Source: a virus
Taxonomy: Duplodnaviria > Caudoviricetes
Length of the DNA stretch: 64,000 bases
Direction: 5' to 3' (one strand)
Virus record (IMG/VR): IMGVR_UViG_3300032285_001531
Part shown: positions 1 to 64,000 of the stretch, piece after piece
Layout: the number at the start of each line of letters is the position of its first letter
Position numbering within the stretch: position 1 is the stretch's first letter
Notes under the pieces: generated by a model
What the model was told of the DNA's origin: nothing
The model's database searches: none
The model's input: only the letters and a program-made list of their open reading frames with translations
Program-made: the position numbers and the translations under genes

Positions 1-671
1 AATTCAAACGCTTTGGTGCCCACGTCAAAGAACTTCATTGCTGCTACTGAGTCACCTGCACTAACAATTGTTTTCTGCATTGTTACTGCTGCTAATACTT
101 CACCTGTGCTTACACTGATAGCACGGATACTCACAGTAACAATATCTTCACTATATTGTGTTTGAGGTCCTATGCCTAACCAACGTGCTGCCATACCGCC
201 TGACTTAGTTGAACTATCATATCCAACTATGCCACCTTCTAATAATATACCGGCGAACATCATAGGTGGCAAAGGCTTAGCATTTGATCCTTCATATGCT
301 TCACGCATTTGACGAATCAATTGTCGTTCACGTGTTAAGCCATCTATGCCTACACGTTCAACTACTTTGAACCACTTACCTTGTCCTACATCTTGCAATG
401 CTTTAATCAAAAACATTTCACCGCCTTGTGTTACTGCAGTGCTTAAACTTGCTACGTTTTGTTGTGGTCTACGCTGACCTGTTTTATCTGTAAATCCATA
501 CAGTGCTACTGTAATAGGTTGTCCACCTGCAGGACCCGGAATCTTATCAAATTCTTTTTGCATCATTACTGGCATATTAACAGGTTTAGGAGCTGACCCC
601 ATACGCTCGTTTTGCGATACTGCACATCCTGATAATAAACTTAGTAATAATAATATTTTTATTGTTCTCAT
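1..671 (-). CDS. csgG: Curli assembly/transport lipoprotein CsgG (3' end outside window)
   Basis: Hand translation: MRTIKILLLSLLSGC lipobox, then FTDKTGQRRP, SLSTAVTQGG, WFQVVERVGIDGLTRERQLIR, LEGGIVGYD, all typical of CsgG. Start overlaps the csgF stop (TAATG). Confidence 0.85.
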   Translation of the reverse strand, partial: MRTIKILLLLSLLSGCAVSQNERMGSAPKPVNMPVMMQKEFDKIPGPAGGQPITVALYGFTDKTGQRRPQQNVASLSTAVTQGGEMFLIKALQDVGQGKWFKVVERVGIDGLTRERQLIRQMREAYEGSNAKPLPPMMFAGILLEGGIVGYDSSTKSGGMAARWLGIGPQTQYSEDIVTVSIRAISVSTGEVLAAVTMQKTIVSAGDSVAAMKFFDVGTKAFE

Positions 672-1126
672 TATTGAAATTGAAATTGTCCTAATGGTAC
701 TGTAATCTGTGTGGTGTTCCCTACTAAATCTGTTACTGTCAAATATACGTTGCTAGAATCTTTCGTCCATGAAATATTATTCCCCTCAAAGTTCAGTGTA
801 CCACTATTACTACCACCATTAGCAAACATAGCAGTTGCTAAGTTTTGACTGATTTGTGCATAGATTCGTGATTCTAAGTTATTAAGGAATTTCTGTAGAT
901 TTGTGTTTTTGGCATCTGCTGCAGCCTTATCTATTGCTGACTGTATATCTTTCCTCAATTGTTCTTTTCTAGTATGTTCCTGATTCTCTATAGTAAGTAC
1001 GTGGCTGCTGTATCCAATACCATTAAAGGATGGACTTTTAAAACTATAATCGGGTAAAGGCGCAGCATAAACTACGCTGGTTAGTGCAGTTAGAACAGCC
1101 ACCTTTATTATTTTTTTGACTACCAT
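671..1126 (-). CDS. csgF: Curli assembly protein CsgF-like
   Basis: Signal peptide, YSFKSPSFNG motif, FLNNLESRIYAQIS, C-terminal VTDLVGNTTQITVP; directly upstream of csgG. Confidence 0.75.
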   Translation of the reverse strand: MVVKKIIKVAVLTALTSVVYAAPLPDYSFKSPSFNGIGYSSHVLTIENQEHTRKEQLRKDIQSAIDKAAADAKNTNLQKFLNNLESRIYAQISQNLATAMFANGGSNSGTLNFEGNNISWTKDSSNVYLTVTDLVGNTTQITVPLGQFQFQ

Positions 1127-1220
1127 TGGTACAATCTTTCCAGATAAATACTACTATAATAAGACTATTTAGTTGACTTAGATCAAAAAAATAGCGTAAT
1201 ACTTTACAGGGAGCATAAAT

Positions 1221-1499
1221 ATGGACTTTTTCAAATTAGTCGCCGAAGTGGGGTTTCCCATTGCCGGTGCATGTGCCGCAGGGTATTTCGTGTTTTTGAC
1301 ATTGAAGTTTATCTTGGCTGGTGTAACAGGTAGTGTTATGGGTATCAAGGGCATTATTATGGCCCTAGATAATCGTGTTAAAACCATGAACCATGATGTA
1401 GTAAGAATTGACGTAACAGTAAGTAATGCATTAGGACTCAGACCAGACGTAGACCGTATTGCGAGAGCAGACGGAAAAAACGATGCAAGGAGAGACTAA
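1221..1499 (+). CDS. Small membrane protein (GFPI motif), paralog of 2443-2793
   Basis: N-terminal TM helix; GFPI and ALDNRVKTMNHDVVRI motifs; RBS GGAG upstream. Confidence 0.7.
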   Translation: MDFFKLVAEVGFPIAGACAAGYFVFLTLKFILAGVTGSVMGIKGIIMALDNRVKTMNHDVVRIDVTVSNALGLRPDVDRIARADGKNDARRD

Positions 1500-1681
1500 T
1501 GAAAATATTCAAAGGAAACAAATGGAATCAATGGTATGAGTCATTACCTGAGAACTACAAGATATACCTAGAAAATCAAGGTAAGTATTACGAACAACAT
1601 AATACAAATGACATTATAGTATCATTAGCAATAGGATTCATAGTAGGAATAGGTTTAGGGTTTTGGCTATTCCTTAAATGA
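1499..1681 (+). CDS. Small protein with C-terminal TM helix
   Basis: Coupled stop/start with neighbours; hydrophobic C-terminus. Confidence 0.55.
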   Translation: MKIFKGNKWNQWYESLPENYKIYLENQGKYYEQHNTNDIIVSLAIGFIVGIGLGFWLFLK

Positions 1682-1908
1682 GTGCCCATATTTTATCTAA
1701 AGGATCAGTTGTGCTATTTCATGATTACACTTGGAATCTAGATGAAAACGGAATTAAACTAGATAGTGAATTAGAAGTAGAACAACTGGGCTGGCAGGTA
1801 GGAGACTACTTTAAGTTTGTAGAAGAAAATGGTGTACGTAGATTAGTAAAAATAGATGTGTTAGAGAAGTTTATAATAAAAGGAGCAGATAATGAAACAA
1901 ATGATTGA
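1678..1908 (+). CDS. Hypothetical protein (possible AbrB-like fold)
   Basis: ATGA overlap with upstream gene; LGWQVGD motif. Confidence 0.55.
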   Translation: MSAHILSKGSVVLFHDYTWNLDENGIKLDSELEVEQLGWQVGDYFKFVEENGVRRLVKIDVLEKFIIKGADNETND

Positions 1909-2443
1909 TAAAGCAACAGGAAAAGTATTGACAAGAAGTGAAGCCGAAGCTAAAATTAAAGATAAAGCAGGATGGGTTATCACAGTTGTTGCTGCACTAT
2001 TAGCAGTTAATGCTTACTTAGGCAATAGTAATAGTAGTAAAATATTAAACAATACAATTGAAGCAAACGATACTTGGGGTTTCTATCAAGCAAAAAGTAT
2101 TAAGCAAAGTATTGCTGAAGGGCAACTTGATGATGCATTGTCACGTAAGGATGCAGCAAAGGTTGAGAAGCTAAGAGCAAAGATTGCAAGATACGAAAGT
2201 GATCCTGAAAAAGGTGAGGGTAAAAAAGAGTTAATGGCTAAGGCTCAGAAACTAGCAGCAGATAGAGCAGAAGCTAAAAAACGTAGTCCGTGGTATACAT
2301 TTGCCGGTACTGCATTTCAGTTAGCAATTGTGTTATTATCAGCAAGTATATTAGCAGTGAGTATGACTATGTTCTGGGCCAGCTTGTGGGTTGGCGGTAT
2401 TGGTGCTATACTAATGGCACAAGCTATTTGGATGATAGTATAA
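1892..2443 (+). CDS. DUF4337-like membrane protein
   Basis: TM helices flanking a coiled coil; DTWGFYQAKSIKQ motif. Confidence 0.65.
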   Translation: MKQMIDKATGKVLTRSEAEAKIKDKAGWVITVVAALLAVNAYLGNSNSSKILNNTIEANDTWGFYQAKSIKQSIAEGQLDDALSRKDAAKVEKLRAKIARYESDPEKGEGKKELMAKAQKLAADRAEAKKRSPWYTFAGTAFQLAIVLLSASILAVSMTMFWASLWVGGIGAILMAQAIWMIV

Positions 2444-2793
2444 TGGATGGCATAGCTGATTTAATTAACAAATATGGTTTTCCCATAGTTGCTGCAGGCG
2501 GAACCGGTTACATGATATACTATGTTTGGGAATGGGCGACTAAGGATATTAAGCCTGTTCTCAGTGAAGCGAATACTACATTGATTGCATTAATCGACCG
2601 TATTCGTATGCTAGATAATGACTTAATAAGATTGCAACAAAAAGTTAACACTACACTTCATTTACGTGGTAAGATTATTGAAAGTGAACGTGTTATGGAA
2701 GCACATAAAGTTGATGTTGAGGCAGAAAAGAAATTTAGACAGGCAGTAGAAGAAGAACCGCATCCTCATCATAAGAAAGAGGAACCAAAATGA
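2443..2793 (+). CDS. Small membrane protein (GFPI motif)
   Basis: Start refined to the ATG at 2443 (TAATG overlap); GFPIVAAGG and ALIDRIRMLDNDLIRL. Confidence 0.7.
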   Translation: MDGIADLINKYGFPIVAAGGTGYMIYYVWEWATKDIKPVLSEANTTLIALIDRIRMLDNDLIRLQQKVNTTLHLRGKIIESERVMEAHKVDVEAEKKFRQAVEEEPHPHHKKEEPK

Positions 2794-2875
2794 TTAACAC
2801 ATTTTTAATCATAATAGGTTTTGTAGCAGCAGTTTTATTCATACGTTGGTTAACCGAAGAGATAGATGGTGAATA

Positions 2876-3484
2876 ATGAAAATTTTTGAAGTACAAGAAC
2901 AAGAAGTAGTTGAACAGAAACCGCCTATGTTGTACCTTGACATGGACGGAGTTCAGGCAGACTTTTTTACAAGCTGGGCTTTATGGCACGGCGAGAAAAT
3001 TCAAAATCCTGAAGTACAAAGATACAAACAAATTGGTGACAAAGAAAAGCGTGAGGAAAGCATTCGTGCCTTACAAGCAGAAGGTCCTGAATTTGTCTAT
3101 CAGTTCTTTGCTACTTTACCAATACTTCCAAACGGTATGGCACTTGTGCAGTGGATCAAAGACAACAAGATTCCTTGCACAATCTTATCCGCTCCCCTAC
3201 GTTCAAGCCCTGAGGACAAACAAAAGTTAATCACGGCTGCAAGCATTGAGGGTAAGAAATATTGGCTCAGTCAACACAACCCCGGACTTCCTATGATATT
3301 TGACGGTATGAAGGAAAGATACGCTACAAAAGGCGGTCAACCTAACGTATTAGTTGATGACCATAAGAAGTACATTTCAGCATGGGAAGGTAAGGGCGGA
3401 ATCGGTATATTACACCGTGAACAAAATACTGACCATACCATTCAACAACTTAAACAGATATATGGAAAGTTTCTAGATAAATAG
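2876..3484 (+). CDS. 5'(3')-deoxyribonucleotidase-like HAD hydrolase
   Basis: YLDMDGV HAD motif I and LVDD motif IV. Confidence 0.8.
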   Translation: MKIFEVQEQEVVEQKPPMLYLDMDGVQADFFTSWALWHGEKIQNPEVQRYKQIGDKEKREESIRALQAEGPEFVYQFFATLPILPNGMALVQWIKDNKIPCTILSAPLRSSPEDKQKLITAASIEGKKYWLSQHNPGLPMIFDGMKERYATKGGQPNVLVDDHKKYISAWEGKGGIGILHREQNTDHTIQQLKQIYGKFLDK

Positions 3485-3511
3485 TATATTATCCTTAAAG
3501 GCAAATATACT

Positions 3512-4480
3512 ATGGAACACGATTTTTTCAAAAAATACATTGATATCATCAATGAGGCACAAGCTCCGGCGCCAGGCGCAATGCGCCCTACAACAGCACA
3601 AACATTAGCAGCTACTAGAGCGGCTAGTAATGCATCAGCTGGAGGTAACGTTCCACCAAACTCTCCAAAACAGATGCCGTACATGGCGCCGCAAAAGCAA
3701 GTTGGAGAACCGCAAAGAGTAGCACCCACAGCAAGTTTAGGTGGAATGTCACAATCAGCGGACGCAAAAACAGGTGATATTACTACTGCATTTAACGCAG
3801 GTGATGTGGGTGTATCATCAACAAAAACTCCCGGCGGATATGTAAAAGCAAAATCAATGGATTATCAAATGGGTGATGTTGGTGTTGCTCAATCTCAAAA
3901 TGCACCTAATTATGCTCAGGGACAAATTGCTGCACCTACTACAACTACTGCAACAACAGGTAGTGGAGCACAAGGAACAGCCGTAAGTGGTGTTGGCTTT
4001 GGTGGTGCGAGCGGTAGCAATGTTGGTAACAATACAGTTACTTCAGGTGATCAAGAACTAGCTGGTATAGCAAAAGGAATGACCCCTCAGCCAGGTCAAC
4101 AAACTGTGCAAGAAGAAGAAGAACCAGAATCAGTACGAGATTTACTAAAGAAATTACTTGACATCGTAAGAGACCACGAAGGTCCTAAAAAAGATTCTGA
4201 AAAAGAAGTAGACGAAGCTAAAAAAGATGATGGTAAGGATCAAAAGAATACAAGTACTACTAAAGATAATCCTTCTCAGAATCCAACAAAGACTGATATT
4301 CCAAAACGTGAGACACCAAAGAACACTTCTACTGTGATTGGAAAAGAAGATGACAAAGAAGAAGATGAAGAAAAAGTCACAGAAGATGAAAACCTATATC
4401 AGCGTGAGTACCAAGTGGCTGAGGAAAAAATTGAAGAATCTCTCCGTAGTTTATTAAAGGCTATCAAAGAAGGTAAATGA
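3512..4480 (+). CDS. Low-complexity putative virion/head protein
   Basis: ATAAATA motif upstream (3477-3483); Gly/Ala/Thr-rich middle, charged C-terminus. Confidence 0.55.
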   Translation: MEHDFFKKYIDIINEAQAPAPGAMRPTTAQTLAATRAASNASAGGNVPPNSPKQMPYMAPQKQVGEPQRVAPTASLGGMSQSADAKTGDITTAFNAGDVGVSSTKTPGGYVKAKSMDYQMGDVGVAQSQNAPNYAQGQIAAPTTTTATTGSGAQGTAVSGVGFGGASGSNVGNNTVTSGDQELAGIAKGMTPQPGQQTVQEEEEPESVRDLLKKLLDIVRDHEGPKKDSEKEVDEAKKDDGKDQKNTSTTKDNPSQNPTKTDIPKRETPKNTSTVIGKEDDKEEDEEKVTEDENLYQREYQVAEEKIEESLRSLLKAIKEGK

Positions 4481-5076
4481 GAGCAAGCGAGTTCATTACT
4501 GAAGATAGTAAGCCACAAATAGCATATGATGAATATGCTAGACAAATGGCTGAAAAGTATGGGATTCCACCTGGCATGGTTTTACATGCTATGAAGAAAG
4601 AAACAGGACACCTAGCTGATGATCCTGCAGCAAGAGCAACAGTTAGAGGTCCTAAAACTAAAAGTGGTGAACGTGCAGTAGGTGTTATGCAATTAATGCC
4701 TATAGCTGCAAAAGATGTAGGAGTTAAGGATCGTACTGATCCTTATGAAAATATACGAGGCGGTACAGAGTTGTTAGCCAAATACTACAATAGATATAGC
4801 AAAGATCCTACATTAGCATTAGCAGCATACAATGCAGGACCAACTGCTGTTGAAAAGTACGGCGGAATTCCACCATTCAAGCAAACCCAAAATTATGTAG
4901 CAGATTATGTACATGATGAAAGAACTATACCATCGGCACCGAAAGCTGATGATTCATGGACTAGTAAAATTTCAAATTATGTAAGTGATTTAGTATCTCC
5001 AAAACCATCAACCCCAGAACCAAAACCAGTTAAATCAAAGTCTGCTTATACTGACTTACCAACTTCTCAATATTAA
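4477..5076 (+). CDS. Lytic transglycosylase (SLT domain)
   Basis: KKET catalytic Glu, AVGVMQLMP, DPYENIRGG, ALAAYNAG motifs. Confidence 0.9.
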   Translation: MRASEFITEDSKPQIAYDEYARQMAEKYGIPPGMVLHAMKKETGHLADDPAARATVRGPKTKSGERAVGVMQLMPIAAKDVGVKDRTDPYENIRGGTELLAKYYNRYSKDPTLALAAYNAGPTAVEKYGGIPPFKQTQNYVADYVHDERTIPSAPKADDSWTSKISNYVSDLVSPKPSTPEPKPVKSKSAYTDLPTSQY

Positions 5077-5136
5077 TGGGAGAATTATTTTTATACTAAG
5101 TATTGTTATAATGATAATTTTCCTGTACAATAAGAT

Positions 5137-5319
5137 ATGAGCAAAAAGAACAAAGATCACAAAAGGTATGAGGTTATCACCCAAGAAGATACCAACGGTG
5201 ATGTTCTTATCCCCATTCCTCCTGCACTATTAACAGAGTTGAAATGGGAACCAGGTGATGACATTGAGTTTAATGTCGATAAGACTGGTCGATTCATTCT
5301 TAAAAAGGTTGACAAATGA
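5137..5319 (+). CDS. AbrB/MazE-like DNA-binding protein
   Basis: IPIPPALLTELKWEPGDDIEF pattern. Confidence 0.6.
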   Translation: MSKKNKDHKRYEVITQEDTNGDVLIPIPPALLTELKWEPGDDIEFNVDKTGRFILKKVDK

Positions 5320-5789
5320 GTATAACAACGATACCTCCATTAACTACATCAAATATTAAGCCTTTGACTGCTGCTGATTTATCCACTGTAGGGATTAATT
5401 CAGGAACATTAGGACATGTATACAATGGCACCGGTGGCGCCTATGGTATAGGATCACCTAACATAACATGGTCTGGCACAAGCTATCAACATCCTCAAAC
5501 TATAACACTAAATCCAAATCCAATTTCAAATGTATATACTAATGGTGCGATACAGAATTCTGGTACGATACAAGTAAAGGGTGATGCTGAGTTTGAAGGC
5601 AAGATTAAAGTAGGTGGAAAAGATTTAGTTGAGTTATTATCTAAGATAGAAGATAAATTAGCAATTTATAAACCTAATCCTGAACTAGAAGAAAAGTGGG
5701 AAGAACTACGTGAATTATCAAAACGTTATAAAGAACTAGAAGCTGAAATCAAAGAGAAAGAACAAGTGTGGGACATCCTCAAAAAATGA
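5316..5789 (+). CDS. Hypothetical protein
   Basis: ATGA overlap; C-terminal coiled coil. Confidence 0.55.
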   Translation: MSITTIPPLTTSNIKPLTAADLSTVGINSGTLGHVYNGTGGAYGIGSPNITWSGTSYQHPQTITLNPNPISNVYTNGAIQNSGTIQVKGDAEFEGKIKVGGKDLVELLSKIEDKLAIYKPNPELEEKWEELRELSKRYKELEAEIKEKEQVWDILKK

Positions 5790-5791
5790 TG

Positions 5792-5820
5792 TTGACACTT
5801 AATCATTTTGGTAGTAGAAT
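5792..5820 (+). promoter_or_regulatory. Sigma70 promoter
   Basis: TTGACA-17 nt-TAGAAT. Confidence 0.75.
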
Positions 5821-5850
5821 CATAATACAGTCAACTACTTCAATATTACT

Positions 5851-6240
5851 ATGACAATGCATCTAGCACATCCTGCACTCACTACAATGGGCAAGCGTAA
5901 GGGTAAACACAAATGGGCTTCTTCTGAGCAAAAGCGTAAAGCAGAGCAATTAGACCGTGAGTGGAAAGACTTGCAGGATAAATGGAAAATTGACGCTGAA
6001 GATAAAAAGCGCAGTCGTGCATTGAAGTCTAAGCCTTATATTCCTCCTAAAAATCCAAGACTAGCAGAGATACGTAATCTGCCTAGTGTTGATACAGGTC
6101 ACACTGGTGCTGTCACTATTAGACAAACACCAAAATACACAGGTGACAAAATCATTGGTATCGGTACTATGCATAAAAGTAATGCTGTGCCTATTTTTAC
6201 TGATGAAGCAGCAAAAGACATTAGTAAAATGAGGAGATAA
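5851..6240 (+). CDS. Basic hypothetical phage protein
   Basis: Long ORF after promoter; C-terminal [14 protein letters not shown]. Confidence 0.6.
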
Positions 6241-6455
6241 TGGCTAAAGAAGAAGGATTAAAAATTGATGGTAAAGTCATCGATGTATTACCAAATGCAA
6301 TGTTTAGGGTTGAATTACCGAACAAGCAGTTGATTATTGGTTACATATCAGGTAAAATGCGCAAGCATGACATCAAGATTCTACTAGGAGACACGGTAGA
6401 AGTAGAGTTCAGTCCATATGACTTAACTAGAGGCCGAATCACACGCCGCAGATAA
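6240..6455 (+). CDS. infA: Translation initiation factor IF-1
   Basis: MAKEE...[11 protein letters not shown]...[26 protein letters not shown]. Confidence 0.95.
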
Positions 6456-6463
6456 ATATTCTA

Positions 6464-7018
6464 ATGCGTGATATCATTACATTACTTGAGGATAAGAACA
6501 AACCTCAAGACATCGAAATAATTAATCTAAACTTTGAACCAAAAGACGTAAGCCCTGTCCTCAGCAAGGATACAATAGACTTACACTATGGTAAACTAGC
6601 CCATGGGTATGCAGAAAGATACAACAAGGGTGAAGGTGATCCTGATTTCAATTATGCAGGTGCATTTTTGCACAATACACTTTTCCCACAGTTCCGTGAA
6701 GTTCGTAATGATAACAAGCCTAATGGCCCTATGCTAGGATTCATCAAAAAACACTTTGGTGGATACGACAATATGAAGGATAAGTTTGAAGAAGAAGCTA
6801 TGAAGTTACAGGGTAGTAATTGGATTTATCTAGCGCACAATGGTACCATCAAAACAATCAAAAACCATGAAGTACGTAATGATATACTATTGTTAATTGA
6901 CTGGTGGGAACATGCATGGATCCTTGACTACGGCACAGATAAGAAAAAGTATCTAAAAGAACAGTGGAAGATCATCAACTGGAACGTCATCAACACACGT
7001 TGGGGCAAAAGTCTTTAA
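6464..7018 (+). CDS. sod: Fe/Mn superoxide dismutase
   Basis: LHYGK, AFLHN and DWWEHAW retain the four metal-ligand positions. Confidence 0.85.
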   Translation: MRDIITLLEDKNKPQDIEIINLNFEPKDVSPVLSKDTIDLHYGKLAHGYAERYNKGEGDPDFNYAGAFLHNTLFPQFREVRNDNKPNGPMLGFIKKHFGGYDNMKDKFEEEAMKLQGSNWIYLAHNGTIKTIKNHEVRNDILLLIDWWEHAWILDYGTDKKKYLKEQWKIINWNVINTRWGKSL

Positions 7019-7056
7019 ATATAATGGTCAAGCACGTAGTCAATAAATATTAGACT

Positions 7057-7755
7057 ATGTATACCGATCAAAAAATCAAAGTAGTAGTCGCTACCGAATA
7101 TTCACAAGAAGATTTTAAGCAGAAAGCTGAAACTGCTAAATCACTAATGGCTACAAATCAGAAAAATATCCAGATTCATATTGCCACCAATAATAAATCT
7201 AGTTTAGGTGAAGTATATAATAACATAATTGAACAGAGTTTAGATGAAGATTATATTATTGTGTTCATGCATGACGATGTTATGATACTTGATTACTTCT
7301 GGCCATTAAGGGTTACGGAAGCATTAAAGAAATATGACGTTGTTGGATTAGCAGGAAATATAAAGAGAGTTGACTATCAACCCGCATGGGGACATTTAAT
7401 CAAAGAAAGTGGATTTGTTTGGGATGAAAATACAAACCTAACTGGTACTGTTGCGCACGGTCAAAACTGGTACCCAAACAATATCAACTATTATGGTCCT
7501 AGCGATCAAGAAGTAAAACTCTTAGATGGAGTGTTCTTAGCAGCACATAGTAACACATTAAAACAATCAGGACTACGATTCGACCCACAGTTTGACTTTC
7601 ATTTCTATGACATGGACTTCTGTAGACAAGCAGAATTAAAGAATCTAAAGATGGGTACATTTCCACTAGCCATAATTCATGCAGGGACAGGGTCATTAGG
7701 TACTGCTGAATGGAGTAAGAATTTTCGCAAGTATGCAGATAAGTATACAAAATAA
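7057..7755 (+). CDS. Glycosyltransferase family 2-like protein
   Basis: FMHDDV DxD-like motif, VVGLAG, LDGVFLA, FHFYDMDFC. Confidence 0.75.
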   Translation: MYTDQKIKVVVATEYSQEDFKQKAETAKSLMATNQKNIQIHIATNNKSSLGEVYNNIIEQSLDEDYIIVFMHDDVMILDYFWPLRVTEALKKYDVVGLAGNIKRVDYQPAWGHLIKESGFVWDENTNLTGTVAHGQNWYPNNINYYGPSDQEVKLLDGVFLAAHSNTLKQSGLRFDPQFDFHFYDMDFCRQAELKNLKMGTFPLAIIHAGTGSLGTAEWSKNFRKYADKYTK

Positions 7756-7763
7756 GGAGTTAT

Positions 7764-8093
7764 ATGAATCTACAAGTATCAGAAAATGCCATAAAGAAAT
7801 TACATGAAATAGTAGAGGAGGAAAATGATCCTGCGCTAAGACTACGTATATTTGTACAAGGCGGTGGCTGTTCGGGTATGCAATATGGATTCACACTAGA
7901 TAATGAACAAAATGAAGATGACTTTGCAATTCCAGCAGGATCATTGAGTGTATTAATTGACAGTATTTCGGCACAATACTTAGAAAATGCTAGTATTGAC
8001 TACAGTGAAGATGTATACGGATCCAGCTTTAAAATCATTAATCCTAATGCTCAGACTACTTGTGGGTGTGGTTCTAGCTTTAATCCCTATTAA
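7764..8093 (+). CDS. erpA: Fe-S carrier protein ErpA/IscA (HesB family)
   Basis: GGGCSG and TCGCGSSF cysteine motifs. Confidence 0.9.
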   Translation: MNLQVSENAIKKLHEIVEEENDPALRLRIFVQGGGCSGMQYGFTLDNEQNEDDFAIPAGSLSVLIDSISAQYLENASIDYSEDVYGSSFKIINPNAQTTCGCGSSFNPY

Positions 8094-8123
8094 AGTAAGA
8101 TAAATACTAGATGAGGGACTAAA

Positions 8124-10307
8124 ATGCCTATACAAGGACAAGCAAATATCAACATTGGAGCACAGAATTCAGTCGCAAATAGCGATTCATTATTCACGGC
8201 TTTTAATAAAATACAGAATAATTTCACTACACTTTTCACAACCGCAAGTAACTACAATACTTTTGTTGGAAATAATGGAATAGCTACTGAGTCAACTAGT
8301 TCAACCGGTACACTCAAAATCACAAATACTGGCGTTATTAATGTAATAGCGGGAACTGGTATTACAGTAAACAGTGCCAACGGAAACGTTATAATCAGTA
8401 TGTCAGGTGACGGGACTGGTAATTTAGTGGCAGGTGTTACCAATGTTGCATTAGTTACTAATACATTAGAAATTACAGGTAGTCCTATAGTAAGTGCTGG
8501 AATTATGACAGTTGATTTGCCATTACTTCCTGCATTAGTACCCGGTCAATATGCTACACCAGTAATGTCAGTAGATGAATATGGTCGTGTAACACAAATT
8601 GCAAATTCAAGTATTGCTGGTACTGTTACTTCAGTTGCAGTAAGTGGTGGCAATGGTATTTCTATAACAGGCAGTCCGATAACATCAAATGGTACAATAA
8701 CTGTAACTAATACAGGTGTGACTAGAATTAATCCAGGTCCCGGTATTGTAGTAACTGATAACACCGGTGAACTAACAATTTCTGCAAAATTATCAAGCGG
8801 CACAGTATCACAAGTTAGTGTGTCTAGTACCACATTAACTATTACAAACCCAACAATAACTACAGCAGGTACTATTACCATTGACTTACCTACTAATATA
8901 AGCATAGTTGGTAATATAACTAATTCTGGTAATACAATAACATACGGCAACATCACAGGTAACAGAAATGTGCAGATAACTGGGAATCTGACAGCTAATG
9001 GTAATATTTCTGTAGCAGGAAACTTAGTAGCATCAACTCCAGATAATATCAAGATTGGTGGAGGTACATCAAGTTATTTCTTACAAACAGACGGTGGCGG
9101 CAATCTAAGTTGGCAACCAGCTCCGGGTGCAGTTGGAACTACAACTGCTGCTGCAGGTAGTAACACACAAGTACAATTTAATAATGCAGGTGCAATTGGT
9201 GCTAATGCTGGCTTTACTTTTGATAAAGTTACAGGAGTTTTTACTGCTCCTAAACTATCAGGTAACGGTGCTAGTGTAACTGGAGTATTATCTGCTAATA
9301 ACGCAAACTTTGCCGGATCAGTTACTGGTGCTACCCAAAGCAATATCACAACTGTTGGTAACTTGGTTAACTTATCTGTAGTTGGAAACATTAGAGCAAA
9401 TGGTAACGTAGTTGCATTAGGTACTATATCATCAACTGGTGCTATGTATGCACTGACTCCTAGTAATTCAATAAGTAACACGACAGTTGCTACTACAGAA
9501 TTTGTAAACAATGTTATATTAACTAAAGCTCCATTAAATAGTCCAATCTTTACTGGAATTCCACAAGCTCCTGAAGTTGCAAATATAGCAAACGTTATAT
9601 TCCCAAGTTCACAAATTGCTACATTGAATTTCGTAAAAGATTTTAACGCTAATAAAGCTCCTTTAACAAGTCCGAGTTTTAATGGTATTCCACTAACACC
9701 TGATGTCACATTAGCAAATGCCGTTACTGCACCAGCCAATCAAATTTCTACAATTAATTTTGCAAGAAACTATGCTAACAGCGTAGCAAGTAACTCTAGC
9801 TTCCAAACTTCAGGTACATTAGGTAGTGCTAGATTACCTTCAGGAACAATATTACAAGTTCAGATGGCAGTAAGTGGTCCGGCAAGACAACAAATTAATA
9901 CCACTCTTAATGTTGCAGTATTAGGTCTTAAAATTAACTTTACACCGTTATCAGCTACTAGCAGAATTATCATAGATTGTGTTATTAGTGCAACTCCTAC
10001 TTATGTTCAGGGTTTTGGAGTATACAAAGACGGAGTTCCTACAGTTAATAATAATGTTGGTGGCATAGCTCCTTGGACTGCTGGTTTTCAGGTTACTAGT
10101 TTTATAGGTGTTAGTACTGCATCTGATTGGATAATGCAAGTTCCATTTAAACATACTGAAATATCAGGATCTATTGTACCTAGAATTTATGAAGTTTATG
10201 CCGGATCTCATTGGCTTGGAGTAGCATATGATATGTATATCAATAACAGAAAATCAAACGATATGGCCAGCTTCAGTTATATGACAATCTATGAAGTAGC
10301 AGTGTAA
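8124..10307 (+). CDS. Tail fibre / baseplate-anchored fibre protein
   Basis: N-terminal INIG..DSLFTAFNKIQNNF anchor; G/T/N/V-rich repeats; two KAPLxSPxFxGIP fibre repeats; C-terminal GTILQVQ tip-like domain. Confidence 0.75.
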   Translation: MPIQGQANINIGAQNSVANSDSLFTAFNKIQNNFTTLFTTASNYNTFVGNNGIATESTSSTGTLKITNTGVINVIAGTGITVNSANGNVIISMSGDGTGNLVAGVTNVALVTNTLEITGSPIVSAGIMTVDLPLLPALVPGQYATPVMSVDEYGRVTQIANSSIAGTVTSVAVSGGNGISITGSPITSNGTITVTNTGVTRINPGPGIVVTDNTGELTISAKLSSGTVSQVSVSSTTLTITNPTITTAGTITIDLPTNISIVGNITNSGNTITYGNITGNRNVQITGNLTANGNISVAGNLVASTPDNIKIGGGTSSYFLQTDGGGNLSWQPAPGAVGTTTAAAGSNTQVQFNNAGAIGANAGFTFDKVTGVFTAPKLSGNGASVTGVLSANNANFAGSVTGATQSNITTVGNLVNLSVVGNIRANGNVVALGTISSTGAMYALTPSNSISNTTVATTEFVNNVILTKAPLNSPIFTGIPQAPEVANIANVIFPSSQIATLNFVKDFNANKAPLTSPSFNGIPLTPDVTLANAVTAPANQISTINFARNYANSVASNSSFQTSGTLGSARLPSGTILQVQMAVSGPARQQINTTLNVAVLGLKINFTPLSATSRIIIDCVISATPTYVQGFGVYKDGVPTVNNNVGGIAPWTAGFQVTSFIGVSTASDWIMQVPFKHTEISGSIVPRIYEVYAGSHWLGVAYDMYINNRKSNDMASFSYMTIYEVAV

Positions 10308-10350
10308 TTTCCTCCCATTTCAGCTAAATACTGAATAAAGGAGCAAAACG

Positions 10351-13194
10351 ATGGCTATACCAACCCCACAACAGACAATTATCAGCACAGGGACTGACCC
10401 TGCGTTGGCCACATATGGAAACGCACTAAATTCTGCGGCATATGTTTCTAATGGAAATGTTACTTACAACATTACCCAGATAGAACAAACGGTCCAAAAT
10501 ACTACCCTAACTAACAATTTCAACAATACTGCCGGAGGATCCGGCGGACAAGTTCAATTCAACGTCAATGGTGTGTTGACCGGTGATGCTGGCTTCATCT
10601 ACAATCCTAATAATGACACAGTAGTTGTTTCAGGAAATGTACTTACTGGCTCAATCAGTGCAACTGCTAATATTACTAGTGCAGGAAATATAAGCGCAAA
10701 CATTGTCAATGCAGCTAATTTAAGAACCGATCATCTACAACATGCAAACGGTGACTCCTATGTTTTCACTGCTGTAACAGGCAACATCACTTTTGATGAA
10801 GAAAACATCATAAGCACTGGCAATATGTATCTACAGCCAAATGACGCTAGTGCAAGTGCAGTTGACATTTATCTAACTGGAAGTAATGATGTTCATATGG
10901 CAACTAGTGCATCAGGTGATATGCTTTATGTAGGTGGAGATAATCAATATGTACGTTTAAACTCAACTGGTAATGTTGACATTCAATCATATGATTCAGG
11001 CACAGATACAACAAATACATGGAACTTTAATAATAACGGTCAGTTAGTATTTCCATATGGCGGAATTATTGGTCCAGACGGTGGAGAGAGTTTAATAGTC
11101 AATGCTAAAGATGGTGTAGCAATGTATTCTAGTAACAGTTTAGTAAGCACTGGTGCATTAGATTTATCTGCAGTATTTACTAATACTAATAACAATGATT
11201 TACCTGGTGTTGAAATTTGGGCTAGAGCAAAAGGAAATGCTACTAGTACATGGACGTTCAGTAAAGACGGGATAATGGCTTTCCCAAATAATCGAATCAA
11301 TGTTGGTGCTGAAAGTATTGATATCGTAAGTAGCAACTATAGCGAATTATTATTTGAAAATAGTGATGCAGCAAATGCAGCAAATGGTGACGGTATTACT
11401 TCATACATATATATTGAAGGGAATCAAGCAGGTACCGGAATTGAAACAAAGAACGGAGAGAATTATTACTGGTATAATTACAGTGACGGAACTGCTGTTT
11501 TCCCTGCAGGAATTTCAATCGAAAACAACTACAAACAATATTTTAATGTTATAGTTAACACTAATACTGGTTCAGGCATCAATCTTCGAATTAATATTAA
11601 TGTTACTGCTGCAGGTGAAATGATTATTGTAGGCATAGCAAACGGTGGTAGCGGATATGTTGTCGGTGATAGTGTTTTTGTTTTAGGTACTGCAATTAAT
11701 GGTACAAATTTACTTAATGATGTATACATGACCGTTGCTGCAGTTAATGGAAGTGGTACAATTACAAGCACTGGTGGGTTAACAATTGATACAACATATA
11801 CTCATCCACTAGACGGTGTTAAGTTTGCAGGTGGAGGTGTAGTATCTGGTACTGATGCTAACGGTAATGTAACTATTCAAACTTTTGATAGTGAAGGCCC
11901 TACCAGTTACAATTATGCGTTTACTAATCAAGGCACATTAGAAGCTTATGATAATTTTTATATCAAAAGTCCAAGTTTTGTTGACATGCTTTGGTATAAT
12001 GATAATGTAGTTGGATCTAAAAAGGTAGGTGATTCTGACACTACTGGATTCCATGCTCAAGATAATACTGCTACAATATATGGTTCATTATACAATGCAG
12101 GAAGCACTGAATGGAATTTTTCAAATGATGGTACATTGTCAGCTCCTGGTTCAATTCATATGAACGGAGACGGTAGATATTTTCAAGTTAGCGTAACTAG
12201 TGATACTGGATCTGGTGCTAATCTTCAAGTATTGGTTTATGTTAATCTTGCGGGAACTGTTAGTATCTCATCTATTAGTAACGGTGGACAATATTACAAC
12301 GTCGGTGATGTATTATTCATAGACGGTAGTTTAATTGGTGGCCATGAAATAGCTAATCAAATTAATATTGAAGTTATCGGAACAGGTACCGGTGGTGTTA
12401 TTGAAGGTACAGGTCAATTGACAATCACAAGCGGTATTGGTCCTAGATCAGGAGTAGAATTCAATAATTTTGCTGCAGTTCAAACTGATGACAATGCTAA
12501 CGGTAATTTAGTTTTCCAATCATTTAATACAAATACAGAAGAATTTTACTATTCAACATTTGATAATACAGGTAATCTATCTGTTCCAGGTGAAATTCAT
12601 TTAATAAATGACAATGCACACGGTGGTGCAGGTTATGCAGGAATGATAACATTTGAAAATACAACCAGTGGTGCGACCAACACTAAGAAATTTGTACGCA
12701 TGAATAGTACTGGTAATCTTGAAATTATCAATAATGGATACTCTACAACTTTATTATCATTATCTGATAGCGGTAACTTGAGCATTTATGGTAATGCTAA
12801 TGTAGGTAATTTAGGTACTACTACTGCTATTATCACTACAGGTAACATCACTACTGTTAATACTGGCTTAGTTCAGAATGGAAACTCAAACGTAACTATT
12901 ACTGCTAACGCAAATATTACACTAACTGCTACAAGCAATGCTACAATGGTTATCACTGGTACAGGTGCTAACGTAACTGGTTACGCTAATATATCAGGTA
13001 ATGTCAGTGCAGGTAATGTTTCAGGGGCAATTACTCTCGCTACACTAGCATTAAAAATGCCAGTATATGCAGATGCTACTGCTAGAGATGCAGCTATTAC
13101 TTCTCCGACTGCAGGTATGATAATTTATAATACTGGTTCAGGAAATGTGCAAGTTTATAGTGGTTCTGCTTGGGGTAATATAACTGTATCATAA
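10351..13194 (+). CDS. Long tail fibre / adhesin-like structural protein
   Basis: 947 aa G/N/T-rich; GQVQFN motif; internal module duplicated with a 213-aa period. Confidence 0.7.
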   Translation: MAIPTPQQTIISTGTDPALATYGNALNSAAYVSNGNVTYNITQIEQTVQNTTLTNNFNNTAGGSGGQVQFNVNGVLTGDAGFIYNPNNDTVVVSGNVLTGSISATANITSAGNISANIVNAANLRTDHLQHANGDSYVFTAVTGNITFDEENIISTGNMYLQPNDASASAVDIYLTGSNDVHMATSASGDMLYVGGDNQYVRLNSTGNVDIQSYDSGTDTTNTWNFNNNGQLVFPYGGIIGPDGGESLIVNAKDGVAMYSSNSLVSTGALDLSAVFTNTNNNDLPGVEIWARAKGNATSTWTFSKDGIMAFPNNRINVGAESIDIVSSNYSELLFENSDAANAANGDGITSYIYIEGNQAGTGIETKNGENYYWYNYSDGTAVFPAGISIENNYKQYFNVIVNTNTGSGINLRININVTAAGEMIIVGIANGGSGYVVGDSVFVLGTAINGTNLLNDVYMTVAAVNGSGTITSTGGLTIDTTYTHPLDGVKFAGGGVVSGTDANGNVTIQTFDSEGPTSYNYAFTNQGTLEAYDNFYIKSPSFVDMLWYNDNVVGSKKVGDSDTTGFHAQDNTATIYGSLYNAGSTEWNFSNDGTLSAPGSIHMNGDGRYFQVSVTSDTGSGANLQVLVYVNLAGTVSISSISNGGQYYNVGDVLFIDGSLIGGHEIANQINIEVIGTGTGGVIEGTGQLTITSGIGPRSGVEFNNFAAVQTDDNANGNLVFQSFNTNTEEFYYSTFDNTGNLSVPGEIHLINDNAHGGAGYAGMITFENTTSGATNTKKFVRMNSTGNLEIINNGYSTTLLSLSDSGNLSIYGNANVGNLGTTTAIITTGNITTVNTGLVQNGNSNVTITANANITLTATSNATMVITGTGANVTGYANISGNVSAGNVSGAITLATLALKMPVYADATARDAAITSPTAGMIIYNTGSGNVQVYSGSAWGNITVS

Positions 13195-13213
13195 TTAATA
13201 TAAAGCAATAACT

Positions 13214-13241
13214 AAAAAAGCCCCTTAATTGGGGCTTTTTT
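13214..13241. terminator. Bidirectional intrinsic terminator
   Basis: AAAAAAGCCCC-TTAATT-GGGGCTTTTTT between convergent genes. Confidence 0.85.
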
Positions 13242-13458
13242 ATTTTAAGCGTTGTAACATGAACTCTGCATATTTACTTTCACACATTGATATTATATCC
13301 GTAAACGGCCATTCTAAATAGAAAGGACACCTATCTTTCCATCTATAGTTCTGTTTGAAATATTTAAATTCTTCCAAATCATTACGATTAGCCGGATCAA
13401 AATAACGTCTGCGTTGTGCAAACTTATGAAGTATTGTTATACTATCAATGCAAATCAT
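13240..13458 (-). CDS. Hypothetical protein
   Basis: ORF in minus-strand operon. Confidence 0.55.
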   Translation of the reverse strand: MICIDSITILHKFAQRRRYFDPANRNDLEEFKYFKQNYRWKDRCPFYLEWPFTDIISMCESKYAEFMLQRLK

Positions 13459-13460
13459 GT

Positions 13461-13649
13461 TTAGCTACGTTCAATGGCAGTAGCTTCTTTGATAAGTGTG
13501 GTTACTTCATCAAGTGATGCACAAAGAATCTTTACGTTAGACCAATCATCATCATGGTCACGTCCAGATATCTCAAACAAGAAACCATTATCATACATCT
13601 GAATGGTTACTGTTTCATCTACCTTCATTAGTTTATCGTTAATCTTCAT
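13461..13649 (-). CDS. Hypothetical protein
   Basis: AGGAG RBS; operon spacing. Confidence 0.6.
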   Translation of the reverse strand: MKINDKLMKVDETVTIQMYDNGFLFEISGRDHDDDWSNVKILCASLDEVTTLIKEATAIERS

Positions 13650-13701
13650 TTAATACTCCTAGAAAGAATATAGGACATCCTAAAATGTCCTATCATATTT
13701 A

Positions 13702-14052
13702 TTACTGTTCAACCGCAGTCTTAGTTTTTGCACGTGCTTGGATGTCGCTGAGGCTAGGCTTACTTGCCTTAACCTTAACTTCACCTTTCTTAGCATCTTT
13801 TTCACGATCAGCGATACAATCACTAATCAATGCCTGATCATTGGCACTTTGAAAATCTGCATGTGCAGCAAGATAACGCAATGCTTCAAGTTTAGTCATT
13901 GCATTCGGGAGTTCAATCAAATCGATGCGTGATGCACCACCTTTAGTAAACTGCTTAACACGACGGATAAGGTCATCAGTAAAACGAACCTTAGAATTAC
14001 CATTGTGAGTTGTAATGCCTGCTACCTTAAAAAGCTGATTAGTATCTGCCAT
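13702..14052 (-). CDS. Hypothetical protein
   Basis: GAGG RBS; downstream of sigma70 promoter. Confidence 0.65.
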   Translation of the reverse strand: MADTNQLFKVAGITTHNGNSKVRFTDDLIRRVKQFTKGGASRIDLIELPNAMTKLEALRYLAAHADFQSANDQALISDCIADREKDAKKGEVKVKASKPSLSDIQARAKTKTAVEQ

Positions 14053-14107
14053 AAATTACCTCATAAAAATTAAAGTTAATAAAAAACACTGATTGCTCAG
14101 TCTATAT

Positions 14108-14136
14108 ATGATAACACCATTTGTGTTTATTGTCAA
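14108..14136 (-). promoter_or_regulatory. Sigma70 promoter
   Basis: TTGACA-17-TATCAT on minus strand. Confidence 0.7.
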
Positions 14137-14443
14137 CAATTGGTATGACCAAATTCATTACACATTACCCAAAAGAACTGCCCGTCCAAGAGGACTAGAA
14201 CCTTCAGCTAATGATACTGCATTATACCATGTATCTGCTTGGATAACAATATCCATCCATTTAGATTCAGATATAAACACACGTACACGAAATCCATTCA
14301 TTTTACTTCTCCTAATGGTTTATTAAGTTGATTCAAGTCATCAGCACATTTTCTAACAGTTTCACTTAATGTACCTGTACCAATTTCTTTTTCTATCAAT
14401 CGTGCGATATTATGTAGTTGCATAACTGCATCAGTTAGTTCAT

Positions 14444-14953
14444 TCATTTCAATGGACCTCTAATTTCAATCAAGGGTATTGTAGATGCCCAAAGATTAGT
14501 GTTTATTAAAAATTCAAATGTACTTAATATTTCTTCTTTGCTAATTCTGTCACAATATACAGTTTGCGGAGTATTAAATAATTCTGCTGGATTAATCAGT
14601 GTATGTTTGACGCTAGACCTAGTTAACAATAATTGTTCATTTAATCTAACCAATTTATTTTTAACATGATACTGGTCATTTATCCGATAACTCATGCTAC
14701 CTACTGTAATAAAATAAGTGCTTAAATTTTTATCACTATGATACTTTACCATCTGAGCAACAACATCATATTGATCATCGTTCGGAAGACAATTTATAAC
14801 AATAGAAAATTTTTCACTAAGTTCTAATATAGGTTGAATATTGACACTATCATATCCATTGCTGCGTCCTATACCTTGTGCATTAAATTTATTAACTATC
14901 TCTAGCCCAAGGCCTTTAGTTCCGCCTATGACTAAAATTTTATCATTGTTCAT
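14444..14953 (-). CDS. Short-chain dehydrogenase-like Rossmann protein
   Basis: ILVIGGTKGLG nucleotide-binding motif, FITVGSM; start refined to MNNDK. Confidence 0.6.
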   Translation of the reverse strand: MNNDKILVIGGTKGLGLEIVNKFNAQGIGRSNGYDSVNIQPILELSEKFSIVINCLPNDDQYDVVAQMVKYHSDKNLSTYFITVGSMSYRINDQYHVKNKLVRLNEQLLLTRSSVKHTLINPAELFNTPQTVYCDRISKEEILSTFEFLINTNLWASTIPLIEIRGPLK

Positions 14954-14954
14954 A

Positions 14955-15110
14955 TTAGTTATAGCCAAGTTCAACATCTAACATATCTGCCTCAAGGACA
15001 GCATCCTGATAGTTATTTGCATTAAGTACTACAATATTACCATCCGAATAATTTGCGATGTAGGAGTCATGTCCTTCATCAAATGCAACATCAATAATAA
15101 AGTTGTCCAT
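14955..15110 (-). CDS. Small acidic hypothetical protein (51 aa, not in ORF track)
   Basis: MDNFIIDVAFDEGHDSY...; TAATG overlap with upstream gene. Confidence 0.5.
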   Translation of the reverse strand: MDNFIIDVAFDEGHDSYIANYSDGNIVVLNANNYQDAVLEADMLDVELGYN

Positions 15111-15301
15111 TATTTCAATCCTTTAATATAGTTAATAACTTCATTTGCTTGGGTCAAGTCACTTACTGCTACTGCATCTTCAATCATATTTGTATGAATT
15201 TGATCCAACTGATTTAACAGTTTATCAATCTTTTGCCGTTTATCGTTATTCAATTTAATTACATAATGCTTATATGCATCATGGTGATTGTAGTTTTTCA
15301 T
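15110..15301 (-). CDS. Hypothetical protein
   Basis: Coupled overlaps at both ends. Confidence 0.5.
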   Translation of the reverse strand: MKNYNHHDAYKHYVIKLNNDKRQKIDKLLNQLDQIHTNMIEDAVAVSDLTQANEVINYIKGLK

Positions 15302-15492
15302 GCATCACCTAAGAATTTTGATTTAGTATTACTACGTTCTTCAATTGGGGCTGGCTTTGAACGAACTGGCTGTTCACCATTCATTTTATCTTTGGTCCAA
15401 TCTGCACCTTGTGTAATATCTTTGCCGATGCCGGATATAGTATTACAAGCAGTCAATGCCAGTAGCGAGGCTAAAATGATTATATTCTTCAT
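15298..15492 (-). CDS. Entericidin EcnA/B-like lipoprotein
   Basis: LTAC lipobox followed by NTISGIGKDI, resembling CNTxxGxGxDI; AAGGAG RBS. Confidence 0.7.
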   Translation of the reverse strand: MKNIIILASLLALTACNTISGIGKDITQGADWTKDKMNGEQPVRSKPAPIEERSNTKSKFLGDA

Positions 15493-15501
15493 AGTATCTC
15501 C

Positions 15502-15768
15502 TTAAAGTAAATCAACTTGTACATCAACAGAATGCGGATTCATATTATAATCATATACACGTATACGATGACCAATCCCACCACATTTTTCGCCTGCTTT
15601 CAAGTGTAGTGCCATTAGGTGCAGAGTTTGCTCTACTGCTTGATAGTGAGGGGTAGTTGCAAAACGAGTAACTATTTCGCCAACTGTCATGTAAATACCG
15701 ACACCTTCAACAATAACACGAATCTTTTGACTATTATTGAAACCTTTGATAACTTGTGGTTTGCGCAT
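15502..15768 (-). CDS. Hypothetical protein
   Basis: Start refined to MRKPQV with AAGGA RBS. Confidence 0.5.
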   Translation of the reverse strand: MRKPQVIKGFNNSQKIRVIVEGVGIYMTVGEIVTRFATTPHYQAVEQTLHLMALHLKAGEKCGGIGHRIRVYDYNMNPHSVDVQVDLL

Positions 15769-15787
15769 ATTTTTCCTTAAGAGTGTA

Positions 15788-15985
15788 TCAAAACAATGTA
15801 TTATAAACTTTCTTACGTACTTCAGTGTCAGTAGCTTTTTCAAGCCCTGTAACAGTGCTTATTTCAAGTAACATATTAAGAACTTTAGACCATGCTAATT
15901 TTTTAGAGATGGCAATTAATACAATTTCATGTACAGTATTATTGCCTATGTCAGTATTCATACCGTAGTCAAATTTTGCATTCAT
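15788..15985 (-). CDS. Hypothetical protein
   Basis: AGGA RBS; directly after promoter. Confidence 0.55.
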   Translation of the reverse strand: MNAKFDYGMNTDIGNNTVHEIVLIAISKKLAWSKVLNMLLEISTVTGLEKATDTEVRKKVYNTLF

Positions 15986-16017
15986 GATAAGTTCCTGTGT
16001 TGTTAGTTGATGTAGTG

Positions 16018-16046
16018 ATTATATGACCAAAATGATTTACTGTCAA
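16018..16046 (-). promoter_or_regulatory. Sigma70 promoter (perfect consensus)
   Basis: TTGACA-17-TATAAT. Confidence 0.85.
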
Positions 16047-16380
16047 CCAAAAATTAATGTACCTATTAAATACCCTAATCCAACAGAAGTTAATGGAATA
16101 ATTGCTAATGTCAAAATGATTTTAGTTAAGTTATCAGTATGATCTTTCATGTCGCTCTTTTTCATTTTATGCCTTTAATAAGAAAAGTGTTGCATCTCTG
16201 CTATCACGAAAAAACAAGTGCAGTTCATACTCACGGTATTTACCTCTAGCTCCTTTTCGTCTCCACCCCGTTTGTTCTACTAATCTATAGAACCAACGTT
16301 TATCTTTACTTGTTCCACCTGAACCAAACAGTTTAAAACACAATTCCAAATCCTCTACATGATAGGAACCACGATCAATT

Positions 16381-16689
16381 TTAGTTGTTTTTGCCTGCAA
16401 TTTCAGCCCAGTCAACTTCACCATGGTTATACCAACGATTTTCTTCATAGTTCCAGCGTCTTGTGTCATAGAAGTGTAGCATAATACTATAACCAAATAA
16501 ACCAATTTCAAAATGAACTCCAGCATAATCACTATGCGTAGATACATTAATTGATAACCTAACAATAGTTGTATCTTTACATATCTGTATTTCACCTGCT
16601 TTATTTTTGCTAATTTGATGATCTTTGTAAAAAATAGTATTCCACCGATCACTAAAAGGATTTACAATTCTAAGCTGAAATAAAATCAT
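16381..16689 (-). CDS. Hypothetical protein
   Basis: ATGA overlap with upstream gene. Confidence 0.5.
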   Translation of the reverse strand: MILFQLRIVNPFSDRWNTIFYKDHQISKNKAGEIQICKDTTIVRLSINVSTHSDYAGVHFEIGLFGYSIMLHFYDTRRWNYEENRWYNHGEVDWAEIAGKNN

Positions 16690-17018
16690 TCTTTAATCTC
16701 ACTATTAGGTAAATTATATTCTCTCTCATATTGCGAGTTTATGCTGCCATTCTTTTCAGGACTAGGATACTTAATATTACTTTCTACTTCAAAGCCAAAC
16801 GATTTAAGTAAGTTTCTTTGATCTGCTTGGCTACCACATCTATCAGCACATTCTCTAACTATTGCTTCAACGAATCTACGTCCCTGCACACGCCATATAG
16901 GAGAATTGTAAATATTAAACCGTGTAGCTGCGGCTATATAATTGAAAACATCAGCATCATCAGGTAGCAGCATTGTATCATATGCTTGATAAAATTCAGG
17001 AAAATCAGACATAGACAT
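16686..17018 (-). CDS. Hypothetical protein
   Basis: Operon context. Confidence 0.5.
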   Translation of the reverse strand: MSMSDFPEFYQAYDTMLLPDDADVFNYIAAATRFNIYNSPIWRVQGRRFVEAIVRECADRCGSQADQRNLLKSFGFEVESNIKYPSPEKNGSINSQYEREYNLPNSEIKE

Positions 17019-17175
17019 CTACCTTGTTTTTGTTTACTACATTCATGTGATGTGCTTTCTTAAACTCTTTAAGTTTTTCATCACGTATATCCATCATATG
17101 TCTAAGTTGACCTGCACTATGATCCTGAATACGGATCTGTCTAAGTTGTTCTGCAAGTGAAATTTTAAATGTCAT
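17005..17175 (-). CDS. Hypothetical protein
   Basis: Start refined to MTFKISL. Confidence 0.45.
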   Translation of the reverse strand: MTFKISLAEQLRQIRIQDHSAGQLRHMMDIRDEKLKEFKKAHHMNVVNKNKVDVYV

Positions 17176-17410
17176 CTTTAACTCCAAAATGTTCTTTGAA
17201 TTGATTAAGTACAATATTGCATGTACCGGTCATAATCATGCGAGTAGCTACATCAGTGGAGACTTCCTCTTTGGAAACTTCTCTGAATTTTTTTACCTCA
17301 CTTATACACTCAGCAATAATCAACTTAGCAAAGTCATTAACTAAATCTTCCCGATCTGTTACAAACCACAGTCCAGAATTCTTAGCAAGTTCTTCAATAC
17401 GGTTGTTCAT
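17165..17410 (-). CDS. Hypothetical protein
   Basis: MNNRIEELAKNSG...FAKLIIAEC, small phage-type protein; ATGA overlap. Confidence 0.55.
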   Translation of the reverse strand: MNNRIEELAKNSGLWFVTDREDLVNDFAKLIIAECISEVKKFREVSKEEVSTDVATRMIMTGTCNIVLNQFKEHFGVKDDI

Positions 17411-17622
17411 TTTGCAAGTGCCTCTGCAAGGTAGTTATGGATCTCATCCATTTCTGCTTGCTCAACGTAAAAGTCTGTGGTAGGATCATAATACATGCCT
17501 TCTTTGACATCATAATATAACACACGACCGTTACTGTAATAGAAAGGACCTTCTAAACCCTTACGTGGTTGCCATTTAACATCACGGTCGCAGAGTACTT
17601 TGTATCCCATGCTATTCTCCAA
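17407..17622 (-). CDS. Hypothetical protein
   Basis: LEGPFYYSNGRVLYYD.KEG.YYDPTTDFY aromatic-rich domain. Confidence 0.6.
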   Translation of the reverse strand: MENSMGYKVLCDRDVKWQPRKGLEGPFYYSNGRVLYYDVKEGMYYDPTTDFYVEQAEMDEIHNYLAEALAK

Positions 17623-17664
17623 AAAGTTAAGATGAAGTAATTATATGATATGTCAGATCCGATG

Positions 17665-17820
17665 TCAAGCTTCGGGTAAATATTTTTTGTGTTTAGGTTG
17701 TCTTTTAAACAACTTCTTACTTTTAACAACTTTGGGTGTAAAGGGAGTATCGTTGTCAAAAAGAACACGATGGGCCCTAGTTTTGGGTGTTATGAGAAAT
17801 GTAATAGTTTCATGTTTCAT
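17665..17820 (-). CDS. ArfA-like (alternative ribosome rescue factor) small basic protein
   Basis: PFTPKVVKSKKLFKRQPKHK resembles ArfA PLF..V.K.KK..Y.RK.KH; start refined. Confidence 0.45.
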   Translation of the reverse strand: MKHETITFLITPKTRAHRVLFDNDTPFTPKVVKSKKLFKRQPKHKKYLPEA

Positions 17821-17829
17821 AGTATTGAT

Positions 17830-17859
17830 ATTATATAACCGAATACTATTTATTGTCAA
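17830..17859 (-). promoter_or_regulatory. Sigma70 promoter
   Basis: TTGACA-18-TATAAT. Confidence 0.7.
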
Positions 17860-18167
17860 CCGTTTTTTATTTCAAACTCAAATGATTTTACATTTTTGAT
17901 AACAAAACTACGCCAGCCCTTTTCCACAGTATCATATACTGCGATATATTCTTTGGATTTTGAAGTTTCAACTAGTTGACGTTTAGTTTCTCTTGTAGGC
18001 AATAAATCTTCTTTTAAGGTACAATGCATTGTTCGTTCAGTACCGTCTTTTTTATTAAAGACAATTTTAACTGTAGTTTCTTTTAATACTCCAGTAATCC
18101 ACACATTGAACTTATCCCACTCTTTGTCTGTCCAATCTTTTGTACTATCTACTTTAGTTAGGCCCAT
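17856..18167 (-). CDS. WYL/Sm-like small phage protein
   Basis: IVFNKKDGTERTMHCT and VYDTVEKGWRSF motifs. Confidence 0.65.
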   Translation of the reverse strand: MGLTKVDSTKDWTDKEWDKFNVWITGVLKETTVKIVFNKKDGTERTMHCTLKEDLLPTRETKRQLVETSKSKEYIAVYDTVEKGWRSFVIKNVKSFEFEIKNG

Positions 18168-18454
18168 AGCATTCTCACTAAACCAATCATATCAATTGTT
18201 ACTAATAACATGTAGTTGGCCAACATGCCAAATGATTTGCGAGTGTAAGCAGCCCAACCATACAAGGCACAACCAGTGATCCAAATAGGATAGAGTAAAA
18301 GTAAAGGCGGATTTGGAACTGTGCTGGCCATAGTAATTGAACATCCGATACTAATTGTCCAGGCAGTGATTTCAACCATAAACCTAAAAGGATTAGTTTT
18401 GTAGTCATCTCTTATCCAACTAAAAATATTAAATAAAATATCATTCATATACAA
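18158..18454 (-). CDS. Small multi-pass membrane protein
   Basis: Three hydrophobic segments. Confidence 0.6.
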   Translation of the reverse strand: MYMNDILFNIFSWIRDDYKTNPFRFMVEITAWTISIGCSITMASTVPNPPLLLLYPIWITGCALYGWAAYTRKSFGMLANYMLLVTIDMIGLVRMLWA

Positions 18455-18549
18455 TCATAGCATAACTGCTATGATATATCAAACAATTCGGTTAACAAAT
18501 AAAATAATACAAACGGTGATGCAGAATAACAATGCTTCAGATATGATTA

Positions 18550-18729
18550 TCATTTTGCTTCTCTAAGTTGTCTACATTGTTCACGCATAGCAGGTGTGAA
18601 GTCAGGACTTATTTCTGCTATATCACAATTAGTTGAACCTTTAACTGGAACGTCGGACATCATTACTACACCAGTAATAGCTATAATAATCATAACTACC
18701 AATAATACTTCTTGCATAATTTTATTCAT
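18550..18729 (-). CDS. Bitopic membrane protein with Cys pair
   Basis: Start refined to MNKIMQ; TM then NC..AE.....R..C. Confidence 0.55.
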   Translation of the reverse strand: MNKIMQEVLLVVMIIIAITGVVMMSDVPVKGSTNCDIAEISPDFTPAMREQCRQLREAK

Positions 18730-19291
18730 CTTTTTCTTCCTCTTCGGCTTCTTTAGCCCAACGTGCCATGCGTTCAGTACGTTCACGTTTTTCTGTTTCC
18801 TCACGCTCACGTGTCATTTCATCAACATAGTCTGCATCACTATCACACATTGGGCATGTTTCTTTTTCATGATGTGATTCTTCTTCAGTCATATAATAAT
18901 CTTCTATTACAGAACCATCTTCACGACAGTGTACGGTGTTAGCATCATATCTACCACCAGTCCATTTACACTTAGTACACTTCCATACTGTAGGTTCTAC
19001 ATATGGTTGATGAACTTCCCATTCTTCTGCACTATATGTAACTTCGTATCCACCTTTGCGGTCAGTCCACCAATCATCTTCGTCAAGCCAATCCCATTCT
19101 AAGTCAATATTATTGTCCCAAGCATCACCGATAACTTGTTCAAAATCTTCTTCTCCACTTTCCAAGTCGGCTAGTAGTTGAGTTATTTCAGCTTCTTCAT
19201 AGTCAGGATATATCTCACTTAATATTGCTTCATTAAGTTCAATACCATATCTTCTTTCAACTTGGTGCCATTCGCTTTTAACTATTTGCAT
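18722..19291 (-). CDS. Acidic protein with zinc-ribbon motifs
   Basis: CTKC and CPMC motifs. Confidence 0.6.
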   Translation of the reverse strand: MQIVKSEWHQVERRYGIELNEAILSEIYPDYEEAEITQLLADLESGEEDFEQVIGDAWDNNIDLEWDWLDEDDWWTDRKGGYEVTYSAEEWEVHQPYVEPTVWKCTKCKWTGGRYDANTVHCREDGSVIEDYYMTEEESHHEKETCPMCDSDADYVDEMTREREETEKRERTERMARWAKEAEEEEKDE

Positions 19292-19478
19292 GTTCTACCT
19301 TTCGTTGCATGATAACACTAATCATAGTTGTTGGGATATACACTAATGCCCACCACCATGAATCATGGGCTATTAACTGAACCACAGTTATCAATACAAG
19401 TAAGTCAAATATATTGTATGATAATTTGAAAAAGAACCTGTTCCACATTCTAAGAAATTTCATAAGTGTATCTTTCAT
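19278..19478 (-). CDS. Small membrane protein
   Basis: Two hydrophobic segments. Confidence 0.5.
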   Translation of the reverse strand: MKDTLMKFLRMWNRFFFKLSYNIFDLLVLITVVQLIAHDSWWWALVYIPTTMISVIMQRKVEHANS

Positions 19479-19654
19479 TTATCTTTAAATTCTGAACATA
19501 CCATTTGAAAACGTTGATACTGAGAAGTTATTTGACTATGCGGAGCATTAGGATTTTTTAAACGATACATTTCCCTTTGTTCATCTATACAACTGTCAAA
19601 TTTACTACCACACGCAGATAATGCTAATATAAAAAATATAGTTAAGTATTTCAT
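19475..19654 (-). CDS. Small lipoprotein (59 aa, not in ORF track)
   Basis: MKYLTIFFILALSAC lipobox; GGAGGA RBS; ATGA overlap. Confidence 0.6.
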   Translation of the reverse strand: MKYLTIFFILALSACGSKFDSCIDEQREMYRLKNPNAPHSQITSQYQRFQMVCSEFKDK

Positions 19655-19811
19655 AATTGAATCCTCCTATATATATTTATGGTTATTTCTTATCCGAATG
19701 TACGTCATCATGTAGTTTATTAACCTCATCTAAATCACGTTCAAATTTATCAAAGATAATCCAAAACAATAATAAAAATATTACTATAAGAATAAGAAAC
19801 TTTATCATAGT

Positions 19812-20021
19812 TTACCTTTTTAATGCTTTGCATTTAGCACGTACTTCAATGGGAGTACTTGCAAGATCAGCTAACTCGCAATTATACGAGATAACGTTTT
19901 TTTCAGTACCGGTAATCTCAGTCCAAAACAATACAAGAACACTAATGAATAGTGTCCATGAAATTATTAATGCACCTGTAACGATGAATAGTCTGTTTTG
20001 TAAATTGTACATGCTTAGCAT
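19812..20021 (-). CDS. Bitopic membrane protein with Cys pair (paralog of 18550-18729)
   Basis: TM then NCELAD.....RAKC. Confidence 0.55.
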   Translation of the reverse strand: MLSMYNLQNRLFIVTGALIISWTLFISVLVLFWTEITGTEKNVISYNCELADLASTPIEVRAKCKALKR

Positions 20022-20061
20022 TATACACTGTTATGGCACAAGTGCAATATATTTGGTTAAA

Positions 20062-20526
20062 TTAATTGAGTTGGGAGAGTTGTTGCTGTTTTGCTAATTT
20101 TACTGTTTCTGTTAATAGTTTATCAAGCCTTTCATCTACATCTAATTCCCAAGGAGAATTCTTGTATTCATGATAATCTAAATTTTCAGGAAGTGTATTA
20201 TGATATGGGATGCCTCGCCAATAATATGTCCCATTATTTTTTATATCTAACATATTAGTATGTCGTTGACTAGCATGTATCAACTCATGCACTAATATTT
20301 CAGGGATACGTTCTAATGGAAGCTTACTGTTTAGACCTAATCTATTCGGGGTATGCTTATCTAATCCACCATATACATTATCAGGTAAATCATATATACA
20401 AACTTCAACAGTTTCAGGCAAAGGTATCAATGTGGAAAGTGCATGAGATAATGATTTAATCATAGTCTCACGCACTAGTCTGTATGTGTTTTTACTTTTA
20501 TCCTGATAGTAAAATTTTACTAGCAT
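20062..20526 (-). CDS. Zinc metallopeptidase-like protein
   Basis: HELIH HExxH motif, downstream PWE. Confidence 0.65.
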   Translation of the reverse strand: MLVKFYYQDKSKNTYRLVRETMIKSLSHALSTLIPLPETVEVCIYDLPDNVYGGLDKHTPNRLGLNSKLPLERIPEILVHELIHASQRHTNMLDIKNNGTYYWRGIPYHNTLPENLDYHEYKNSPWELDVDERLDKLLTETVKLAKQQQLSQLN

Positions 20527-20816
20527 TAATGAAGGGTTCTACTTTCTACAAAGTCAATATATTGTGATACTTGATCAATTAAATCTTCTTTGCTATACCC
20601 TAAATGTGATAATAAAGGTACTAATTCTATAAACATTCCAAAAGTGGCAGTTCCGTATATATAATTTTCATCTTCATTACCGTAGTCAAATTCTTGTAAA
20701 ACCGGCATTAATACGGTTTCAAGAAATTCACTTGCTTTCTTACCACTTTCTTCGTATTGCCATTCCTCATAAACTTCTTCTTCTATTTCTTCTATGACTT
20801 CAGTAGCTTTGCTCAT
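20526..20816 (-). CDS. Acidic hypothetical protein
   Basis: Operon coupling (TAATG). Confidence 0.55.
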   Translation of the reverse strand: MSKATEVIEEIEEEVYEEWQYEESGKKASEFLETVLMPVLQEFDYGNEDENYIYGTATFGMFIELVPLLSHLGYSKEDLIDQVSQYIDFVESRTLH

Positions 20817-20871
20817 GGTATTCTTTCATAGTTAGTTGGATCTTTTATATATCCATAAGTATTTATAGATA

Positions 20872-21699
20872 TTAAACTTGATTTATCATTTGAAGCGATT
20901 TTTCTACTATTATTTTTCTTTCTTGTTTAGTCCGTGCGCCCAATACAGTTAAACTATATAATTTATTTTCACAATTCACTAACATAGTTATACAAAATCC
21001 AGCAGCGTTTGTAAAACCCGTTTTGATTGTTATTATACCTTCTTTACCAAACATTGTGCTTGTTGGAGAAACAATAATGTTAATTAGTCTATTCTTTTTT
21101 ATTGCATGTACAGTCAATGGTTTTTCTGTTTGTGCAGCTTCACGGAAAACATCGTATTTACTAACCTCTGCAGTCAATGTTGCAATATCACTTAACGTGC
21201 TACTGTTGTTAGCATCAAGGCCAGTTGGTTCATAAAATACAGTATTAAACATACCCAATGATCTAGCATTAGTATTCATGTCTCCGATGAAGTTATTGAA
21301 TCCACCCTTACCATTTTCTGCTAACGTAATAGCTGCTAAATTATCACTGTGTATCAGAGCTAATTTTACTAAATCCATCCTAGTCAGTGCCATACCCTTA
21401 TTTAATCTTGTATGATTTACTGGGCTATGTGTTACTGTTAACACCTCATACATATTCTCGTCATTCTTCATAACAGTATAAACTGTCATTAATTTACTTA
21501 TGCTGGCGATGCTCAATTTTTGATTATCATAGCTGCTGTTTACAACTGAATTATCAGTCAGATTAACCAACAGATAGTTAGCATGGGTGTGGATAACAGA
21601 ATGAACCTGTTTTTTCTGTACATGCTTTTTATGTCTTGCGTATGCTGTGTCCACTAATCCTAAGGACAATAGTAGCATCAATATAATTATTTTTCTCAT
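20872..21699 (-). CDS. D-Ala-D-Ala endo/carboxypeptidase, S11 family (PBP7/PbpG-like)
   Basis: Signal peptide; SISK (SxxK), SDN (SxN), KTG motifs. Confidence 0.85.
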   Translation of the reverse strand: MRKIIILMLLLSLGLVDTAYARHKKHVQKKQVHSVIHTHANYLLVNLTDNSVVNSSYDNQKLSIASISKLMTVYTVMKNDENMYEVLTVTHSPVNHTRLNKGMALTRMDLVKLALIHSDNLAAITLAENGKGGFNNFIGDMNTNARSLGMFNTVFYEPTGLDANNSSTLSDIATLTAEVSKYDVFREAAQTEKPLTVHAIKKNRLINIIVSPTSTMFGKEGIITIKTGFTNAAGFCITMLVNCENKLYSLTVLGARTKQERKIIVEKSLQMINQV

Positions 21700-21776
21700 A
21701 TAGTATTTAACTTGCCTTCAACAGTATACAATATGCTACGTTAAAAAGCAAATTAGCGGGCTACCCCGAAACAGCC

Positions 21777-21805
21777 AAAAAAATAGACCCCGAAGGGTCT
21801 ATTTT
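21777..21805. terminator. Intrinsic terminator hairpin
   Basis: AAATAGACCC-CGAA-GGGTCTATTTT with A/T tracts on both sides. Confidence 0.75.
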
Positions 21806-22382
21806 ACATAAAAACTCCAGTGTTTTTGCGGAATCCTACAGTACCACCTTCTTCCTTTATCATTTCAAACACTTTTTCAAGTAAAATGGGTCTAAAGTCA
21901 GTTCTCTCTACACAAACGTTAAAATAACTCGGATTAACGATTTTTTCACTCAAATACGTGTCTAACATCATTACACGCTTTTCATGCAAATGGCCATGAA
22001 TATTAGTACCAAATCTATACAGATTAGATTCATGTACTGGAATATGACTCAGTATCATACCGTTCATTACGTGATAGCTACGAATATCTCTAAAGTACTT
22101 GGTATAGTCCTCTAGCTTGAAGATGTCATGGTTACCTTTAATCAATACCTTATCTCCATTTAATCTATCCAGTACTGATAATGCTTTGCGATTTATAACC
22201 ACATCACCTAAATGATATACTTTATCATTAGGACGAACTGTTTCATTCCAACGCTTAATCATTTCCTCATCCATCTCATTAGGATCATCCCATGGACGTA
22301 GTTTTGTACCATCCTCACGTAGAAACTTACAAACGCCAGCATGACCAAAATGCGTGTCGCTTACTAAAAATGTTGCTGGCAT
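21804..22382 (-). CDS. Calcineurin-like metallophosphoesterase
   Basis: SDTHFGH, HLGD, GNHD, HGHLH motifs. Confidence 0.85.
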   Translation of the reverse strand: MPATFLVSDTHFGHAGVCKFLREDGTKLRPWDDPNEMDEEMIKRWNETVRPNDKVYHLGDVVINRKALSVLDRLNGDKVLIKGNHDIFKLEDYTKYFRDIRSYHVMNGMILSHIPVHESNLYRFGTNIHGHLHEKRVMMLDTYLSEKIVNPSYFNVCVERTDFRPILLEKVFEMIKEEGGTVGFRKNTGVFM

Positions 22383-22384
22383 AC

Positions 22385-22600
22385 TTATCTCCTTTTCTTC
22401 CAATCATAATCTGAACCTGTTTCTGCTACACCTAACTTAGTAACACTGTCAGGATTATCAGAAGCCATGCATACAAAGGTACGATTATGTGTATTACGTA
22501 ATTCTTGCATCCAATTCAATGCTTCACGCATATCATTAAAATCTTGGTGTGTTGACTCACCACCTATATCAGTCCAATATACTTTAAATATAGTATTCAT
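22385..22600 (-). CDS. Hypothetical protein
   Basis: Directly after promoter. Confidence 0.55.
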   Translation of the reverse strand: MNTIFKVYWTDIGGESTHQDFNDMREALNWMQELRNTHNRTFVCMASDNPDSVTKLGVAETGSDYDWKKRR

Positions 22601-22606
22601 GTATAT

Positions 22607-22635
22607 ATCATATCACCAGTTGAATAGTGTGTCAA
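22607..22635 (-). promoter_or_regulatory. Sigma70 promoter
   Basis: TTGACA-17-TATGAT. Confidence 0.75.
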
Positions 22636-22637
22636 CC

Positions 22638-22667
22638 AAAAAAAAAGTTACTCTTAAGTAACTTTTT
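22638..22667. terminator. Intrinsic terminator downstream of ppiC
   Basis: AAAAAGTTAC-TCTTAA-GTAACTTTTT. Confidence 0.6.
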
Positions 22668-22684
22668 CTGTTCTGCCGCAGAAT

Positions 22685-22954
22685 TTAAGCAGTGCGTTGA
22701 ATCAAATGATATCCAAACTGTGTTTGAACAGGATGACTTAAATCACCTACTTGCAAACTGAATGTAGCATCTTCAAATGGTTTAACCATTTGACCAGGAC
22801 CAAATGCACCTAAATCACCACCGTTTTGACCACTTGGGCATTTGCTATTTGTTCTTGCAACTGCTGAAAACTCAGCACCTGATTTAATTTGTTCACGTAA
22901 TTCATTTGCCTTCTCAAGGCTTTCTACTAAAATGTGACTTGCACGTACTTGCAT
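22685..22954 (-). CDS. ppiC: Parvulin peptidyl-prolyl isomerase
   Basis: RASHILV, SKCPSGQNGGDLG.F..GQMVKPFE, VQTQFGYHLI. Confidence 0.92.
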   Translation of the reverse strand: MQVRASHILVESLEKANELREQIKSGAEFSAVARTNSKCPSGQNGGDLGAFGPGQMVKPFEDATFSLQVGDLSHPVQTQFGYHLIQRTA

Positions 22955-23034
22955 GATTTTCCTTTATAAGTTAAATAGGCTATATGGTGAAGCCAATTAC
23001 CCCCTTTAGTAATGCAGAAGGGACTGCAGGATAC

Positions 23035-23112
23035 TGGAGCAACGGGTGTGATTTGAACACACGGTTTTACAGATTTGCAATCTGCTGCATTGGGCCGCTC
23101 TGCCACCGTTGC
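23035..23112 (-). tRNA. tRNA-Cys(GCA)
   Basis: Cloverleaf, anticodon loop TTGCAAA, U73, encoded CCA. Confidence 0.9.
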
Positions 23113-23113
23113 A

Positions 23114-23329
23114 TTAAAGCTTTTTGTATTCGTGTGGATACGTCAATACAAATAGAGTATAATCTTTATCATCTAAAAATTCAATGATTCTTTTACTATT
23201 ATCTACAAATTTGTAATTAATGATATTGTATTGTTTAGCCCAATTGCAAAATTTTTTATATCTATCATTTGCTTTATGAGGCATGCCTGCTAATGGGCCT
23301 GTTACTGAACATATTTCTACAAGTATCAT
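23114..23329 (-). CDS. Hypothetical protein
   Basis: ORF filling the gap between tRNAs. Confidence 0.5.
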   Translation of the reverse strand: MILVEICSVTGPLAGMPHKANDRYKKFCNWAKQYNIINYKFVDNSKRIIEFLDDKDYTLFVLTYPHEYKKL

Positions 23330-23336
23330 AATTGTT

Positions 23337-23410
23337 TGGCTCCGGTTGAGGGAATCGAACCCCCACTAATGGTTTTGGAGACCATCGCACTGCCATTATA
23401 CTAAACCGGA
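23337..23410 (-). tRNA. tRNA-Trp(CCA)
   Basis: Anticodon loop CTCCAAA, GTTCGATT T-loop, CCA end. Confidence 0.92.
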
Positions 23411-23415
23411 ATATG

Positions 23416-23616
23416 TTATCTTATTTTGTTTAGGTATTCTCTACCTATGTGACCTTCTTCGATTTCTCTTAATGCTGTTACTGTAGTTTTATCTTTAGTA
23501 ACAATTTTAGGTGCATGACCACTTTTCAATTCACGTGCCCTCACACTTGCAATTAAAATTAAATCATAAAGACCGCCTGCCGCCTTAGCAGCTAATTCAC
23601 TTGTTCTGCCTTTCAT
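23416..23616 (-). CDS. rpoZ: RNA polymerase omega subunit (short)
   Basis: YDLILIASVRAREL..G and K.TVTALREIEEG. Confidence 0.85.
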   Translation of the reverse strand: MKGRTSELAAKAAGGLYDLILIASVRARELKSGHAPKIVTKDKTTVTALREIEEGHIGREYLNKIR

Positions 23617-23636
23617 TGTATTCCCTTTATGTTTAG

Positions 23637-23708
23637 TGGGTGATTAGAGGGTCGAACTCCCGACATTCGCCGTGTAAAGGCGCTACTCTACCACTGAGTT
23701 AATCACCC
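23637..23708 (-). tRNA. tRNA-Val(TAC)
   Basis: Anticodon loop TTTACAC; 3' end reads ACTA rather than ACCA. Confidence 0.9.
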
Positions 23709-23714
23709 AGTTGA

Positions 23715-23891
23715 CTACACTCTTTCAATACGAATTGACATTGATTCATCTAAATTTAAACTTGCAGGAATAAGTCCTGCTTCTTTATCAGCGAATACAA
23801 GGTCAGTAATTGCTTTAGGATTATAACTAGTTACATTTCCTAAATCAATCGTTTTGTATAATGTGTCGTTTATGTATACGTTTACTTTCAT
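23715..23891 (-). CDS. Small hypothetical protein (58 aa, not in ORF track)
   Basis: MKVNVYINDTLYKTIDLG...; fills the gap between tRNAs. Confidence 0.5.
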   Translation of the reverse strand: MKVNVYINDTLYKTIDLGNVTSYNPKAITDLVFADKEAGLIPASLNLDESMSIRIERV

Positions 23892-23907
23892 ACATCTATT
23901 TATTAAT

Positions 23908-23991
23908 TGGTGCGTAAGGAGAGACTCGAACTCTCAATCCTTTCGGCACTGGCTTCTAAGACCAGCGTGTATACCATTCCACCACTTACGC
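23908..23991 (-). tRNA. tRNA-Leu(TAG)
   Basis: Anticodon loop CTTAGAA, long variable arm, CCA. Confidence 0.92.
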
Positions 23992-23998
23992 ATTAATA

Positions 23999-24082
23999 TG
24001 GTACGAGAAGAGGGACTTGAACCCTCAATCCTTTCGGCGCAAGATTTTAAGTCTTGTGTGTATACCATTCCACCATTCTCGC
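23999..24082 (-). tRNA. tRNA-Leu(TAA)
   Basis: Anticodon loop CTTAAAA, long variable arm, CCA. Confidence 0.92.
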
Positions 24083-24087
24083 ATTAC

Positions 24088-24161
24088 TGGAGCGGAGTGA
24101 GAGAATCGAACTCTCAACTAGAGCTTGGAAGGCTTTCGTTTTACCATTAAACTAACCCCGC
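24088..24161 (-). tRNA. tRNA-Gly(TCC)
   Basis: Anticodon loop CTTCCAA, U73, CCA. Confidence 0.92.
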
Positions 24162-24171
24162 ATTTACTACT

Positions 24172-24238
<67 letters not shown>

Positions 24239-24248
<10 letters not shown>

Positions 24249-24478
24249 CAATCATCTTCTTCATCTACACCATTGATAAAATCTTGTAACTTCTGCTTTG
24301 CTTCTTTTCTGCTTAATGCAGGTAGTGTAACAGTAGCAATACAATTTTTAATCTTTATATCAAACGGTACAACACCATGCGGCAGCCAGCCTTCTTCAAC
24401 CGGTACACTTACTGTGTACGATTTAAGTTTCATTATCCTATCAAGTATCTGTTTAGTAATATCCGCTGGATGTGGCAT
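24239..24478 (-). CDS. Hypothetical protein
   Basis: ORF between tRNAs. Confidence 0.5.
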
Positions 24479-24488
24479 AGTTGTTGAA

Positions 24489-24562
24489 TGGTGCCCCTTG
24501 ACAGAATCGAACTGCCAATTGATGATTACAAATCAACTGTTATACCATTTAACTAAAAGGGC
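24489..24562 (-). tRNA. tRNA-Thr(TGT)
   Basis: Loop TTTGTAA, CCA. Confidence 0.9.
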
Positions 24563-24569
24563 GTTTTAA

Positions 24570-24731
24570 CTACTTAGTCTTACTTTCTATAGCACGTTTA
24601 ATTTTCATAACATGCTTAGGTCTTGCTGATTCTAAAAGTTTAGTTAACTGCTCTACGTTAAGAGGACCTAATCTAGTTTTGCCTGTCTTAGTTTTCATTG
24701 GATCACGTTTACTATCTTTTTTTACTGCCAT
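24570..24731 (-). CDS. Small basic protein (53 aa, not in ORF track)
   Basis: MAVKKDSKRDPMKTKTGKTRLGPLNVEQL...; GAGGA RBS. Confidence 0.6.
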   Translation of the reverse strand: MAVKKDSKRDPMKTKTGKTRLGPLNVEQLTKLLESARPKHVMKIKRAIESKTK

Positions 24732-24750
24732 ATTTTCCTCTTTATGTTAA

Positions 24751-24845
24751 TGGCGAAGAGTATTGGATTCGAACCAATGAAGCAGATTTGTGTCCGCTTG
24801 CCTTCTTAGCAGGAAGGTGCCTTCGACCAACTCGGCCAACTCTCC
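24751..24845 (-). tRNA. tRNA-Ser(GCT)
   Basis: Loop CTGCTAA, long variable arm, G73, CCA. Confidence 0.9.
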
Positions 24846-24855
24846 GATACAACCT

Positions 24856-25077
24856 TTACTGCTTGTCCTCGTACTTCTCATTCAACTTATCTACACCGTG
24901 TGAGAATCTAAAATAACTCACTAGCATACTGTACATTGCATAAACAAGAAGTGCTATAGCAATCCATGTTATAGCTACTGGATTAATATAATATAGTACT
25001 GCATAACCACCTACTATCATAGCTAACAATGCAAGTATTGCCTTTACTTCTGGTTTCAAACTATTAAATTTGTTCAT
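24856..25077 (-). CDS. Small two-TM membrane protein
   Basis: AAGGA RBS; after promoter. Confidence 0.6.
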   Translation of the reverse strand: MNKFNSLKPEVKAILALLAMIVGGYAVLYYINPVAITWIAIALLVYAMYSMLVSYFRFSHGVDKLNEKYEDKQ

Positions 25078-25109
25078 ACATAGTCCTTTATAACGGTTTA
25101 AGAGATTTA

Positions 25110-25138
25110 ATTATATAATAAGTGCAGAGTAATGTCAA
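25110..25138 (-). promoter_or_regulatory. Sigma70 promoter (perfect consensus)
   Basis: TTGACA-17-TATAAT. Confidence 0.85.
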
Positions 25139-25142
25139 ACAC

Positions 25143-26306
25143 TTAAATTCTGACTTTATCCAAAAATCTATGCATTCCTTCTAATACGGGTATCCAATCA
25201 CCATATGTTGCTTGTCTGAATATTCTAGCAGTTGGATACCATGGACTTAATCCAGTATTAAGTAGATATCTCCAATCAACTGCAAATGCATTCAATGGTA
25301 TCCATAAGTCTTTACCCATTGCACCTGCTAAATGTGCAATTGCTGTATCTACACTGATTATCATATCCATATTCGCTACAACTGCTGCTGTATCGCCCCA
25401 ATGTCTAATATGACCAGGAAATCTTAAGAATGCATTACTATTTTCTATTAATTGCATTTCTTGTTGACTTGCATCAGCCTGTAAACTAACCCATTCAATA
25501 TCAGGATTAAGTTGTGCTAACTGAATCATTAATTCTACTGGCATTGCTTTATGTTGATTGATCCAACTATCTTTACGACCACTCCAACATACACCAATAC
25601 GCATTTTAGTTTTAGGCCCTAATGCAACTCGCCATTGTTCAACTAAATTAGGATCAGCTTGAATATATCCTATCTCTTTTGGCAATGTATCATAAGTTAC
25701 TCCTAATACTCTAGGAACACTCATAGTCATTACCCAATAATCAAATTCACCTGCATCATTGATATCAGTAATAACTCTATTAATATTAGGATCACGTTCA
25801 AATAACTCTTGCATACCCTGATGTGTATGGAAAATTACTTTTGCACCAAGTGCAGTTAAGTATTTTAAAAAACGATAGAATTGAATTGTATCACCTAAAC
25901 CTTGTTCCCAACATACTAAGATAGTTTTACCTGTTAAATCTTCACCATTCCATTCAGGCTGAGAAAATTTATATTTTGTATCTGCTAGATGTTCATATTG
26001 CCAACGCCATTCATATTGTTCAAGACCACGCTTTAAGTCTCCCATTAACATATATGCTACTGATAGATTAAACTGTGCTGTTATATAGTCAGGCACTAAT
26101 GCACATGCATGTTGTAAGAAAGGTATTGCACGTGCAGGATATCCCATTTCACGTAATACATTTCCATAATTATTCCATGCATGAGGGTTTGTTGGGTCTT
26201 TGACAAAGGCTTGAGCATAACATTCTAATGCTTTATCAGGCTGCGTTGAATTACGATATTCATTGCCCTGTTCAATTAAATCATTTACGTCTACTATATC
26301 TGTCAT
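25143..26306 (-). CDS. TPR-repeat protein fused to GT9-like glycosyltransferase
   Basis: N-terminal TPRs (AWNNYGNVL); WEQGLGDTIQF; ISVDTAIAHLAGAMG. Confidence 0.85.
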   Translation of the reverse strand: MTDIVDVNDLIEQGNEYRNSTQPDKALECYAQAFVKDPTNPHAWNNYGNVLREMGYPARAIPFLQHACALVPDYITAQFNLSVAYMLMGDLKRGLEQYEWRWQYEHLADTKYKFSQPEWNGEDLTGKTILVCWEQGLGDTIQFYRFLKYLTALGAKVIFHTHQGMQELFERDPNINRVITDINDAGEFDYWVMTMSVPRVLGVTYDTLPKEIGYIQADPNLVEQWRVALGPKTKMRIGVCWSGRKDSWINQHKAMPVELMIQLAQLNPDIEWVSLQADASQQEMQLIENSNAFLRFPGHIRHWGDTAAVVANMDMIISVDTAIAHLAGAMGKDLWIPLNAFAVDWRYLLNTGLSPWYPTARIFRQATYGDWIPVLEGMHRFLDKVRI

Positions 26307-26322
26307 TATATCACTCGTTGTT

Positions 26323-26410
26323 TGGCGGAAGCGGTGAGATTCGAACTCACGGACCCTTTCGAGCCTCTAGCTTTCAAGGCTAGTGTAATCGGCCACTCTA
26401 CCACACTTCC
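26323..26410 (-). tRNA. tRNA-Ser(TGA)
   Basis: Loop CTTGAAA, long variable arm, CCA. Confidence 0.92.
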
Positions 26411-26650
26411 TTATTTTCTATTCCTAAGTTTCATTCCTACATATGTACCACAAAATGCACCTATACATGCAGGTATTAATAACATATGATCGGCGGTATA
26501 TTCAATCACAGCTAAACTACCAATTAACCATACAATAGCACCCCAAAGACTAGCTGTTAGGGCGGCATTTTCACTGATAGCTTTTAAATAGTATGTATAG
26601 AATATATCTACTACAAACACTGCAAGAAAGGTAGTTAGGTAACTTATCAT
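26411..26650 (-). CDS. Small three-TM membrane protein
   Basis: Start refined to MISYLT; hydrophobic. Confidence 0.6.
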   Translation of the reverse strand: MISYLTTFLAVFVVDIFYTYYLKAISENAALTASLWGAIVWLIGSLAVIEYTADHMLLIPACIGAFCGTYVGMKLRNRK

Positions 26651-26666
26651 TGTTAAGGTATAATTG

Positions 26667-26689
26667 AAGCGGGTGATAATCACCCGCTT
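26667..26689 (-). terminator. Hairpin downstream of dnaK
   Basis: AAGCGGGTGAT/ATCACCCGCTT inverted repeat. Confidence 0.6.
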
Positions 26690-26695
26690 TGATGC

Positions 26696-28588
26696 TTAAT
26701 TTGCTTCTTTTACTTCGGCATCAACAACTGTTTCATCAGTTGGAGGACCATCTGGCATTTCTTTGTTGCGCTTCTCAGCTTCCCAAGCAATAGTTTTCTG
26801 CATCAACTCACCAATTTCTTTAACTGCTGCGTCCATGTCATCTTTACTATCGCCCTTTGCCGTCTCTTTATATTTACTTAGAGATTCAGTGATGGCTGTT
26901 TTTTCCTCAGCAGGAACATAATCACCTAAATTCTCAATTTGAGATTCAAGATGACCAATGCTACTATCTAAACTATTACGTGCACCAACAAGTTCAACAA
27001 TTTTCTTATCTTCTTCAGCATTCAATTCAGCATCTTTGACCATTTGATCAATCTCTTGCTCTGATAAGCCACTGTTTGCTTTGATTGTGATTTCTTTTTC
27101 TTTGTTGGTTTTCTTATCAACTGCTTTAACTGATAAGATACCATTCGCATCAATGTCAAATGTAACTTCAATTTGTGGTACTCCGCGTGGTGCTGGATCG
27201 ATACCTTCTAAATTGAATTCACCTAAACGTTTGTTACCACTTACAATCTCACGTTCACCTTGATAAACACTGATAGTAACTGATGGCTGATTGTTTTCTG
27301 CAGTAGAATAAACTTGACTGTACTTTGTAGGTATAGTTGTGTTCTTCTTAATCATCTTAGTCATAACACCACCCATTGTTTCAATGCCTAATGATAATGG
27401 AGTTACATCTAATAACAATACGTCTTTACGATCACCACCTAATACTGCACCTTGAATTGCTGCACCAACTGCAACGGCTTCATCAGGATTAACATCTTTA
27501 CGTGGAGCCTTACCGAATAGCTTCTCAACTTCTTCTTGCACCTTAGGCATACGTGTCATACCACCAACAAGAATAATCTCATCAATGTCACTTGCAGTAA
27601 CGCCTGCATCTTTCATTGCAACTTTACATGGCTCAATACTACGCTGAATTAAATCTTCTACTAATGATTCTAACTTAGCACGTGTGATCTTAACATTCAA
27701 ATGCTTAGGACCAGTTGCATCTGCAGTGATGTATGGTAAGTTAACATCAGTTTGTGTACTGTTAGATAGTTCAATCTTTGTACGTTCTGCTGCCTCTTTC
27801 AAACGTTGTAGTGCCATCATGTCTTTACTTAAATCAACACCTGAATCTTTTTTGAACTCAGCAATGATGTGATCCATTATTCTTTGGTCAAAATCTTCAC
27901 CGCCCAAGAATGTGTCACCGTTTGTGGAAAGTACTTCGAATTGTTTATCGCCATCCACATTATTGATGTCAATGATAGATATATCAAAAGTACCGCCACC
28001 AAGATCATAGACAGCAACTTTGCGGTCTGTTTTTTCATTCTTATCTACTCCATATGCCAATGCTGCTGCAGTTGGCTCATTAATAATACGCAATACTTCT
28101 AAGCCTGCAATTCTACCTGCATCCTTAGTTGCTTGACGTTGACTGTCATTAAAGTACGCTGGTACTGTAATAACTGCTTGTGTAACTTCTTCACCTAAGA
28201 AATCTTCTGCTGTCTTTTTCATCTTACGTAAAACTTCAGCACTTATTTGAGGTGGTGCATACTTCTTATCTTCTACTTGTACCCATGCATCACCGTTATC
28301 TGCTGCAACGATTTTATATGGAATCAAGTCAATATCTTTCTGTACTGCTTTCTCATCAAACTTACGTCCGATTAGTCGCTTAGCAGCATAGATTGTATTT
28401 TTTGGATTAGTTACAGCTTGACGTTTTGCTGGTGCACCAACAGTGATTTCACCGTTTTGCATATACGCAATAATACTAGGTGTAGTTCTTGCACCTTCGC
28501 TGTTCTCTAATACTTTTGGGGTTTTGCCATCTATGATAGCAACGCATGAATTGGTAGTACCTAGGTCGATACCTATAATCTTAGACAT
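26696..28588 (-). CDS. dnaK: Chaperone DnaK (Hsp70)
   Basis: [30 protein letters not shown]; full length; AAGGAG RBS. Confidence 0.98.
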
Positions 28589-28692
28589 ATTTTTCTCCTT
28601 TAAATTAAGCAAGATTTTTTATCAGAAGCCCGTAAGGCGCATCTGAGACATGTATTTATACATGGGAAAATGTAAAATATCAATATATTTGG

Positions 28693-28768
28693 TGGTGCCC
28701 ATTGACGGATTCGAACCGCCGACCTACTGATTACTAATCAGTTGCTCTACCAACTGAGCTAAATGGGC
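28693..28768 (-). tRNA. tRNA-Thr(AGT), A34 anticodon
   Basis: Canonical 76-nt cloverleaf, GCCCATT/AATGGGC acceptor, loop TTAGTAA, CCA. Confidence 0.9.
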
Positions 28769-29373
28769 TACTTTTTCTTATAAATCTTTACGTCAATCTT
28801 TCCGCTGAAAGGAATAGATTTGACTAATGCAAAGTGCTTCTCTACTTCTTTAAAAACATTAAAATCATCATTGAACCAGATGACACTATTATCTGACCTA
28901 ACATCACCGGGAACTAATCTACCTTCAGCTTCGTTAAGCAATATAAAGTATCCATCTTTACGCATAGCATCAGCTATAGTTTCTATCTCTTTTACTGGGT
29001 GTTCTACATGCTGCAAAACGTATGCAGCTAAGCAAACATCAATTACTCCCTTACGGATGAATGAACTGCAGGTAACAAATTTATTAGAATCAGCAACATA
29101 CATTGTGGCCAACTTTAGCATGTCAATACTCATGTCTAACCCAATAACTTCACATTTGAATCTCTCAATCAATTGTTTGCTTACACGACCCATTCCGCAT
29201 CCAAAATCAAGTACAACTTTTTGATCAGATATGATATTTTCGTTAGCAATTATATTGACTAATTGATTGGTCTCATCCTCAAATTTATTAGGATTTGCAG
29301 GATCCGGGGTCAATACAATGTCTTTTGCATGTTGCATAGAAGCCGGAATAAATGTTTCGTATAAGTATTTCAT
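28768..29373 (-). CDS. Class I SAM-dependent methyltransferase
   Basis: VLDFGCGMGR motif I, GLDMS, YVLQH. Confidence 0.85.
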   Translation of the reverse strand: MKYLYETFIPASMQHAKDIVLTPDPANPNKFEDETNQLVNIIANENIISDQKVVLDFGCGMGRVSKQLIERFKCEVIGLDMSIDMLKLATMYVADSNKFVTCSSFIRKGVIDVCLAAYVLQHVEHPVKEIETIADAMRKDGYFILLNEAEGRLVPGDVRSDNSVIWFNDDFNVFKEVEKHFALVKSIPFSGKIDVKIYKKK

Positions 29374-29441
29374 AATCTTTATATATGTGTTTTAAGTTTG
29401 CCCGTTATTTTTCGGAGTATCTGACTGATAAATACTATATT

Positions 29442-30434
29442 ATGCTAATCAACGAGATTCTAACAGAAGCCATCAGTCTAACACAATACGAAAGTAAGGT
29501 GCAAGGTATGATTATTAAAGGGCTCCAAAAGGCTCTAAAACGTTTATCCAAAACTAAAGGTAAATTTCCCGAAGAAGAACAGGAATTAACACAGAATGAT
29601 CGTAGCTATCCATTTAGAACACAAATGGTGAATCTTTTTACAAGATATCTAGCCACCGATATTGCTAAAGAATTCAAAAACTTAAAAACTATTGACGGTG
29701 TTCAAGTGGACACTATCAAGTTTATCAAATCTGAGTATGGCGGATACGCACAAGGAACTGATCTTTACATCGGTTCTATAATTATAAAAAATATTGCCAG
29801 AACAACAATTGATACTATCGATCAATTTTGCATTGATGCGTCAGGTGAATATCCTGATCGTGTTACTACATTTTTCACAATGTGTTCTATAATTGCTGAT
29901 GGGGTAGACAGGCATAGTAAATTCTTACTGAATGAAATACTTGACCAAATTCAACCAAGTGTAGATTCTATAATTAACACTGTTACACATGAAATGGTTC
30001 ACACAACTCAACATGGTCGCCAGTTTCAAAAAGGAAGAAGTAACCTTGAATATCGCAGTTATTTGGATAAAAAGAAAGGCGAGTTTATAAAGTTACACAA
30101 CAACAAAGACTGGAATAAAAATCCTCGTGCAAGAGAATTGTATTACGCTAGTCCACAAGAGATTCCTGCATTTGCACATGAAATCGCTCTGTATATTATT
30201 CGTGCGTATGCTCTACCAGAAATAACTTCAGTTGAAGAAATTTCAACAGTAACTCCTGAAGATATTACTTACGCAATGTCTAGATATCCAATGATAGCAA
30301 GTCTTGCTACTAATCCTGATCCTAGAGCAAAGAAAGTTTATCAACGCTATGCTAAATTAATATACTCGGAAGTTCAGAATTACATTCAACAATTAAAACA
30401 GAAACTAACTAAAGAAGCGGTACCTGCTACTTAA
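29442..30434 (+). CDS. Putative zinc metallopeptidase-like virion protein
   Basis: Start refined to MLINEILTE after ATAAATA (29428-29434); HEMVH...QEIPAFAHE. Confidence 0.6.
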   Translation: MLINEILTEAISLTQYESKVQGMIIKGLQKALKRLSKTKGKFPEEEQELTQNDRSYPFRTQMVNLFTRYLATDIAKEFKNLKTIDGVQVDTIKFIKSEYGGYAQGTDLYIGSIIIKNIARTTIDTIDQFCIDASGEYPDRVTTFFTMCSIIADGVDRHSKFLLNEILDQIQPSVDSIINTVTHEMVHTTQHGRQFQKGRSNLEYRSYLDKKKGEFIKLHNNKDWNKNPRARELYYASPQEIPAFAHEIALYIIRAYALPEITSVEEISTVTPEDITYAMSRYPMIASLATNPDPRAKKVYQRYAKLIYSEVQNYIQQLKQKLTKEAVPAT

Positions 30435-30908
30435 GTTAGATTTATCATTTACCATACGGTCAAATTGACCACTCTTACCATCAAAGTAAAATCCACTAGG
30501 GTCTAGTATCTGACCTCGTAACTCAACCCAACTATGCGGTATCCATTTGAATTCTTCACGTATTGCAGGATCACTGTTTATGTATTTGATGCGGTCTGAT
30601 TTCTTGCGTGGATCAAGACCTAATTGTTTCATTGCTAATTTATCTTTTGTTTCTAGTGCGTCAATATGTAGATCAGGTTCGTCTGCATGAAACCATCCAT
30701 ATTTTTTCTTGCCGTTGTTTACAATACCAATAGGAACAATCTCGGCATTACCTATACCTTTATTCTCTAAGAATGATATAAAATCTTGACTGGCGCCATA
30801 ACAATTATCTTGTACAAAGTAATAGTTCAATTGCATTGGACTAGCTTGCTTCCAAAACTCAATTAATAATGGATCAATTTTTGATCCTGCAAGTTCAAAG
30901 ATTTTCAT
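30405..30908 (-). CDS. Transglutaminase/papain-like protein
   Basis: Start refined to MKIFEL; candidate triad DNCY / HSWVE / ILDP. Confidence 0.55.
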   Translation of the reverse strand: MKIFELAGSKIDPLLIEFWKQASPMQLNYYFVQDNCYGASQDFISFLENKGIGNAEIVPIGIVNNGKKKYGWFHADEPDLHIDALETKDKLAMKQLGLDPRKKSDRIKYINSDPAIREEFKWIPHSWVELRGQILDPSGFYFDGKSGQFDRMVNDKSNLSSRYRFFS

Positions 30909-31393
30909 TTTATACGAGGAATGACGTTGGTATCCCAATAGCTTTTCTTACCAATGCGACTTTTATCTACGTCTGGTAAATCTTGCCATTGTTTAGAACG
31001 TTGTTTGCTTTGCTCTACATCAAAGCCTGTGTAGTCATCAGGTACCCATTGCCATTTGTGATGATAGATCCAAGGATCAACTGCCTGTTTAGTTACTTTA
31101 ACGGTACCATCTGGTGATACTCTGATACTGGTACCACTGATTGGTTCGTCTGCAGTATCAAAGTCAGGTGATTCTATGAATGAGAATGTTTTTAACTTGG
31201 GATTGTATTTGATTACAGTAAAGTCAAAATCATTTGGGATTTTTGATTGTGCAAACTTTAATTCGTCTGCAGGAATTCCGGCTTCTATCGCATATTGTTT
31301 ATGCACATAAAGTTCTCCGCCAATACGCTTTCCTATCTTTCTAGGTTGTTGCGCAGCTTCTACTATGTTAATTAATTTACGTATATCACTCAT
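30905..31393 (-). CDS. Stand-alone domain resembling phosphorothioation-associated methyltransferase repeat
   Basis: GKRIGGELYVHK, SFIESPDFD, PWIYHHK...DDY; start refined to MSDIRK. Confidence 0.5.
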   Translation of the reverse strand: MSDIRKLINIVEAAQQPRKIGKRIGGELYVHKQYAIEAGIPADELKFAQSKIPNDFDFTVIKYNPKLKTFSFIESPDFDTADEPISGTSIRVSPDGTVKVTKQAVDPWIYHHKWQWVPDDYTGFDVEQSKQRSKQWQDLPDVDKSRIGKKSYWDTNVIPRIK

Positions 31394-31430
31394 AGATATA
31401 TTTATCTGGCAGGGCATAACCATTAGGTAG

Positions 31431-31449
31431 AAAAAGGTAGCAAGCTACC
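31431..31449 (-). terminator. Intrinsic terminator after pqqA
   Basis: GGTAGC-TT-GCTACC-TTTTT on minus strand. Confidence 0.7.
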
Positions 31450-31477
31450 CTTATCTTAAAACTTATTTTACAATGTA

Positions 31478-31549
31478 TTAGCGATTTGCAATGTACATTG
31501 TGATTTCAAAACCAAAACGCAAATCAGTTGCTTGAGGTATTGTCCACAT
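31478..31549 (-). CDS. pqqA: Coenzyme PQQ precursor peptide PqqA (23 aa, not in ORF track)
   Basis: [23 protein letters not shown] with the E-x-x-x-Y core; AAGGAGA RBS. Confidence 0.92.
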
Positions 31550-31659
31550 GTTATTCTCCTTAAATGAATACATATACTGCATATGTATTTAAGATATAGT
31601 AACACGTAAAAACACCAAGGTATTGCAGATAATCATTGGCTGATACTAATGAAAATCAT

Positions 31660-31845
31660 TAAAATGCTCTGCGACCCTCGGCGGTAATTATAGTACTAAC
31701 AGCTTCGTCTAGCTTTCGCCGCATCAACTGTTAAATACCTTCCACCCGCTCCCCGACAGGGTCCGTTCTCGCATTGCCAGCGCACTTTTCGCCTAAGTGT
31801 AAGGTCCTACGAGGAATTACCTCGCTTCTCATCTTCCGGACCAGA
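31660..31845 (-). ncRNA. Candidate structured ncRNA
   Basis: GC-rich ORF-free island with nested stems (GGTCC/GGACC, CGAGG/CCTCG, CACTT/AAGTG, GACCCT/AGGGTC, TAACAGTT/AGCTGTTA) and a GAAA tetraloop. Confidence 0.5.
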
Positions 31846-31856
31846 ATAGAGTGTGA

Positions 31857-32441
31857 TTAACACTCACGTTCTTTACGAATTCGCCATCTTTCTAATTGAG
31901 CTAGGCGAATTTTTTCTTTTTGTTCAATAGTCATAGGAATTCCTAATTTTCCATTTGGTTTTCCTTTTTTATTTTGACTTATTTTTTGATTTACTATATC
32001 CTGTTTTTCTTTACTAAACGGTTCTTGTTGTTGGCGAGCTAATTTTTTCCTTAATCGCAACTCCTCTGAGTTTTTTCTTCCCCGTAGTTTCTTGGCTCTT
32101 GCTTCTACTACTTCACGATCCTGTTTGAACCCACTGCTACCTTCTCCGCCTTCACTTTTGTTTAATAGTATTCCAGAACTATCAATGATTCTGCCATACC
32201 ATTTAATGAGTCTACGTTCAATCGCAAATGCTCCTATTTCAGTTAATCCGTCAGCTATCAATATAATATTTTTGCCATCAGGCGGCAAAGATATTTTATT
32301 ATGGGTTTCTACAATTCGTCTACCCTTACCTTTCCCTATATAATAAGGAGTTCCTTTTTTTCCGTGTCTTCCGTCTTTAGCTCTTAAATATGCATAAACG
32401 TAGAAATCTTTTGGAGTTTGAATATTGTATTTTTTTCTCAT
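31857..32441 (-). CDS. Free-standing homing endonuclease (GIY-YIG-like with NUMOD3-type tail)
   Basis: FYVYAYLR...PYYIGKG; NKSEGGEG; basic repeats such as KQKISQNKKGK. Confidence 0.75.
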   Translation of the reverse strand: MRKKYNIQTPKDFYVYAYLRAKDGRHGKKGTPYYIGKGKGRRIVETHNKISLPPDGKNIILIADGLTEIGAFAIERRLIKWYGRIIDSSGILLNKSEGGEGSSGFKQDREVVEARAKKLRGRKNSEELRLRKKLARQQQEPFSKEKQDIVNQKISQNKKGKPNGKLGIPMTIEQKEKIRLAQLERWRIRKEREC

Positions 32442-32506
32442 ACATTTATTTATCAAACTCTAATAGAATCCTGCGGGTCAGAGTATCCGTTGACAACGGA
32501 ACGTTC

Positions 32507-32590
32507 TGGTGGAGATTACTGGGATCGAACCAGTCGTGCTATAAGCGGCGGATTTACAGTCCGCTGCATCACCATTGATGCTTCATCTCC
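32507..32590 (-). tRNA. tRNA-Tyr(GTA)
   Basis: Loop CTGTAAA, long variable arm, CCA. Confidence 0.92.
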
Positions 32591-32595
32591 TTGTA

Positions 32596-32671
32596 TGGCT
32601 GCTCAACCTGGGCTCGAACCAGGGACAAACGGATTAACAGTCCGGTGCTCTACCAACTGAGCTATTGAGCA
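32596..32671 (-). tRNA. tRNA-Asn(GTT)
   Basis: Loop CTGTTAA, U1-A72, G73, CCA. Confidence 0.93.
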
Positions 32672-32693
32672 TTAATTTATTACGATAACTCAT

Positions 32694-32722
32694 ATTATAA
32701 GGAACTATGAGTTGAATGTCAA
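32694..32722 (-). promoter_or_regulatory. Sigma70 promoter for tRNA-Asn/Tyr
   Basis: TTGACA-17-TATAAT. Confidence 0.85.
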
Positions 32723-32746
32723 GTTGTATTTCTACAACAGTTAAAT

Positions 32747-32823
32747 TGGTCGGGGAAGTGGGATTCGAACTCCCGACCTCATGGTCCCAAACCATGCGCA
32801 CTCCCTGGCTGTGCTACACTCCG
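32747..32823 (-). tRNA. tRNA-Pro(TGG)
   Basis: Loop TTTGGGA, C1-G72, CCA. Confidence 0.9.
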
Positions 32824-32828
32824 ATGAT

Positions 32829-32904
32829 TGGTGGAGATTGTCGGACTCGAACCGACCACCTACAGCTTGCAAAGCTGCCGCTCTCCCAGATGAGCTAAAC
32901 CCCC
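32829..32904 (-). tRNA. tRNA-Ala(TGC)
   Basis: Loop TTTGCAA, G3:U70 identity pair, CCA. Confidence 0.93.
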
Positions 32905-32914
32905 CGATTGTTAC

Positions 32915-32989
32915 TGGTCCGGCGTGAGGGAATCGAACCCCCATAAAGGCTTTAGAAGAGCCTTGTCCTATCCGTTGAACGAACGCCAG
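32915..32989 (-). tRNA. tRNA-Arg(TCT)
   Basis: Loop CTTCTAA, CCA. Confidence 0.9.
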
Positions 32990-32999
32990 TAATTTCTTC

Positions 33000-33560
33000 C
33001 TATGATAATAAGATTCTACTGTGCTTAGGAACGCCAGACATTAAGTAATCCATTTGGTCTGCTAAGATATTACGATTCTGTAATATCATATTTTCGAAAT
33101 GATTTGGTTCGTATGGAACATATAACAACTCCATACTGCTTTCTTTTAATGTCATATCATCTTTCTTGCCGTTACATGGTCTACATGCAGTAACTACATT
33201 TGTCCATGCATTCAGTCCACCTCTGCTCTTTGGAACAATGTGATCTCTACTCAAGTTATGATGATTGTGAAAATGATCACCGCAATATGCACAAACATTC
33301 CTATCACGACCGAACAATGTTTTGTTAGTCAGTGCAACTTTGCCATGCTTGCTTATGTCAAATCCATGTCCATTGATTGCGATAATGCTAGGAGTCTCAA
33401 TATAGCTTTGTTGTCCGTTATTTTGAATTCCACCTCTGAACTTAGCAACTATTTCACCTAATGACCAAGCAACCATACCTTTTGCGTGATAAGTGATTGC
33501 AGTTTCATTGGAAATCCATTGTCTAGGAATTCCTGAAATATCTAATGCTAAAACAGACAT
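33000..33560 (-). CDS. HNH endonuclease
   Basis: RDRNVCAYC, DHIVPKSRGG, NVVTACRPCNGKK. Confidence 0.9.
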   Translation of the reverse strand: MSVLALDISGIPRQWISNETAITYHAKGMVAWSLGEIVAKFRGGIQNNGQQSYIETPSIIAINGHGFDISKHGKVALTNKTLFGRDRNVCAYCGDHFHNHHNLSRDHIVPKSRGGLNAWTNVVTACRPCNGKKDDMTLKESSMELLYVPYEPNHFENMILQNRNILADQMDYLMSGVPKHSRILLS

Positions 33561-33615
33561 GATTTCTCCTATAAGTGTATTTAGACACTCTCAAATTATA
33601 GTATTCAAAAGTGTA

Positions 33616-33791
33616 TGGTAAAGCATACTACTCCCGATTTCAGGTCGGGGTTGGGTTTGTTATTAGTATGCTTTATCATTCCTATTTTACTCAACTGTTA
33701 TCTCCAGTCTTTCATCCAGGACTCCGCCCGTTCACAGCATATTTATAGTGCGCTGCGAGGGCCTCGTTCCCTCTTAATACACTTACTGCTT
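33616..33791 (-). ncRNA. Candidate structured ncRNA
   Basis: ORF-free; several hairpins; long terminal stem ending in ACCA; upstream TTGACA-18-TAGACT (33798-33827). Confidence 0.4.
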
Positions 33792-33954
33792 ATCAGTAGT
33801 CTAACATCTTACTGACTTTGTTGTCAACCTGTTTCCTTACTTCAATCTGTTCTTGCAATCTTTGAAACTTTTCTGTTATCAAAGCTTCAAGTTCATCATC
33901 ATTAAGGATATCAGTGTTGCTATTATCTTCTTCAAACATTTTAGCTCCTTAAAA

Positions 33955-33990
33955 CGAAAAACCCTGAGACTTTTTGAGTACTCAGGGCTT
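33955..33990 (-). terminator. Intrinsic terminator
   Basis: CCCTGAG...CTCAGGG followed by TTTT on minus strand. Confidence 0.65.
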
Positions 33991-34018
33991 GTAAAATTAA
34001 CGTATGCAACTTTATACT

Positions 34019-34144
34019 TTAACTAAGCCCCTCAACTCTATCATAATTAATGCTTGATGAGGAATTAAAACCTGCTGGTGTCCACTGATTCACCACGCAT
34101 AGTGATATCTGTTTCATCGGCTGATTAAAAGTATTTTGTTTCAT
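34019..34144 (-). CDS. Small leader-like peptide (41 aa, not in ORF track)
   Basis: MKQNTFNQPMKQISLCVVNQWTPAGFN...; lies between a perfect promoter and a terminator. Confidence 0.4.
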   Translation of the reverse strand: MKQNTFNQPMKQISLCVVNQWTPAGFNSSSSINYDRVEGLS

Positions 34145-34172
34145 AGTAATTTATTTAGTCCTGATGTAAAAT

Positions 34173-34201
34173 ATTATATAGCAATCTGCCTTGTTTGTCA
34201 A
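34173..34201 (-). promoter_or_regulatory. Sigma70 promoter (perfect consensus)
   Basis: TTGACA-17-TATAAT. Confidence 0.85.
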
Positions 34202-34202
34202 A

Positions 34203-34700
34203 TTAAACTTGTCCGTTTTGCAACAGTGTTAACATATTGTTAATATTATGTGATACATCTAATGATACGGATGAAACATATTGTATTGTGTCTGATGGGT
34301 CTACTATAAAGATAACACGACTAAATTCAGTATCTTGTTTAGTCAGTCCTAGTTTATTTGCTAAACTTAAGTCAGGGCGTGTGTTATCTGCGAATAACCA
34401 AGAAGAAATAGTATCGTTACTATTCTTCTTCATCAAAGTCCATGCTGTTTTACTAAAGTCCTGATCGGTAGAACCTATTAATATTACAGCATTCTTGTCG
34501 GTTATAGTTTCAAACAGATTATCAATGTTGTTTAATTCTAACGGAGGAACAATCTCAAAATTGTTAGGGTAGAAAAGTATTATTTTCCATTTATCAACAA
34601 AGTTTTTATTTGTAATTAATTTTCTGTTATTTGGACTGGTCTCATTTGGTTTGATTCCAGAAATCGCAAATTCACCTACTGTTTCTCCTACAGCTTTCAT
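34203..34700 (-). CDS. AhpC/peroxiredoxin-fold protein lacking the catalytic Cys
   Basis: KWKIILFYPNNFEIVPPLE vs canonical FYPKDFTFVCPTE; RVIFIVDP..TIQYV. Confidence 0.75.
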   Translation of the reverse strand: MKAVGETVGEFAISGIKPNETSPNNRKLITNKNFVDKWKIILFYPNNFEIVPPLELNNIDNLFETITDKNAVILIGSTDQDFSKTAWTLMKKNSNDTISSWLFADNTRPDLSLANKLGLTKQDTEFSRVIFIVDPSDTIQYVSSVSLDVSHNINNMLTLLQNGQV

Positions 34701-34720
34701 AGTAGCTCCTAAATAATATA

Positions 34721-35116
34721 CTATTTAGTCATCTCTCCGAGACGCTTATAACCATTGTATGTAGGGTGGACTCCGTCGGTACTTACTTCAGGAATTCTGA
34801 TTACTCTGTCATTATATGAGTTTGCTACTTTGACTACTATTTTCTGTCGTTCAGGTTTAATAGCAGGTAAGATCCAGAACACACGTCCTTCAGTAATACG
34901 TGACCGTAGTGCTATTAGTTCTACTTCAGTTTTAATAGAAAAAGTATCGTTGGAACCTAAACTAATTAGTGTAGTCTTAGCTGGTTCTATCTTTGAATTA
35001 TATTTGTCATTCCAAACAAGACTGCTAATACCACTTTTGGCATAAGCAACACACTCTGTACGTATGTTACTTACACCATAAGCAATACTATCACCCAATA
35101 TTAGGCAATCAATCAT
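34721..35116 (-). CDS. SGNH/GDSL hydrolase
   Basis: LGDSIA block I, SLGSND block III, DGVHP block V. Confidence 0.8.
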   Translation of the reverse strand: MIDCLILGDSIAYGVSNIRTECVAYAKSGISSLVWNDKYNSKIEPAKTTLISLGSNDTFSIKTEVELIALRSRITEGRVFWILPAIKPERQKIVVKVANSYNDRVIRIPEVSTDGVHPTYNGYKRLGEMTK

Positions 35117-35247
35117 AATATTTCGTAATCTTCCTTGCCGCAACCGCATTCTGGGCAAACAAAATCATCCGGTAATTCATGCCATAGACCTTCAGTTGCT
35201 GGATCATGTTCATGACCACATACTACGCATATATGTACTTCACCCAT
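35113..35247 (-). CDS. Rubredoxin (44 aa, not in ORF track)
   Basis: MGEVHICVVCGHEHD...WHELPDDFVCPECGCGKEDY: two CxxC motifs; TAATG-coupled to rubrerythrin. Confidence 0.88.
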   Translation of the reverse strand: MGEVHICVVCGHEHDPATEGLWHELPDDFVCPECGCGKEDYEIL

Positions 35248-35714
35248 TATTGAACCTCCTGTAACATTGTTTGATATGCACTTGCATGACGCTTTTCTAC
35301 TTTTGCTAGTGCAGCAAATCGTTTTTGTGCTTTAACTAATACTTCCTTGAACTGTTCTGCATGTTCCGAACTTTCAACAATCTGATTTCTAAACTCGTTA
35401 AGTGCAGTGCGATCACCTTCAGCTTTGGCCTGTGCTTCAAAGCCCGGATACATGACAGTAAACTCATGTGTCTCACCCTCAATAGCCATTTCTAAACATT
35501 GTTTAGTTGTTGGCTTACCTACTAGTAATTCCAAATGTCCCCAAGCATGTAATAACTCTTGGTCTGCAGTGTGTTCAAAGTGTTTAGCAACATCCTCAAA
35601 CCCTTCTTCACGTGCAATCTTTGCAAAATAGCGATACTTGATATGTGCTTGACTTTCACCTGCTAATGCAGCCTCAAGATTTTTTAATGTGTCTGATACC
35701 TTTTCAAATGGCAT
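35247..35714 (-). CDS. Rubrerythrin (ferritin-like)
   Basis: TLKNLEAALAGESQAHIKY..FA..AREEG, ELLHA, EGETHE, EHAEQF. Confidence 0.9.
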   Translation of the reverse strand: MPFEKVSDTLKNLEAALAGESQAHIKYRYFAKIAREEGFEDVAKHFEHTADQELLHAWGHLELLVGKPTTKQCLEMAIEGETHEFTVMYPGFEAQAKAEGDRTALNEFRNQIVESSEHAEQFKEVLVKAQKRFAALAKVEKRHASAYQTMLQEVQ

Positions 35715-35845
35715 AGTGTTTCCTTTCAATGTGTGTATATTATATATGCCTATTAGCACCGTTGTAAATATAGGTTTTGGCTATTTTTTGATTGTATTTT
35801 TCAATAGAATTAATAGGTGATGTCAATCTATTTGTAAATAGAACT

Positions 35846-36730
35846 ATGCCCTCAGGAATAGTTTTCAACCCAAATAGTTACGATATAGTATTCTTAAGCT
35901 ATGATGAACCAAACGCTGACATAAACTATCAGCACCTTCTTTCAATAAAACCCAAAGCAATGAGAGTACATGGAGTCAAAGGCAGTGATGCCGCACATAA
36001 AGCATGTGCTGAGTTAGTTAAGACTGAACGTGTTATAATTGTAGACGGAGACAATCATGTATTGCCCAATATATTTGGTCGTAACGTTTATACCAAAACA
36101 GATTATGATTGGACTGATAAAGTATTCAGTTGGAGTAGCGTCAACGTAATTAATCATACTAGCTATGGCAACGGTGGAGTTAAATGCTGGCCTGTCAAAT
36201 TGATTAAAGAAATGCGTACACATGAAGTAGGGTCGAGTATTGATTTTGACTTATCCAATTACCTAGAACTCAACGCAATAGGCAGTCACACTATCATAAA
36301 CGGTTCTGCTAAACAAGCATTTAGAGCAGGATTCAGAGATGGAGTAAAACTTAGTTTAGTCAAAGATGATTGGCGAACTGATAATAGACTGTACAACTGG
36401 TTGCACGTAGGCAGTGACGTAGAGTTTGGGCTGTGGACTATATATGGTGCTAGACTAGGACGATTCATGTTGAAACGTGATTTTGATGTAACTATATTGA
36501 ATGACTTTGATAAATTGAATCAGATGTTCAGCAAATATTACGGGATAGCACATAATAATCTTGAATATGAATGCAATAGATTAGGTGAATTATTAGATAT
36601 AGGCCCAGTGCTAAGTATAGAAGAAAGTATAAATTTTAAACAGAATTACAAAGCACCTATAAGAAGTCCAGAACTTTTTATGGGTGGCGATAGACAAGAT
36701 GCTATAAATAAATTTAATGAACGAATTTGA
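35846..36730 (+). CDS. Glycosyltransferase family 2-like protein
   Basis: DIVFLSYDEPNAD, IVDGDN DxD motif; start refined after GTAAATA. Confidence 0.65.
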   Translation: MPSGIVFNPNSYDIVFLSYDEPNADINYQHLLSIKPKAMRVHGVKGSDAAHKACAELVKTERVIIVDGDNHVLPNIFGRNVYTKTDYDWTDKVFSWSSVNVINHTSYGNGGVKCWPVKLIKEMRTHEVGSSIDFDLSNYLELNAIGSHTIINGSAKQAFRAGFRDGVKLSLVKDDWRTDNRLYNWLHVGSDVEFGLWTIYGARLGRFMLKRDFDVTILNDFDKLNQMFSKYYGIAHNNLEYECNRLGELLDIGPVLSIEESINFKQNYKAPIRSPELFMGGDRQDAINKFNERI

Positions 36731-37697
36731 TAAGATACCATTTGATAGAATAACAAAATTTGGGCAACAGACAATGTTGCAATATCCTCTTTTTTCTATT
36801 AGTTGGATACTAGGAAGATTCTGTAATTATAAATGCTCATATTGTTGGCCCTATGCTAACTCCAGTACACCAGACTATCAATCACTAGATACATATAAAA
36901 AATCTATAGACGAAATAAAACGTCAAGCCAAAGCAAATGGATTCAGAGACTTTCATTGGTCTTTTAGTGGTGGTGAGCCAACTGCATATAAACATCTACT
37001 AGAATTAATCAGACACCTAGATGATAATGTTACTCCCTATCAAAGCATACACCTGACTACTAATTTAAGCCCTAGTAAGAAGTGGTGGATGAATTGGGGA
37101 ATGGCAACTGAGTTGATTCAACGTAAGTCAATCACTGCAAGTTTTCATAGTGAGTTTGCAAACGAAAGTGAATTCACTGACAAGTGTTTATTCTTAATGG
37201 GCGAAAATGTACATGTTACTATCAATCAAGTAATGGTACCTGATCAGTTTGATGAACTATATGCCCGTTGCAAACGATTTAGTGATAAAGGAATAAATGT
37301 AACATTAAAGCCACAAAGTAATGATACTGCCACAGAGATAGTAAGCGGCTACAATGATGAAATGATTACACTTATGCGTAACGGTTTTCCACAGCAACAT
37401 AAAAAGACACAGTTCTATCAAATCAAATTATATGAAAACGATACTGAATATGAATTGGATCAAGCAGAAAGATTCAATGCGTTTGGGTTTAATAAGTTTG
37501 AAGGATGGAGTTGTAATTCAGGATATCAAAGTGTTATAATACGTAGTAATGAGGTTAAGCGTGGCTATAGTTGTCGTGATGAAATATTAGGCACATTAGA
37601 TAATGGCTTTACCTTATTCAGTGAACCAAAAGTTTGTGTGACTCCTAGTTGCGTGAGTAGTGCAGACAGTAAGATACCAAAATGCAAATTGACTTAG
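36717..37697 (+). CDS. Radical SAM protein
   Basis: CNYKCSYC, FSGGEP; C-terminal Cys-rich (Twitch/SPASM-like) domain. Confidence 0.9.
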   Translation: MNEFDKIPFDRITKFGQQTMLQYPLFSISWILGRFCNYKCSYCWPYANSSTPDYQSLDTYKKSIDEIKRQAKANGFRDFHWSFSGGEPTAYKHLLELIRHLDDNVTPYQSIHLTTNLSPSKKWWMNWGMATELIQRKSITASFHSEFANESEFTDKCLFLMGENVHVTINQVMVPDQFDELYARCKRFSDKGINVTLKPQSNDTATEIVSGYNDEMITLMRNGFPQQHKKTQFYQIKLYENDTEYELDQAERFNAFGFNKFEGWSCNSGYQSVIIRSNEVKRGYSCRDEILGTLDNGFTLFSEPKVCVTPSCVSSADSKIPKCKLT

Positions 37698-38275
37698 ACC
37701 ATGTAATGTTTTGGATGGATGCTATACGTAATAGCAGTGACCCTAAGCGCACATTAGAATCATTTTGGAAGGGTCAATTACGTAGTAAGCGTTGGCTAAT
37801 AGAAGAACTAACTCCATTCATAGTTGAGCCTATGAGTTTTGATATACACGGTGGTTGGAACGGAGTATTAGCAAGTATGATATTCCAAAGCAATATGCCT
37901 GTAAAGAATATTCGTAGTGTAGACATTGATCCTTCATGTGAAGAAATTTGTCGCACAATGAATAAGTTAGAAGAAATAGCAGGACGTTTTCGTGCAGTAA
38001 CCGCAGATATGTGTAATATACGTAGTGATGCGGATGTCATTATCAATACAAGTTGTGAACATATATCACAGGATGAATATGATATGTGGCTAAGCGGCAT
38101 ACCTCAGAACAGTCTTATAGTGTTACAAAGTAATGATTATAAGATTGATGAACACGTTAGAGTGGTTGACAGTTTAGAAGAATTTGTAAGTCAGAGTGAC
38201 ATTGATGTAGAGTATAGTGGCGAGTTTGAATTGCCACTATATACTCGTTATATGATTATTGGAAACAAATACTAA
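37682..38275 (+). CDS. SAM-dependent methyltransferase-like protein
   Basis: IHGGWNG glycine loop, SVDIDP, INTSCEH. Confidence 0.7.
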   Translation: MQIDLDHVMFWMDAIRNSSDPKRTLESFWKGQLRSKRWLIEELTPFIVEPMSFDIHGGWNGVLASMIFQSNMPVKNIRSVDIDPSCEEICRTMNKLEEIAGRFRAVTADMCNIRSDADVIINTSCEHISQDEYDMWLSGIPQNSLIVLQSNDYKIDEHVRVVDSLEEFVSQSDIDVEYSGEFELPLYTRYMIIGNKY

Positions 38276-39330
38276 TTGTCCCAAACAGTAGGATTGTTTA
38301 TTCTACCCGTAAAGTTCCCGCAATTGCCTGCACATGCTGCTAAGCGACCCTCACTATATTTACGCCCATCCCAACTCTCTTGTATCTTGTTATAAAATAC
38401 ATTGTCTATGATGTTATGCCACTCAGTTTCATATAGATTAACTTTACTTTTACCTTCAGTATCCCAAAGATGATCCCAACCATCGGGTACAGTTAATGTT
38501 ACTCTGCTATATAAACTAGCACCTAAGAAACAACAAGGAAATACATTACCCTGACTGTCAATATATACACTACGGTCTTTCTTAGCATAGCAATCTATAT
38601 TACTATTCTCACTACTATCTAACCATTGCTGTACATCTAATTTCTTTAATGGTTGCATGACCACACTGTGTACATATTTCTCATCAGTTGGTGGCTCAAT
38701 TATAACTCCATCTGTACCAACAGGTCTACGACCTAAAATATTATCTAATGCGAATCTATGACTAGATATAATGATAAAGTTTTTAAAGCCTAAGTCTTTG
38801 CTAAGTTCTTTTGCTTCATCTACTTGATGTTGATTATGTTTGAATACAATGAACTGCCAATTAGCAATACCACCTGCATTAATGAATGCTATACTGTTAA
38901 CCATTACCTTCTGATAGTTTACATTCATACGATAGATATGATTAGTATTCGATAACCCATCTATAGCAAAGTTAACCTCATGATTGGGACCTAATGCTTC
39001 TACTAACATAGTCCAAAATATAGGGTTCTTCATGCCACCATTAGTGCTAATCTTAATCATAGCATTAGGAGCTTTCTCTCTAGCCTTCTTTACTACCTCA
39101 ATAAAGTTTGGGGCAGCGCACGGATCTCCCATTGTGCCACTGAATAATATCTTTTTTATATTTGCATATACATGATCGGGTATACGGTCAAAGAACTCTG
39201 TTGTCAAGTGTGTTTGCTTGAACCAACTATAGTCACCCGGATATGTTTCACGTAAGCATTGTGGACATGCAGCATTACATATACTGCTGTTCTCTATATC
39301 TAAGTTTATTATGTTATCGTAGAAATTCAT
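38272..39330 (-). CDS. Radical SAM protein with SPASM/Twitch domain
   Basis: CNAACPQC, GTMGDP, GNVFPCC, C-terminal CAGNC. Confidence 0.9.
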   Translation of the reverse strand: MNFYDNIINLDIENSSICNAACPQCLRETYPGDYSWFKQTHLTTEFFDRIPDHVYANIKKILFSGTMGDPCAAPNFIEVVKKAREKAPNAMIKISTNGGMKNPIFWTMLVEALGPNHEVNFAIDGLSNTNHIYRMNVNYQKVMVNSIAFINAGGIANWQFIVFKHNQHQVDEAKELSKDLGFKNFIIISSHRFALDNILGRRPVGTDGVIIEPPTDEKYVHSVVMQPLKKLDVQQWLDSSENSNIDCYAKKDRSVYIDSQGNVFPCCFLGASLYSRVTLTVPDGWDHLWDTEGKSKVNLYETEWHNIIDNVFYNKIQESWDGRKYSEGRLAACAGNCGNFTGRINNPTVWDN

Positions 39331-39338
39331 GTAGTTAT

Positions 39339-40031
39339 TTAATTTATTTTAATAGCCTGATCTATCAATGATTCAGGATAGTTACTTCTAAAGCTATTAA
39401 AACATATTAGTTGTAATGTTGGTATATCGTATGGTGTATCTAAATCCATTTTATAATGATCCAACATTAATTGCAACTTATCCTGACGGTCTATGCTTAT
39501 TTGTATTAGCAAATCACGTATTTTAATTTTAGGATCAGTTTTATTAAAAGAAAAGAACCAATTATATGGAGTAAGCACTCCGTCTATAGCTACCCAACTG
39601 TTCGGATGTAAACTAAATTTATAAATGCCTGCTTTCTTCATTTCAGTGATTCTATCTAACCACTGTGCTTGCCAGTTCGGTAATACTTTATCGTATCCAC
39701 CATTGTTAATCCCTTGCATTAAAAAATCATCACCATGCCAATCAATGTATATTTCTCTTTTGAAAACATTAATGTCTTGTATTTTTAATGTGGGTATACT
39801 TGCTTTACGTGCAATCTCATGAAAAGTTACTTCACGTGAAAATCTATCAGTAAGAAGTTCGTTTGTCCAAAGTTTGTTTTCTTCTGGCCATCTGTGGTAA
39901 TTAACATCTCTGTTAAAACTCATGCATAATGTTTTCTTATCCGGGCTTACGTAAGGAGTGTATACTAAGTTAGAACGTACCCATTCTTGTCCTTCTAAAT
40001 TATAAAGAAATGTCCAATTATCAGTTATCAT
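39339..40031 (-). CDS. Hypothetical protein, possibly degenerate kinase-like fold
   Basis: FSREV, LHPNS and NWFF resemble kinase subdomains but lack the catalytic Asp residues. Confidence 0.4.
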   Translation of the reverse strand: MITDNWTFLYNLEGQEWVRSNLVYTPYVSPDKKTLCMSFNRDVNYHRWPEENKLWTNELLTDRFSREVTFHEIARKASIPTLKIQDINVFKREIYIDWHGDDFLMQGINNGGYDKVLPNWQAQWLDRITEMKKAGIYKFSLHPNSWVAIDGVLTPYNWFFSFNKTDPKIKIRDLLIQISIDRQDKLQLMLDHYKMDLDTPYDIPTLQLICFNSFRSNYPESLIDQAIKIN

Positions 40032-40078
40032 ATATTTGTCTCCTGAATATTTATAATAAATACCAACAGGAGAATAAA

Positions 40079-40861
40079 ATGATTCGTGGCATAGGTGGAA
40101 AACCTTTTATTAATTTAGATAATCTAATAGACATTGACGGATTTAAAAAGCTACACTATAAAATCTGCAAGGGGATACTAGATTCTGATTACAAAAAAGA
40201 AGGCAATATGGTTCAGCCCGGTGGGTTTAATAACGCATATGAGTTAACCTTTAAGCCATTGTTTCAAGCATTAGAAGAATATCATAATTTACCCGAGGAT
40301 CATGAAATTAGAATTTTGGGTAGAGAAATAGGTGAATATCAAAATCGTGATAAATTTATGCTGTTTCTTAAACTAGCACTAGGTGCATATGATGCATATC
40401 AATTTGTATTTTTAAAGACCGAAGAAGGTGGTTGGGAAAGTAGATTTGAAGAAAAAGCATGGACTCCTGATGCAAAGTATTTCCCTGAACTTAAACTATG
40501 GTTAGAAAATTTGATTACCACAGGTGTATTCAAACACTTAGGTAGAATCATAATTTTTAAAGCAGAGCATGATTGTTATATGCCATTACACAGAGATTTA
40601 ATTTATCCTGAAGAAAACGATTACTTTAATCATAGACATGAGTTTATACATTTACGTACTAACTTAGATAAACCTTTTTATATTTGGGATCGTGATGCTG
40701 ATAGTAAGATACTAACAGATAGTCATGCTACATTTTTTAACGATCAGGACTGGCATGCAGGTGGACGCACTAATAAACAAACCTATAGCATACGTGTTGA
40801 TGGTATATTTACTGATGAATTTCGTGAAAAGATGGGAATCAATAATTTAGATTTTTATTGA
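40079..40861 (+). CDS. 2OG-Fe(II) oxygenase-like protein
   Basis: LHRD (HxD), distal WHAG, YSIRVDG; AGGAG RBS. Confidence 0.65.
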   Translation: MIRGIGGKPFINLDNLIDIDGFKKLHYKICKGILDSDYKKEGNMVQPGGFNNAYELTFKPLFQALEEYHNLPEDHEIRILGREIGEYQNRDKFMLFLKLALGAYDAYQFVFLKTEEGGWESRFEEKAWTPDAKYFPELKLWLENLITTGVFKHLGRIIIFKAEHDCYMPLHRDLIYPEENDYFNHRHEFIHLRTNLDKPFYIWDRDADSKILTDSHATFFNDQDWHAGGRTNKQTYSIRVDGIFTDEFREKMGINNLDFY

Positions 40862-42318
40862 TTAAGTTTTTTACGTTTATATTTTTCAATATGTGCCTGC
40901 TTTGCAAAATAATATGTACTTGTCTCGTTGTTAATTATTTCTTCTAATACATTATCATTTATTAAAGACTTTGGCTGCTCAAAGAAATGAGCCATAGTAA
41001 AATTGTTTACAGGATTGGTATTGATAGTAGAATCATTAAAATCATATGCCATTTTCTTTGCTGTGGCATGAGTAAAATGATCGTTCTGCCAATTTATAAC
41101 ATGATTGTGTTTAAATATATTATATGAATCATCGTATTCTTCTTCAGTGTTTAATCTATAGCCATACTTTTGAAGATCCAAAGAAATCTTACTCGGCTTA
41201 AGTGATTTACTATCCACAGATGGAATTTCAAGACCAAAACTTTTTACACTTTGATGATTCTTAATCCAGTAATTATCAATCCAATCAAATGTATCCTGTT
41301 GAGTGTCAACTGTTTCACCGGGCAAGCCAATTACTAAAGCTATAGTTGCACGATAGGGTAAACTTTCAGATTTAAAATAACTAATAACGTCTAATAGACC
41401 TTGCTGAAGTCTTTCCTTTTTGATTCCTTTTCCTATAAATTTAGCTGTAGGGGTGTTCATAGTTTCTATACCATAGAAGTGACCAAGTAAACCCATGCGA
41501 GCCATATGCTCTCTATCCTGTTTTCGTAGTACTAATAAATCTGCTCTAATAAAGCCTGAGAAATAAGGATTGAAACTTAACTGTTCAGTAGCATCTGCAA
41601 ATTTTATTAGTTTCTCTGTACTTTCATTTATAGTTTCATCACCAATTAGATATTTTGTTACACCGTAATCATCATATGTTCTTTGTAGTTGCGTAGTATA
41701 ATTATCAGCATCTCGTGTATAATCGCCCTTTACTCCAAGTATAGGAAAATTACAGTATGGACATTCAAACTTGCATCCGCGTCCAAGCTCTATGCCTAAC
41801 CATTCGTTAGATTCTATATAATCTCTTTTTTCATAAACTATATCTAAGTCTTTTAAAGGTGCGCTAGGATAAAAAGAATTACCGTCAATAACTTTTTTAT
41901 CATACATAATTTTAAATCTTACCGATGGGCCATTGCCTACAAGATTTTTCAACAAGGCTAAAATAGCATTTTCTCCAAATCCTGTTATATAATAATCAAT
42001 GTCTTTAGAAATAGTATCTGGAATATATTGACCGCCTATAACCATTTTAACTTGTGGGTAATTAATTTTAACCCAAGAAATAAATGAATCAATTTCTGGA
42101 GGATACAGTCCAAAAGTACAACTGAATCCTAATAGTTTTGTAGAAGAATCAATTCTTTGAGTAGCAAGTAATTTTAACTCATCTAATGAAAAATAGTTAG
42201 CCCAATCTATTACTTCAACATCCCAATCATTTTTTCTCATTATAGTAGCAATACGATGAGCACCAGGACTTCGGTATGGCATGTCTGTTTGAAGATTAAA
42301 AATTATAGATTTAAACAT
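40855..42318 (-). CDS. B12-binding radical SAM protein
   Basis: N-terminal cobalamin-binding-like domain (MVIGG, GFGE), RGCKFECPYC, GIET. Confidence 0.88.
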   Translation of the reverse strand: MFKSIIFNLQTDMPYRSPGAHRIATIMRKNDWDVEVIDWANYFSLDELKLLATQRIDSSTKLLGFSCTFGLYPPEIDSFISWVKINYPQVKMVIGGQYIPDTISKDIDYYITGFGENAILALLKNLVGNGPSVRFKIMYDKKVIDGNSFYPSAPLKDLDIVYEKRDYIESNEWLGIELGRGCKFECPYCNFPILGVKGDYTRDADNYTTQLQRTYDDYGVTKYLIGDETINESTEKLIKFADATEQLSFNPYFSGFIRADLLVLRKQDREHMARMGLLGHFYGIETMNTPTAKFIGKGIKKERLQQGLLDVISYFKSESLPYRATIALVIGLPGETVDTQQDTFDWIDNYWIKNHQSVKSFGLEIPSVDSKSLKPSKISLDLQKYGYRLNTEEEYDDSYNIFKHNHVINWQNDHFTHATAKKMAYDFNDSTINTNPVNNFTMAHFFEQPKSLINDNVLEEIINNETSTYYFAKQAHIEKYKRKKLNQ

Positions 42319-42802
42319 CGTAGATTGTTAGTTGTAGACTTACTTTAGGTATGAATGTTAGATTAGCACTACCATGTAATGCAGTTGGATCATCAAATTC
42401 AAATATATCACCGGCTTGATAATCAGAGATAAGTTTATCTTTGTAAACAAATATATGACCTGTAATGTAGTCTTGATAAGGAATCCAAAGTCGCCTAACA
42501 TTACAGCCGTTATCTTTAAATGTATCTACGTGCATTGGAAATAAACATGCAGGATCAAGACGAACGAACCACCAATCTATGTTTCCTGTATACGGTATTG
42601 GCAATTCAATATCATTGATTCCAATTTCTTCGTAATAAAATCTCCATCTTGCGCCGGCTACATCAAGACCTTGATAGTCTTTGCCTTGCGCTCTTGCCTT
42701 TTCGCTTTCTTCTTTCCCAGGACGAACTTGACCTTCACTGTTCATTACTGCATCAAGTAATTCTTGCTTTACCCAATTTTTATAATTTCCTAGATATTTC
42801 AT
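42311..42802 (-). CDS. 2OG-Fe(II)/Asp-hydroxylase-like oxygenase
   Basis: FPMHVD (HxD), ALHGSAN, KVSLQ. Confidence 0.7.
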   Translation of the reverse strand: MKYLGNYKNWVKQELLDAVMNSEGQVRPGKEESEKARAQGKDYQGLDVAGARWRFYYEEIGINDIELPIPYTGNIDWWFVRLDPACLFPMHVDTFKDNGCNVRRLWIPYQDYITGHIFVYKDKLISDYQAGDIFEFDDPTALHGSANLTFIPKVSLQLTIYDV

Positions 42803-42817
42803 AGATAAGTATTTATT

Positions 42818-44206
42818 ATGTCAGATAGAATCAAAACATTTATAAAACTCATTGAAGATAGAACCGGTACTCCAACATTCTGCGCACTACCTTGGATACA
42901 TTTAGCAACTAGACCTAATGGAGATGCTAGACTATGCTGTGTTACTAATGCTAGTGGCGCACATACAGGAGATCATACTGTAGGATTAGTTAAAAAAGAA
43001 AACGGTGTTCCTGCAAACTTCGGTAAAGATACCCCATTAAGTGCAATTAATAATCAATATATGCGTGATGTACGACTAACAATGTTAGACGGAAAGATCC
43101 CTGCAAGTTGCACAAAATGCTTTGAGGAAGAAGATAACGGTGTAGTCAGCAAAAGATTATGGGAACTATATTCATGGGATAAAGATGGACTAGACTTTAA
43201 TGAATTAATAGATAATACGCAAGTTGACGGAACTATTCCTCCTGTGTTAAGATACTTAGACTTACGTTTAGGACATACTTGTAATCTTAAATGTGTTATG
43301 TGTAGCCCGCATGATAGTAGTCGCTGGTTACAAGACTATGAGAAAGTAATGAGTAAAACTACTAGTCCTATTGTTATTAAACAAATCAAATGGGATAAGT
43401 TAGAATTTGATAATTTTTGGTATGAAAAATCAGAGTTTTGGGATGAAATATTCGAACAAATTCCCAATATAACTCAGCTATACTTTGCTGGTGGTGAGCC
43501 ATTAATGATTAAAGAACATCGTAGATTCTTAGATGAGATAATCAAACGTGGATATAATAAGCAAATTACATTAAGATATAATAGTAACGGAATATATGTT
43601 AATGACGATATTATTAATGTATGGAGCCAATTTAAAGAAGTAAAGTATGCATTCAGTATTGACGGAAACTTCGATAGAAACGGATACATACGATTCCCAA
43701 CAGACTGGACAGATATTGAACGTAGCCTAGATTTACTAGACAATACTCCAGACAATATTCATTGTAGTATTGCTTGTGCTGTACAAGTGTTGAATATCAA
43801 ACACATCGTTAATTTCGCCAAGTGGAAACTGTCGAAAGGCTACAAGAAAATCAACAAGTACAAGATGGATGACTATGAAGCAGGTGGTGGCATAATTAGT
43901 CTACACTTGCTTTATATTCCTACATTCTTATCTGCACGTATTCTTCCAGAGAAGGATAAAGCAGAAGTAAGACAACAAATATTAGATTTTAAGGAATGGT
44001 TATGGACAAATTATACACAAGACGAGAATTTTTGGCAGGTAAATCCTTATGGATGGAAGCGTTGGGAAGCTATCTTACGTTTTATAGACAAGGAAGATCA
44101 TAGTCATATGGTCCCCGACTTTGCAGAATATGTAAAGAACTTAGATAGTATTAGGGGAACAGATTTCGCTGCGACTTTCCCTGAACTCGCACATCTACTT
44201 TCGTAA
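42818..44206 (+). CDS. Radical SAM protein with N-terminal Twitch-like domain
   Basis: FCALPW...RLCC...CTKC; CNLKCVMC; FAGGEP. Confidence 0.9.
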   Translation: MSDRIKTFIKLIEDRTGTPTFCALPWIHLATRPNGDARLCCVTNASGAHTGDHTVGLVKKENGVPANFGKDTPLSAINNQYMRDVRLTMLDGKIPASCTKCFEEEDNGVVSKRLWELYSWDKDGLDFNELIDNTQVDGTIPPVLRYLDLRLGHTCNLKCVMCSPHDSSRWLQDYEKVMSKTTSPIVIKQIKWDKLEFDNFWYEKSEFWDEIFEQIPNITQLYFAGGEPLMIKEHRRFLDEIIKRGYNKQITLRYNSNGIYVNDDIINVWSQFKEVKYAFSIDGNFDRNGYIRFPTDWTDIERSLDLLDNTPDNIHCSIACAVQVLNIKHIVNFAKWKLSKGYKKINKYKMDDYEAGGGIISLHLLYIPTFLSARILPEKDKAEVRQQILDFKEWLWTNYTQDENFWQVNPYGWKRWEAILRFIDKEDHSHMVPDFAEYVKNLDSIRGTDFAATFPELAHLLS

Positions 44207-45080
44207 GAGGAATATCTGCTGCACATGTGCAACTGTCACGTGTGCAGATTACAGGATCAATAGGTAATTCAAATGTATCATTATATATATTACCTAAACT
44301 TCCTCCTACTCTACATGTAGCACGATGTACTTCCCCGTCCCAATTAATCATTAAACTTTCTAATCCTGCAGTACAAGTCCAACCCTTAAACTTATTCTTA
44401 TGCAATTTAATTATGTCATTGGCATGCATTAGTTCTATATCATCAATAATAGTGTTAGGCTTAACAGTTGCAGTTCTACTTAATATCCAGTCTAAATCAT
44501 TTTGGTCATAGCGCATATCGTCAAATATATTATGATCACCTTCTGTCCAACGTATTCTGCGTATAGCATATGGTATATCCCATCTATCAAAAGCAAAGAC
44601 TGCCTTACGAACTTCTTCCATCTTATCAGGATGAGCCATGACATTAATCATAAAAGGCTTGATTACTGCTTCAGGACTATCGGATCTAGCAAACATTAAT
44701 ATATTCTCTAATACATTTTCCCAGTCATATTCAAAGTGTAAGCTGAATACATAATGACTAACAGGTAAATTAAGATAATAACTTGCTTTTCTAGTTCCAT
44801 TAGTAGTAACGTTGATCCACTGTATATCACTATCTACACAATACTGTACTAATTCTTCGAACTGTGGATGTACACAGGGTTCTCCACCTGTAAAGCTAAT
44901 TCTACTACTCTTTGAAAGCTTATCTACTGCACGTTTAAGTATCTCTATATCTGTATGCGGGCTAGATAAGTCATGTATCTGTGAAGGACAATAACTACAG
45001 TCATAGTTACAGCGTTTCCCTAAGTTCCATTCAACCTTAATCTTATCCTGATGTGCGTATGCGCTTGTTATTTTATACAT
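44151..45080 (-). CDS. Radical SAM protein with C-terminal SPASM-like domain
   Basis: CNYDCSYC, FTGGEP, WTCTAG...CTRDSCTC. Confidence 0.9.
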   Translation of the reverse strand: MYKITSAYAHQDKIKVEWNLGKRCNYDCSYCPSQIHDLSSPHTDIEILKRAVDKLSKSSRISFTGGEPCVHPQFEELVQYCVDSDIQWINVTTNGTRKASYYLNLPVSHYVFSLHFEYDWENVLENILMFARSDSPEAVIKPFMINVMAHPDKMEEVRKAVFAFDRWDIPYAIRRIRWTEGDHNIFDDMRYDQNDLDWILSRTATVKPNTIIDDIELMHANDIIKLHKNKFKGWTCTAGLESLMINWDGEVHRATCRVGGSLGNIYNDTFELPIDPVICTRDSCTCAADIPLTKVDVRVQGKSQRNLFP

Positions 45081-46338
45081 ATAGTTTAAACTCTGGTGTC
45101 ACTTCTACAAATTTACGACTATCTCTGCTATTATCTAAACGTCTATTAAATTCTACAGTATCAGGCCATAAATGACTTTCATCTTTACTACGAATAAAGT
45201 TAATTACCCCGTCAATTTGCTGTAATGTTAGATTTAATAATATACTATGCTGTTTAACATATTTAAAGTCAGGGACTTTAGTCTTTATTGCTTCTAGTCT
45301 ACTAACAGCTAATTCTTTTAATTCATTGGGCATAGTCTGTACACTTAATACGTTAGGATATTTAACCATATTAGTATAGAATACAATACCCAAATCATCT
45401 AGGAAGTATTCTATCATCTTATCTAATACTAACACATTACTTACTTGCACTGCTACTGCCCCTACTATACGTGTAATATTAGGAATAGTCTGTACTTGTT
45501 TAATATTGTTGATTAATTCACTCCATACCGCGTTTCCACGTATATATTCATAACTATCAGCATAACCGTCTATACTAACGTTCACAGCTACACTCTTGAA
45601 TTTGGGCCAGTACTCCCATATAGTACGATTACTCTTCCCTAGTGTGGTCAAGTTTGTAGCATACTTAATCTCAATGTTATCTCCATAGGGTGCAAGCATA
45701 TCTAATATACGATAATGCTGTGGATCCATCAACGGTTCGCCACCTGCAAACTCTACTCTACGGAAGTATGGGAGATTCTTCTCTAAGCTATTCCACCATT
45801 CAGGATTATTCTGAAATTCATCTAATAAAGGTTTATTCTCTAAATTATGTTCTTCTACTAGATTGTAAATTACTTTGCCCTCGTCTTTATAAAAGTCTTT
45901 AATCTCACTCCAGTCATTCCAACTTGTGCTATCGCCCGGGTGACACATACGACACTTAAGATTACATAAATTGTTTAATTTTAATTCCATTGTAGGAATA
46001 CCTTCGGGCATAACGTAATCATCATTTAACTTGCTTAATGCATCAGGATATAGATTAATACGTGCTTCAGGAATAACTCCGGCTATGTGTCGTTGTCTTA
46101 AACTTTCTACACCCTGATCTTCTAAACTGAAACAGGGTTCGCATTCAGATGGACGTATATCATTTAATACTTGATGACGTATACGCTTCATATTATCATT
46201 GTTCCATACTTCTTCTAATGATTCTTTCTGTATCCAACCTATAGGGTGACTGCGGCAACATGCTTGTATGGCTCCATCTTCTCTTGTAGCAAGCCCTGTA
46301 AAAGGATGCATACAAAATGTTTTACTTGTTTTGTTCAA
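45073..46338 (-). CDS. Radical SAM protein with N-terminal Twitch-like domain
   Basis: Probable TTG start; FCMHPF...ACC...CEPC; CNLKCRMC; FAGGEP. Confidence 0.88.
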   Translation of the reverse strand: MNKTSKTFCMHPFTGLATREDGAIQACCRSHPIGWIQKESLEEVWNNDNMKRIRHQVLNDIRPSECEPCFSLEDQGVESLRQRHIAGVIPEARINLYPDALSKLNDDYVMPEGIPTMELKLNNLCNLKCRMCHPGDSTSWNDWSEIKDFYKDEGKVIYNLVEEHNLENKPLLDEFQNNPEWWNSLEKNLPYFRRVEFAGGEPLMDPQHYRILDMLAPYGDNIEIKYATNLTTLGKSNRTIWEYWPKFKSVAVNVSIDGYADSYEYIRGNAVWSELINNIKQVQTIPNITRIVGAVAVQVSNVLVLDKMIEYFLDDLGIVFYTNMVKYPNVLSVQTMPNELKELAVSRLEAIKTKVPDFKYVKQHSILLNLTLQQIDGVINFIRSKDESHLWPDTVEFNRRLDNSRDSRKFVEVTPEFKLYV

Positions 46339-47053
46339 TTGCCCACTCTCTTTCTTTGCACCAAAAACACTCACCGCATATAGGAACATACTGATCCATA
46401 ACATATGTTTTATAATCTATTCCTGCAAATTCACCTTCACAACTGCGTGTCATTAAAAGTAAATCTTTAGCAATATTATAATTAATATATTGTTTTATAA
46501 TCCAATCTTTTTGTACAAATCTAAAAGGATGTACGGCATATCTATCCATATGTTTCATTAAACGCAAATGTTGATTGTTTTCGTTAGATTCAATATTACG
46601 TTCAGTCATACCGGATAGATGAGATGGATTGCGTGTTACTGCATTATAATATGCATCAATATTATACTTGTCACAGATGTATTCTGCATATGCACGTTGT
46701 TGTATGTTATCCCCTGATACTTGTTTGCCGTATTCGTCTGTCAAACTAGGACCTATATTACCGTATTCAAGTTCCGGTGCAATAAAATTTACATGTCTAT
46801 ACCATGTGGGGCAGTGAAAATATTCGTATAACCATTGATACACTCTTAGACTATCAACTTCCTGCCAAGGTCTAGTCTTCCACATTCTGGTGTGACTTAT
46901 GATGTGAATTGTTACATCTCTTTTTTCTTTTTCTATAATGTCGCATAATATATAGGCAAGCAATGCGCTATCAGCACCACCGCTTAAACTAATAGCTATA
47001 CTTTCCCATTCTTTATTGAACGGTATATTAACTCCATCTATATTATATTCCAT
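46322..47053 (-). CDS. PP-loop ATPase, QueC-like
   Basis: ISLSGGADS PP-loop; TRSC and CGECFWC zinc motif. Confidence 0.7.
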   Translation of the reverse strand: MEYNIDGVNIPFNKEWESIAISLSGGADSALLAYILCDIIEKEKRDVTIHIISHTRMWKTRPWQEVDSLRVYQWLYEYFHCPTWYRHVNFIAPELEYGNIGPSLTDEYGKQVSGDNIQQRAYAEYICDKYNIDAYYNAVTRNPSHLSGMTERNIESNENNQHLRLMKHMDRYAVHPFRFVQKDWIIKQYINYNIAKDLLLMTRSCEGEFAGIDYKTYVMDQYVPICGECFWCKEREWAIEQNK

Positions 47054-47906
47054 GTTCTTCCAAATATCTAATTAACGGTGCTATTCCCACTGGATGTCCG
47101 TCACGCATTGCAATATGTATGCTCTGTGTTGCACGTAGATTAAAGTCGTTGCATATTTTATAATAGCGATCACCGTGTGTCATCCACAAATAATCTTTAG
47201 GGAAGTTACGCAAGAAATGATTAGCTATCATTACCAATGCTCTATTGTTCATATGAAAGTCATTCATAATAGTAATAGCATCAGGTTCTTTCTTCTTAGT
47301 CCATCTTAATCCTACTCTATTCCAACCCAACCCTAACCCTTTACTCAAACTAATAGCAACTGAAACAATAGCCGGATGATCAAAGTTAAAGTGTATGCCA
47401 TGACTGCAAGTAACCCAAGCACCGTCAATATGAACTTCAATTTCGTTTTCCAAACAGTCATCTAGTATATCATTCATGTCATAATGTATTGCACCAATGC
47501 TAGGAAAAGGCATTGCAATAATTAATGGTTTATACGGCACTAAGTAATTAGGAGTGCTATATATTAAGTTTGGATTCAATCGTTCATGGTATCTATAATC
47601 ACCTAACAACACTTGTATATCTTTTTCTTGCATATAGATGGTGTCAATGAATTGGGTGCATCCCATTGTTATGTCAATTCTATCAAAAGTATCAATACCT
47701 TTTAATACGTTAACATTGCTATTGAATATGTAATCATGTGCTAAACTACGGAAGTCATCATATACTTTATCCGTAATATCTTTGTCCATTCCCCCTGATA
47801 ATACTTCTTGTATAGTGTTCTCAATTTTTCTATCACTAAGAGTTTGCGGTCTATCCGTTTCTAAATATTCTTCCGAATAAACAGGAGCAATTTTTGTTCT
47901 TTTCAT
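47043..47906 (-). CDS. PLP-dependent aminotransferase-like protein (fold type I)
   Basis: HIDGAW and SLSKGLGLGWNRVG, matching DxA and SxSK...RxG. Confidence 0.65.
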   Translation of the reverse strand: MKRTKIAPVYSEEYLETDRPQTLSDRKIENTIQEVLSGGMDKDITDKVYDDFRSLAHDYIFNSNVNVLKGIDTFDRIDITMGCTQFIDTIYMQEKDIQVLLGDYRYHERLNPNLIYSTPNYLVPYKPLIIAMPFPSIGAIHYDMNDILDDCLENEIEVHIDGAWVTCSHGIHFNFDHPAIVSVAISLSKGLGLGWNRVGLRWTKKKEPDAITIMNDFHMNNRALVMIANHFLRNFPKDYLWMTHGDRYYKICNDFNLRATQSIHIAMRDGHPVGIAPLIRYLEEHGI

Positions 47907-47929
47907 AATTTTATTTAATAAATATAGTC

Positions 47930-48610
47930 ATGCTCACTAAATTACATTCAATTGAAAACATTTCTGAAATTGTTACCCAAATTAATGAAATGAATATTGA
48001 CATTAAACATAAAGCATTGAACGTTACTAACGGCAATATCCTTACTGGAAATTATACACTAATTGAAGAAATAGTCAATACCCCATTAGGTAATTTTTTA
48101 GACAGTTTGGGTGACATAGGTGAGGCTAGATTACTTGTATTAGAATCCGGTGAATCGTACACTGCTCATACTGACCCAGATGATAGAATACATTTAGTAA
48201 TAACGACTAATCCAGATTGCTATCTTATTGATTTAGATGATGAAAAAATGTATCACTTGCCTGTTGATGGGCAAATATGGTACATGGATACAGGAGTTCG
48301 TCATGTTGCTAGTAACTTTGGTGGCAGACCTCGTATACATTTAAATGTTCGTGTGAAACTACCAAAAATAACATATCCCTGTTACAAGATAAGTGTTAGT
48401 GGCGGTGAATATGATTGGAAACAAGAATTATATGACGGTCTTATGAGTTACCTAAATTACGGAATAAAAAATAACAATATTGAAGGTATAGAAAAAATTA
48501 GTGAACGTGAACTATTAGTTAATTGCAATTCGGATACGTTGAATTCTATTATCAAAATAATAACAGACAAAAAATTTATAGTTGATATTATTGAAATTTA
48601 TCAACCGTAA
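47930..48610 (+). CDS. Aspartyl/asparaginyl beta-hydroxylase-like 2OG oxygenase
   Basis: YTAHTD, RIHL, HVASNFGGRPRIHL. Confidence 0.75.
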   Translation: MLTKLHSIENISEIVTQINEMNIDIKHKALNVTNGNILTGNYTLIEEIVNTPLGNFLDSLGDIGEARLLVLESGESYTAHTDPDDRIHLVITTNPDCYLIDLDDEKMYHLPVDGQIWYMDTGVRHVASNFGGRPRIHLNVRVKLPKITYPCYKISVSGGEYDWKQELYDGLMSYLNYGIKNNNIEGIEKISERELLVNCNSDTLNSIIKIITDKKFIVDIIEIYQP

Positions 48611-49676
48611 TAAATTGATCATTAGGATTGCTTATTATTTTTTCTTTACTCTTCCCGCATGCACGTGCGCAAGTAAGTAGTTTCTTTTCATTCCAATATT
48701 CATTCCAAACTGATTGATATTCTACACTATCAATAATGTCCTTTATGCTATTATTTTCTATATCTAATTTTTGTAGTCCACCTAAACTCTTTACAAGGTC
48801 ATGATATTGATTTAGCATTTCTTGTTTAGCCGGAATAAAAGAACCCTCATGGTCTATCGGTATATAGGGTAAACTACCTAACCAACAACAGGGCATTAAA
48901 TATCCTTTAGCATCCAAGTATATCTCACGCTCTTTTTGCACGTAACATTCGATGGTCATTTCATCTACTATTTTTCTGTAATTGTTTAGTACATTCTTGT
49001 CAATAAACTTCAATTCACTATACTTACTAGGTTCTAAATTATATATGGTTTCTTTTTTATCATTCCATACAGGAAATTTAGGTTCTAATAAGAATCTACT
49101 ACTATCTTTCATAACAAAAGTTTGAAATCCTAATTGTTTTGCTAATTCTTTAGCTTCATCAACCTGATGTTCATTGTGTTTAAATCTTATAAAAGCCCAT
49201 TCTGCTTTTCCACCAGCTAATATAAAATGATGAGCATTTTCAATAATAGTATTGTAGTTAGTTCCTATACGATATATTGAATGTGTATCCTCTAAACCAT
49301 CAATAGCAAAAACTACACAATGATTTTCTGGTAATGAATGTACTAACTTAATCCACCATGCATTGCTTCTAGCTGAACCATTTGTGTGTATACGTATCTG
49401 TATGTTTGGATTTACTGTTTTTGCGTATAAACACATGTCGGGTAAATCTTTATTAATGATTGGATCTCCAAAATTACCACAAAAATATAATTTGTTTAAC
49501 TGATTTAATACTTCCGAAGTAAATGCTATTTTGAATCTATCTAATGTCCAATTTTCTATTTCCAATAATGGATTTACTACTCCGCCATGTATATTTCTGG
49601 TACACATAGGACAACTAGCTTGGCAGTTATTGGTTATTTCTATATGAACGCTCTTTAGTTCTTCAAATTTAAACAT
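48588..49676 (-). CDS. Radical SAM protein with SPASM/Twitch domain (paralog of 38272-39330)
   Basis: CQASCPMC, GNFGDP, LMPCC, CARAC. Confidence 0.9.
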   Translation of the reverse strand: MFKFEELKSVHIEITNNCQASCPMCTRNIHGGVVNPLLEIENWTLDRFKIAFTSEVLNQLNKLYFCGNFGDPIINKDLPDMCLYAKTVNPNIQIRIHTNGSARSNAWWIKLVHSLPENHCVVFAIDGLEDTHSIYRIGTNYNTIIENAHHFILAGGKAEWAFIRFKHNEHQVDEAKELAKQLGFQTFVMKDSSRFLLEPKFPVWNDKKETIYNLEPSKYSELKFIDKNVLNNYRKIVDEMTIECYVQKEREIYLDAKGYLMPCCWLGSLPYIPIDHEGSFIPAKQEMLNQYHDLVKSLGGLQKLDIENNSIKDIIDSVEYQSVWNEYWNEKKLLTCARACGKSKEKIISNPNDQFITVDKFQ

Positions 49677-49746
49677 TTGATTTTTTCCGTGAATAAATAT
49701 TCTACTATTTAACAAGATAATCCTACACCAGATTTAAAAATACATA

Positions 49747-50451
49747 ATGTCTATTGCATATTTACCTATTGAAATTGATGTGCGCTTGCCCGATCCTCAA
49801 ATAATTTTGGATTATATTGATGCATACCAACTCAAAACAAAACACACAACATGGAAAATAGCTCCTATATTGGGTAGAGTTAACACAGAAAATTGGTATG
49901 AAGGTAACGCATACGCAAATGTAATTTACAATAGATATAATACTTCCATTAAATCAAAGACACAATATGCAAATAATATTGATAAACTGATGCCAGAAAT
50001 ACCCTATATGTTAAGTCAGCTTCCATTCAAGCAACTTACTTTTGGATTGCTATTAGAACAAATGACAGAAGTAACCAAGCACCATGATGTACAAGCATAT
50101 GACATATATAATGATTTGACAGAAATAGAGCATGAACCTAGAAGATTTAACATATTAATGACTAGACATTCAGAGAAAGCATTTTATTTGAGTGAATCGC
50201 TAGAAAGTGAAAATGTGTATCCTATCATTACAAAAGAGAACCCTTGTTTTGCATTTAACGAACGTCATTATTTGCATGGATCTGATTATATTGGTCCTAA
50301 CAAAGTCATGATTATGGCAGGTGGAATTATTGATAAGAAAAAGTTTAAAGATATGATTGATAGAAATTTAAAAAAATTTAAAGATCAAGTGATAATATTT
50401 CCTGATCGTTCACCTAATTCAGTAATTAGAATTGGATCCGGAATAGAGTGA
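49747..50451 (+). CDS. 2OG-Fe(II) oxygenase-like protein, copy 1 of 3
   Basis: KHHD, FAFNERHYLHGSD. Confidence 0.6.
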   Translation: MSIAYLPIEIDVRLPDPQIILDYIDAYQLKTKHTTWKIAPILGRVNTENWYEGNAYANVIYNRYNTSIKSKTQYANNIDKLMPEIPYMLSQLPFKQLTFGLLLEQMTEVTKHHDVQAYDIYNDLTEIEHEPRRFNILMTRHSEKAFYLSESLESENVYPIITKENPCFAFNERHYLHGSDYIGPNKVMIMAGGIIDKKKFKDMIDRNLKKFKDQVIIFPDRSPNSVIRIGSGIE

Positions 50452-50452
50452 T

Positions 50453-51193
50453 ATGGGATTAGCTTTCTTACCGATTGACATAGATGCACGATTACCTGAT
50501 GAAGAAAGAGTAATTCAATATTGTCATGATAATCATTTAAAATTACCTGGGTTTGGTATAAACTTTGAGTTTGTTCCGGTAATTTCTAGATTAGATGATG
50601 CTGAATGGAATGATAAACAATTAATCAAAGAAACATTAAGTAATCGGTATAATGTTTCTGATAAAAAATCTAAGTATTATAAAGACATAGACAAAATATT
50701 TCCTGAAATTCCATATATGGTAGAACAATTACCGTTCAAAGAAATAACTTTTGCAGCCTTGTTGTTACAAAAAAAATATGTTGATCACCATATGGATACC
50801 AATGAAGGTGACACTGCAGAAGATCCTTATGAAATTAGTATTGAAAATGAGCCACATAGGTATAATATACAATTGACCCAACATACAAAAAATAAATTTT
50901 TTATGAGTCAAGAAATTAACGGAGAAAAGACACATCGTGTTATATCTAAAGAAAGACCATGTTTTGTTTTTTCTGAAAGATATTATTGGCACGGTGGGGA
51001 GTATGAAGTAGAAAATTGCGTACATTTTGCTATTATGGCAATTGTAGATAGAGTAAAGCATAAAGACATGATTATAAAAAATCTTATTAAGTATCACAAT
51101 GAGGCAATAATATATCCTGATCCAATAGATCCATGGGATCCCAAATATCAATCTCAGTATGATGCTAACGGTAACGACATTTATAATACGTAA
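50453..51193 (+). CDS. 2OG-Fe(II) oxygenase-like protein, copy 2 of 3
   Basis: HHMD, FSERYYWHGGE. Confidence 0.6.
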   Translation: MGLAFLPIDIDARLPDEERVIQYCHDNHLKLPGFGINFEFVPVISRLDDAEWNDKQLIKETLSNRYNVSDKKSKYYKDIDKIFPEIPYMVEQLPFKEITFAALLLQKKYVDHHMDTNEGDTAEDPYEISIENEPHRYNIQLTQHTKNKFFMSQEINGEKTHRVISKERPCFVFSERYYWHGGEYEVENCVHFAIMAIVDRVKHKDMIIKNLIKYHNEAIIYPDPIDPWDPKYQSQYDANGNDIYNT

Positions 51194-51211
51194 TAACACA
51201 ACGGAGAAAGT

Positions 51212-51931
51212 ATGACCATAGCATTTTTACCAATTGATATTGATGTAAAACTTCCAGATGAGGAAAAAATAATAAAATTCTGTGAAGAATTTAAAATGGC
51301 AAAATTAAATGTAGAAAAAGATAAAGGATCCCATTGGGATGTTGTTCCTGTATTAAGCCGAATTTCTGAACAAGATTGGAATGATAGTTTAAAAGCAAAA
51401 CATTCAATAAACAATCGCTATGTTCCTAATTTAGGAGAACCTAGATACCTAAATAATATTGATAAACTTTTCCCTGAAATACCATACATGCTTGAACAAT
51501 TGCCATATAAAGAACTAACAATAGTTTCATTGTTATTACAAACTGAATATGTACCACATCATTTTGATCCACATTACGGAGATGTGACACCTGATCCATA
51601 TGAAATTAGTATCGAAAATGAACCACATAGATATAACATACAACTAACACATCATAATAAAAATGCATTTTTTGTTAGTGAAAAACACGGTGGTGAAAAG
51701 TTATACCCTAAAATAACTAAAGAAAGACCATGTTTTGCTTTTTGTGAAAGATATCATTGGCACGGAAGTGATTATATTGGTCCTAATAAGATACAACTAA
51801 GTGTTTTTGGCATAGTGGATAGAATAAAACACAAAGATATGATTATTAAAAATCTTATTAAATACCGTGATGAAGCAATCATATTGCCTAATCCAATAGA
51901 TCCTTGGGATCCTATACATCATCACTCTTAA
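51212..51931 (+). CDS. 2OG-Fe(II) oxygenase-like protein, copy 3 of 3
   Basis: HHFD, FCERYHWHGSD. Confidence 0.6.
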   Translation: MTIAFLPIDIDVKLPDEEKIIKFCEEFKMAKLNVEKDKGSHWDVVPVLSRISEQDWNDSLKAKHSINNRYVPNLGEPRYLNNIDKLFPEIPYMLEQLPYKELTIVSLLLQTEYVPHHFDPHYGDVTPDPYEISIENEPHRYNIQLTHHNKNAFFVSEKHGGEKLYPKITKERPCFAFCERYHWHGSDYIGPNKIQLSVFGIVDRIKHKDMIIKNLIKYRDEAIILPNPIDPWDPIHHHS

Positions 51932-52485
51932 TGTATAAACTAGTAGAGTACAATGATAGATTAGACTTAACTTCATTCTATGAGAATGCAAGTAATCGTG
52001 GATTTGATAATAACTCTAATAAAAAAATACTGATAGACAGTTTTTCTAAAGAACATGATTCATGTATTTGGATATTGTATTATAATGATGTCCCTGCGGG
52101 CAGTGTAGCTGCACATAGTTTAGATATATTTGATAAGATAAGTTATAGAATATGTGCAAGAACTTGTGTGTTTACTGATTTATTACCTATTCGTACATTA
52201 AGAAGTTTAGGAAATACAATATTAAAACATCAAAACATAACAGCACAGTTTTATATACCTAAATGTATTGAATACTGCCCTGTTGATAGTGATTTATACA
52301 TTACTACGAACAACAGCGAAATAGCTAGTCAAAGACAAGTACATCAAATATACTGTCCTGCATTAGAAAAGTCAGGTGTTCTAACAAAAACCCACGAACT
52401 TATGTATCGTGGGCATATTCAAACTTTCTGGAAATTAGATAGAGAAATATTCTTATCTCAATTAAACAGTTATCCTAGGTGGTAA
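51931..52485 (+). CDS. Hypothetical protein, possibly GNAT-like
   Basis: Start refined to MYKLV (TAATG overlap); WILY...AGSVAAH...RICAR beta pattern. Confidence 0.45.
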   Translation: MYKLVEYNDRLDLTSFYENASNRGFDNNSNKKILIDSFSKEHDSCIWILYYNDVPAGSVAAHSLDIFDKISYRICARTCVFTDLLPIRTLRSLGNTILKHQNITAQFYIPKCIEYCPVDSDLYITTNNSEIASQRQVHQIYCPALEKSGVLTKTHELMYRGHIQTFWKLDREIFLSQLNSYPRW

Positions 52486-52578
52486 ACCTAATCAATAGAT
52501 GCACTAATAAAGGTACCATTAGTGGCATTGCTACTGCAAGCAATACTATCCATAGATCGGGGGTGCGCATTATTCATA

Positions 52579-52920
52579 TTAGTTACATGCTCTACTGCGT
52601 GTTACTGTGCCATCTGGATTCTGTATTTCAGTCCAAGGACCGCAGTATTGTCTTTCAACGTATACTGGATATTGACTTGGATACGGAACAGGACCGGAAT
52701 ATGTCTGAGGAACTTGTTGTACTATTACAGGCTGTTGAGGTACACTATTGCGACCTAATGCATAACCTATAACACCTGTTACCAAAGCAGGACCAACCCA
52801 ATCATTGTTGCTTTGAACAATAACAGGACCACGTCCATAGTATCCATGATGATGGAAGAAAGGATCAGCGTTTGCTGCACCTGATGCCAATAATGCTAAA
52901 ATAATAATTGCACGTTTCAT
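52579..52920 (-). CDS. Secreted Pro/Val-rich small protein
   Basis: Signal peptide, glycine-zipper-like segment, C-terminal Cys pair; AAGGAG RBS. Confidence 0.65.
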   Translation of the reverse strand: MKRAIIILALLASGAANADPFFHHHGYYGRGPVIVQSNNDWVGPALVTGVIGYALGRNSVPQQPVIVQQVPQTYSGPVPYPSQYPVYVERQYCGPWTEIQNPDGTVTRSRACN

Positions 52921-52966
52921 AACAAATCTCCTTGTGTGAAGTATTTATAATATGATATCGATAAAT

Positions 52967-53344
52967 TTACTCATTGTCAACGTAAACTAGCCAACTAATG
53001 TGTAACAAGTCGTTACGGATTTCTTCAGTTATGTAACCCTCCATAACATATCCTTTTTCTTTCATATATTGTTCCCCCTCTTCATGGTTATAATCTGTTA
53101 ATCCGCCCATGCCTGAACAATACCATGTAAGATAATCACCTGTACCCTGTAGTCTTGCTACTATGCTTCCTGCATATCTCCACGTACAACCCCATGTTTC
53201 TTCTTTTAATATAGGAACAACTTCATTCTTAATAAATTCATTATTACATAATGCTGCATATAAATTTTGAGCATAGGCGTCGTCCATACATTTTGTTCTA
53301 ATGTATGTACTATTCATTAAATCATTTTCTAAATCATGTTCCAT
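52967..53344 (-). CDS. Hypothetical protein
   Basis: YAQNLYAALCNNEF...YLTWYCSG. Confidence 0.65.
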   Translation of the reverse strand: MEHDLENDLMNSTYIRTKCMDDAYAQNLYAALCNNEFIKNEVVPILKEETWGCTWRYAGSIVARLQGTGDYLTWYCSGMGGLTDYNHEEGEQYMKEKGYVMEGYITEEIRNDLLHISWLVYVDNE

Positions 53345-53401
53345 AGATAGTGGTAGGTAAACTTCAGCACTAGGTGCTGAAGTTTAAACAGTTTACATTA
53401 A

Positions 53402-54061
53402 TTAACTGCTACGTGCAAGCTTAAAATTTTCCGTATTCTTTTGATTACGTTTTCTACCAAATTTCTCGTAGAATATATGATTACCAATTTTGGCAACTTG
53501 CTTGTACGGCCACACAGGGTCTACCCATATGTTGTGAAAAAATAGTGTAGTTGCAGGTATAATGTTGCTATAAGCATCATGTGCTAAAACATTATATGCC
53601 ACTTGATAACTCTCTTTGTAGTTATTACTATTTTTATTCGGGGAATTTTTCCCTTCACAGACCCAACTGAATTGGCATACTCTGACTTTTATCATGTCAT
53701 CAGTATTATCGATTGTATCTTCATTTGGTTTTAGTACAGTCAATACTTGATACACGACTGTACACGGATTAGGACCGAAGCCAGCATTGACTCGGTTCAT
53801 TACCACTCGTGCTACTGCAGCTTTACCTGCTAATGGTTCTCCGCCTGCTTCAAAAAATACATTTTTAGCGAGGCAGTCTAACTGTTTAGGATCAACATGT
53901 TTGACTTTTGGCTGAGCCACTTCCACTATTACTTCTCTTTCTTGTATTGGTTTTGCGTCAACAAAACTAAGCACAGTTGCAAATATTAAAAAACATGCAA
54001 GTAGTGTCTTTGCAAGAATGTTTCTAGTAACAAAGTTACGTAGGATTGGTAGGTATTTCAT
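53402..54061 (-). CDS. Cell wall hydrolase SleB-like (Hydrolase_2)
   Basis: CLAKNVFFEAGGE, VARVVMNRV, CQFSWVC, IGNHIFY. Confidence 0.88.
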   Translation of the reverse strand: MKYLPILRNFVTRNILAKTLLACFLIFATVLSFVDAKPIQEREVIVEVAQPKVKHVDPKQLDCLAKNVFFEAGGEPLAGKAAVARVVMNRVNAGFGPNPCTVVYQVLTVLKPNEDTIDNTDDMIKVRVCQFSWVCEGKNSPNKNSNNYKESYQVAYNVLAHDAYSNIIPATTLFFHNIWVDPVWPYKQVAKIGNHIFYEKFGRKRNQKNTENFKLARSS

Positions 54062-54139
54062 TTTTTTCTCCTTTTGTCCTTGGTCATAAGGTCATAACTT
54101 CTTATGAACTACGGATTTTTAGATTATATAACTGTTAGG

Positions 54140-56155
54140 TTATAAATTGTCCCAGCAATCGCAATAACAGGCGATAACATTTTGTAATGCTTCCGGTGGT
54201 GTTACGGTTGATGGTTTTATTGCGGTAGATATATTAAAAATATCTAAATTTTGAGGGATGAGATTTGTTTCAGGTGATCCCGCAAAGCTGCCTGGTGTCT
54301 GTGCCGCGCCAGTTACTTTTGGAATTCCCAACCCATTACCGGATGTCACAGGTAATTGGTTACTTATATTGTTATCCAATTCTAGTCCTGCTAATCCTAA
54401 CCTTTGTGCGTTTCTAATTTCTCTCAGTAACGCTATTAATGCTTGTCCTCCTATGGTTGATGTATTGGCTATAGCTTCCAAAACCTGCACAGACTGCAAA
54501 GGTTCCGTATCTACAGCATACCCATTCATACTATCTACAAATGAGTATATCGTTTGAGTGCCTGATGTGGCACTACTTGACAATGCGGCTGCTCTGATAG
54601 TACTTTCTTTTGTTAAAGCAGTACCAACTGCTGTCCACAGTGTATTCAATTCTGTAGCTGCTGCAGTGTTAGCATTATATATTGCTAAAATTTCTGCATT
54701 AGCTTGTGCTATATATGTAGTCATAGCTGAGTTGTGGTTACTTGAAGTACCCATTTCAGTATACATGTTATCATATATTGTGGTTAATGTACTTGATTGT
54801 AATTGAGTGATTAACTGTTGTATTCTAGCTAAATTATATCCTACTCCTGACATAGCACCAAAGAAGTCTGCCATTGTGTAAGTACCATAAGGTCCTCCAC
54901 CTAGTGCAATTGCGTTATATGCGGTAGTTGTTGCTGCATTGTTAACCGGAGTAGATGTTCCATTAACAGTTAAGCCAACAGTAACTTCTAAATTAGTTAC
55001 TACTTGACTAAATTTTTGTATCTCTACATTTTGTATATTTTTTATCTGTAGCATTGCAATACTAAATGCACCGCAAGCAATTGCTACATCATCTGGTAAA
55101 ATTTGTGTTAAATTACTACCAAATCCAAATGTACTTAATTGCATATTTACAGTGCCATTAACATATATCGGATAATAGATTTTACTATTAGTAGATGACA
55201 TAGTTGTGTTATATCTAACAGTTGTTAGACTGTCATAACTATTAGGAAATAATTGTACTGGATTTAATAAATCAGCGAGACTAACTAGGCCAGCTGTTTG
55301 TGTGTTCAAGCAAGTGCATACATCTTTTAAATCATTATTCACTACTACAGTAAATGCACCGTATATTTTTCTTTCTTGGTCAATAGTAGGTGTTATTGTT
55401 AAATTTAGTATACCAGTTATTTCAGTTGTACTAAGTCCAGAATAGATTAATGCAATATTTACTGGTTCAGTTAACGCATTATTTGCTTTTAATGTTCTTA
55501 GTAGATTACTAGGAAAACCAAAATCTTTAATTGTTGCTAGATTAATCGCTCTGCCTGATTTAATTAAATCTTGCCCCCAATACACAGTAGATTGATTTAC
55601 TCCTGTGATGTCGGCAGTTATTAAATCATTCATGTTACTATATACACCTGCTAGATAATTATTAGCATTATATAAACTTGCGATTACTGAATTGTTTGCA
55701 GATTTGTATCCTGATGCAGTTAAGAAGCTACTGCAAAAATCACTATATGACCCAGTACCAAATACAAATTCATTATATGCTTGTAGCGCAATTGTACGCA
55801 AGAAGCCATAACGTGATAATGAATTTGTGTATGACACTGTATATGTACTAGCTGGACTATTACCCAATGCAGGAATAGAACTTGATCCTATTGATATTAA
55901 ACTTGTGTAAACAGCCTGACTGATGCTTGATCCAGACACAGCATCAATAACAGGATATGCTAATGCAGTTGCTTGTGACAGTTTATTTAATACTGTACCG
56001 CTAACCAATGTGCCAGCAGTGTAATTTGATTCAGCCGTACTTGAGCCAATGTAACCCGCAGTAGTTGAATTTATATTCAACCCTGTTGATTGCATTAGAC
56101 TTGCTAATAAATTAATGCTATTTGGAGACTGTTTACCTTGAAGGCTCATGGACAA
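54140..56155 (-). CDS. Large Ala/Ser/Thr-rich structural (baseplate/tail) protein
   Basis: Composition; overlaps the PAAR gene. Confidence 0.5.
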   Translation of the reverse strand: MSMSLQGKQSPNSINLLASLMQSTGLNINSTTAGYIGSSTAESNYTAGTLVSGTVLNKLSQATALAYPVIDAVSGSSISQAVYTSLISIGSSSIPALGNSPASTYTVSYTNSLSRYGFLRTIALQAYNEFVFGTGSYSDFCSSFLTASGYKSANNSVIASLYNANNYLAGVYSNMNDLITADITGVNQSTVYWGQDLIKSGRAINLATIKDFGFPSNLLRTLKANNALTEPVNIALIYSGLSTTEITGILNLTITPTIDQERKIYGAFTVVVNNDLKDVCTCLNTQTAGLVSLADLLNPVQLFPNSYDSLTTVRYNTTMSSTNSKIYYPIYVNGTVNMQLSTFGFGSNLTQILPDDVAIACGAFSIAMLQIKNIQNVEIQKFSQVVTNLEVTVGLTVNGTSTPVNNAATTTAYNAIALGGGPYGTYTMADFFGAMSGVGYNLARIQQLITQLQSSTLTTIYDNMYTEMGTSSNHNSAMTTYIAQANAEILAIYNANTAAATELNTLWTAVGTALTKESTIRAAALSSSATSGTQTIYSFVDSMNGYAVDTEPLQSVQVLEAIANTSTIGGQALIALLREIRNAQRLGLAGLELDNNISNQLPVTSGNGLGIPKVTGAAQTPGSFAGSPETNLIPQNLDIFNISTAIKPSTVTPPEALQNVIACYCDCWDNL

Positions 56156-56427
56156 AATACGTCAGGACTGCCTTGGACGATACTATGTCCGCAGCTATTT
56201 CCTGAACCTACTCTTAGAACTGGGGAACCCTCTGCAAACACACTAGGACTTCCGTCTGTAGTAGTTGCTGCATCATGTGGTGGGTGAGGATCTCCCCAGG
56301 GCGCATGTGGTGTTATTTGGCTTACGTGTAAACCAACTTGTATACCATTTGCGAATACAGTTGCAGCACCGCGCATTATTTGCCCGCCCGGTTCATCTGT
56401 ATCACCTTTACGACTTAGTTGTGGCAT
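56146..56427 (-). CDS. PAAR spike-tip protein (gp5.4-like)
   Basis: GAATVFANG...PH..PH..GSPSVFAEG..CGH...GSPDVF. Confidence 0.85.
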   Translation of the reverse strand: MPQLSRKGDTDEPGGQIMRGAATVFANGIQVGLHVSQITPHAPWGDPHPPHDAATTTDGSPSVFAEGSPVLRVGSGNSCGHSIVQGSPDVFCP

Positions 56428-56430
56428 TCC

Positions 56431-56730
56431 TTATCCTAAAACGATTGACTTTTCTGGTACTTGAATACCAGTAGTCGCTTCAATATACTTAAACTTAACT
56501 TGTTCATTAGTTTCAGCGACTATTGCAATACTATTAGTATTTAGTCTATATTTGCTTTGGGAATCAGTGGTAAATAAGCTTGGAACTAGTCCTAAACCCT
56601 TTTGACCGGGTGCCACGCTCACAGGTTCGCTTATTTCTATATAAGTATCAGTTAACTTGATTGCTTTTGCTATTAACTCTTCACCGCTATTTAATTTAAA
56701 GCTGTATACTTGATTTAGTTCGATATTCAT
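56431..56730 (-). CDS. Small Sm-like hypothetical phage protein
   Basis: FKLNSGEELIA...Y...TTGI.VP pattern. Confidence 0.65.
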   Translation of the reverse strand: MNIELNQVYSFKLNSGEELIAKAIKLTDTYIEISEPVSVAPGQKGLGLVPSLFTTDSQSKYRLNTNSIAIVAETNEQVKFKYIEATTGIQVPEKSIVLG

Positions 56731-56739
56731 TGATTTTCC

Positions 56740-56964
56740 TTAATTTGTGAGTTTTTTGCGTAATTCTGTAAATCCACCAACATATTCTTCATCTAAAAAG
56801 ATTTGCGGTAATGTACGTGCTGTGGGTACTGCTTCTAATAACTGTTCTTTCGTCCAGTCATGTGATACGTTTCTTTCTTCGTATTCAATCCCCTTGCTTT
56901 CTAATAATGCTTTTGCCTGCACACAGAAGGGACAGGCGTCCTTACTCCATACTATCGCTTTCAT
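56740..56964 (-). CDS. grx: Glutaredoxin
   Basis: CPFC, TLPQIF, VGGF. Confidence 0.92.
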   Translation of the reverse strand: MKAIVWSKDACPFCVQAKALLESKGIEYEERNVSHDWTKEQLLEAVPTARTLPQIFLDEEYVGGFTELRKKLTN

Positions 56965-56976
56965 GTTACTTCCTTC

Positions 56977-58080
56977 TTATAAACTTGGTAACTCATCATA
57001 ATCAACTACGTCACTCATTACTCCGATAACATAATTGGTTGATTCGTTTTCTTGTAAAGCTGTTTGCTTTTTATTGATATTTACATGCTTATTGAACCAT
57101 GGTATAGGACTTGCTTTTGGATGCTGTTCCTGATATTTGACACCAATATCTTTCAATCTATTAAATGCAGTGTAGTCTACAAAATCTTTTAGAATCTCTG
57201 CATTTAATCCAATAACGACTCCCTTGCTGAACAAGTATTCAGCCCATTCTTTTTCTTCTCTGATTACATCTAAGTACAACTGATACACTTCTTGTTCGCA
57301 TTCCTGCTTTGCTATTACAAAACGTGGATCATCTTTAACTACATTGTTGATTAACCATGCAGTCCATTCTGTATGTAGTAACTCATCTTGTAATATCAAA
57401 CTAATAATATTGCCGTTACCCATATAAATCTTGTTCTCTACCATTGCTAGACTTGTAGCAAAACTTACCATGAAACGTAATGCTTCTAGTGCATAGCTTG
57501 CGTTCAATGCTAACCATATTGCTTTGATATGTGCTTCTTCACTTACTGAACCAGGTGATGTTTCTTTAAAGCAGTTTAATTGATGTAACTTCTCATAGTA
57601 ATCACCTACATTACTAGCCATGTCAACAATTTCTTTTGTGTCATGTATCTTGTTGAATTCTTCTTTAGGAACTCCGTATACATTACGAATGATGTGGCTA
57701 TAACTTTTGCTGTGAATGTTAGTTTCAAAGAAACTCCAGTTACTAACTAATGCTTCTAGTTCTGGAATACTAATAACAGGACTGAATACTTGACTAGGTG
57801 CACGACCTTGAATACTATCTAATGCTGTTTGACGTAATAGATTACTTGTAAAGATATGCTTTACTGCTTCGCTTGCATCTTTGTGGTCAATCTTATCTTT
57901 AGTCAATGTGATTTCTTCAGGTACCCAAAAGAAGCCACGTGCTGTTTCTTCGTACTTAGCTACTTTAGGATACTTAACTTCTTCAAATCGTTGTACGGTT
58001 ACTGGACCTGCTGGATCTAAAAACATTGTACGTTTTAGATAGTCAGTTTGTTTACTTAAATTATATTGTTCTTTACTCAT
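56977..58080 (-). CDS. nrdB: Ribonucleotide reductase class Ia beta subunit
   Basis: FFWVPEE, ETNIHSKSY, ILQDELLH, ESTNY. Confidence 0.96.
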   Translation of the reverse strand: MSKEQYNLSKQTDYLKRTMFLDPAGPVTVQRFEEVKYPKVAKYEETARGFFWVPEEITLTKDKIDHKDASEAVKHIFTSNLLRQTALDSIQGRAPSQVFSPVISIPELEALVSNWSFFETNIHSKSYSHIIRNVYGVPKEEFNKIHDTKEIVDMASNVGDYYEKLHQLNCFKETSPGSVSEEAHIKAIWLALNASYALEALRFMVSFATSLAMVENKIYMGNGNIISLILQDELLHTEWTAWLINNVVKDDPRFVIAKQECEQEVYQLYLDVIREEKEWAEYLFSKGVVIGLNAEILKDFVDYTAFNRLKDIGVKYQEQHPKASPIPWFNKHVNINKKQTALQENESTNYVIGVMSDVVDYDELPSL

Positions 58081-60407
58081 AATACACACGCTTCACAGTT
58101 TTCATCATCTAGATCATCTAGTGGATCAAGTTTAGTAAACTCAATCACATTATCCTCTTTTAATGCCGCTTTCGAACCCATCTTATTAATTAAACTATAA
58201 TAGATAGTTTTTAATCCCCATTTATATGCTAACATAAGATTCTTAGCAATTAATGTTGCACTTACTTTACCATCAGTAAAGTGTGCTGGATTGTAGAAAG
58301 TGTTAGTACTTATGCTCTGGTCGATGTACGCTGCTAAAACTGCGCTAGTTTTTAAGTAGTCTAGGCAATCACGTTGATCCCACATCAACTGATAACGGTT
58401 CTTTAGTTTCTTGTACTCCGGAACTACTTGTACAAAACTACCCGCTTTACTTTCTTTAACTGAGATTAGTTCCATTGGCATTTCAATACCGTTAGTACTA
58501 TTCAATACAACTGAACTACTCTCAACAGGAGCAATAGCCATTAGTGTTGCATTTCTAATACCGTATTGTAATAAGTCTTGTCTTAATGGTTCCCAATCCA
58601 TGCTAGGGCTAAAATCAGTCAACTCGTTGACACCTTGACTTCTACGCTCCCAAGGGAAAACACCTTTGCCATAATATGTTTGATTTGATAGTTTGCATGA
58701 ACCACGTTCTTTAGCTAACTCTACACTAGATTCAGTAAGATAATATGCTTGATGTTCCATCCAACGTTTAACTTCTGCTAGTGCTGCATCTTCTCCATAA
58801 CGTAGATGACGCTTTGCATGCCAGTACGCTAAGTTAGTAATACCAACACCTAGTGGTTCAAAATCTTCGTTAGCTAGTTTACTTTGAATTGACAAGAAGT
58901 CCTGATATGTTAATAAGTTACTTAGACTACGGACTAATACACGACATGCTTTACGCATATCTTGTGGATTCTTAAATGCTCCCCAATTAATTGAACCTAA
59001 TGTACATAATGCGATACGACCATTGCTATCTTCTATACGCTGAAATGGCTTTGTTGGTAACAAGATTTCTTGACATAGATTACTTTGATAGATTGGATTA
59101 ACTTTAGTATCAAAAGGACCTTGATTGATAACGTTATCAATGTTTACTAGATAGATACGGCCTGTATCTGTACGCTCTTTTAAGATACCATTCTTAAATA
59201 TTTCTACTGCCGGTAATACTTTCTTGCGTAAATTCTTCTTATGTTCATATAGATTATACAAACGTTCAAATTCTTCACTATCTCTATAGTATGCTTCATA
59301 CATGTCAGGAACTTCTGCAGGATCAAACAATGTAATGTTCTCGTTATTCTTATAACGATTCCAAAACATCTTATTGACTACAACTGAATAATCCATTTGA
59401 CGTACACGTGTTTCTTCTGTACCTTGATTGTTCTTTAATACGATTAAATCTTCGAACTGATAGTGCCATATAGGGAATGTAACTGTACAACTTGCGTTAC
59501 GCACACCGCCTTGACTGCAACTACGTAGATCACCGAACCATTTCTTTAAGAAAGGAATCATGCCTGTATGTTTTATCTCACCGTTACGAATTGGTGCGCC
59601 TAGTGGGCGAATACGACCTATCTCTAATCCTATGCCTGCACGTTTGCTGGCATACTTTGCCATCATTTCTCCAGCGGCAAAAATAGAATCGAGAGTGTCA
59701 TCACTAGTAATAAGTACGCAAGAACTAAACTGCTTAGTAGTAGTGCCCAAGCCAGCAAGAACGGGGGTAGCAAGAGTGAAATGACCATCACTAGCACATT
59801 CGTAATAATCTTTAACATATTTTAACCTTTTAGTTTTGTCCTCATTATGAAACGCAGTGGCGGCTGCAATAGCGTATCTAACTTGAGGGCTTTCATAGAT
59901 TTTACCAGTAGCACGATTCTGTACTAGATACTTCTCTGCTAACTGTGCGATAGCAGCATAAGTGTAGCTTTCATCTTTGCTATGGTCAATGAATAGGTCA
60001 ATGATATCCCATTCTTCTTTAGTATACCAATCCAATAGTTCACTAGTATACATACCGTGTTCTATATTAGTCTTAACTATTTCATATAACGAAGGAGGTT
60101 CATACTGACCATATACTTCTTTACGCAACATACTAACTTTTTGGCGACCAGCTACATATTGATAGTTTACGTTGTTTATATCTTCATTCTCAGATTCATC
60201 TATCAGATCAACCATAGCTTTGAGTAACAATTCATCAATTGTTTCTGTACTCATGCCATCGTGTAATTGAATTTGTGCTTTGATTTCTATCATGCTCGGG
60301 CTAACGTTATCTATACCCCTGCACCCGTATGCTACTTGTCGTTGAATTTTGCTTATGTCTAAAGGAACTGATTCCCCATTTCGTTTAATTACTTGTATGT
60401 TGTTCAT
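58077..60407 (-). CDS. nrdA: Ribonucleotide reductase class Ia alpha subunit
   Basis: ATP cone, QFSSC, SNLCQE, KTIYY, C-terminal CEAC. Confidence 0.97.
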   Translation of the reverse strand: MNNIQVIKRNGESVPLDISKIQRQVAYGCRGIDNVSPSMIEIKAQIQLHDGMSTETIDELLLKAMVDLIDESENEDINNVNYQYVAGRQKVSMLRKEVYGQYEPPSLYEIVKTNIEHGMYTSELLDWYTKEEWDIIDLFIDHSKDESYTYAAIAQLAEKYLVQNRATGKIYESPQVRYAIAAATAFHNEDKTKRLKYVKDYYECASDGHFTLATPVLAGLGTTTKQFSSCVLITSDDTLDSIFAAGEMMAKYASKRAGIGLEIGRIRPLGAPIRNGEIKHTGMIPFLKKWFGDLRSCSQGGVRNASCTVTFPIWHYQFEDLIVLKNNQGTEETRVRQMDYSVVVNKMFWNRYKNNENITLFDPAEVPDMYEAYYRDSEEFERLYNLYEHKKNLRKKVLPAVEIFKNGILKERTDTGRIYLVNIDNVINQGPFDTKVNPIYQSNLCQEILLPTKPFQRIEDSNGRIALCTLGSINWGAFKNPQDMRKACRVLVRSLSNLLTYQDFLSIQSKLANEDFEPLGVGITNLAYWHAKRHLRYGEDAALAEVKRWMEHQAYYLTESSVELAKERGSCKLSNQTYYGKGVFPWERRSQGVNELTDFSPSMDWEPLRQDLLQYGIRNATLMAIAPVESSSVVLNSTNGIEMPMELISVKESKAGSFVQVVPEYKKLKNRYQLMWDQRDCLDYLKTSAVLAAYIDQSISTNTFYNPAHFTDGKVSATLIAKNLMLAYKWGLKTIYYSLINKMGSKAALKEDNVIEFTKLDPLDDLDDENCEACVL

Positions 60408-60417
60408 TTCTCGCCTG

Positions 60418-60852
60418 TTATATTTTTTTTAGTAATGTTGCTATATCGATGTGTTTTTTGACCGTAAAGTCTTGTAGACAGTTATTTACTACCGTATCGG
60501 GCCAGTAATTAAGTACATATTTTGCGTTATCTACTAGGACTAGTACCACATCGTTACCAAAACTGTCAGTGGCCTCAACGATTTTAACGTCATCAATTCC
60601 ACTCATGTGTAGAGTATAACACATTCCTAACGCTCTTGCAACTGTACAATAGGTATTTTCTACCAGAAGTTCCCATGGACTGGGCCAGTTATATATGTCA
60701 TAGATGTGAAGATAATGGGTAAGAAGTGGAGCTTTTTGCCACCATGCATCCACTTCTATACATTTGGATTTGATATCAAGGTCTATTATTTGCTGCTTTA
60801 AATCATGCCAATTTTGTAATCTTGTTTCGTAATCAACCTGAAAAATGTTCAT
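60418..60852 (-). CDS. Hypothetical protein
   Basis: WPSPWELL...YC..ARALGM.YT. Confidence 0.6.
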   Translation of the reverse strand: MNIFQVDYETRLQNWHDLKQQIIDLDIKSKCIEVDAWWQKAPLLTHYLHIYDIYNWPSPWELLVENTYCTVARALGMCYTLHMSGIDDVKIVEATDSFGNDVVLVLVDNAKYVLNYWPDTVVNNCLQDFTVKKHIDIATLLKKI

Positions 60853-61606
60853 TTATTGTTTTTGTTAACTTAGATAAATCAGCGCACGTATATTTTTGAT
60901 AGCTATTTTTTAAATGTTCCGGCATTGGAATTTTCTTAACAGGTACATCAAATATGTTAGCTATGTCTAAGAAACTCTTAGTATAGCCTGAACCAACATT
61001 GAAAATTCCACTCTTATTTATGTTAAAAAATTTCTTATGAATATCAATTACATCACTCACGTGAATGAAGTCACGCTTATAATTCTCACTACCTTCAAAT
61101 ACATCAATGAATCCATTTTCTATTGCTTGCTTTTTAAACTGATAGAACGGACTTGCTTGTGTACCTTTGTGGTGTTCTCCTTCAGGACCATATACATTAA
61201 AGTACCTGAATATCTGCACTAAAGCAGTTTGCTTATGTTCAGTTAGATATTTTTCAAACATATATTTACTCCATGCATATGGAGTTCTAGGATCAACAGG
61301 TGCTTTTTCATTAAACTCTGACTTCAATCCATATATACTTGCTGAACTAGCGAATTGGAAGTTAACTTCATGATGTCTACAATCTTTATATAACTCTACG
61401 CTAAAGTCATAGTTCTGCTCCATAATCTTTTCTACATCTGTTTCCGCAGTAGAACTGATTGCACCTAAATGAATTACCCAATCGTACTTATGTACTTTTG
61501 GATAGTCATCACCCCATTCGTATGTGTCTACTTTATGTTCATCTTGCAATGCGGTGACCATATGACCGCCAATGAAACCTTTATGACCTGTTACTAATAT
61601 CTTCAT
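60833..61606 (-). CDS. hldD: ADP-L-glycero-D-manno-heptose 6-epimerase-like
   Basis: TGHKGFIG, HLGAISST.E, ASSASIYG, YAWSK, RYFNVYGP.EHHKG. Confidence 0.8.
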   Translation of the reverse strand: MKILVTGHKGFIGGHMVTALQDEHKVDTYEWGDDYPKVHKYDWVIHLGAISSTAETDVEKIMEQNYDFSVELYKDCRHHEVNFQFASSASIYGLKSEFNEKAPVDPRTPYAWSKYMFEKYLTEHKQTALVQIFRYFNVYGPEGEHHKGTQASPFYQFKKQAIENGFIDVFEGSENYKRDFIHVSDVIDIHKKFFNINKSGIFNVGSGYTKSFLDIANIFDVPVKKIPMPEHLKNSYQKYTCADLSKLTKTINEHFSG

Positions 61607-62084
61607 AATATTCTAGTTCCTTAATAGTAGTTCTCCAATTACCATTGTGTAGTATAGCTATACCACCAGCAGCACGCCATTCTGTTATATTACTACGGCG
61701 ATCATCAATCAGTATGTCACCCTTCTTGCAATGTACATGTTTATCTTTACTAAATGGACCGAACATTACAGGTATATCAGGGAACCATAACTGTGCCCAC
61801 ACAACTTTATCTGTAAATGCCCAAGGAACATCATTGCCTTTTGGAACTGCTGATAAAAACTTTAATTGATATTTTTTATGTCCGCAGAAATCTCTGCAAT
61901 AATTTACTAATTGATCTGCGTAGGGTGTTTTGATCAAGTCTCTATAGAGCCTAGTATTACTTGCTAATTTATACCATGTTTCATCAGGATATATTCCTTC
62001 ACTAGGAGGCAGTCCTAATGTACGTGCCGCATACTCATCAAAGTCTGCTACAACTCCATCCATATCTAAATATAACGTTTTCAT
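61581..62084 (-). CDS. 5'(3')-deoxyribonucleotidase-like HAD hydrolase (second paralog)
   Basis: YLDMDGV, LIDD. Confidence 0.8.
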   Translation of the reverse strand: MKTLYLDMDGVVADFDEYAARTLGLPPSEGIYPDETWYKLASNTRLYRDLIKTPYADQLVNYCRDFCGHKKYQLKFLSAVPKGNDVPWAFTDKVVWAQLWFPDIPVMFGPFSKDKHVHCKKGDILIDDRRSNITEWRAAGGIAILHNGNWRTTIKELEYYEDISNRS

Positions 62085-62437
62085 TTTTGACTATCACCCG
62101 GCATTACTCTATAATTATCTTCTACACTATCCGGAGTGCTTACTTCAATTATAGTACCTTCTTCTATGCAAGTTAATTGATGCGGTGACAAAGGTTCATT
62201 ATGCCAAACATCTCCCTGCTGTAATTCAAATTGTTTTTGACTAGCATCTTCTGTATTGATTATTGTCACAATAAACTTACCACTTAACACTAGCCATGTT
62301 TCATCCTTCTCAGAATGAAAGTGCATACTAAATTGTGAGTTGGATTTAAAGTTTAATAGTTTACCACAATATTTGTCGTTTGTAGCAAAGATGACCTCAT
62401 TGCCCCAAGCTTTTTCTACTACACCTTCTAAACGCAT
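62081..62437 (-). CDS. Cupin domain protein
   Basis: KAWGNE, SMHFH..KDETW, PH...EVST. Confidence 0.75.
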   Translation of the reverse strand: MRLEGVVEKAWGNEVIFATNDKYCGKLLNFKSNSQFSMHFHSEKDETWLVLSGKFIVTIINTEDASQKQFELQQGDVWHNEPLSPHQLTCIEEGTIIEVSTPDSVEDNYRVMPGDSQK

Positions 62438-63207
62438 GATATCTCCTCTAACGTAGGGGCATAAACGCCTGTGTGTTGTACTGTGACTGCACTAGCACGA
62501 ATAGCAAACTTTATAGCTTCATCTATATTGCCGTGTGTGACAAGATATTGATATGTTAATGCAGCTAAAAAAGTATCGCCTGCACCACATACATCAGTCA
62601 CATCTATATTAGGTGCAGGATAATCTTTACCTTTATATGATGCACCATGTTTACCTATAGTAACTATCAAGTTGCTGCACTCTGATTTAATCTTAGTATA
62701 TTCTAAACTATTGATCTTTACAAACGCACCTTCTAGTCTAGCTAGGTCTGTTTTCTTAGTGTCGATGAATATAGGCTTAGGACTAAAAGTAACTATAAGT
62801 TTTTCAATTATCTCATAGTCAATGAATCCTTTGTCGTAGTCTGATATAACAACTGCATCACATGAATCTATTAAGGATAGACTAAATCCCTCAAATTTAG
62901 TTGGTTTGGTTATGTAATCATCATCTACTCTTAATAGTTGCTGCTTGCTACGCATATCTAAAAATCTAGTTTTAGTTGATTCGGGACCTCGTTGAAAGTT
63001 TACTTCACATCCTAATGCTTTTAAGTTCTGATGTACGTTGCCTGCCATACCCGGCTTTGTTTCTTTGTGTGTAGGTACAAACACAGGTACAGGTGCTTCG
63101 GGACTAATTCTATCAACTAGTCCATATTGATATACGTCAGTGCATCCATCACCTAGTAATAATATCTTGAATTTTTTTGGTTGTTGAGTAGTCATCGATA
63201 ATATCAA
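62428..63207 (-). CDS. HldE/RfaE kinase domain (PfkB family)
   Basis: RISPEAPVPV, ISDYDKG, DVCGAGDTF. Confidence 0.88.
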   Translation of the reverse strand: MILSMTTQQPKKFKILLLGDGCTDVYQYGLVDRISPEAPVPVFVPTHKETKPGMAGNVHQNLKALGCEVNFQRGPESTKTRFLDMRSKQQLLRVDDDYITKPTKFEGFSLSLIDSCDAVVISDYDKGFIDYEIIEKLIVTFSPKPIFIDTKKTDLARLEGAFVKINSLEYTKIKSECSNLIVTIGKHGASYKGKDYPAPNIDVTDVCGAGDTFLAALTYQYLVTHGNIDEAIKFAIRASAVTVQHTGVYAPTLEEISCV

Positions 63208-63541
63208 AAAACACTAATTCTTTACAAACATCTTCACCGATGATTGATTTGCCTTTGTAATCACTGCCTTTTACCATAGCATCATGTGCACCTATTATAG
63301 ATTCTAATTCTTCATCAGTATCAAAAATAAAAACATTAGCTACGCATTTTAGATTTAGCAATAATTCTGCACGTTCTTGTTGTGCATTAACAGGTCTATC
63401 TTCGCCTTTTAATTTTTTAACTCTTTCATCACTATCAATAGCAATGTTCAATTCATCACCTAATGTTCTAGCATGATTAAGCATAGCTAGATGTCCGTGA
63501 TGTAATATGTCAAATGTTCCGTTTACGATTATTTTTTTCAT
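63149..63541 (-). CDS. HldE/RfaE nucleotidyltransferase domain
   Basis: GTFDILHHGH, SDERVKKLKGEDRP, KGSDY, STT. Confidence 0.88.
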   Translation of the reverse strand: MKKIIVNGTFDILHHGHLAMLNHARTLGDELNIAIDSDERVKKLKGEDRPVNAQQERAELLLNLKCVANVFIFDTDEELESIIGAHDAMVKGSDYKGKSIIGEDVCKELVFFDIIDDYSTTKKIQDIITR

Positions 63542-64000
63542 ATAAATTTAAAGTTAGGGTCGTGTACTACATGTTCAGGAACTACATCTTTATATAAGAT
63601 TGTAACTACCTCTCCATTTATTTTGTTAATCAATGCATTTATATTTAGATCGGATAGTATCTGTGACATAGATTTTTTAGTGAATCCTGTCTTATGTGCC
63701 ATTGGCTCACCAAATCTCTGAACTAATACACGTGAACTATACAATATATCGATTGGGCATATAGGACCAACTGAACTATCATATACCGGAGTAAACAAAT
63801 CTTCCTCAATCATGTGTGCAATACTACCAATATCAGGTACACGCAATACTGCAAATCCATCTTTCTTTAAGACACGTAATATTGACTTAAATAAGTCAGG
63901 TAATTGATGAAAGTAAACATGTTCTACAACATGACACGCCCATAATGCATCTACACACTCATCCGGTACTTCTTTCATGTCAACAATGTCACTAATAATA
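63538..64000 (-). CDS. SAM-dependent methyltransferase (5' part outside window)
   Basis: CHVVEH, RVLKKDG...VPD; frame stays open to the window edge. Confidence 0.75.
   Translation of the reverse strand, partial: IISDIVDMKEVPDECVDALWACHVVEHVYFHQLPDLFKSILRVLKKDGFAVLRVPDIGSIAHMIEEDLFTPVYDSSVGPICPIDILYSSRVLVQRFGEPMAHKTGFTKKSMSQILSDLNINALINKINGEVVTILYKDVVPEHVVHDPNFKFI

Follow-up and report, generated by a model that had tools for sequence, protein, structure and literature searches.

Candidate T4-style capsid-targeting propeptides on unrelated enzymes of an uncultured giant T4-type phage

Analysis of a 64,000-nt stretch of DNA from an uncultured phage (the window; record IMGVR_UViG_3300032285_001531, Duplodnaviria; Caudoviricetes) suggests that seven of its proteins carry T4-style capsid-targeting propeptides, and would be packaged into the head, cleaved and injected as an enzyme cargo. 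We assign this reading a probability of roughly two in three. In the proposed mechanism, an amphipathic tag of 5–15 residues would dock each late-made protein onto the scaffolding core while the prohead is being assembled, and a gp21-family prohead protease would cut at the hydrophobic-x-Glu (h-x-E) site ending each tag. The mature enzymes would remain in the head alongside the DNA and, by analogy with the T4 internal proteins, exit with it at infection. The predicted cargo comprises a superoxide dismutase (SOD), an SLT transglycosylase, a nucleotidase, a zincin-like protein, a Cys-His-Asp hydrolase, and two proteins without assigned function. It is probably a further case of a known T4-type phenomenon.

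All seven N-terminal peptides listed in the preliminary description were located. On the forward strand, MKIFE begins an NT5C/HAD-type 5'-nucleotidase (2876..3484), MEHDFFKKYIDIINE followed by AQ begins a low-complexity charged protein (3512..4480), MRASEFITE followed by D begins an SLT-family lytic transglycosylase (4477..5076), MRDIITLLE followed by DKNKPQD begins an Fe/Mn SOD (6464..7018), and MLINEILTE followed by AI begins a zincin-like protein (29442..30434). On the reverse strand, MKIFE followed by L begins a probable Cys-His-Asp hydrolase (30405..30908, start at 30908), and MSDIRKLINIVE followed by AA begins a phrog_16075 protein (30905..31393, start at 31393). Three tag types occur in the window: a 9-mer MRxxEFxxE, a 12–15-mer ending KKYIxIxxE/A (slash, end of tag), and the 5-mer MKIFE. 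The tag bearers had been described as unrelated, and no pairwise BLASTP match with E < 0.1 was found among the seven. The folded domains do not include the tags: Pfam matches begin at residue 14–20. The two MKIFE tags (2876, 30908), which at five residues are shorter than every T4 tag tested, are the weakest members of the seven. Three of the seven proteins depend on a non-first start codon of their ORF; the 29442 protein starts at the second ATG of an ORF opening at 29385, and the 31393 protein at the third start of an ORF opening at 31423.

The T4 internal-protein tag to which these peptides had been compared, MKTYQEFIAE, was confirmed from the T4 record, in which IPII and IPIII start MKTYQEFIAE/A. 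Other N-termini in the record are MLKEQLIAE/A (gp22), MNEPQLLIE (gp21), MAKINELLRE/S (gp24) and MIDKDYIAE (Inh), and the window tags match the form of these capsid-targeting propeptides. In the T4 capsid-targeting sequence (CTS), residues 8 and 10 control processing and residues 4 and 7 targeting, and CTS fusions, foreign enzymes included, are packaged and then delivered into cells (PMC9026906; PMC5694885). T4 IPI, IPII, IPIII and Alt share with the window proteins an N-terminal tag some 10 residues long that ends in I/L-x-E and is followed by a small residue; the T4 internal proteins and the window tag bearers are otherwise unrelated, fast-evolving late proteins. The T4 CTS is removed by the prohead protease gp21, and the lineage of the window has both a protease of the gp21 family and a head module in T4 order. 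The T4 internal proteins are small basic proteins, whereas the window cargo consists of recognisable enzymes, with several tag types side by side, whose packaging and cleavage are predicted here from sequence. The propeptides of the T4 head-core and shell proteins (gp22, gp21, gp24, gp23, gp68, Inh) have the same h-x-E ending, but those propeptides belong to structural or assembly proteins with genes in the head module, whereas the genes of the window enzymes lie dispersed between tail-fibre, tRNA and accessory genes.

Two other systems are similar in part. Many head-internal proteins of giant phages of the phiKZ/SPN3US type have N-terminal propeptides that are cut after Glu, and are then ejected into the host (PMC5694885). 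Their processing protease (gp175/gp245) is related to gp21, but it belongs to family S80, in a different head architecture, and acts on long propeptides with the motif S/A/G-x-E, whereas the window tags have L/I at P3 and the window phage is T4-like (S77). Internal virion proteins of the T7 gp16 type, which are among the PHROG matches of the window SLT protein, carry an SLT-family domain inside the particle for use at entry. T7 gp16 is a 1300-residue core protein without a CTS or protease processing, whereas the window SLT protein is an enzyme of 199 residues and one domain, preceded by a T4-type tag.

The motif (I/L/V)-x-E, by which the family had been delimited, proved too loose to be distinguishing: h-x-E occurs within the first 15 residues of 27–31% of N-termini, and in 18–22% of internal protein windows. 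We therefore searched the window and two related genomes, G003 and G004, with a strict positional pattern, M-R/K-x-x-E/Q-h-h-x-E. It was matched by 16 proteins, versus 0 of 3352 internal-Met control windows, and a scan of every ATG in six frames showed the matches to be confined to ORF starts. Past residue 15 the bearers show no relationship, except for G003/G004 orthologue pairs and one pair of small paralogues encoded next to each other. Within the window, only the SLT protein matches the strict pattern. The h-x-E tag is kept in orthologues of six of the seven proteins, including those whose tag has diverged in sequence; no orthologue was found for the 3512 protein.

The SLT protein (Pfam SLT, E = 1.1e-18, domain from residue 20) has PHROG matches to, among others, internal virion proteins that contain a lysin domain. 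Its orthologue in one relative (L001) starts MRAKEFIFE, and lies within a run of seven consecutive coupled genes, all with starts resembling MRAxEFxxE.

The SOD is a compact Fe/Mn enzyme (Pfam Sod_Fe_C, E = 4e-22) with its fold beginning at about residue 17 and invariant metal-ligand positions H41, H70, D146 and H150. In the AlphaFold model the tag is a separate, low-confidence helix (residues 2–11) followed by a linker. Selection acts on the tag at the peptide level: codons 2–9 have a pS of 0.69 and a pN/pS of 0.25; Arg2 is encoded by five different codons. Among diverged SOD clusters (identity to the query no higher than 60%, extension of 8–35 residues, n = 65), 60 have h-x-E in the extension, compared with 25.8 ± 3.5 for shuffled tags (maximum 39 in 2000 shuffles; z about 10). 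Of the 61 putative SOD cut sites tallied, 54 have L or I at P3 and 39 have A, G or S at P1'; in 40 of the diverged tags the Glu lies 6–7 residues ahead of the fold. One diverged SOD cluster has a tag near-identical to that of the 31393 protein (MTEDVRKLINLIE, then AA).

The nucleotidase has a 17-residue extension, MKIFE/VQEQEVVE/QKPP, before the canonical MLYLDMDG start, with candidate cut sites after E5, E8 and E13; its alignments to Pfam NT5C and phrog_2643 start at residue 14–18. Judged on the window alone, the internal Met18 is a possible alternative start. An h-x-E tag is present on 16 of 18 distinct NT5C orthologues (MMRIRELLEE and MKIKELMED, for example), many of them preceded by AGATAAATA, whereas an untagged NT5C paralogue in the window (61581-62084) begins directly with MKTLYLDMDG. 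The adjacent 3512 protein (322 aa) is low-complexity and highly charged, and matched no Pfam or PHROG family. Its long tag type is also found on an unrelated G004 protein (MSTELFRKYIDMLNE, then S) and on the SOD homologue of phage PA5oct (MNDSIKKYISIAE, then A).

The 29442 protein (330 aa) contains a HEMVH zincin-like motif. It matched no Pfam family, and an Atlas search returned viral clusters only, none of them named. A homologous module in two relatives (L092/L093) starts MRYNEFVNE, then AI, with TAAATA ahead, and is fused upstream of a 31393-like module; an internal h-x-E joint, TLNE/RAIGKK, stands where the 31393 tag would end. This fusion and the seven-gene run in L001 suggest that the tags behave as cassettes. 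The 31393 protein (162 aa, phrog_16075) resembles the N-terminal domain of KVP40.0371. Each homologue examined has its own h-x-E leader: MSIIFE in KVP40, MLTFKQFITE in L094 and MITFKRFLAE in L095/96.

The 30908 protein (167 aa) is a probable transglutaminase/papain-fold Cys-His-Asp hydrolase, with C36, H125 and D136 invariant. Its AlphaFold model has a pLDDT of 91, with residues 1–8 below 50, and its best structural matches (TglA, LapG and SseI) are weak (Z 5.3–5.7). M-R/K-L/I-F/Y-E is kept in 61 homologues, and the most diverged members have MKSFKQFLKE or MKIIELLAE instead. In the SOD, NT5C, 30908 and 31393 families, the form of the putative cut site survives turnover of the tag sequence.

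The tagged genes are of late type. Four had been said to follow an ATAAATA motif; we find this late-promoter-like box, 5–7 nt before the ATG, at three of the seven: 6452..6458 (forward strand, 5 nt before the SOD start, with no Shine-Dalgarno sequence between box and start codon), 29428..29434 (forward strand, 7 nt before the ATG at 29442) and 31399..31405 (reverse strand, 5 nt before the ATG at 31393). The box lies 4–7 nt ahead of the ATG in 38 of 62 distinct upstream regions of SOD genes from relatives. Among 24 occurrences of ATAAATA in the window, 13, the three boxes just listed among them, lie 0–20 nt before a called start versus 0.4 expected, a count that is partly circular for 29442 and 31393, because the start-site caller rewarded ATAAATA with a bonus. 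The starts of the SLT and 30908 genes overlap the upstream stop codon (ATGA), which for SLT is that of the 3512 gene, and the 2876 start shares a base with the stop codon of a 28-codon mini-ORF (TAATG).

The source of the window is a giant, uncultured phage of T4 type that belongs to the PA5oct/RaK2-like freshwater group, and 51 of its 99 proteins have homologues in G003 or G004. The evidence on the protease and head module comes from the genomes of relatives. A gene for Peptidase_S77, the T4 gp21-type head protease, is present in all five large relatives carrying this SOD. G004 has a head module in T4 order (portal, a small core protein starting MKLFE/M, protease, scaffold, gp23), encodes a gp55-like late sigma factor, and has head proteins starting MKLFE/M, MALYLKE/H, MFDAIKPLLE/S and MSKVLLE/G. 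The capsid-targeting reading of the preliminary description is supported in part by sequence evidence, namely the T4 form of the tags, their position outside the folds, the conservation of the peptide, the late-type genes, and the protease, head module and sigma factor of the lineage. The label 'proteases' for part of the cargo is, for 29442 and 30908, a guess at the level of fold and motif.

The closest cultured SOD homologue is gp261 of Pseudomonas phage PA5oct (39% identity, annotated as a hypothetical protein), which starts MNDSIKKYISIAE, then AAS. It is flagged as detected by virion ESI-MS/MS, which is the sole experimental hint for packaging, and a weak one: the same list includes untagged RNR, thymidylate synthase, DNA ligase, ClpP and FtsH, cytoplasmic enzymes that indicate a preparation that was not clean. 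The PA5oct paper mentions neither gp261 nor SOD, and generic h-x-E patterns show no enrichment in the mass-spectrometry-detected set of PA5oct proteins (p >= 0.13). The gp261 gene lies among Clp and FtsH genes, not in a late block.

The tags could be real propeptides that take the cargo into the head, where it would work in the particle or in assembly and not as injected effectors; the SOD, for example, might prevent oxidative damage to the packaged DNA when particles are in sunlit water, and the 3512 protein might be core- or scaffold-like. All of the packaging evidence fits this equally, genuine head-core proteins of G004 and T4 bear the same kind of tag, and the 3512 protein has the low complexity and high charge of core proteins. 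Genes for rubrerythrin, a rubredoxin-like protein, glutaredoxin and an IscA/ErpA-type protein, all present in the window, together suggest an oxidative-stress theme. We nevertheless consider such a role unlikely, because CTS-tagged proteins of T4, foreign enzymes included, reach the cell (PMC9026906), and because a transglycosylase and a nucleotidase would be useful at entry but useless in a sealed capsid.

Rather more doubtful is a conserved N-terminal signal for a non-capsid purpose, such as recognition by a modifying enzyme, by a degradation system or by a chaperone, or an aid to translating leaderless late mRNAs. Phages of this kind encode Clp, DnaK and FtsH-type proteins, the window itself has DnaK and five radical-SAM-type genes at 36.7-49.7 kb, and ClpX, ClpS, ClpP and FtsH are encoded beside the PA5oct SOD. 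The first codons of the three tagged genes with a box 5–7 nt from the ATG could, given that spacing, matter for initiation. However, the SOD tag retains its peptide while its synonymous sites have reached saturation, which argues against an RNA-level signal, and of the seven tagged genes, four are not leaderless but translationally coupled. As for a modifying-enzyme site, the tagged genes do not adjoin the radical-SAM genes, and the bearers are enzymes or proteins of 160–330 residues, not small precursors. The sole invariant of the diverged tags is exactly the gp21 site (L/I-x-E, then a small residue) at a fixed distance to the fold, a feature that no non-capsid candidate predicts.

Chance combined with mis-called starts, by which an AT-rich genome would yield many I/L/V-x-E triplets near N-termini to be picked selectively, is highly improbable: although about 20% of random windows carry h-x-E within 15 residues, and three of the seven tags depend on a non-first start codon, the strict-pattern controls, the orthologue conservation and the SOD-tag shuffle test speak against it, and it is largely refuted for SLT, SOD, NT5C, 29442, 30908 and 31393, with 3512, which lacks orthologues, excepted. 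The h-x-E triplets on other window proteins, such as the IscA, parvulin and radical-SAM (42818) proteins, do look coincidental, and the G004 orthologue of the 42818 protein is without an extension.

Seven proteins encoded in the window begin with a short peptide ending in I/L/V-x-E (hereafter the tag): the NT5C protein (gene start 2876), a charged low-complexity protein (3512), the SLT protein (4477), a superoxide dismutase (SOD, 6464), a zincin-like protein (29442), a Cys-His-Asp hydrolase-like protein (30908, minus strand) and a phrog_16075 protein (31393, minus strand). A preliminary description of the window had listed these peptides, and all seven are present at the coordinates and on the strands it gave; its claim that the bearers are unrelated also stands, with no pair among the seven giving a BLASTP match below E = 0.1. 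The residue after the Glu (P1′) is Ala in three tags, Asp in two, and Val and Leu in the two MKIFE tags. A hydrophobic residue at P4 or P5 is found in the SLT protein (F6), SOD (I5), 29442 (I6), 31393 (I9, P4) and 3512; the MKIFE tags are too short to judge, no tag tested in T4 being as short as their 5 residues. The tags fall outside the folded domains: Pfam and PHROG matches begin at residues 14-20 (Pfam for NT5C, SLT and SOD). An h-x-E triplet (h, hydrophobic) also occurs near the start of an IscA (7764), a parvulin-like protein (22685), a TPR protein (25143), a radical-SAM protein (42818) and a membrane protein (1221), which were left out because the triplet falls inside a conserved domain or an orthologue lacks the extension.

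The propeptides of the T4 capsid targeting sequence (CTS) are 10-19 residues long, lie ahead of the folded protein, and end in L/I-x-E, the form cleaved by gp21, usually followed by a small residue. The T4 internal-protein tag named for comparison, MKTYQEFIAE, agrees with the T4 record, which gives MKTYQEFIAE/A (the slash marks a candidate cut site) for IPII and IPIII. Similar starts in that record are MLKEQLIAE/A in gp22, MNEPQLLIE in the prohead protease gp21, MAKINELLRE/S in gp24 and MIDKDYIAE in Inh, and gp23 contains ...FLTE/AEIGG. For packaging, the first 10 residues of IPIII are enough; within the CTS, residues 4 and 7, hydrophobic or aromatic, serve targeting and residues 8 and 10 processing, and foreign enzymes with the CTS are packaged and delivered into cells (PMC9026906, PMC5694885, PMC3012670). 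We put the probability that the window proteins are a variable set of enzymes bearing a T4-type capsid-targeting, protease-processed tag at about two in three. Nested within this reading is the alternative that the tagged proteins, once packaged, have their function inside the particle.

Compared with a capsid-targeting tag, a non-capsid signal or chance is a less likely explanation. The loose h-x-E motif of the preliminary description is barely above chance, occurring within the first 15 residues in 27-31% of N-termini vs 18-22% of internal windows in these proteomes, whereas stricter patterns are distinctive. The 5-mer acidic/Gln-h-h-x-E, modelled on the T4 tag beforehand, is enriched 2.5- to 4.3-fold at N-termini. 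The positional pattern M(M)-R/K/N-x-x-E/Q-h-h-x(1-2)-E occurs in 16 proteins of the window and two large related IMG/VR contigs (G003, 335 kb; G004, 303 kb), vs 0 of 3352 windows starting at an internal Met. Past the first 15 residues its bearers have nothing in common, except for orthologues between G003 and G004 and two small paralogues that lie side by side. A six-frame scan of every ATG with three tag patterns had all of its matches at, or close to, the opening ATG of a real ORF. In 29442 and 31393 the tagged start is not the first ATG of the ORF but a later one, 5-7 nt behind an ATAAATA box, and the starts of 4477 and 30908 overlap an upstream stop codon (ATGA). That the tag is instead a leader shared by substrates of a neighbouring radical-SAM enzyme fits poorly, since the radical-SAM genes (36.7-49.7 kb) are separated from the nearest tagged gene (31393) by 5.3 kb and several genes and from the SOD block by about 30 kb, and small precursors would be expected, whereas the bearers have 160-330 residues and include several recognisable enzymes.

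For a capsid-targeting tag, the SOD is the most testable case, by virtue of its very large family, a fixed distance from cut site to fold, and an overlooked mass spectrometry (MS) detection in cultured phage PA5oct. It matches Sod_Fe_C (PF02777) with E = 4.4e-22, and its N-terminal hairpin domain scores 20 bits, below the Pfam cut-off of 27 bits. Across 44 aligned sequences the metal ligands H41, H70, D146 and H150 do not vary, so that, judged from sequence, this Fe/Mn SOD looks active. In the structural model (mean pLDDT 93), tag residues 2-11 form a separate low-confidence helix, followed by a linker, with the fold starting at about residue 17-25. The MRDIIxLLE tag is kept in 63 distinct gapless SOD relatives, with I5 and E9 invariant. 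Synonymous sites in the tag are saturated (pS 0.69), pN/pS is 0.25, and five codons are used for Arg2, which together place the constraint at the level of the peptide rather than of the RNA.

A search of 1.8 billion cluster representatives yielded 150 diverged SODs, of which 34 lack an extension, like cellular SODs, and 4 have signal peptides. Among 65 SODs with ≤60% identity to the query and an extension of 8-35 residues, 60 contain h-x-E, vs 25.8 ± 3.5 (maximum 39) in 2000 composition-preserving shuffles. Of the 61 sites tallied, 54 have L or I at P3 and 39 have A, G or S at P1′, and in 40 the Glu lies 6-7 residues ahead of the SOD fold. The diverged tag sequences vary widely; one of them, MTEDVRKLINLIE/AA, is nearly identical to the tag of the unrelated 31393 protein. 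The family comprises at least 2767 clusters at 90% identity. No publication on an SOD from a phage, whether packaged in the virion or not, came up in the literature searches. A 71-residue gene (6240-6455) directly ahead of the SOD may encode a translation initiation factor IF-1-like protein, and is conserved in 52 related loci.

The other bearers were compared with their homologues. Tags such as MMRIRELLEE and MKIKELMED are present in 16 of 18 distinct NT5C orthologues and absent from two, and often stand directly behind AGATAAATA. A second NT5C-like gene of the window, in the nucleotide-metabolism cluster, starts right at the catalytic motif. The stop codon of a hydrophobic membrane mini-ORF of 28 codons (2790-2876, MINTFLIIIGFVAAVLFIRWL...) overlaps the NT5C start; this mini-ORF is downstream of paralogous small membrane proteins (1221-1499 and 2443-2793, phrog_18771).

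The 4477 protein contains an SLT domain (PF01464, residues 20-140) scoring 67.3 bits against a curated cut-off of 21.3, and some of its PHROG relatives are internal virion proteins that have lysin domains. As a lead only, a cargo role in cell-wall passage at entry would fit. Its orthologue, which starts MRAKEFIFE, belongs to a run of seven consecutive, translationally coupled genes on IMG/VR contig 3300042691_032331 (L001:787-7178), each with an MRAxEFxxE-like start. The products, of 121-560 residues, are all different, and include zincin-like, GNAT-like and ParB-like proteins beside the SLT orthologue; the run looks like a dedicated cargo array. No orthologue of 3512 was found; its tag type (...KKYIDIINE/A) recurs on unrelated proteins of G004 and on the PA5oct SOD.

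In two related loci (L092:496-1944 and L093:496-1944), a 29442-like zincin module is fused to a 31393-like module in one tagged protein, which starts MRYNEFVNE/AI and has the joint TLNE/RAIGKK where the window 31393 tag ends. The related-loci search with 29442 itself found none, its homologue being known only as the upstream half of this fusion. In two further loci (L095 and L096), a methyltransferase-like module is fused to a 31393-like domain. The 29442 protein has an HExxH motif and matched no named family, leaving its function a lead only. Members of the 31393 family elsewhere start MLTFKQFITE, MITFKRFLAE and, in the T4-like vibriophage KVP40, MSIIFE. Adjoining the KVP40 homologue is KVP40.0372 (L130; NC_005083.2 232374-232967), which starts MIEFLTE. 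From these starts, the sequence suggests that well-studied KVP40 also has unlisted tagged proteins.

For 30908, the start M-R/K-L/I-F/Y-E is kept in 61 homologues, and the most diverged homologues start MKSFKQFLKE or MKIIELLAE instead. Its AlphaFold model has a mean pLDDT of 91, with residues 1-8 below 50, and C36, H125 and D136 are invariant in 36 sequences. The best VIA-align matches of the model, TglA, LapG, SseI and PeiW, are weak (Z 4.6-5.7) and all within the transglutaminase/papain superfamily; Foldseek against the PDB returned nothing at E ≤ 0.001. As a lead from the model, the protein may be a transglutaminase/papain-fold Cys-His-Asp hydrolase.

A gp21-family protease (Peptidase_S77, PF03420) is encoded in all five of the large contigs with the same SOD that were searched, and also in PA5oct, KVP40 and Vibrio phage 2.275.O; the protease and a T4-type scaffolding core are seen in relatives only, the window itself being without head genes. 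The head module of G004 has the order gp20 portal, 75-residue protein, acidic 273-residue protein, protease, scaffold-sized protein, gp23. Within it, the 75-residue protein, behind an ATAAATA, starts MKLFE/M, the protease MALYLKE/H and the scaffold-sized protein MFDAIKPLLE/S, and the Pfam domain of gp23 begins at residue 54, after ...QLLAE/SS. A gp55-like late sigma factor is also encoded in G004.

In T4, the late promoter TATAAATA, with the gp55 sigma factor, directs late expression together with the head genes. The two strands of the window together contain 24 copies of ATAAATA, and 13 of them stand 0-20 nt ahead of a called start (0.4 expected under uniform placement), a count that is partly circular for genes with alternative starts because the start caller rewarded ATAAATA. 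In nine genes the box lies 5-7 nt before the ATG with no Shine-Dalgarno (boxes at 6452, 7043, 23903(-), 29428, 31405(-), 32453(-), 36704, 42816(-) and 47918), and in four it lies 16-19 nt from the ATG with a Shine-Dalgarno in between. Four tagged genes had been said to follow ATAAATA, but only three do so (6464, 29442 and 31393, all in the close-box group); the other four are translationally coupled within units of ATAAATA-preceded genes. By analogy, if the box works like the T4 late promoter, late mRNAs of the nine close-box genes would be leaderless or nearly so. Among relatives, the box lies 4-7 nt before the ATG in 38 of 62 distinct SOD upstream regions.

PA5oct encodes a tagged Fe/Mn-SOD homologue, gp261 (MK797984.1 172979-173527; L090:2956-3504), which is annotated as a hypothetical protein and carries the GenBank note ESI-MS/MS, the mark of proteins found in virion preparations. 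The published PA5oct paper makes no mention of an SOD. The 93-protein MS list also includes ribonucleotide reductase, thymidylate synthase, DNA ligase, ClpP and FtsH, all without the tag; since such cytoplasmic enzymes make contamination likely, detection of gp261 is weak support. The 93 MS-detected proteins show no enrichment of generic tag patterns vs the 239 others (p = 0.13-0.95), a test of low power, given that tail parts make up most of the virion proteins and that the preparation contains cytoplasmic enzymes. The strict clade pattern matched no annotated PA5oct protein, and its one match in a six-frame scan was undetected by MS. The short M-x-h-F/I-E type was MS-detected in 3 of 3 cases against a 28% baseline, the pattern having been chosen after seeing the data. 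Several MS-detected PA5oct proteins annotated as structural start MKINDIITE, MKLFE, MHLFE, MKILEFNLTE or (V)RLNEINLIE.

A broader proposal has T4-type phages of a very large and mainly freshwater group packing active SOD into the capsid by way of a T4-style tag and delivering it along with the DNA, beside a changing set of wall-cutting, nucleotidase and peptidase-like enzymes. It is tentative, and we judge the odds to be against it. If it is true, the pre-made SOD would blunt the host oxidative response or protect the entering DNA, known phage cargo would widen from small anti-restriction proteins to full enzymes, and sequence alone would reveal the injected proteome. Should the tags function as they do in T4, the proteins that a giant phage brings into the cell could be read from metagenomes. 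The tags might also be used as handles for packaging when non-coli jumbo phages are engineered.

The window has 35% G+C and 16 tRNA genes over 64 kb, and its genes include those for DnaK, class I ribonucleotide reductase, several radical-SAM proteins and long tail-fibre-like proteins. The phage collection gave no Megablast match to 2800-12000, with no close relative among sequenced phages, and an exact 36-mer taken at the SOD start had no match in IMG/VR. Relatives of the SOD gene number in the hundreds, on IMG/VR contigs as long as 524 kb, and 51 of the 99 called window genes have homologues in G003 or G004. Among cultured phages, the closest to carry this SOD are Pseudomonas jumbo phages of the PA5oct group (39% identity). 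An oxidative-stress/Fe-S theme (6464-8093, 35113-35714 and 56740-56964) joins the SOD to four further proteins: an IscA/ErpA-like protein (7764-8093), a rubredoxin-like CxxC mini-protein (35113-35247), a rubrerythrin (35247-35714) and a glutaredoxin-like protein. Adjoining the radical-SAM cluster, three tandem paralogues of 234-246 residues (49747-51931) have the common start M-x-I/L-A-F/Y-L-P-I-E/D-I-D.

Follow-up and report, generated by a model that had tools for sequence, protein, structure and literature searches.

The segment at positions 28693-28768 on the minus strand of the window, the whole 64,000-nt stretch of viral DNA analysed here, is an intact and genuine tRNA-Thr gene with an AGU anticodon. 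Its wobble adenosine (A34) is probably left unmodified, so that the tRNA would act as a decoder specialised for ACU, a reading to which we assign a probability of roughly 60%. According to textbooks and reviews, anticodons that start with A are near-forbidden in bacteria beyond Arg(ACG), and one review extends this to phages (PMC8007984). Large environmental phages nevertheless routinely keep tRNA-Thr(AGU), about as frequently as Thr(GGU), while its anticodon arm hardly ever turns up in a set of 185,579 bacterial and archaeal species genomes. The gene in the window is a well-founded case of this, one among others, and these phage genes constitute a natural and abundant test case for decoding by an unmodified wobble adenosine in ordinary Gram-negative cells, as well as for the question of why A34 is tolerated for Thr and only rarely for other codon boxes.

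Identity and structure of the tRNA

The window has a GC content of about 35% and encodes Hsp70/DnaK, ribonucleotide reductase, radical SAM enzymes, an HNH endonuclease, an endolysin-like protein and fibre-like ORFs; no close relative of it was found among GenBank phages. ARAGORN places 16 tRNA genes in it, all on the minus strand, with Thr(agt) and Thr(tgt) among them. The AGU gene is 76 nt long with its CCA encoded and has the cloverleaf and the conserved D and T loops of the Rfam tRNA family RF00005, against which it scores highest of the 16 (75.1 bits, E 2.3e-15, full model; gathering threshold 29 bits). The minimum-energy fold is likewise a cloverleaf (-27.8 kcal/mol, z -3.7). The acceptor stem starts with G1-C72, C2-G71 and C3-G70 and is followed by the discriminator A73; the D arm is standard and the T stem contains a G50-U64 wobble pair. 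The anticodon loop is U32 U33 A34 G35 U36 A37 A38, with the anticodon read from the sequence at 28733-28735 on the minus strand (A34 at 28735, G35 at 28734 and U36 at 28733), so that A34 appears as a T at position 28735 of the plus strand. A preliminary description of this DNA had reported a canonical 76-nt tRNA of Thr identity with the loop TTAGTAA, and ARAGORN, Rfam, the fold and the sequence all bear it out; the strand, unstated at that time, is the minus strand.

The identity elements recognised by ThrRS in E. coli are G1-C72, C2-G71, G35 and U36, and position 34 is not among them. The gene carries this entire bacterial tRNA-Thr identity set together with a short variable loop and, since position 34 lies outside of it, the charging of an A34 tRNA should be unaffected.

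A second Thr tRNA with a UGU anticodon had also been claimed for the window, and ARAGORN locates it at 24489-24562 on the minus strand. This partner, the presumed reader of ACA and ACG, has a backbone unrelated to that of the AGU gene and, by comparison, is orthologous to the Thr(UGU) of a related viral locus (L279). Its anticodon stem contains a U28-U42 mismatch that is kept in the L279 orthologue, and the same GTTGA/TCATC arm is combined with A34 in a further viral contig family (L193, L208, L209 and others).

Conservation and origin of A34

The same 76 nt, A34 included, recur among other neighbouring genes in an independent metagenome contig (L363), and the only change in L146, the A34 copy closest to that of the window, is the compensatory replacement of U6-A67 by C6-G67; together these make a sequencing or assembly error very unlikely. 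The exact A34 arm is present in 39 IMG/VR contigs, with 23 distinct sequences besides that of the window. In the alignment of these 24 sequences 99.4% of the cells are paired, and compensatory changes are seen at 11 acceptor-stem and T-stem pairs; no variation occurs in the D and anticodon arms, mostly because of how the search was built. All 24 sequences share C2-G71, A73 and CCA, and G1-C72 is found in 23 of them, that of the window included. Judged from these sequences, A34 is heritable and constrained in this tRNA family.

With regard to its origin, a 27-nt anticodon-arm pattern (positions 22-48) in which position 34 was left free was searched in IMG/VR. Among the first 120 contigs listed, the shared arm has U34 in 107, C34 in 8, A34 in 5 and G34 in none, and this dominance of U34 together with the lack of G34 points to a UGU-type backbone. 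The A34 copies are nearest to one another (1-3 differences) and U34 copies lie 4-10 differences off, with the exception of the window's own group, where a U34 copy (L121) is found at 1-5 differences. Furthermore, three anticodon-stem families include A34 and U34 members alike, which suggests repeated switching at position 34. An orthologous change from G34 to A34 was ruled out, given the UGU type of the arm (no G34 among these first 120 contigs) and the unrelated backbone of the Thr(GGU) that occupies the corresponding slot in L279.

An assembly error was discarded as an explanation, since A34 is conserved across a family of sequences and the same gene was recovered independently. The wider alternative, in which the A is either such an error or a recent neutral mutation in a decaying UGU copy, can invoke a U34 allele that is only two bases away (position 34 and one D-loop base; L121, L362 and L364) and the absence of the gene from this locus in the closest relatives. 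It is nonetheless barely credible in view of the copy in an independent assembly, the 23 further A34 backbones with compensatory evolution, the perfect cloverleaf, the presence of CCA and the best Rfam score of the window.

Genomic context

Downstream of tRNA-Thr(AGU) lies the phage dnaK gene (Hsp70; 26696-28612, minus strand; Pfam HSP70, E 6e-257), and upstream of it an ORF of 201 aa with generic profile matches to class I SAM methyltransferases (28768-29373, minus strand). The methyltransferase ORF ends in a TAG stop codon (28768-28770, minus strand) whose final G doubles as G1 of the tRNA, and processing of a co-transcript by RNase P would as a result strip the mRNA of a complete stop codon. 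A role of the methyltransferase as a dedicated tRNA modifier was rejected, as its matches are only to generic class I SAM enzymes and it was found in none of 155 loci, including all 39 contigs with the A34 arm.

The dnaK gene served as the anchor for syntenic relatives, for which 412 viral relatives of DnaK were available. In the loci L279-L288, whose DnaK is 81-84% identical, the tRNA genes around dnaK follow one another as in the window. The slot just upstream of dnaK is variable, so that tRNA genes behave here as exchangeable cassettes; it is mostly occupied by Met(CAU) in L280-L288, and in the window by Thr(AGU) as the only tRNA. L279 presents the order homologous methyltransferase, Phe, Thr(GGU), Met(CAU) and dnaK (tRNA slot at L279:5763-5914), and the window the order methyltransferase, Thr(AGU) and dnaK. 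The comparison of relatives for GGT or AGT at this locus, proposed in the preliminary description, has returned one Thr(GGU) with an unrelated backbone and Met(CAU) in most other cases. Since the GGU and AGU backbones are unrelated, the AGU gene is a cassette that was swapped in out of the phage tRNA pool and not a mutated orthologue, and it is the functional analogue of the L279 Thr(GGU). Moreover, the closest relatives found do not have the gene at this locus, which indicates that tRNA-Thr(AGU) is dispensable for that lineage.

The HNH endonuclease of the window (33000-33560, minus strand) has homologues with 66-86% amino acid identity (in L279, L286, L288, L363, L131, L142 and L151) that adjoin Arg(UCU), Thr(AGU), Asn(GUU) and Ile(UAU) tRNAs. 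This pattern is consistent with homing endonucleases that shuffle tRNA arrays; a specific link between the HNH endonuclease and Thr(AGU) was ruled out, as the homologues adjoin several different tRNAs.

Occurrence in phages and bacteria

A looser IMG/VR pattern, composed of the D arm, any anticodon stem, a YTAGTAA loop and the variable region, matches at least 120 contigs, with 36 different anticodon stems among those listed, and 95 distinct Thr(AGU) sequences were gathered altogether. A few of the contigs listed for this pattern are giant-virus MAGs. The relative frequency of the AGU type can be read from two samples that were not selected on Thr. The Thr genes in 116 loci anchored on tRNA-Asn comprise 31 UGU, 3 AGU, 1 GGU and 1 CGU, and among 80 loci anchored on dnaK there is Thr(GGU) in 3 and Thr(AGU) in none. 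From these counts, AGU is a minority Thr type whose frequency in phage arrays is roughly that of GGU.

Across 185,579 bacterial and archaeal species genomes, the 23-nt A34 arm has 11 matches, most of which come from MAGs of low-GC Firmicutes and of low-GC proteobacteria that are either gammaproteobacterial or unclassified. Among them, L160 (JAURFW010000053.1), assigned to a Bacteroidota MAG, is a 5.9-kb phage-type tRNA array whose Thr(AGU) is identical to that of the viral contigs L127 and L152, and it is probably a misbinned phage fragment. The statement in the preliminary description that A34 tRNAs are rare in bacteria finds support in this count and agrees with published work (PMC8007984, PMC11066159). 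In uncultured phages, A34 tRNA-Thr is not rare. Phage tRNAs have been said in a review to lack the ANN anticodons that are missing from bacteria (PMC8007984), a claim that the present data contradict for uncultured phages.

With regard to cultured phages, a megablast search of GenBank phages with four A34 tRNAs and one 2-kb stretch of the window as queries found nothing similar, and two of the matches from a sensitive search, in Aeromonas phage LAh10 and Vibrio phage K470, proved to have UGU; these searches were by similarity and not by pattern, and do not imply that Thr(AGU) is absent from cultured phages. No description of a phage Thr(AGU) was found in the literature, and annotated records may list such genes without comment.

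Other unusual anticodons were observed in the viral arrays. A34 tRNAs with good class-appropriate structure occur there now and then as Ser(ACU) (L016, L017, L034, L042, L047 and L103), Ser(AGA) (L175, L193 and L207) and Leu(AAG) (L176, L185 and L263), and there is a Gly(ACC) in L094. The first 155 loci contain 19 calls of tRNA-Ile(UAU), another type that bacteria seldom have. Several arrays that bear Thr(AGU) (L070, L136 and L144) include tRNAs with a CUA anticodon, of the amber-suppressor type and labelled Pyl by ARAGORN, and a UUA 'stop' tRNA and a UCA tRNA are found among the loci L001-L155 from the Thr-arm scans.

Codon usage

Codons were counted in 79 non-overlapping ORFs that make up 85% of the window. 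The 1161 Thr codons are divided into 515 ACT (44%), 497 ACA (43%), 105 ACC (9%) and 44 ACG (4%). The AGU and UGU pair supplies decoders for the 87% that are ACT or ACA, and the Thr codon use of the window is thus supported as an exact fit to this pair. Among the loci retrieved, ACT is about 6 points higher where Thr(AGU) is present, when GC is equal, a difference that ignores kinship among the loci.

Three large ORFs are particularly rich in Thr (11.5-13.2%, against 6.4% overall): a fibre-like ORF at 8124-10307 on the plus strand (13.2% Thr, 44 ACT), which has a weak PHROG tail-fibre match and would draw heavily on the tRNA, and the ORFs at 10351-13194 on the plus strand (11.5%, 59 ACT) and at 54140-56155 on the minus strand (11.5%, 33 ACT). 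The 136 ACT codons in these fibre-like ORFs represent 26% of all ACT in the window, a proportion that follows only from the length and Thr richness of the ORFs, since their ACT share of Thr (43-54%) is approximately the genome average. The codon counts confirm the earlier remark that Thr-rich fibre genes use many ACT and ACA codons. Regarding the suggestion that the tRNA is codon-matched for fibre translation, the codon match stands and the specificity for fibres does not, as the match is genome-wide. Furthermore, other U-ending codons are as frequent in their boxes (GGT 50%, CCT 46% and GTT 39%) and yet are served by no A34 tRNA in the phage; the choice of Thr in particular cannot therefore be explained by codon supply on its own.

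Decoding by A34

The efficiency of A34 has been measured in E. coli, where an AGU tRNA without inosine reads ACU at 10.7% and ACC at 1.4%, an approximately 8-fold difference, with ACA and ACG below detection (PMC11066159). In the same study, the most efficient A34 decoders were those with AGN anticodons (Ser, Pro and Thr), while the Val, Ala and Gly versions decoded poorly, and this may help to explain why phages retain A34 for Thr.

In the proposed mechanism, the host ThrRS would charge the phage tRNA-Thr through G35, U36, G1-C72 and C2-G71, ignoring position 34. A34 would stay unmodified and form a Watson-Crick pair with ACU and a weak one with ACC, beside the phage tRNA-Thr(UGU), which would read ACA and ACG. 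The combined supply would relieve the synthesis of late, Thr-rich structural proteins, which the presumed host pool (an ACC-preferring GGU tRNA, UGU and CGU) would limit; the specificity of the host TadA and the host tRNA pool enter this reading as assumptions. The gene itself would come from a mobile pool of tRNA cassettes common to large freshwater phages, where it would have originated by a change at position 34 of a UGU-type backbone before taking the slot between the methyltransferase and dnaK, which harbours an unrelated tRNA-Thr(GGU) in a close relative.

The most direct competitor is the conversion of A34 to inosine, either by a relaxed host TadA or by an unrecognised phage enzyme, which would yield a reader of ACU, ACC and ACA like the eukaryotic tRNA-Thr(IGU). 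Arg(ACG), which depends on the host TadA, accompanies Thr(AGU) in many arrays, CDA-fold deaminases are encoded in three of five large phage records that bear AGU, and some bacterial TadA enzymes are described as editing Leu(AAG) too (PMC8266599, PMC11066159). However, the UUAGUAA loop departs from the TadA substrate loop (C32 U33 A34 C35 G36 R37 A38) at positions 32, 35 and 36, whereas the phage Arg(ACG) loops are CUACGAA or CUACGGA in 44 of 46 distinct genes. The E. coli TadA is highly specific for the ACG loop and leaves the AGU tRNA unedited, and Oenococcus oeni edits only two of its four A34 tRNAs (PMC11066159). Nor do the phage genes point to an editing enzyme: the deaminases of the three AGU-bearing records best match dCMP/ComEB models and reach 26.8 bits with the TadA model against a cut-off of 150, and a motif search found no CDA-type or TadA-like gene in the ORFs of at least 60 aa of the window, which represents 64 kb of a much larger genome. 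A phage-encoded TadA was discarded on these grounds, and inosine at position 34 appears unlikely overall. A similarly doubtful alternative is that unmodified A34 would act as a broad 'superwobble' reader of ACU, ACC and ACG and hence as a general Thr supplement. The tRNA-Thr(AGU) of Mycoplasma is cited as reading these three codons in vitro (Inagaki 1995, as cited in PMC11066159), and strict ACU specificity is for this reason not guaranteed, but the measurements in E. coli argue against such breadth, which would also add little in a phage where ACC and ACG make up only 13% of the Thr codons.

It is also conceivable, by analogy, that A34 would hide the tRNA from a host nuclease or from phage-induced decay that recognises the anticodon loop, or would free the reading of ACU from the host enzymes that modify U34 or G34. 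The tRNAs of phage T5 with altered anticodon loops reportedly escape tRNA-targeting defences, and the repeated appearance of A34 on UGU backbones would reflect selection on that base. Yet the remaining loop and the stem are identical to those of ordinary UGU copies, with position 34 as the only difference, and the same data find a simpler explanation in the codon match; this alternative is improbable. A bolder proposal combines elements of the above: the A34 Thr tRNAs would be a phage-specific adaptation that arose through repeated U34-to-A34 changes on at least three backbones, became about as common as GGU, and was kept because it resists some host activity directed at the tRNA-Thr anticodon loop or through unrecognised editing, and not for codon supply alone. 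It seems to us a long shot, and the ACU-specialised decoder with an unmodified A34 is the reading retained here.

Comparison with known systems

A34 tRNA-Thr is already known from Mollicutes and Leuconostocaceae (PMC8007984, PMC11066159). In Mollicutes such as Mycoplasma capricolum, a bacterial-type A34 tRNA-Thr is cited as occurring beside Thr(UGU) (Andachi 1987; Inagaki 1995, as cited in PMC11066159), in an AT-rich genome with abundant ACU and ACA and no Thr(GGU) seen. Within its 64 kb, the window has the same combination of A34, a UGU partner, no GGU and ACU-rich coding, a resemblance in gene content and codon use. The phage gene differs in that it belongs to a mobile array and would supplement a complete host set, whereas in Mollicutes it is part of a minimal tRNA set. 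The same AGU anticodon is cited for Leuconostocaceae, including Oenococcus, and for other low-GC Firmicutes (PMC8007984; Rafels-Ybern 2019, as cited), bacteria that are normal in other respects, and among the matches of the A34 arm in species genomes there are MAGs of Lachnospiraceae, Erysipelotrichaceae and Bacillota. In contrast to the phage copies, the Firmicutes genes stand singly in the chromosome in place of GGU, have no encoded CCA and differ in their acceptor and T arms.

Arg(ACG), the only common bacterial A34 tRNA, depends on TadA and is frequent in the same phage arrays. Its loop is CUACGRA, as opposed to UUAGUAA in Thr(AGU), which does not have the recognition bases C35 and G36 of the former. 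Finally, the arrays of T4, T5 and KVP40 resemble that of the window in that AT-rich phages carry tRNAs for A- or U-ending codons, and the T4 tRNA-Thr(UGU) is 87.5% identical over 72 nt to the tRNA-Thr(AGU) described here. The difference lies in the anticodon, which is UGU in the Thr tRNAs of the cultured phages LAh10 and K470 and AGU in the window.

Follow-up and report, generated by a model that had tools for sequence, protein, structure and literature searches.

The window analysed here, a 64-kb stretch of DNA from a large tailed phage, carries on its minus strand (31478-31549) a gene for a 23-residue peptide of the PqqA family, the precursor of the cofactor PQQ. Direct translation gives 23 codons (31549-31481) followed by a TAA stop (31480-31478), and a six-frame search of the window found this one PqqA-like ORF (31549-31478) only. 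The peptide scores 31.8 bits against the PqqA model TIGR02107 (cut-off 20, E = 9.2e-8), the check that an earlier note on this DNA had named for its proposal of a PqqA precursor at this place, and 36.2 bits against PF08042 (cut-off 21.1, E = 5.6e-9). It has the size and leader of the family (about 20-40 residues, W-x-x-P...D/E-x-R), and its core, GFEITMY, follows the family pattern G-x-E-[VI]-T-x-Y, is identical to that of Burkholderiales PqqA and contains the Glu-X3-Tyr pair as Glu15 and Tyr19. PqqA is made on the ribosome. PqqE, together with PqqD, joins its Glu to its Tyr; PqqF, PqqB and PqqC then trim and oxidise the cross-linked peptide to PQQ. One PqqA is spent for each PQQ made, and the peptide is a consumable substrate rather than a catalyst.

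A frame this short could be a chance ORF, and the mechanical ORF list does contain an overlapping, GTG-initiated ORF of 45 codons in a different frame (31605-31468) that might be taken for the true gene. The E-values of 9e-8 and 6e-9 speak against such an accident, as do the near-identity of the phage peptide to bacterial PqqA and the retention of the PqqA frame, with a synonymous bias, across 56 nucleotide versions of the viral gene. Since the cut-offs of both PqqA models are exceeded and 20 of the 23 residues are identical to a bacterial PqqA, we give a chance origin practically no weight. The 45-codon ORF itself found no support as a real gene and is refuted as far as sequence analysis reaches. 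Judged by these comparisons, 31549-31478 is a genuine and intact PqqA-family gene in phage DNA, and the identification made in the earlier note holds.

The window is phage DNA, and pqqA is flanked by phage genes on both sides (phrog_16075, phrog_15526 and a tRNA island). It has a G+C content of about 35% and contains 16 tRNA genes, both subunits of a class Ia ribonucleotide reductase (nrdA and nrdB, strong PHROG matches), a tail-fibre-like protein (PHROG), an HNH endonuclease and a 947-residue protein whose C-terminus matches the baseplate wedge of the Methylophilales phage Melnitz. A megablast search with 3 kb around pqqA returned no match among GenBank phages. The window also encodes a full-length Hsp70/DnaK (26696-28612), with 854 bits to PF00012 and 67-71% identity to gammaproteobacterial DnaK, as well as an AhpC/TSA peroxiredoxin (34203-34700) and a rubrerythrin (35247-35759) that lie less than 1 kb apart and are possible oxidative-stress auxiliary genes.

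Within this DNA, the pqqA cassette sits inside the phage tRNA island. Its downstream neighbour on the same strand (30905-31423) encodes a 172-residue phage protein of unknown function, phrog_16075, and five tRNA genes (Tyr, Asn, Pro, Ala and Arg; 32507-32989, minus strand) lie upstream. Just upstream of the cassette is a 199-residue ORF (31857-32456) that matches phrog_15526, a phage family of unknown function, and also has a weak match to a homing endonuclease family (phrog_314, E = 4.8e-5); no homologue of it was found beside pqqA in the other viral loci. Between this ORF and pqqA there is a 175-nt island on the minus strand (31661-31835) with 51% G+C, compared with 30-37% around it. In AT-rich phages, structured RNA genes typically stand out by such a rise in G+C. 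An Rfam search of 31300-33100 recovered tRNAs only; the island itself had no Rfam or tRNA match, nor any blastn match in the loci that we fetched.

The signals around the gene were read directly from the minus strand. A Shine-Dalgarno sequence, AAGGAGA (31561-31555), which had been noted before, stands 5 nt ahead of the ATG; of the 90 viral pqqA loci described below, most have an AGGAG-type site in the equivalent position. The 5′ leader element (31592-31568) consists of the motif TTAAATA (31592-31586) overlapping an AT-rich hairpin (about 31588-31568) with the arms ATACATAT and ATATGTAT. The inverted repeat that the earlier note had seen upstream is present, but the stability of its fold does not exceed that of shuffled sequence (z = -0.3). 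The motif and the hairpin both recur in a homologous cassette on another viral contig, L008, with one compensatory change from A-T to G-C, and in shifted form on a further contig, L084. A general 5′ hairpin as a feature of viral pqqA leaders was considered and rejected, because the leaders (50 distinct sequences) did not fold more strongly than those of control genes (p = 0.21).

At the other end of the gene, a hairpin resembling an intrinsic terminator, GGGTAGC-TT-GCTACC (31450-31436), is followed by a run of five T (31435-31431). The segment folds with -11.5 kcal/mol (z = -1.8), and the stem-loop GGTAGCTTGCTACC is found in identical form 3′ of pqqA in L008; the terminator scan reported the inverted repeat (31436-31449) on the plus strand only, and the T run on the minus strand comes from direct reading. 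Hairpins of -8 kcal/mol or lower with a T run were detected within 90 nt in 25 of 61 distinct pqqA cassettes, a set made up of 60 viral cassettes and the window's own, which reached only -6.3 in the same script. The terminator, which had been placed at 31431-31449, is plausible and conserved.

The evidence for a separate transcription unit is divided. A promoter scan of the minus strand in the 311-nt spacer upstream of pqqA (31550 to 31860) yielded nothing resembling a sigma-70 site, and the spacer as a whole folds with z = -0.9. Neither TTAAATAC (5 found against 7.7 expected) nor the T4 late consensus TATAAATA (6 found against 14 expected) is enriched in the window, and the reading of TTAAATA as a late promoter is unsupported. 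Transcription from the upstream ORF and the tRNA block may read through into pqqA, as there is no terminator in between. Of the transcription unit of its own that had been claimed for pqqA, the 3′ boundary thus stands as plausible and conserved, but the promoter side does not.

When positions 30900-32500 of the window were used as a blastn query against the viral loci, nucleotide similarity was confined to the whole pqqA cassette, 177 nt at 31429-31605 on the minus strand. L008 aligns over 31605-31429 only (181 columns, 76%), L091 over 31611-31476 and L084 over 31592-31475, and the flanks of the cassette in all three do not align to the window. In L008 the cassette also comprises a ribosome-binding site, the pqqA gene and the same terminator, amid surroundings unrelated to those in the window. 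The neighbourhood gives the complementary picture. Homologues of the 172-residue downstream gene occur in 27 viral loci (39-63% identity), and in the surrounding DNA that was retrieved, at most 4 kb to either side, all of them lack pqqA; in the four closest relatives, the homologue is directly flanked by tRNA genes. It follows from this absence and from the tRNA-flanked relatives that the cassette does not belong to a syntenic core but is an accessory insertion within a plastic tRNA island, and that pqqA is dispensable, given that relatives with the same neighbouring gene lack it. That a 177-nt cassette is common to the window and an unrelated viral contig, and is an accessory insert in the tRNA island, is a new detail of this analysis, as are the peptide type described below and the lack of support for a late promoter.

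Viral copies of pqqA proved to be common. Searching IMG/VR with a degenerate DNA pattern for W..P...DLR.G.E[VI]T.Y yielded 90 viral contigs. The pattern did not demand ORF length, start, stop or ribosome-binding-site features, and the match is nevertheless an ORF of 21-25 codons in 90 of 90 contigs, with a start 1-3 codons ahead of the Trp (ATG in 89, GTG in one) and a stop 3-5 codons past the Tyr. The position of the cassette varies between phages. Among the 56 distinct nucleotide versions, entropy at third codon positions far exceeds that at first and second positions in those core codons on which the pattern placed no constraint (Phe, Phe, Met, Ile and Arg), which indicates that purifying selection acts on the core of viral PqqA, and certain viral peptides equal bacterial ones across all 22 residues from Trp to Arg. 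The gene bears two marks of a phage auxiliary metabolic gene, in that it lies inside phage DNA and is a close homologue of a host metabolic gene under selection in viruses. Conservation in related phages, which the earlier note had put forward as a check, is not supported by the 27 loci that share its neighbour, all of which lack the gene in the DNA examined; it is found on 90 viral contigs with a synonymous bias.

A tblastn search of GenBank phages with the peptide gave 12 records, nine of which are cultured phages of Methylophilales or Methylophilaceae (four of Melnitz, and Venkman, MEP301, MEP401, MEP402 and P19250A) and one an uncultured member of the Caudoviricetes. In the cultured-phage records the gene is unannotated; examples are Melnitz (MZ577097.1, 76140-76205), MEP301 (MW452941.1, 3316-3384), Venkman (MT375522.1, 9977-10045) and P19250A (KX815270.1, 28085-28153). 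The Melnitz record places a hypothetical ORF, gp152, over pqqA on the opposite strand, and pqqA lies there next to a tRNA-Leu gene. The two remaining records, both labelled 'Acinetobacter phage MD-2021a' (CAKLQF020000010.1 and CAKLQH020000055.1), were discarded as bacterial contigs with a complete pqqBCDE operon; the first resembles a bacterial chromosome, as it carries fur and ppk along with the full operon. Other contigs of both MD-2021a assemblies carry a dnaK gene.

Two alternatives to a metabolic role may be taken up here. The first is that pqqA is recently captured host DNA, or neutral cargo hitch-hiking in a plastic tRNA island and perhaps moved by the homing-endonuclease-like ORF. Its absence from 27 of 27 loci with the same neighbouring gene, the weak phrog_314 match of the adjoining 199-residue ORF and the different positions of the cassette in different phages would all fit such a history. 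Against it speak the intact ORF, ribosome-binding site and terminator of the gene, a cassette G+C of 30.5%, which is phage-like and unlike the 42-70% of the DLR-type bacterial loci among the matches listed, and the retention of pqqA in at least 90 viral contigs and in the nine cultured Methylophilales-phage records that the GenBank search gave. We consider this alternative unlikely. The second is that the phage makes a decoy PqqA, which would titrate PqqD or PqqE of the host and shut down PQQ synthesis, or would interfere with the host in some other way. In principle, the host's PqqA could face competition from a phage leader able to bind PqqD, and PqqA-family peptides have been described as co-expressed with defence systems (PMC11118758). 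A decoy would be expected to lose the Glu or the Tyr, yet the phage peptide retains both cross-link residues and the entire core; moreover, bacterial PqqA is matched residue for residue by several of the viral peptides, and the core is under purifying selection. Interference of this kind is very improbable.

Two further viral loci deserve mention in their own right. On L002 (IMGVR_UViG_3300030202_003475), an NAD-dependent formate dehydrogenase (5477-6664; NF005750, 636 bits) lies 72 nt downstream of the viral pqqA and forms a second auxiliary gene of one-carbon metabolism beside the PQQ precursor. Three IMG/VR contigs (L038, L039 and L072) carry PqqA of the enterobacterial type (MWKKPEFVDLRLGLEVTLYISNR) with no pqqB-E match downstream, suggesting from the peptide type that phages or prophages of hosts akin to Enterobacterales, too, can have pqqA on its own.

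When the larger ORFs of the 64-kb window were scanned against Pfam and NCBIfam, none of PqqB, PqqC, PqqD and PqqE was detected, and neither the PqqD-like family PF05402 nor the PqqE model TIGR02109 matched any of the phage ORFs scanned. Joint encoding with pqqB, C, D and E, which is a usual but not a strict feature of PqqA, orphan chromosomal copies being documented (PMC4109929), is thus not seen in the window. As an independent test, we collected 672 ORFs encoded no further than 4.2 kb beyond bacterial pqqA genes, a set that includes PqqB-E for most loci, and compared them by tblastn with the window and the 90 viral loci. In the bacteria, a PqqB-sized ORF lies no more than 400 nt downstream of pqqA at 69 of 93 loci; the phage gene, by contrast, is solitary, is surrounded by AT-rich phage DNA and possesses a ribosome-binding site and a terminator of its own. 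The same search revealed no pqqB-E near the other 90 viral copies, and an NCBIfam scan of 104 representative ORFs downstream of viral pqqA listed 25 families with no pqq family among them; next to the viral copies lie genes for phage lysis enzymes and terminases as well as further metabolic genes. The lack of pqqBCDE in the window, as first reported, is borne out by both approaches.

The window does contain enzymes that could, at first sight, use the peptide for something else. Radical SAM, SPASM, twitch and oxygenase-like genes are clustered from about 35.8 to 52.5 kb, and the dense part of this cluster at 35792-48610 has no recognisable product. Pfam matches to radical SAM fall in six ORFs between 36.7 and 46.4 kb, three of them with a SPASM domain, and two of these three are N-terminal twitch-domain enzymes (42818-44206 and 45073-46404) above the NF033640 cut-off. 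The cluster includes a SPASM enzyme (38272-39330), an ORF resembling B12-binding radical SAM methyltransferases (40855-42318; a weak match, below the cut-off) and an Asp/Asn hydroxylase-like protein (47930-48610). The sole tblastn match in the window from the 672 ORFs is a weak one to a radical SAM motif of 75 residues (36804-37016), from a PqqE-like ORF of Methylococcaceae.

It is therefore conceivable that PqqA is a substrate of this cluster and is turned into a phage-specific product instead of PQQ, and the six radical SAM ORFs, with their SPASM and twitch domains, and the weak PqqE-like match are what speak for it. Several observations oppose it. None of the phage radical SAM enzymes matches PqqE (TIGR02109), the models of named radical SAM maturases all remain far below their cut-offs, and no PqqD or RRE domain was found in any phage ORF scanned against Pfam, so that one mark of a RiPP precursor, a nearby RRE or PqqE maturase, is missing here. 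More than 4 kb of DNA with tRNAs, the HNH endonuclease, peroxiredoxin and rubrerythrin separates pqqA from the cluster. The flanks of the cassette are unrelated in the other viral contigs that have it; phages of only 35-43 kb have pqqA, and in three of them there is no radical SAM gene in the 5 kb around it, so that a second mark, the co-occurrence of precursor and maturase across genomes, is missing in these viral loci; and the radical SAM family is absent from the 25 families listed for ORFs downstream of viral pqqA. We regard use by the phage's own enzymes as highly unlikely, in agreement with the earlier view that they are the less likely user.

Comparison with bacterial peptides provides some indication of the host. 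We scanned bacterial genomes for DLRFGFE[VI]TMY and recovered at least 120 loci. The nearest PqqA peptides among the matches listed, with 20 of 23 residues identical, are those of Derxia lacustris and of metagenome-assembled genomes of Oxalobacteraceae and Burkholderiaceae, which share with the phage peptide its length, the W-x-x-P leader, the GFEITMY core and the C-terminal IANR. The phage peptide is thus of the 'DLR...IANR' type found in Burkholderiaceae, Oxalobacteraceae and Derxia. PqqE scores above the cut-off in three near-match genomes (G001-G003), and in Derxia PqqB and PqqC were verified directly after pqqA.

The cultured phages of Methylophilales and Methylophilaceae, in contrast, carry PqqA of an 'EMR' type (..TEMRFGFEVTMYVMNK, ..QEMRFGFEVTMYIMTR) that is 61-65% identical to the phage peptide. 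EMR-type pqqA is present in 56 of 401 genomes sampled from the order of G001, genomes of 1.3 Mb included. G001 itself, a Burkholderiaceae genome assembled from Lake Mendota, has the DLR type and lacks the EMR type, while G137, G223, G181 and G377 lack the DLR type; in the five genomes tested for both, the two types are mutually exclusive. Five genomes of this order (G137, G223, G265, G181 and G377) contain 2-7 copies of EMR-type pqqA each, two of them, 1.3 Mb in size, having 3 copies apiece. Viral PqqA types track the bacterial ones. For instance, the viral peptide WETPTYVDLRFGFEVTMYIYNR is 21/22 identical to peptides of Cycloclasticus and Methylococcaceae, and the contigs with it encode nrdA about 68% and nrdB about 70-72% identical to those of the window.

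The peptide type therefore suggests a Burkholderiaceae- or Oxalobacteraceae-like host, and a phage PqqA matched to the PqqD and PqqE of a betaproteobacterium, but G+C content points elsewhere: the DLR-type bacterial loci among the matches listed have 42-70% G+C compared with about 35% in the phage. A methylotrophic host, which the earlier note had thought possible, is not established. The match to Burkholderiaceae, Oxalobacteraceae and Derxia and the mutual exclusion of the EMR and DLR types in the five genomes leave it without support, the Methylophilales phages carrying the EMR type and this phage the DLR type.

A bolder proposal can be made. The 17-kb radical SAM, twitch and oxygenase-like cluster of the phage might take up its PqqA and convert it into a different quinone-like cofactor or peptide product specific to the phage or, in a milder form, pqqA might be a mobile promoter-to-terminator cassette whose peptide is tuned to host PqqD and PqqE. 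We hold this to be a long shot; if true, a host-tuned viral PqqA type could mark the host lineage of uncultured phages.

We instead favour, at a probability of roughly 0.8, an explanation in which phage pqqA serves as an auxiliary gene and replenishes the stock of PQQ precursor that the PqqBCDE enzymes of the host use up. With a lone, genuine PqqA and no pqqB-E in the window, this remains the best reading, as it was in the earlier note. Because PqqB, C, D and E are all missing from the window, the peptide could become PQQ only via host enzymes, unless pqqB-E lie elsewhere in the phage genome. In this mechanism the phage would transcribe its own pqqA during infection, so that the supply of precursor would last when host transcription falters. 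Host PqqBCDE would go on making PQQ from the phage-supplied precursor, and PQQ-dependent periplasmic dehydrogenases for methanol, alcohol or glucose, together with the respiratory energy that they provide, would run until lysis. In Methylophilaceae genomes, one pqqBCDEFG set is accompanied by 3-12 copies of pqqA (PMC4109929), which, along with the up to seven EMR-type copies per genome seen here, argues that the dosage of the precursor is limiting. The orphan pqqA genes of Methylophilaceae resemble the phage copy in standing apart from the pqqBCDEFG set (PMC4109929), but they are chromosomal and of another sequence type, whereas the window's copy is on a phage.

A phage PqqA is not new as such, so that the novelty implied for it earlier does not hold. 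Viral PqqA was published in 2020 from T4-like phages of Lake Baikal with about 35% G+C, where genes for methanol dehydrogenase, ribonucleotide reductase and radical SAM proteins accompany it and where it was proposed to be an auxiliary metabolic gene (PMC7678222), and a 2026 reservoir study lists viral pqqA, pqqD and pqqE as auxiliary genes (PMC13188868). The closest parallel is VP_266 from Lake Baikal (Coutinho et al. 2020, Microbiome 8:163), which likewise has a stand-alone pqqA on a large contig of a T4-like freshwater phage with about 35% G+C and for which the same role was proposed, that of an auxiliary gene supporting PQQ-dependent dehydrogenases. Its partner VP_139, as described there, has radical SAM genes and ribonucleotide reductase, as the window does. 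The Baikal contigs with methanol dehydrogenase were assigned to Methylophilaceae hosts, whereas the window has no methanol dehydrogenase. Among cultured phages, Melnitz, Venkman, MEP301, MEP401/402 and P19250A resemble the window in having a stand-alone pqqA of 23-24 codons that annotation missed, and in Melnitz there is a tRNA gene nearby, as in the window; the cultured phages are of the EMR type and the window of the DLR type.

Viral copies of pqqA are thus common, and the one described here is a sound but ordinary example. At this size, pqqA is about the smallest auxiliary metabolic gene possible for a phage. Gene callers skip it, and viral genomes consequently under-report a link to PQQ-dependent oxidation of alcohols, methanol and sugars. 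The DLR type of this peptide, which differs from that of the methylotroph phages, suggests that the trait extends beyond Methylophilaceae hosts, and the peptide type might aid host assignment.

Follow-up and report, generated by a model that had tools for sequence, protein, structure and literature searches.

Within a 64,000-nt stretch of virus DNA (the whole of which is called the window here), an island of about 185 nt lies between a probable homing endonuclease gene and pqqA and has a G+C content of 56%, compared with about 33% around it. What this island encodes is the question raised by the locus. The initial annotation, made from the letters of the window, flagged 31660-31845 as a structured RNA candidate and offered two readings (i.e., an unannotated phage noncoding RNA [ncRNA] and a cis-regulatory leader for pqqA). 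The compositional part of that description was borne out, with G+C fractions of 0.54 to 0.56 at 31700-31849 and of 0.29 to 0.36 in the flanks when computed over 100 nt at a time. The island had also been called free of ORFs, which is correct for ORFs of meaningful size but not for short frames, as frames of 22 to 33 codons are present.

On the minus strand, the order of elements is five tRNA genes (Arg, Ala, Pro, Asn, and Tyr; 32989-32507; ARAGORN), a 65-nt spacer, a 194-codon ORF, the island, pqqA, and ORF172. The features that define the setting of the island are as follows.

32694-32722, minus strand: match to a sigma-70-like promoter (TTGACA-17-TATAAT, 12/12; consensus scan only) between tRNA-Pro and tRNA-Asn
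32507-32590, minus strand: tRNA-Tyr, with a fragment of the RNA directly 3' of it (ARAGORN; Rfam)
31661-31872, minus strand: complete RNA gene, corresponding to positions 1 to 206 of family model R1 (full-length cmsearch match, 172.2 bits, E = 1.9e-53; nhmmer E = 1.3e-45)
31478-31549, minus strand: pqqA, the downstream neighbour, outside the RNA (Pfam PF08042, 1.3e-8)

The R1 score of the window copy is partly circular, as the window contributes a row to the seed alignment; the nhmmer profile is independent of R1 and consists of eight seeds, one of which is again the window copy. The 5' end of the RNA gene is at 31872, about 27 nt upstream of the flagged start at 31845, and its first 16 nt (AGAACGUGAGUGUUAA) are the final codons and the stop of the endonuclease ORF. 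Since the gene starts at 31872 and not at 31845, one more hairpin (P0) belongs to it. A structured RNA is thus located where it had been flagged, but the interval was too short at its 5' side; the continuation of the gene under the end of the endonuclease ORF, and the endonuclease as a probable invader of the same gene, had been overlooked. The perfect sigma-70 consensus sits within the tRNA block of the window, and, judged by its sequence and position, this candidate promoter (32722-32694) could drive tRNA-Asn, tRNA-Tyr, the fragment, the endonuclease gene, and the RNA.

An uncatalogued RNA family inside phage tRNA arrays

An ORF172 homolog with 91% identity led to an ENA contig (L029) in which the RNA element is uninterrupted and the endonuclease ORF is missing. 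The tRNA-Asn and tRNA-Tyr genes of this contig are 98% identical to those of the window. Conserved core strings were derived from the comparison of the window with L029, and when IMG/VR was scanned with three of them (20, 19, and 16 nt long), about 65 loci were obtained that the nhmmer profile confirmed. Among them are 48 distinct full-length homologs in IMG/VR phage contigs (170 to 273 nt). The 27 IMG/VR loci reached through the neighbouring ORF172 contained no homolog of the RNA detectable by nhmmer or blastn.

The family matched no catalogued RNA. At the gathering score, Rfam 15 detected only tRNAs in the whole window, and at E <= 10 the region 31400-32550 had no match to an RNA family, including RNase P, tmRNA, 6S, SRP, group I/II introns, GOLLD, ROOL, YrlA, riboswitches, and small ribozymes. 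Rfam searches of five further loci (L036, L095, L109, L119, and L040) returned nothing overlapping the family member, and ARAGORN found no tmRNA. A blastn search with the window island and two other members against 50,697 GenBank phages gave zero matches. When bacterial and archaeal genomes were scanned with the 19-nt core, at least 120 stretches were hit; the 80 of these loci that were examined all lie in GC-rich genomes and match by chance, with no R1 hit among them. No description of the family was found in a literature search that covered papers but not the individual entries of a 2023 catalogue listing 10,006 candidate structured RNAs from viruses. A covariance-model search of Rfam had been proposed as a check in the initial annotation, and its outcome (i.e., no known family), together with strong conservation and covariation over 48 phage homologs, upholds the description of the element as an unannotated phage ncRNA.

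Exactly one copy of the RNA was present in each of five whole IMG/VR records, of which three are rated complete (355, 175, and 172 kb). Genes for tRNAs occur within 2.5 kb of the RNA in 46 of 47 loci, and there are usually 10 to 27 of them. In 25 of the 47 loci, the RNA abuts an upstream tRNA on its own strand, the first base of the model being either the last base of that tRNA or the one immediately after it; in 18, a tRNA starts no more than 15 nt past the model end. The RNA gene thus occupies a tRNA slot on the tRNA strand, and the family is an uncatalogued, single-copy one of large uncultured phages, located inside tRNA gene arrays.

The genes beyond the RNA vary; the downstream neighbours are tRNAs, a radical SAM gene (in L029), or an rpoZ-like gene (in L040, L041, and L044). 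The rpoZ-like ORF (L040:688-1000, L041:7729-8016, and L044; RNA polymerase omega/Rpb6, PF01192, 5e-14) follows an RNA subtype with a large P7-P8 insertion, and the corresponding protein cluster is present in eight loci. Clustering of the neighbouring genes across the family loci revealed no conserved or diagnostic protein partner; even the commonest neighbours, which encode a phosphoesterase in 18 loci and an RNaseH-like protein in 10, are not diagnostic.

Covariation and the conserved fold

The single-sequence fold of the island has a minimum free energy of -56.8 kcal/mol, which is no better than that of shuffled sequences (z = -0.47), so that structure predicted from this sequence alone is indistinguishable from chance. 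The case for more-than-chance structure is therefore a comparative one, made from aligned sequences. In a MAFFT alignment of 47 sequences (A2), from which the nested helices were derived with RNAalifold while P4 and the pseudoknot were added by inspection, 91.8% of the cells hold standard pairs, compared with 74.8% after shuffling and 38 to 52% when the partners were slid. Changes on both sides were observed at 29 of 44 pairs, and double-change cells numbered 310, compared with 94.5 expected. We then used the covariance model R1 (206 positions, 39 pairs) to realign 51 matches (A3). Here, 96.7% of the cells are paired, compared with 76.6% after shuffling and about 40% in the slid controls; A3 leans towards R1 by construction, and it agrees with A2. 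Covariation among homologs had also been proposed as a check, and 31 of 45 pairs are compensatory on this model alignment. In an unsupervised mutual-information scan, all of the top 16 column pairs were predicted base pairs. Frequent G-U pairs (e.g., 229:393, GU in 45 rows of A3) fit an RNA read from the tRNA strand.

These comparisons support, by heavy covariation, a predicted fold with nine helices, a pseudoknot, and one tertiary pair. It comprises the hairpins P0, Pa, P3, P4, and P5, a pseudoknot made by the Pa loop, a helix P6 that closes a P7-P8 arm, and near-invariant purine-rich junctions. The window copy can form P0, Pa, P3, P4, P5, P6, P7, P8, and the Pa-loop pseudoknot, with the following elements (5' to 3' along the RNA).

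31849-31865, minus strand: helix P0, GAGUG-UUAAUCA-CACUC, the loop of which carries the UAA stop of the endonuclease ORF (column map; 5/5 pairs compensatory in the family)
31834-31846, minus strand: hairpin Pa, UUCU/GGAA, with the pentaloop GGUCC as the 5' strand of the pseudoknot (pair 29:42, CG30/GC18/UA2; pair 31:40, CG26/GC15/AU9)
31825-31833, minus strand: conserved junction GAUGAGAAG (several invariant and near-invariant A2 columns)
31810-31824, minus strand: helix P3, CGAG(G)-UAAUU-(C)CUCG (4/4 pairs compensatory in the family)
31803-31807, minus strand: GGACC, the 3' strand of the pseudoknot, partner of the Pa loop (alternative pairings across the family)
31783-31799, minus strand: helix P4, CACUU-AGGCGAA-AAGUG (pairs 85:172, 144:169, and 145:168 covary)
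31770-31782, minus strand: helix P5, CGC-UGGCAAU-GCG (pair 175:194, CG31/UA19)
31758-31763, minus strand: 5' strand of P6, GACCCU (6/6 pairs compensatory; 99.7% of cells paired)
31740-31757, minus strand: near-invariant core strand GUCGGGGAGCGGGUGGAA, with the 5' strands of P7a and P7b plus junctions (A2)
31692-31739, minus strand: helix P8 and its lineage-specific extension with a GAAA cap (5/6 basal pairs compensatory)
31679-31691, minus strand: near-invariant AUAAUUA followed by CCGCCG, the 3' strand of P7 (A2, A3, and column map)
31673-31678, minus strand: 3' strand of P6, AGGGUC (A3 covariation)

The pseudoknot joins the Pa pentaloop to the strand after P3. Its pairing is ACCC/GGGU in most members, GGUCC/GGACC in the window, L045/49/58, and L128, and ACAC/GUGU in L119. 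The tertiary pair (182:200; UA42/CG7/UG1), which emerged from the mutual-information scan, links the last base of the P5 loop to an A in the junction AGAACG (31769-31764). The P7 pairs are invariant, and covariation neither supports nor contradicts them. The inner part of P8 measures between 2 and about 70 nt in different members, and the arm at its shortest is a 4-nt loop. At the base of its extension, 21 of 46 members have a C/D-like K-turn signature that is missing in the window copy, so that the signature does not define the family. A GNRA-like tetranucleotide is found about halfway along the extension in 25 of the 46 members; the arm of the window copy ends in GAAA.

All of the pairings listed in the initial annotation are found in the sequence, and most of them are family helices. 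CGAGG/CCUCG is P3, CACUU/AAGUG is P4, and GACCCU/AGGGUC is the long-range helix P6, while UAACAGUU/AGCUGUUA and the GGC-GAAA-GCU cap are located in the lineage-specific extension of P8. The pair GGTCC/GGACC, described as enclosing P3, is present (GGUCC, 31842-31838; GGACC, 31807-31803) but is a pseudoknot, GGUCC being the loop of the 4-bp UUCU/GGAA hairpin. We also considered a closing helix between 5' CUCUG and 3' CAGAG, with the endonuclease gene looped out; it was given up because CUCU covaries with GGAG in hairpin Pa and because other members cannot form the pairing with CAGAG.

The endonuclease gene and the duplicated 5' end

Upstream of the complete RNA gene, two elements stand between it and tRNA-Tyr.

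32468-32506, minus strand: duplicated 5' fragment of the RNA (P0, Pa, and GAU), 39 nt, upstream of the endonuclease gene (nhmmer, HMM positions 1 to 37, E = 7.8e-5; cmsearch, 22.6 bits; alignment A5)
31857-32441, minus strand: GIY-YIG-like homing endonuclease gene, 194 aa (ORF with ATG at 32441 and a stop ending at 31857), the last 16 nt of which are the first 16 nt of the RNA gene

The endonuclease has 5,940 relatives at E <= 1e-5, with NUMOD3 in many among the matches listed, and it matches PHROG 314 ("homing endonuclease") at 3.6e-5. Invariant residues in 31 homologs include Y14, Y16, Y33-Y34-I35-G36, R42, E75, and N94. An AlphaFold (AF2) model of the protein (pLDDT, 83.7) had as its best Foldseek matches in the PDB the UvrC GIY-YIG domain (probability, 0.97; E = 0.024, which is weak; TM, 0.50 on the target) and R.Eco29kI. 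The Pfam GIY-YIG family did not match the window endonuclease, so that the assignment is likely rather than firm. Thus, on the basis of weak fold matches, motifs recognized by eye, and NUMOD3 in relatives, the ORF likely encodes a GIY-YIG homing endonuclease.

Among the proteins of the large database searched, the two closest to the endonuclease (78% and 70% identity) are encoded on contigs L126/L127 and L128, respectively. The layout of an RNA 5' fragment, an endonuclease gene, and a complete RNA is found only in the window, L126, L127, and L128, where the end of the ORF overlaps the 5' end of the RNA. No endonuclease homolog is present in any of the other family loci (>45 alleles). In the window, the full copy is preceded by the endonuclease ORF and not by a tRNA, and the abutment to tRNA-Tyr is kept by the 5' fragment only. 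A degenerate remnant of P3 extends this fragment to about 32442, into the start codon of the endonuclease gene. In alignment A5, the three lineages agree in where the junction lies, and the three fragments follow endonuclease-free 5' ends up to ...GAU. The P0 loop of L128 lacks the stop codon, and its ORF goes 15 codons further into the RNA.

The two 5' ends in the window differ in type; the fragment has an ACCC loop, and the full copy belongs to the GGUCC type. The first 90 nt of the full copy are closest to the endonuclease-bearing L128 (79%), and the remainder is closest to the endonuclease-free L036 (93% and 88%). Such a chimeric RNA fits a co-conversion tract of about 90 nt. We read the arrangement, from these alignments, as the product of a GIY-YIG-type endonuclease gene that inserted itself by homing within the 5' part of the RNA gene. 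The cassette would bring its own recoded copy of the first ~60 nt of the RNA, and the last codons and the stop of the endonuclease would be placed in P0, leaving a decaying 5' fragment upstream. With a recoded 5' copy in the cassette and an ORF that ends within P0, an intact RNA gene would be regenerated downstream.

Free-standing GIY-YIG endonucleases of T4-like phages (Seg/Mob, e.g., SegB) offer a comparison, in that a similar small nuclease gene adjoins a conserved, presumed target. The window endonuclease resembles this type in its NUMOD3-type relatives and in the co-conversion footprint in its flank. However, its cassette overlaps the target RNA gene, supplies a recoded 5' replacement, and leaves a duplicated fragment. 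A BLASTP comparison of the window endonuclease with SegB gave no significant similarity (E = 0.89).

Two further observations concern the surroundings of these cassettes. An HNH endonuclease gene (PF14279, 1e-15; window 33000-33560, minus strand) borders the other side of the five-tRNA block; the same HNH gene occupies the same place in L029, so that a distinct endonuclease gene stands on each side of this small tRNA block. Immediately 5' of the RNA fragment, L126 and L128 have in common about 100 nt (L126:2860-2950 and L128:330-425; ...CCGTCCGGACTAGT...GGGTGAATGG...CTACTTGCAAATCC) that are not a tRNA, have no Rfam match, and may be another RNA module.

Known phage RNAs and the possible role of the family

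Small stable RNAs within a phage tRNA cluster have a precedent in T4 species 1 and 2 (rnaC and rnaD), the functions of which are unknown and which are encoded on the tRNA strand. These RNAs mature together with the tRNAs. The resemblance does not extend to sequence; R1 found nothing at E <= 1 in the T4 tRNA region (L028), and the rnaC and rnaD sequences differ from the family. The T4 RNAs are also shorter (119 to 139 nt, compared with 170 to 273 nt), and rnaC has a tRNA-like T arm, which the family RNA lacks. The T4 cluster also contains a GIY-YIG endonuclease gene, segB (annotation of AF158101). ROOL and GOLLD are ornate RNAs of phages and prophages, often near tRNA islands, with pseudoknots and with protein partner and function unknown (PMC12286853). 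The family shares with them the tRNA-island setting, a pseudoknot, and the absence of a known protein partner, but ROOL (about 580 nt) and GOLLD (over 800 nt) are much larger, and the Rfam models of either do not match it. YrlA and other bacterial Y RNA-like RNAs are likewise structured and located among phage tRNA genes; unlike them, the family RNA has no Rfam match, no long 5'/3' terminal stem, and no tRNA-like domain.

The explanation that we consider probable is that the island is an intact gene of about 210 nt for a folded ncRNA of the tRNA-array family, the 5' part of which was invaded by homing, and that its product is a stable, trans-acting RNA. The RNA would be cotranscribed with the tRNAs and could be cut out by tRNA maturation enzymes (i.e., by 3' processing of the upstream tRNA and by RNase P at a downstream tRNA). 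As a stable RNA, it may then exert its effect in trans, the most probable target being some part of the tRNA or translation apparatus. The complexity of the fold suggests a specific biochemical role.

Two readings would tie the element to its immediate neighbours in the window. As a cis-regulatory leader or riboswitch for the downstream gene, it would control pqqA, which lies about 110 nt away on the same strand. Across the 47 loci, however, the downstream neighbour changes (i.e., a tRNA within 15 nt in 18 of them and radical SAM, rpoZ-like, or other genes elsewhere), and only in the window is pqqA directly behind the RNA. It occurs in three other RNA loci, two of which are identical, at distances of about 420 nt (L037 and L039) and 860 nt (L075), where the pqqA-like 23-codon ORFs (L037:2592, L039:2422, and L075:4584) are separated from the RNA by tRNAs. 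Neither a terminator nor an alternative structure sequestering a ribosome-binding site was found. As the downstream genes vary across the loci, we reject the pqqA-leader reading of the initial annotation, which is now very improbable. The position of a GIY-YIG-type ORF directly upstream, with RNA-like sequence on either side, could also suggest the 3' half of a group I intron, or of another endonuclease-carrying self-splicing element, from which the ORF is looped out. More than 45 endonuclease-free homologs are contiguous, flanked by tRNAs, and devoid of exons, the piece upstream of the ORF repeats positions 1 to 39 and is not a complementary half, and the Rfam introns did not match. The endonuclease-free alleles, which hold the whole RNA and no exon, refute the group I intron, and of all the readings this one deserves the least credence.

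The remaining readings accept a free RNA and are more specific guesses than a stable RNA acting in trans in connection with tRNA or translation, which is our best guess and ranks first. A ribozyme that cleaves itself at its own 5' end, freeing the CCA of the upstream tRNA, or that acts on tRNA precursors, seems unlikely to us, despite several features in its favour. The fold is compact, with a pseudoknot and near-invariant purine-rich junctions, and the P8 extension has a GNRA-like tetranucleotide (25/46) and a K-turn signature (21/46). A fold this complex within about 200 nt is characteristic of ribozymes and riboswitch aptamers, and in 25 of 47 loci the first conserved base comes directly after the tRNA CCA, with no spacer. 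On the other hand, the Rfam ribozyme families (RNase P, HDV-like, hatchet, twister, pistol, and hammerhead) did not match at E <= 10, and the 5' consensus AGAACGU is retained in the endonuclease-bearing copies, where no tRNA precedes it. Next below the ribozyme in our ranking, and unlikely as well, is an RNA that assembles with itself or serves as a scaffold, in the manner of ROOL and GOLLD, or that acts as a decoy for a host factor (e.g., a tRNA-targeting defence nuclease). ROOL and GOLLD are phage RNAs often near tRNA islands that form RNA-only cages (PMC12286853), and in L109 a partial GOLLD match follows the family member at a distance of about 650 nt; yet the family RNA, at 170 to 273 nt, is far from the size of ROOL (over 500 nt) or GOLLD (over 800 nt), has no sequence or model similarity to either, and showed no conserved palindromic or kissing motif. 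An isolated module resembling the specificity domain of RNase P, which would dock tRNA elbows, is improbable in our view. T-loop-like loops of the U-N-N-N-A pattern dock tRNA elbows, two hairpin loops of the family fit this pattern (the P3 loop, UGACA in most members, and the P5 loop, UGGCA), and the gene lies among tRNAs. The RNase P families of Rfam are nevertheless unmatched at E <= 10, and the P3 loop of the window copy (GUAAUUC) is off-pattern.

A bolder proposal, which we find doubtful although not far-fetched, is that the RNA belongs to a new class of catalytic or tRNA-binding RNAs that giant phages added to their tRNA operons, for example for maturing, protecting, or deploying phage tRNAs, and that it is important enough to have become a safe, conserved landing site for a dedicated homing lineage carrying a spare 5' end.

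Ever since T4 species 1 and 2, the stable RNAs of phage tRNA clusters have posed an unsolved question of function, and GOLLD and ROOL demonstrate that such RNAs can be structurally extraordinary. The present family is single-copy, widespread in large environmental phages, and very well conserved, with a fold already defined by covariation, and its length of about 200 nt puts it within reach of chemical probing, crystallography, or cryo-EM. Conserved targets are where homing endonucleases persist, and one that appears to rebuild the gene that it splits thus constitutes independent evidence that the RNA gene matters to phages. Homing cassettes that share sequence with a structured RNA gene and themselves encode a portion of the RNA are rare, and this locus probably provides one.

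Other elements were observed in related tRNA arrays. The partial GOLLD match in L109 (930-1050; 46.7 bits) is cut off by the end of the locus and is in the same tRNA array as the family member. A weak YrlA match (L001:2987-3053; 36.5 bits; gathering score, 69) lies between tRNA-Arg and tRNA-Cys. In L029, a tRNA-like element between tRNA-Tyr and the RNA gene (4087-4181) is not called by ARAGORN and scores 30.0 bits with the Rfam tRNA model (gathering score, 29); it has a 37-nt insertion in the anticodon arm. Finally, a different block of about 130 to 170 nt is almost invariant in four related phage contigs that belong to the 27 ORF172 loci (L001:2690-2868, L002:5650-5839, L005, and L006; A1). 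It is situated between tRNA-Met and tRNA-Arg or tRNA-Cys and contains hairpins and a motif composed of AAGAUGAGCAAG and a hairpin. Rfam did not match this block, and we dismissed the idea that it is a permuted relative of the family RNA, as R1 gave no match at E <= 1; it is probably another uncatalogued tRNA-array RNA.
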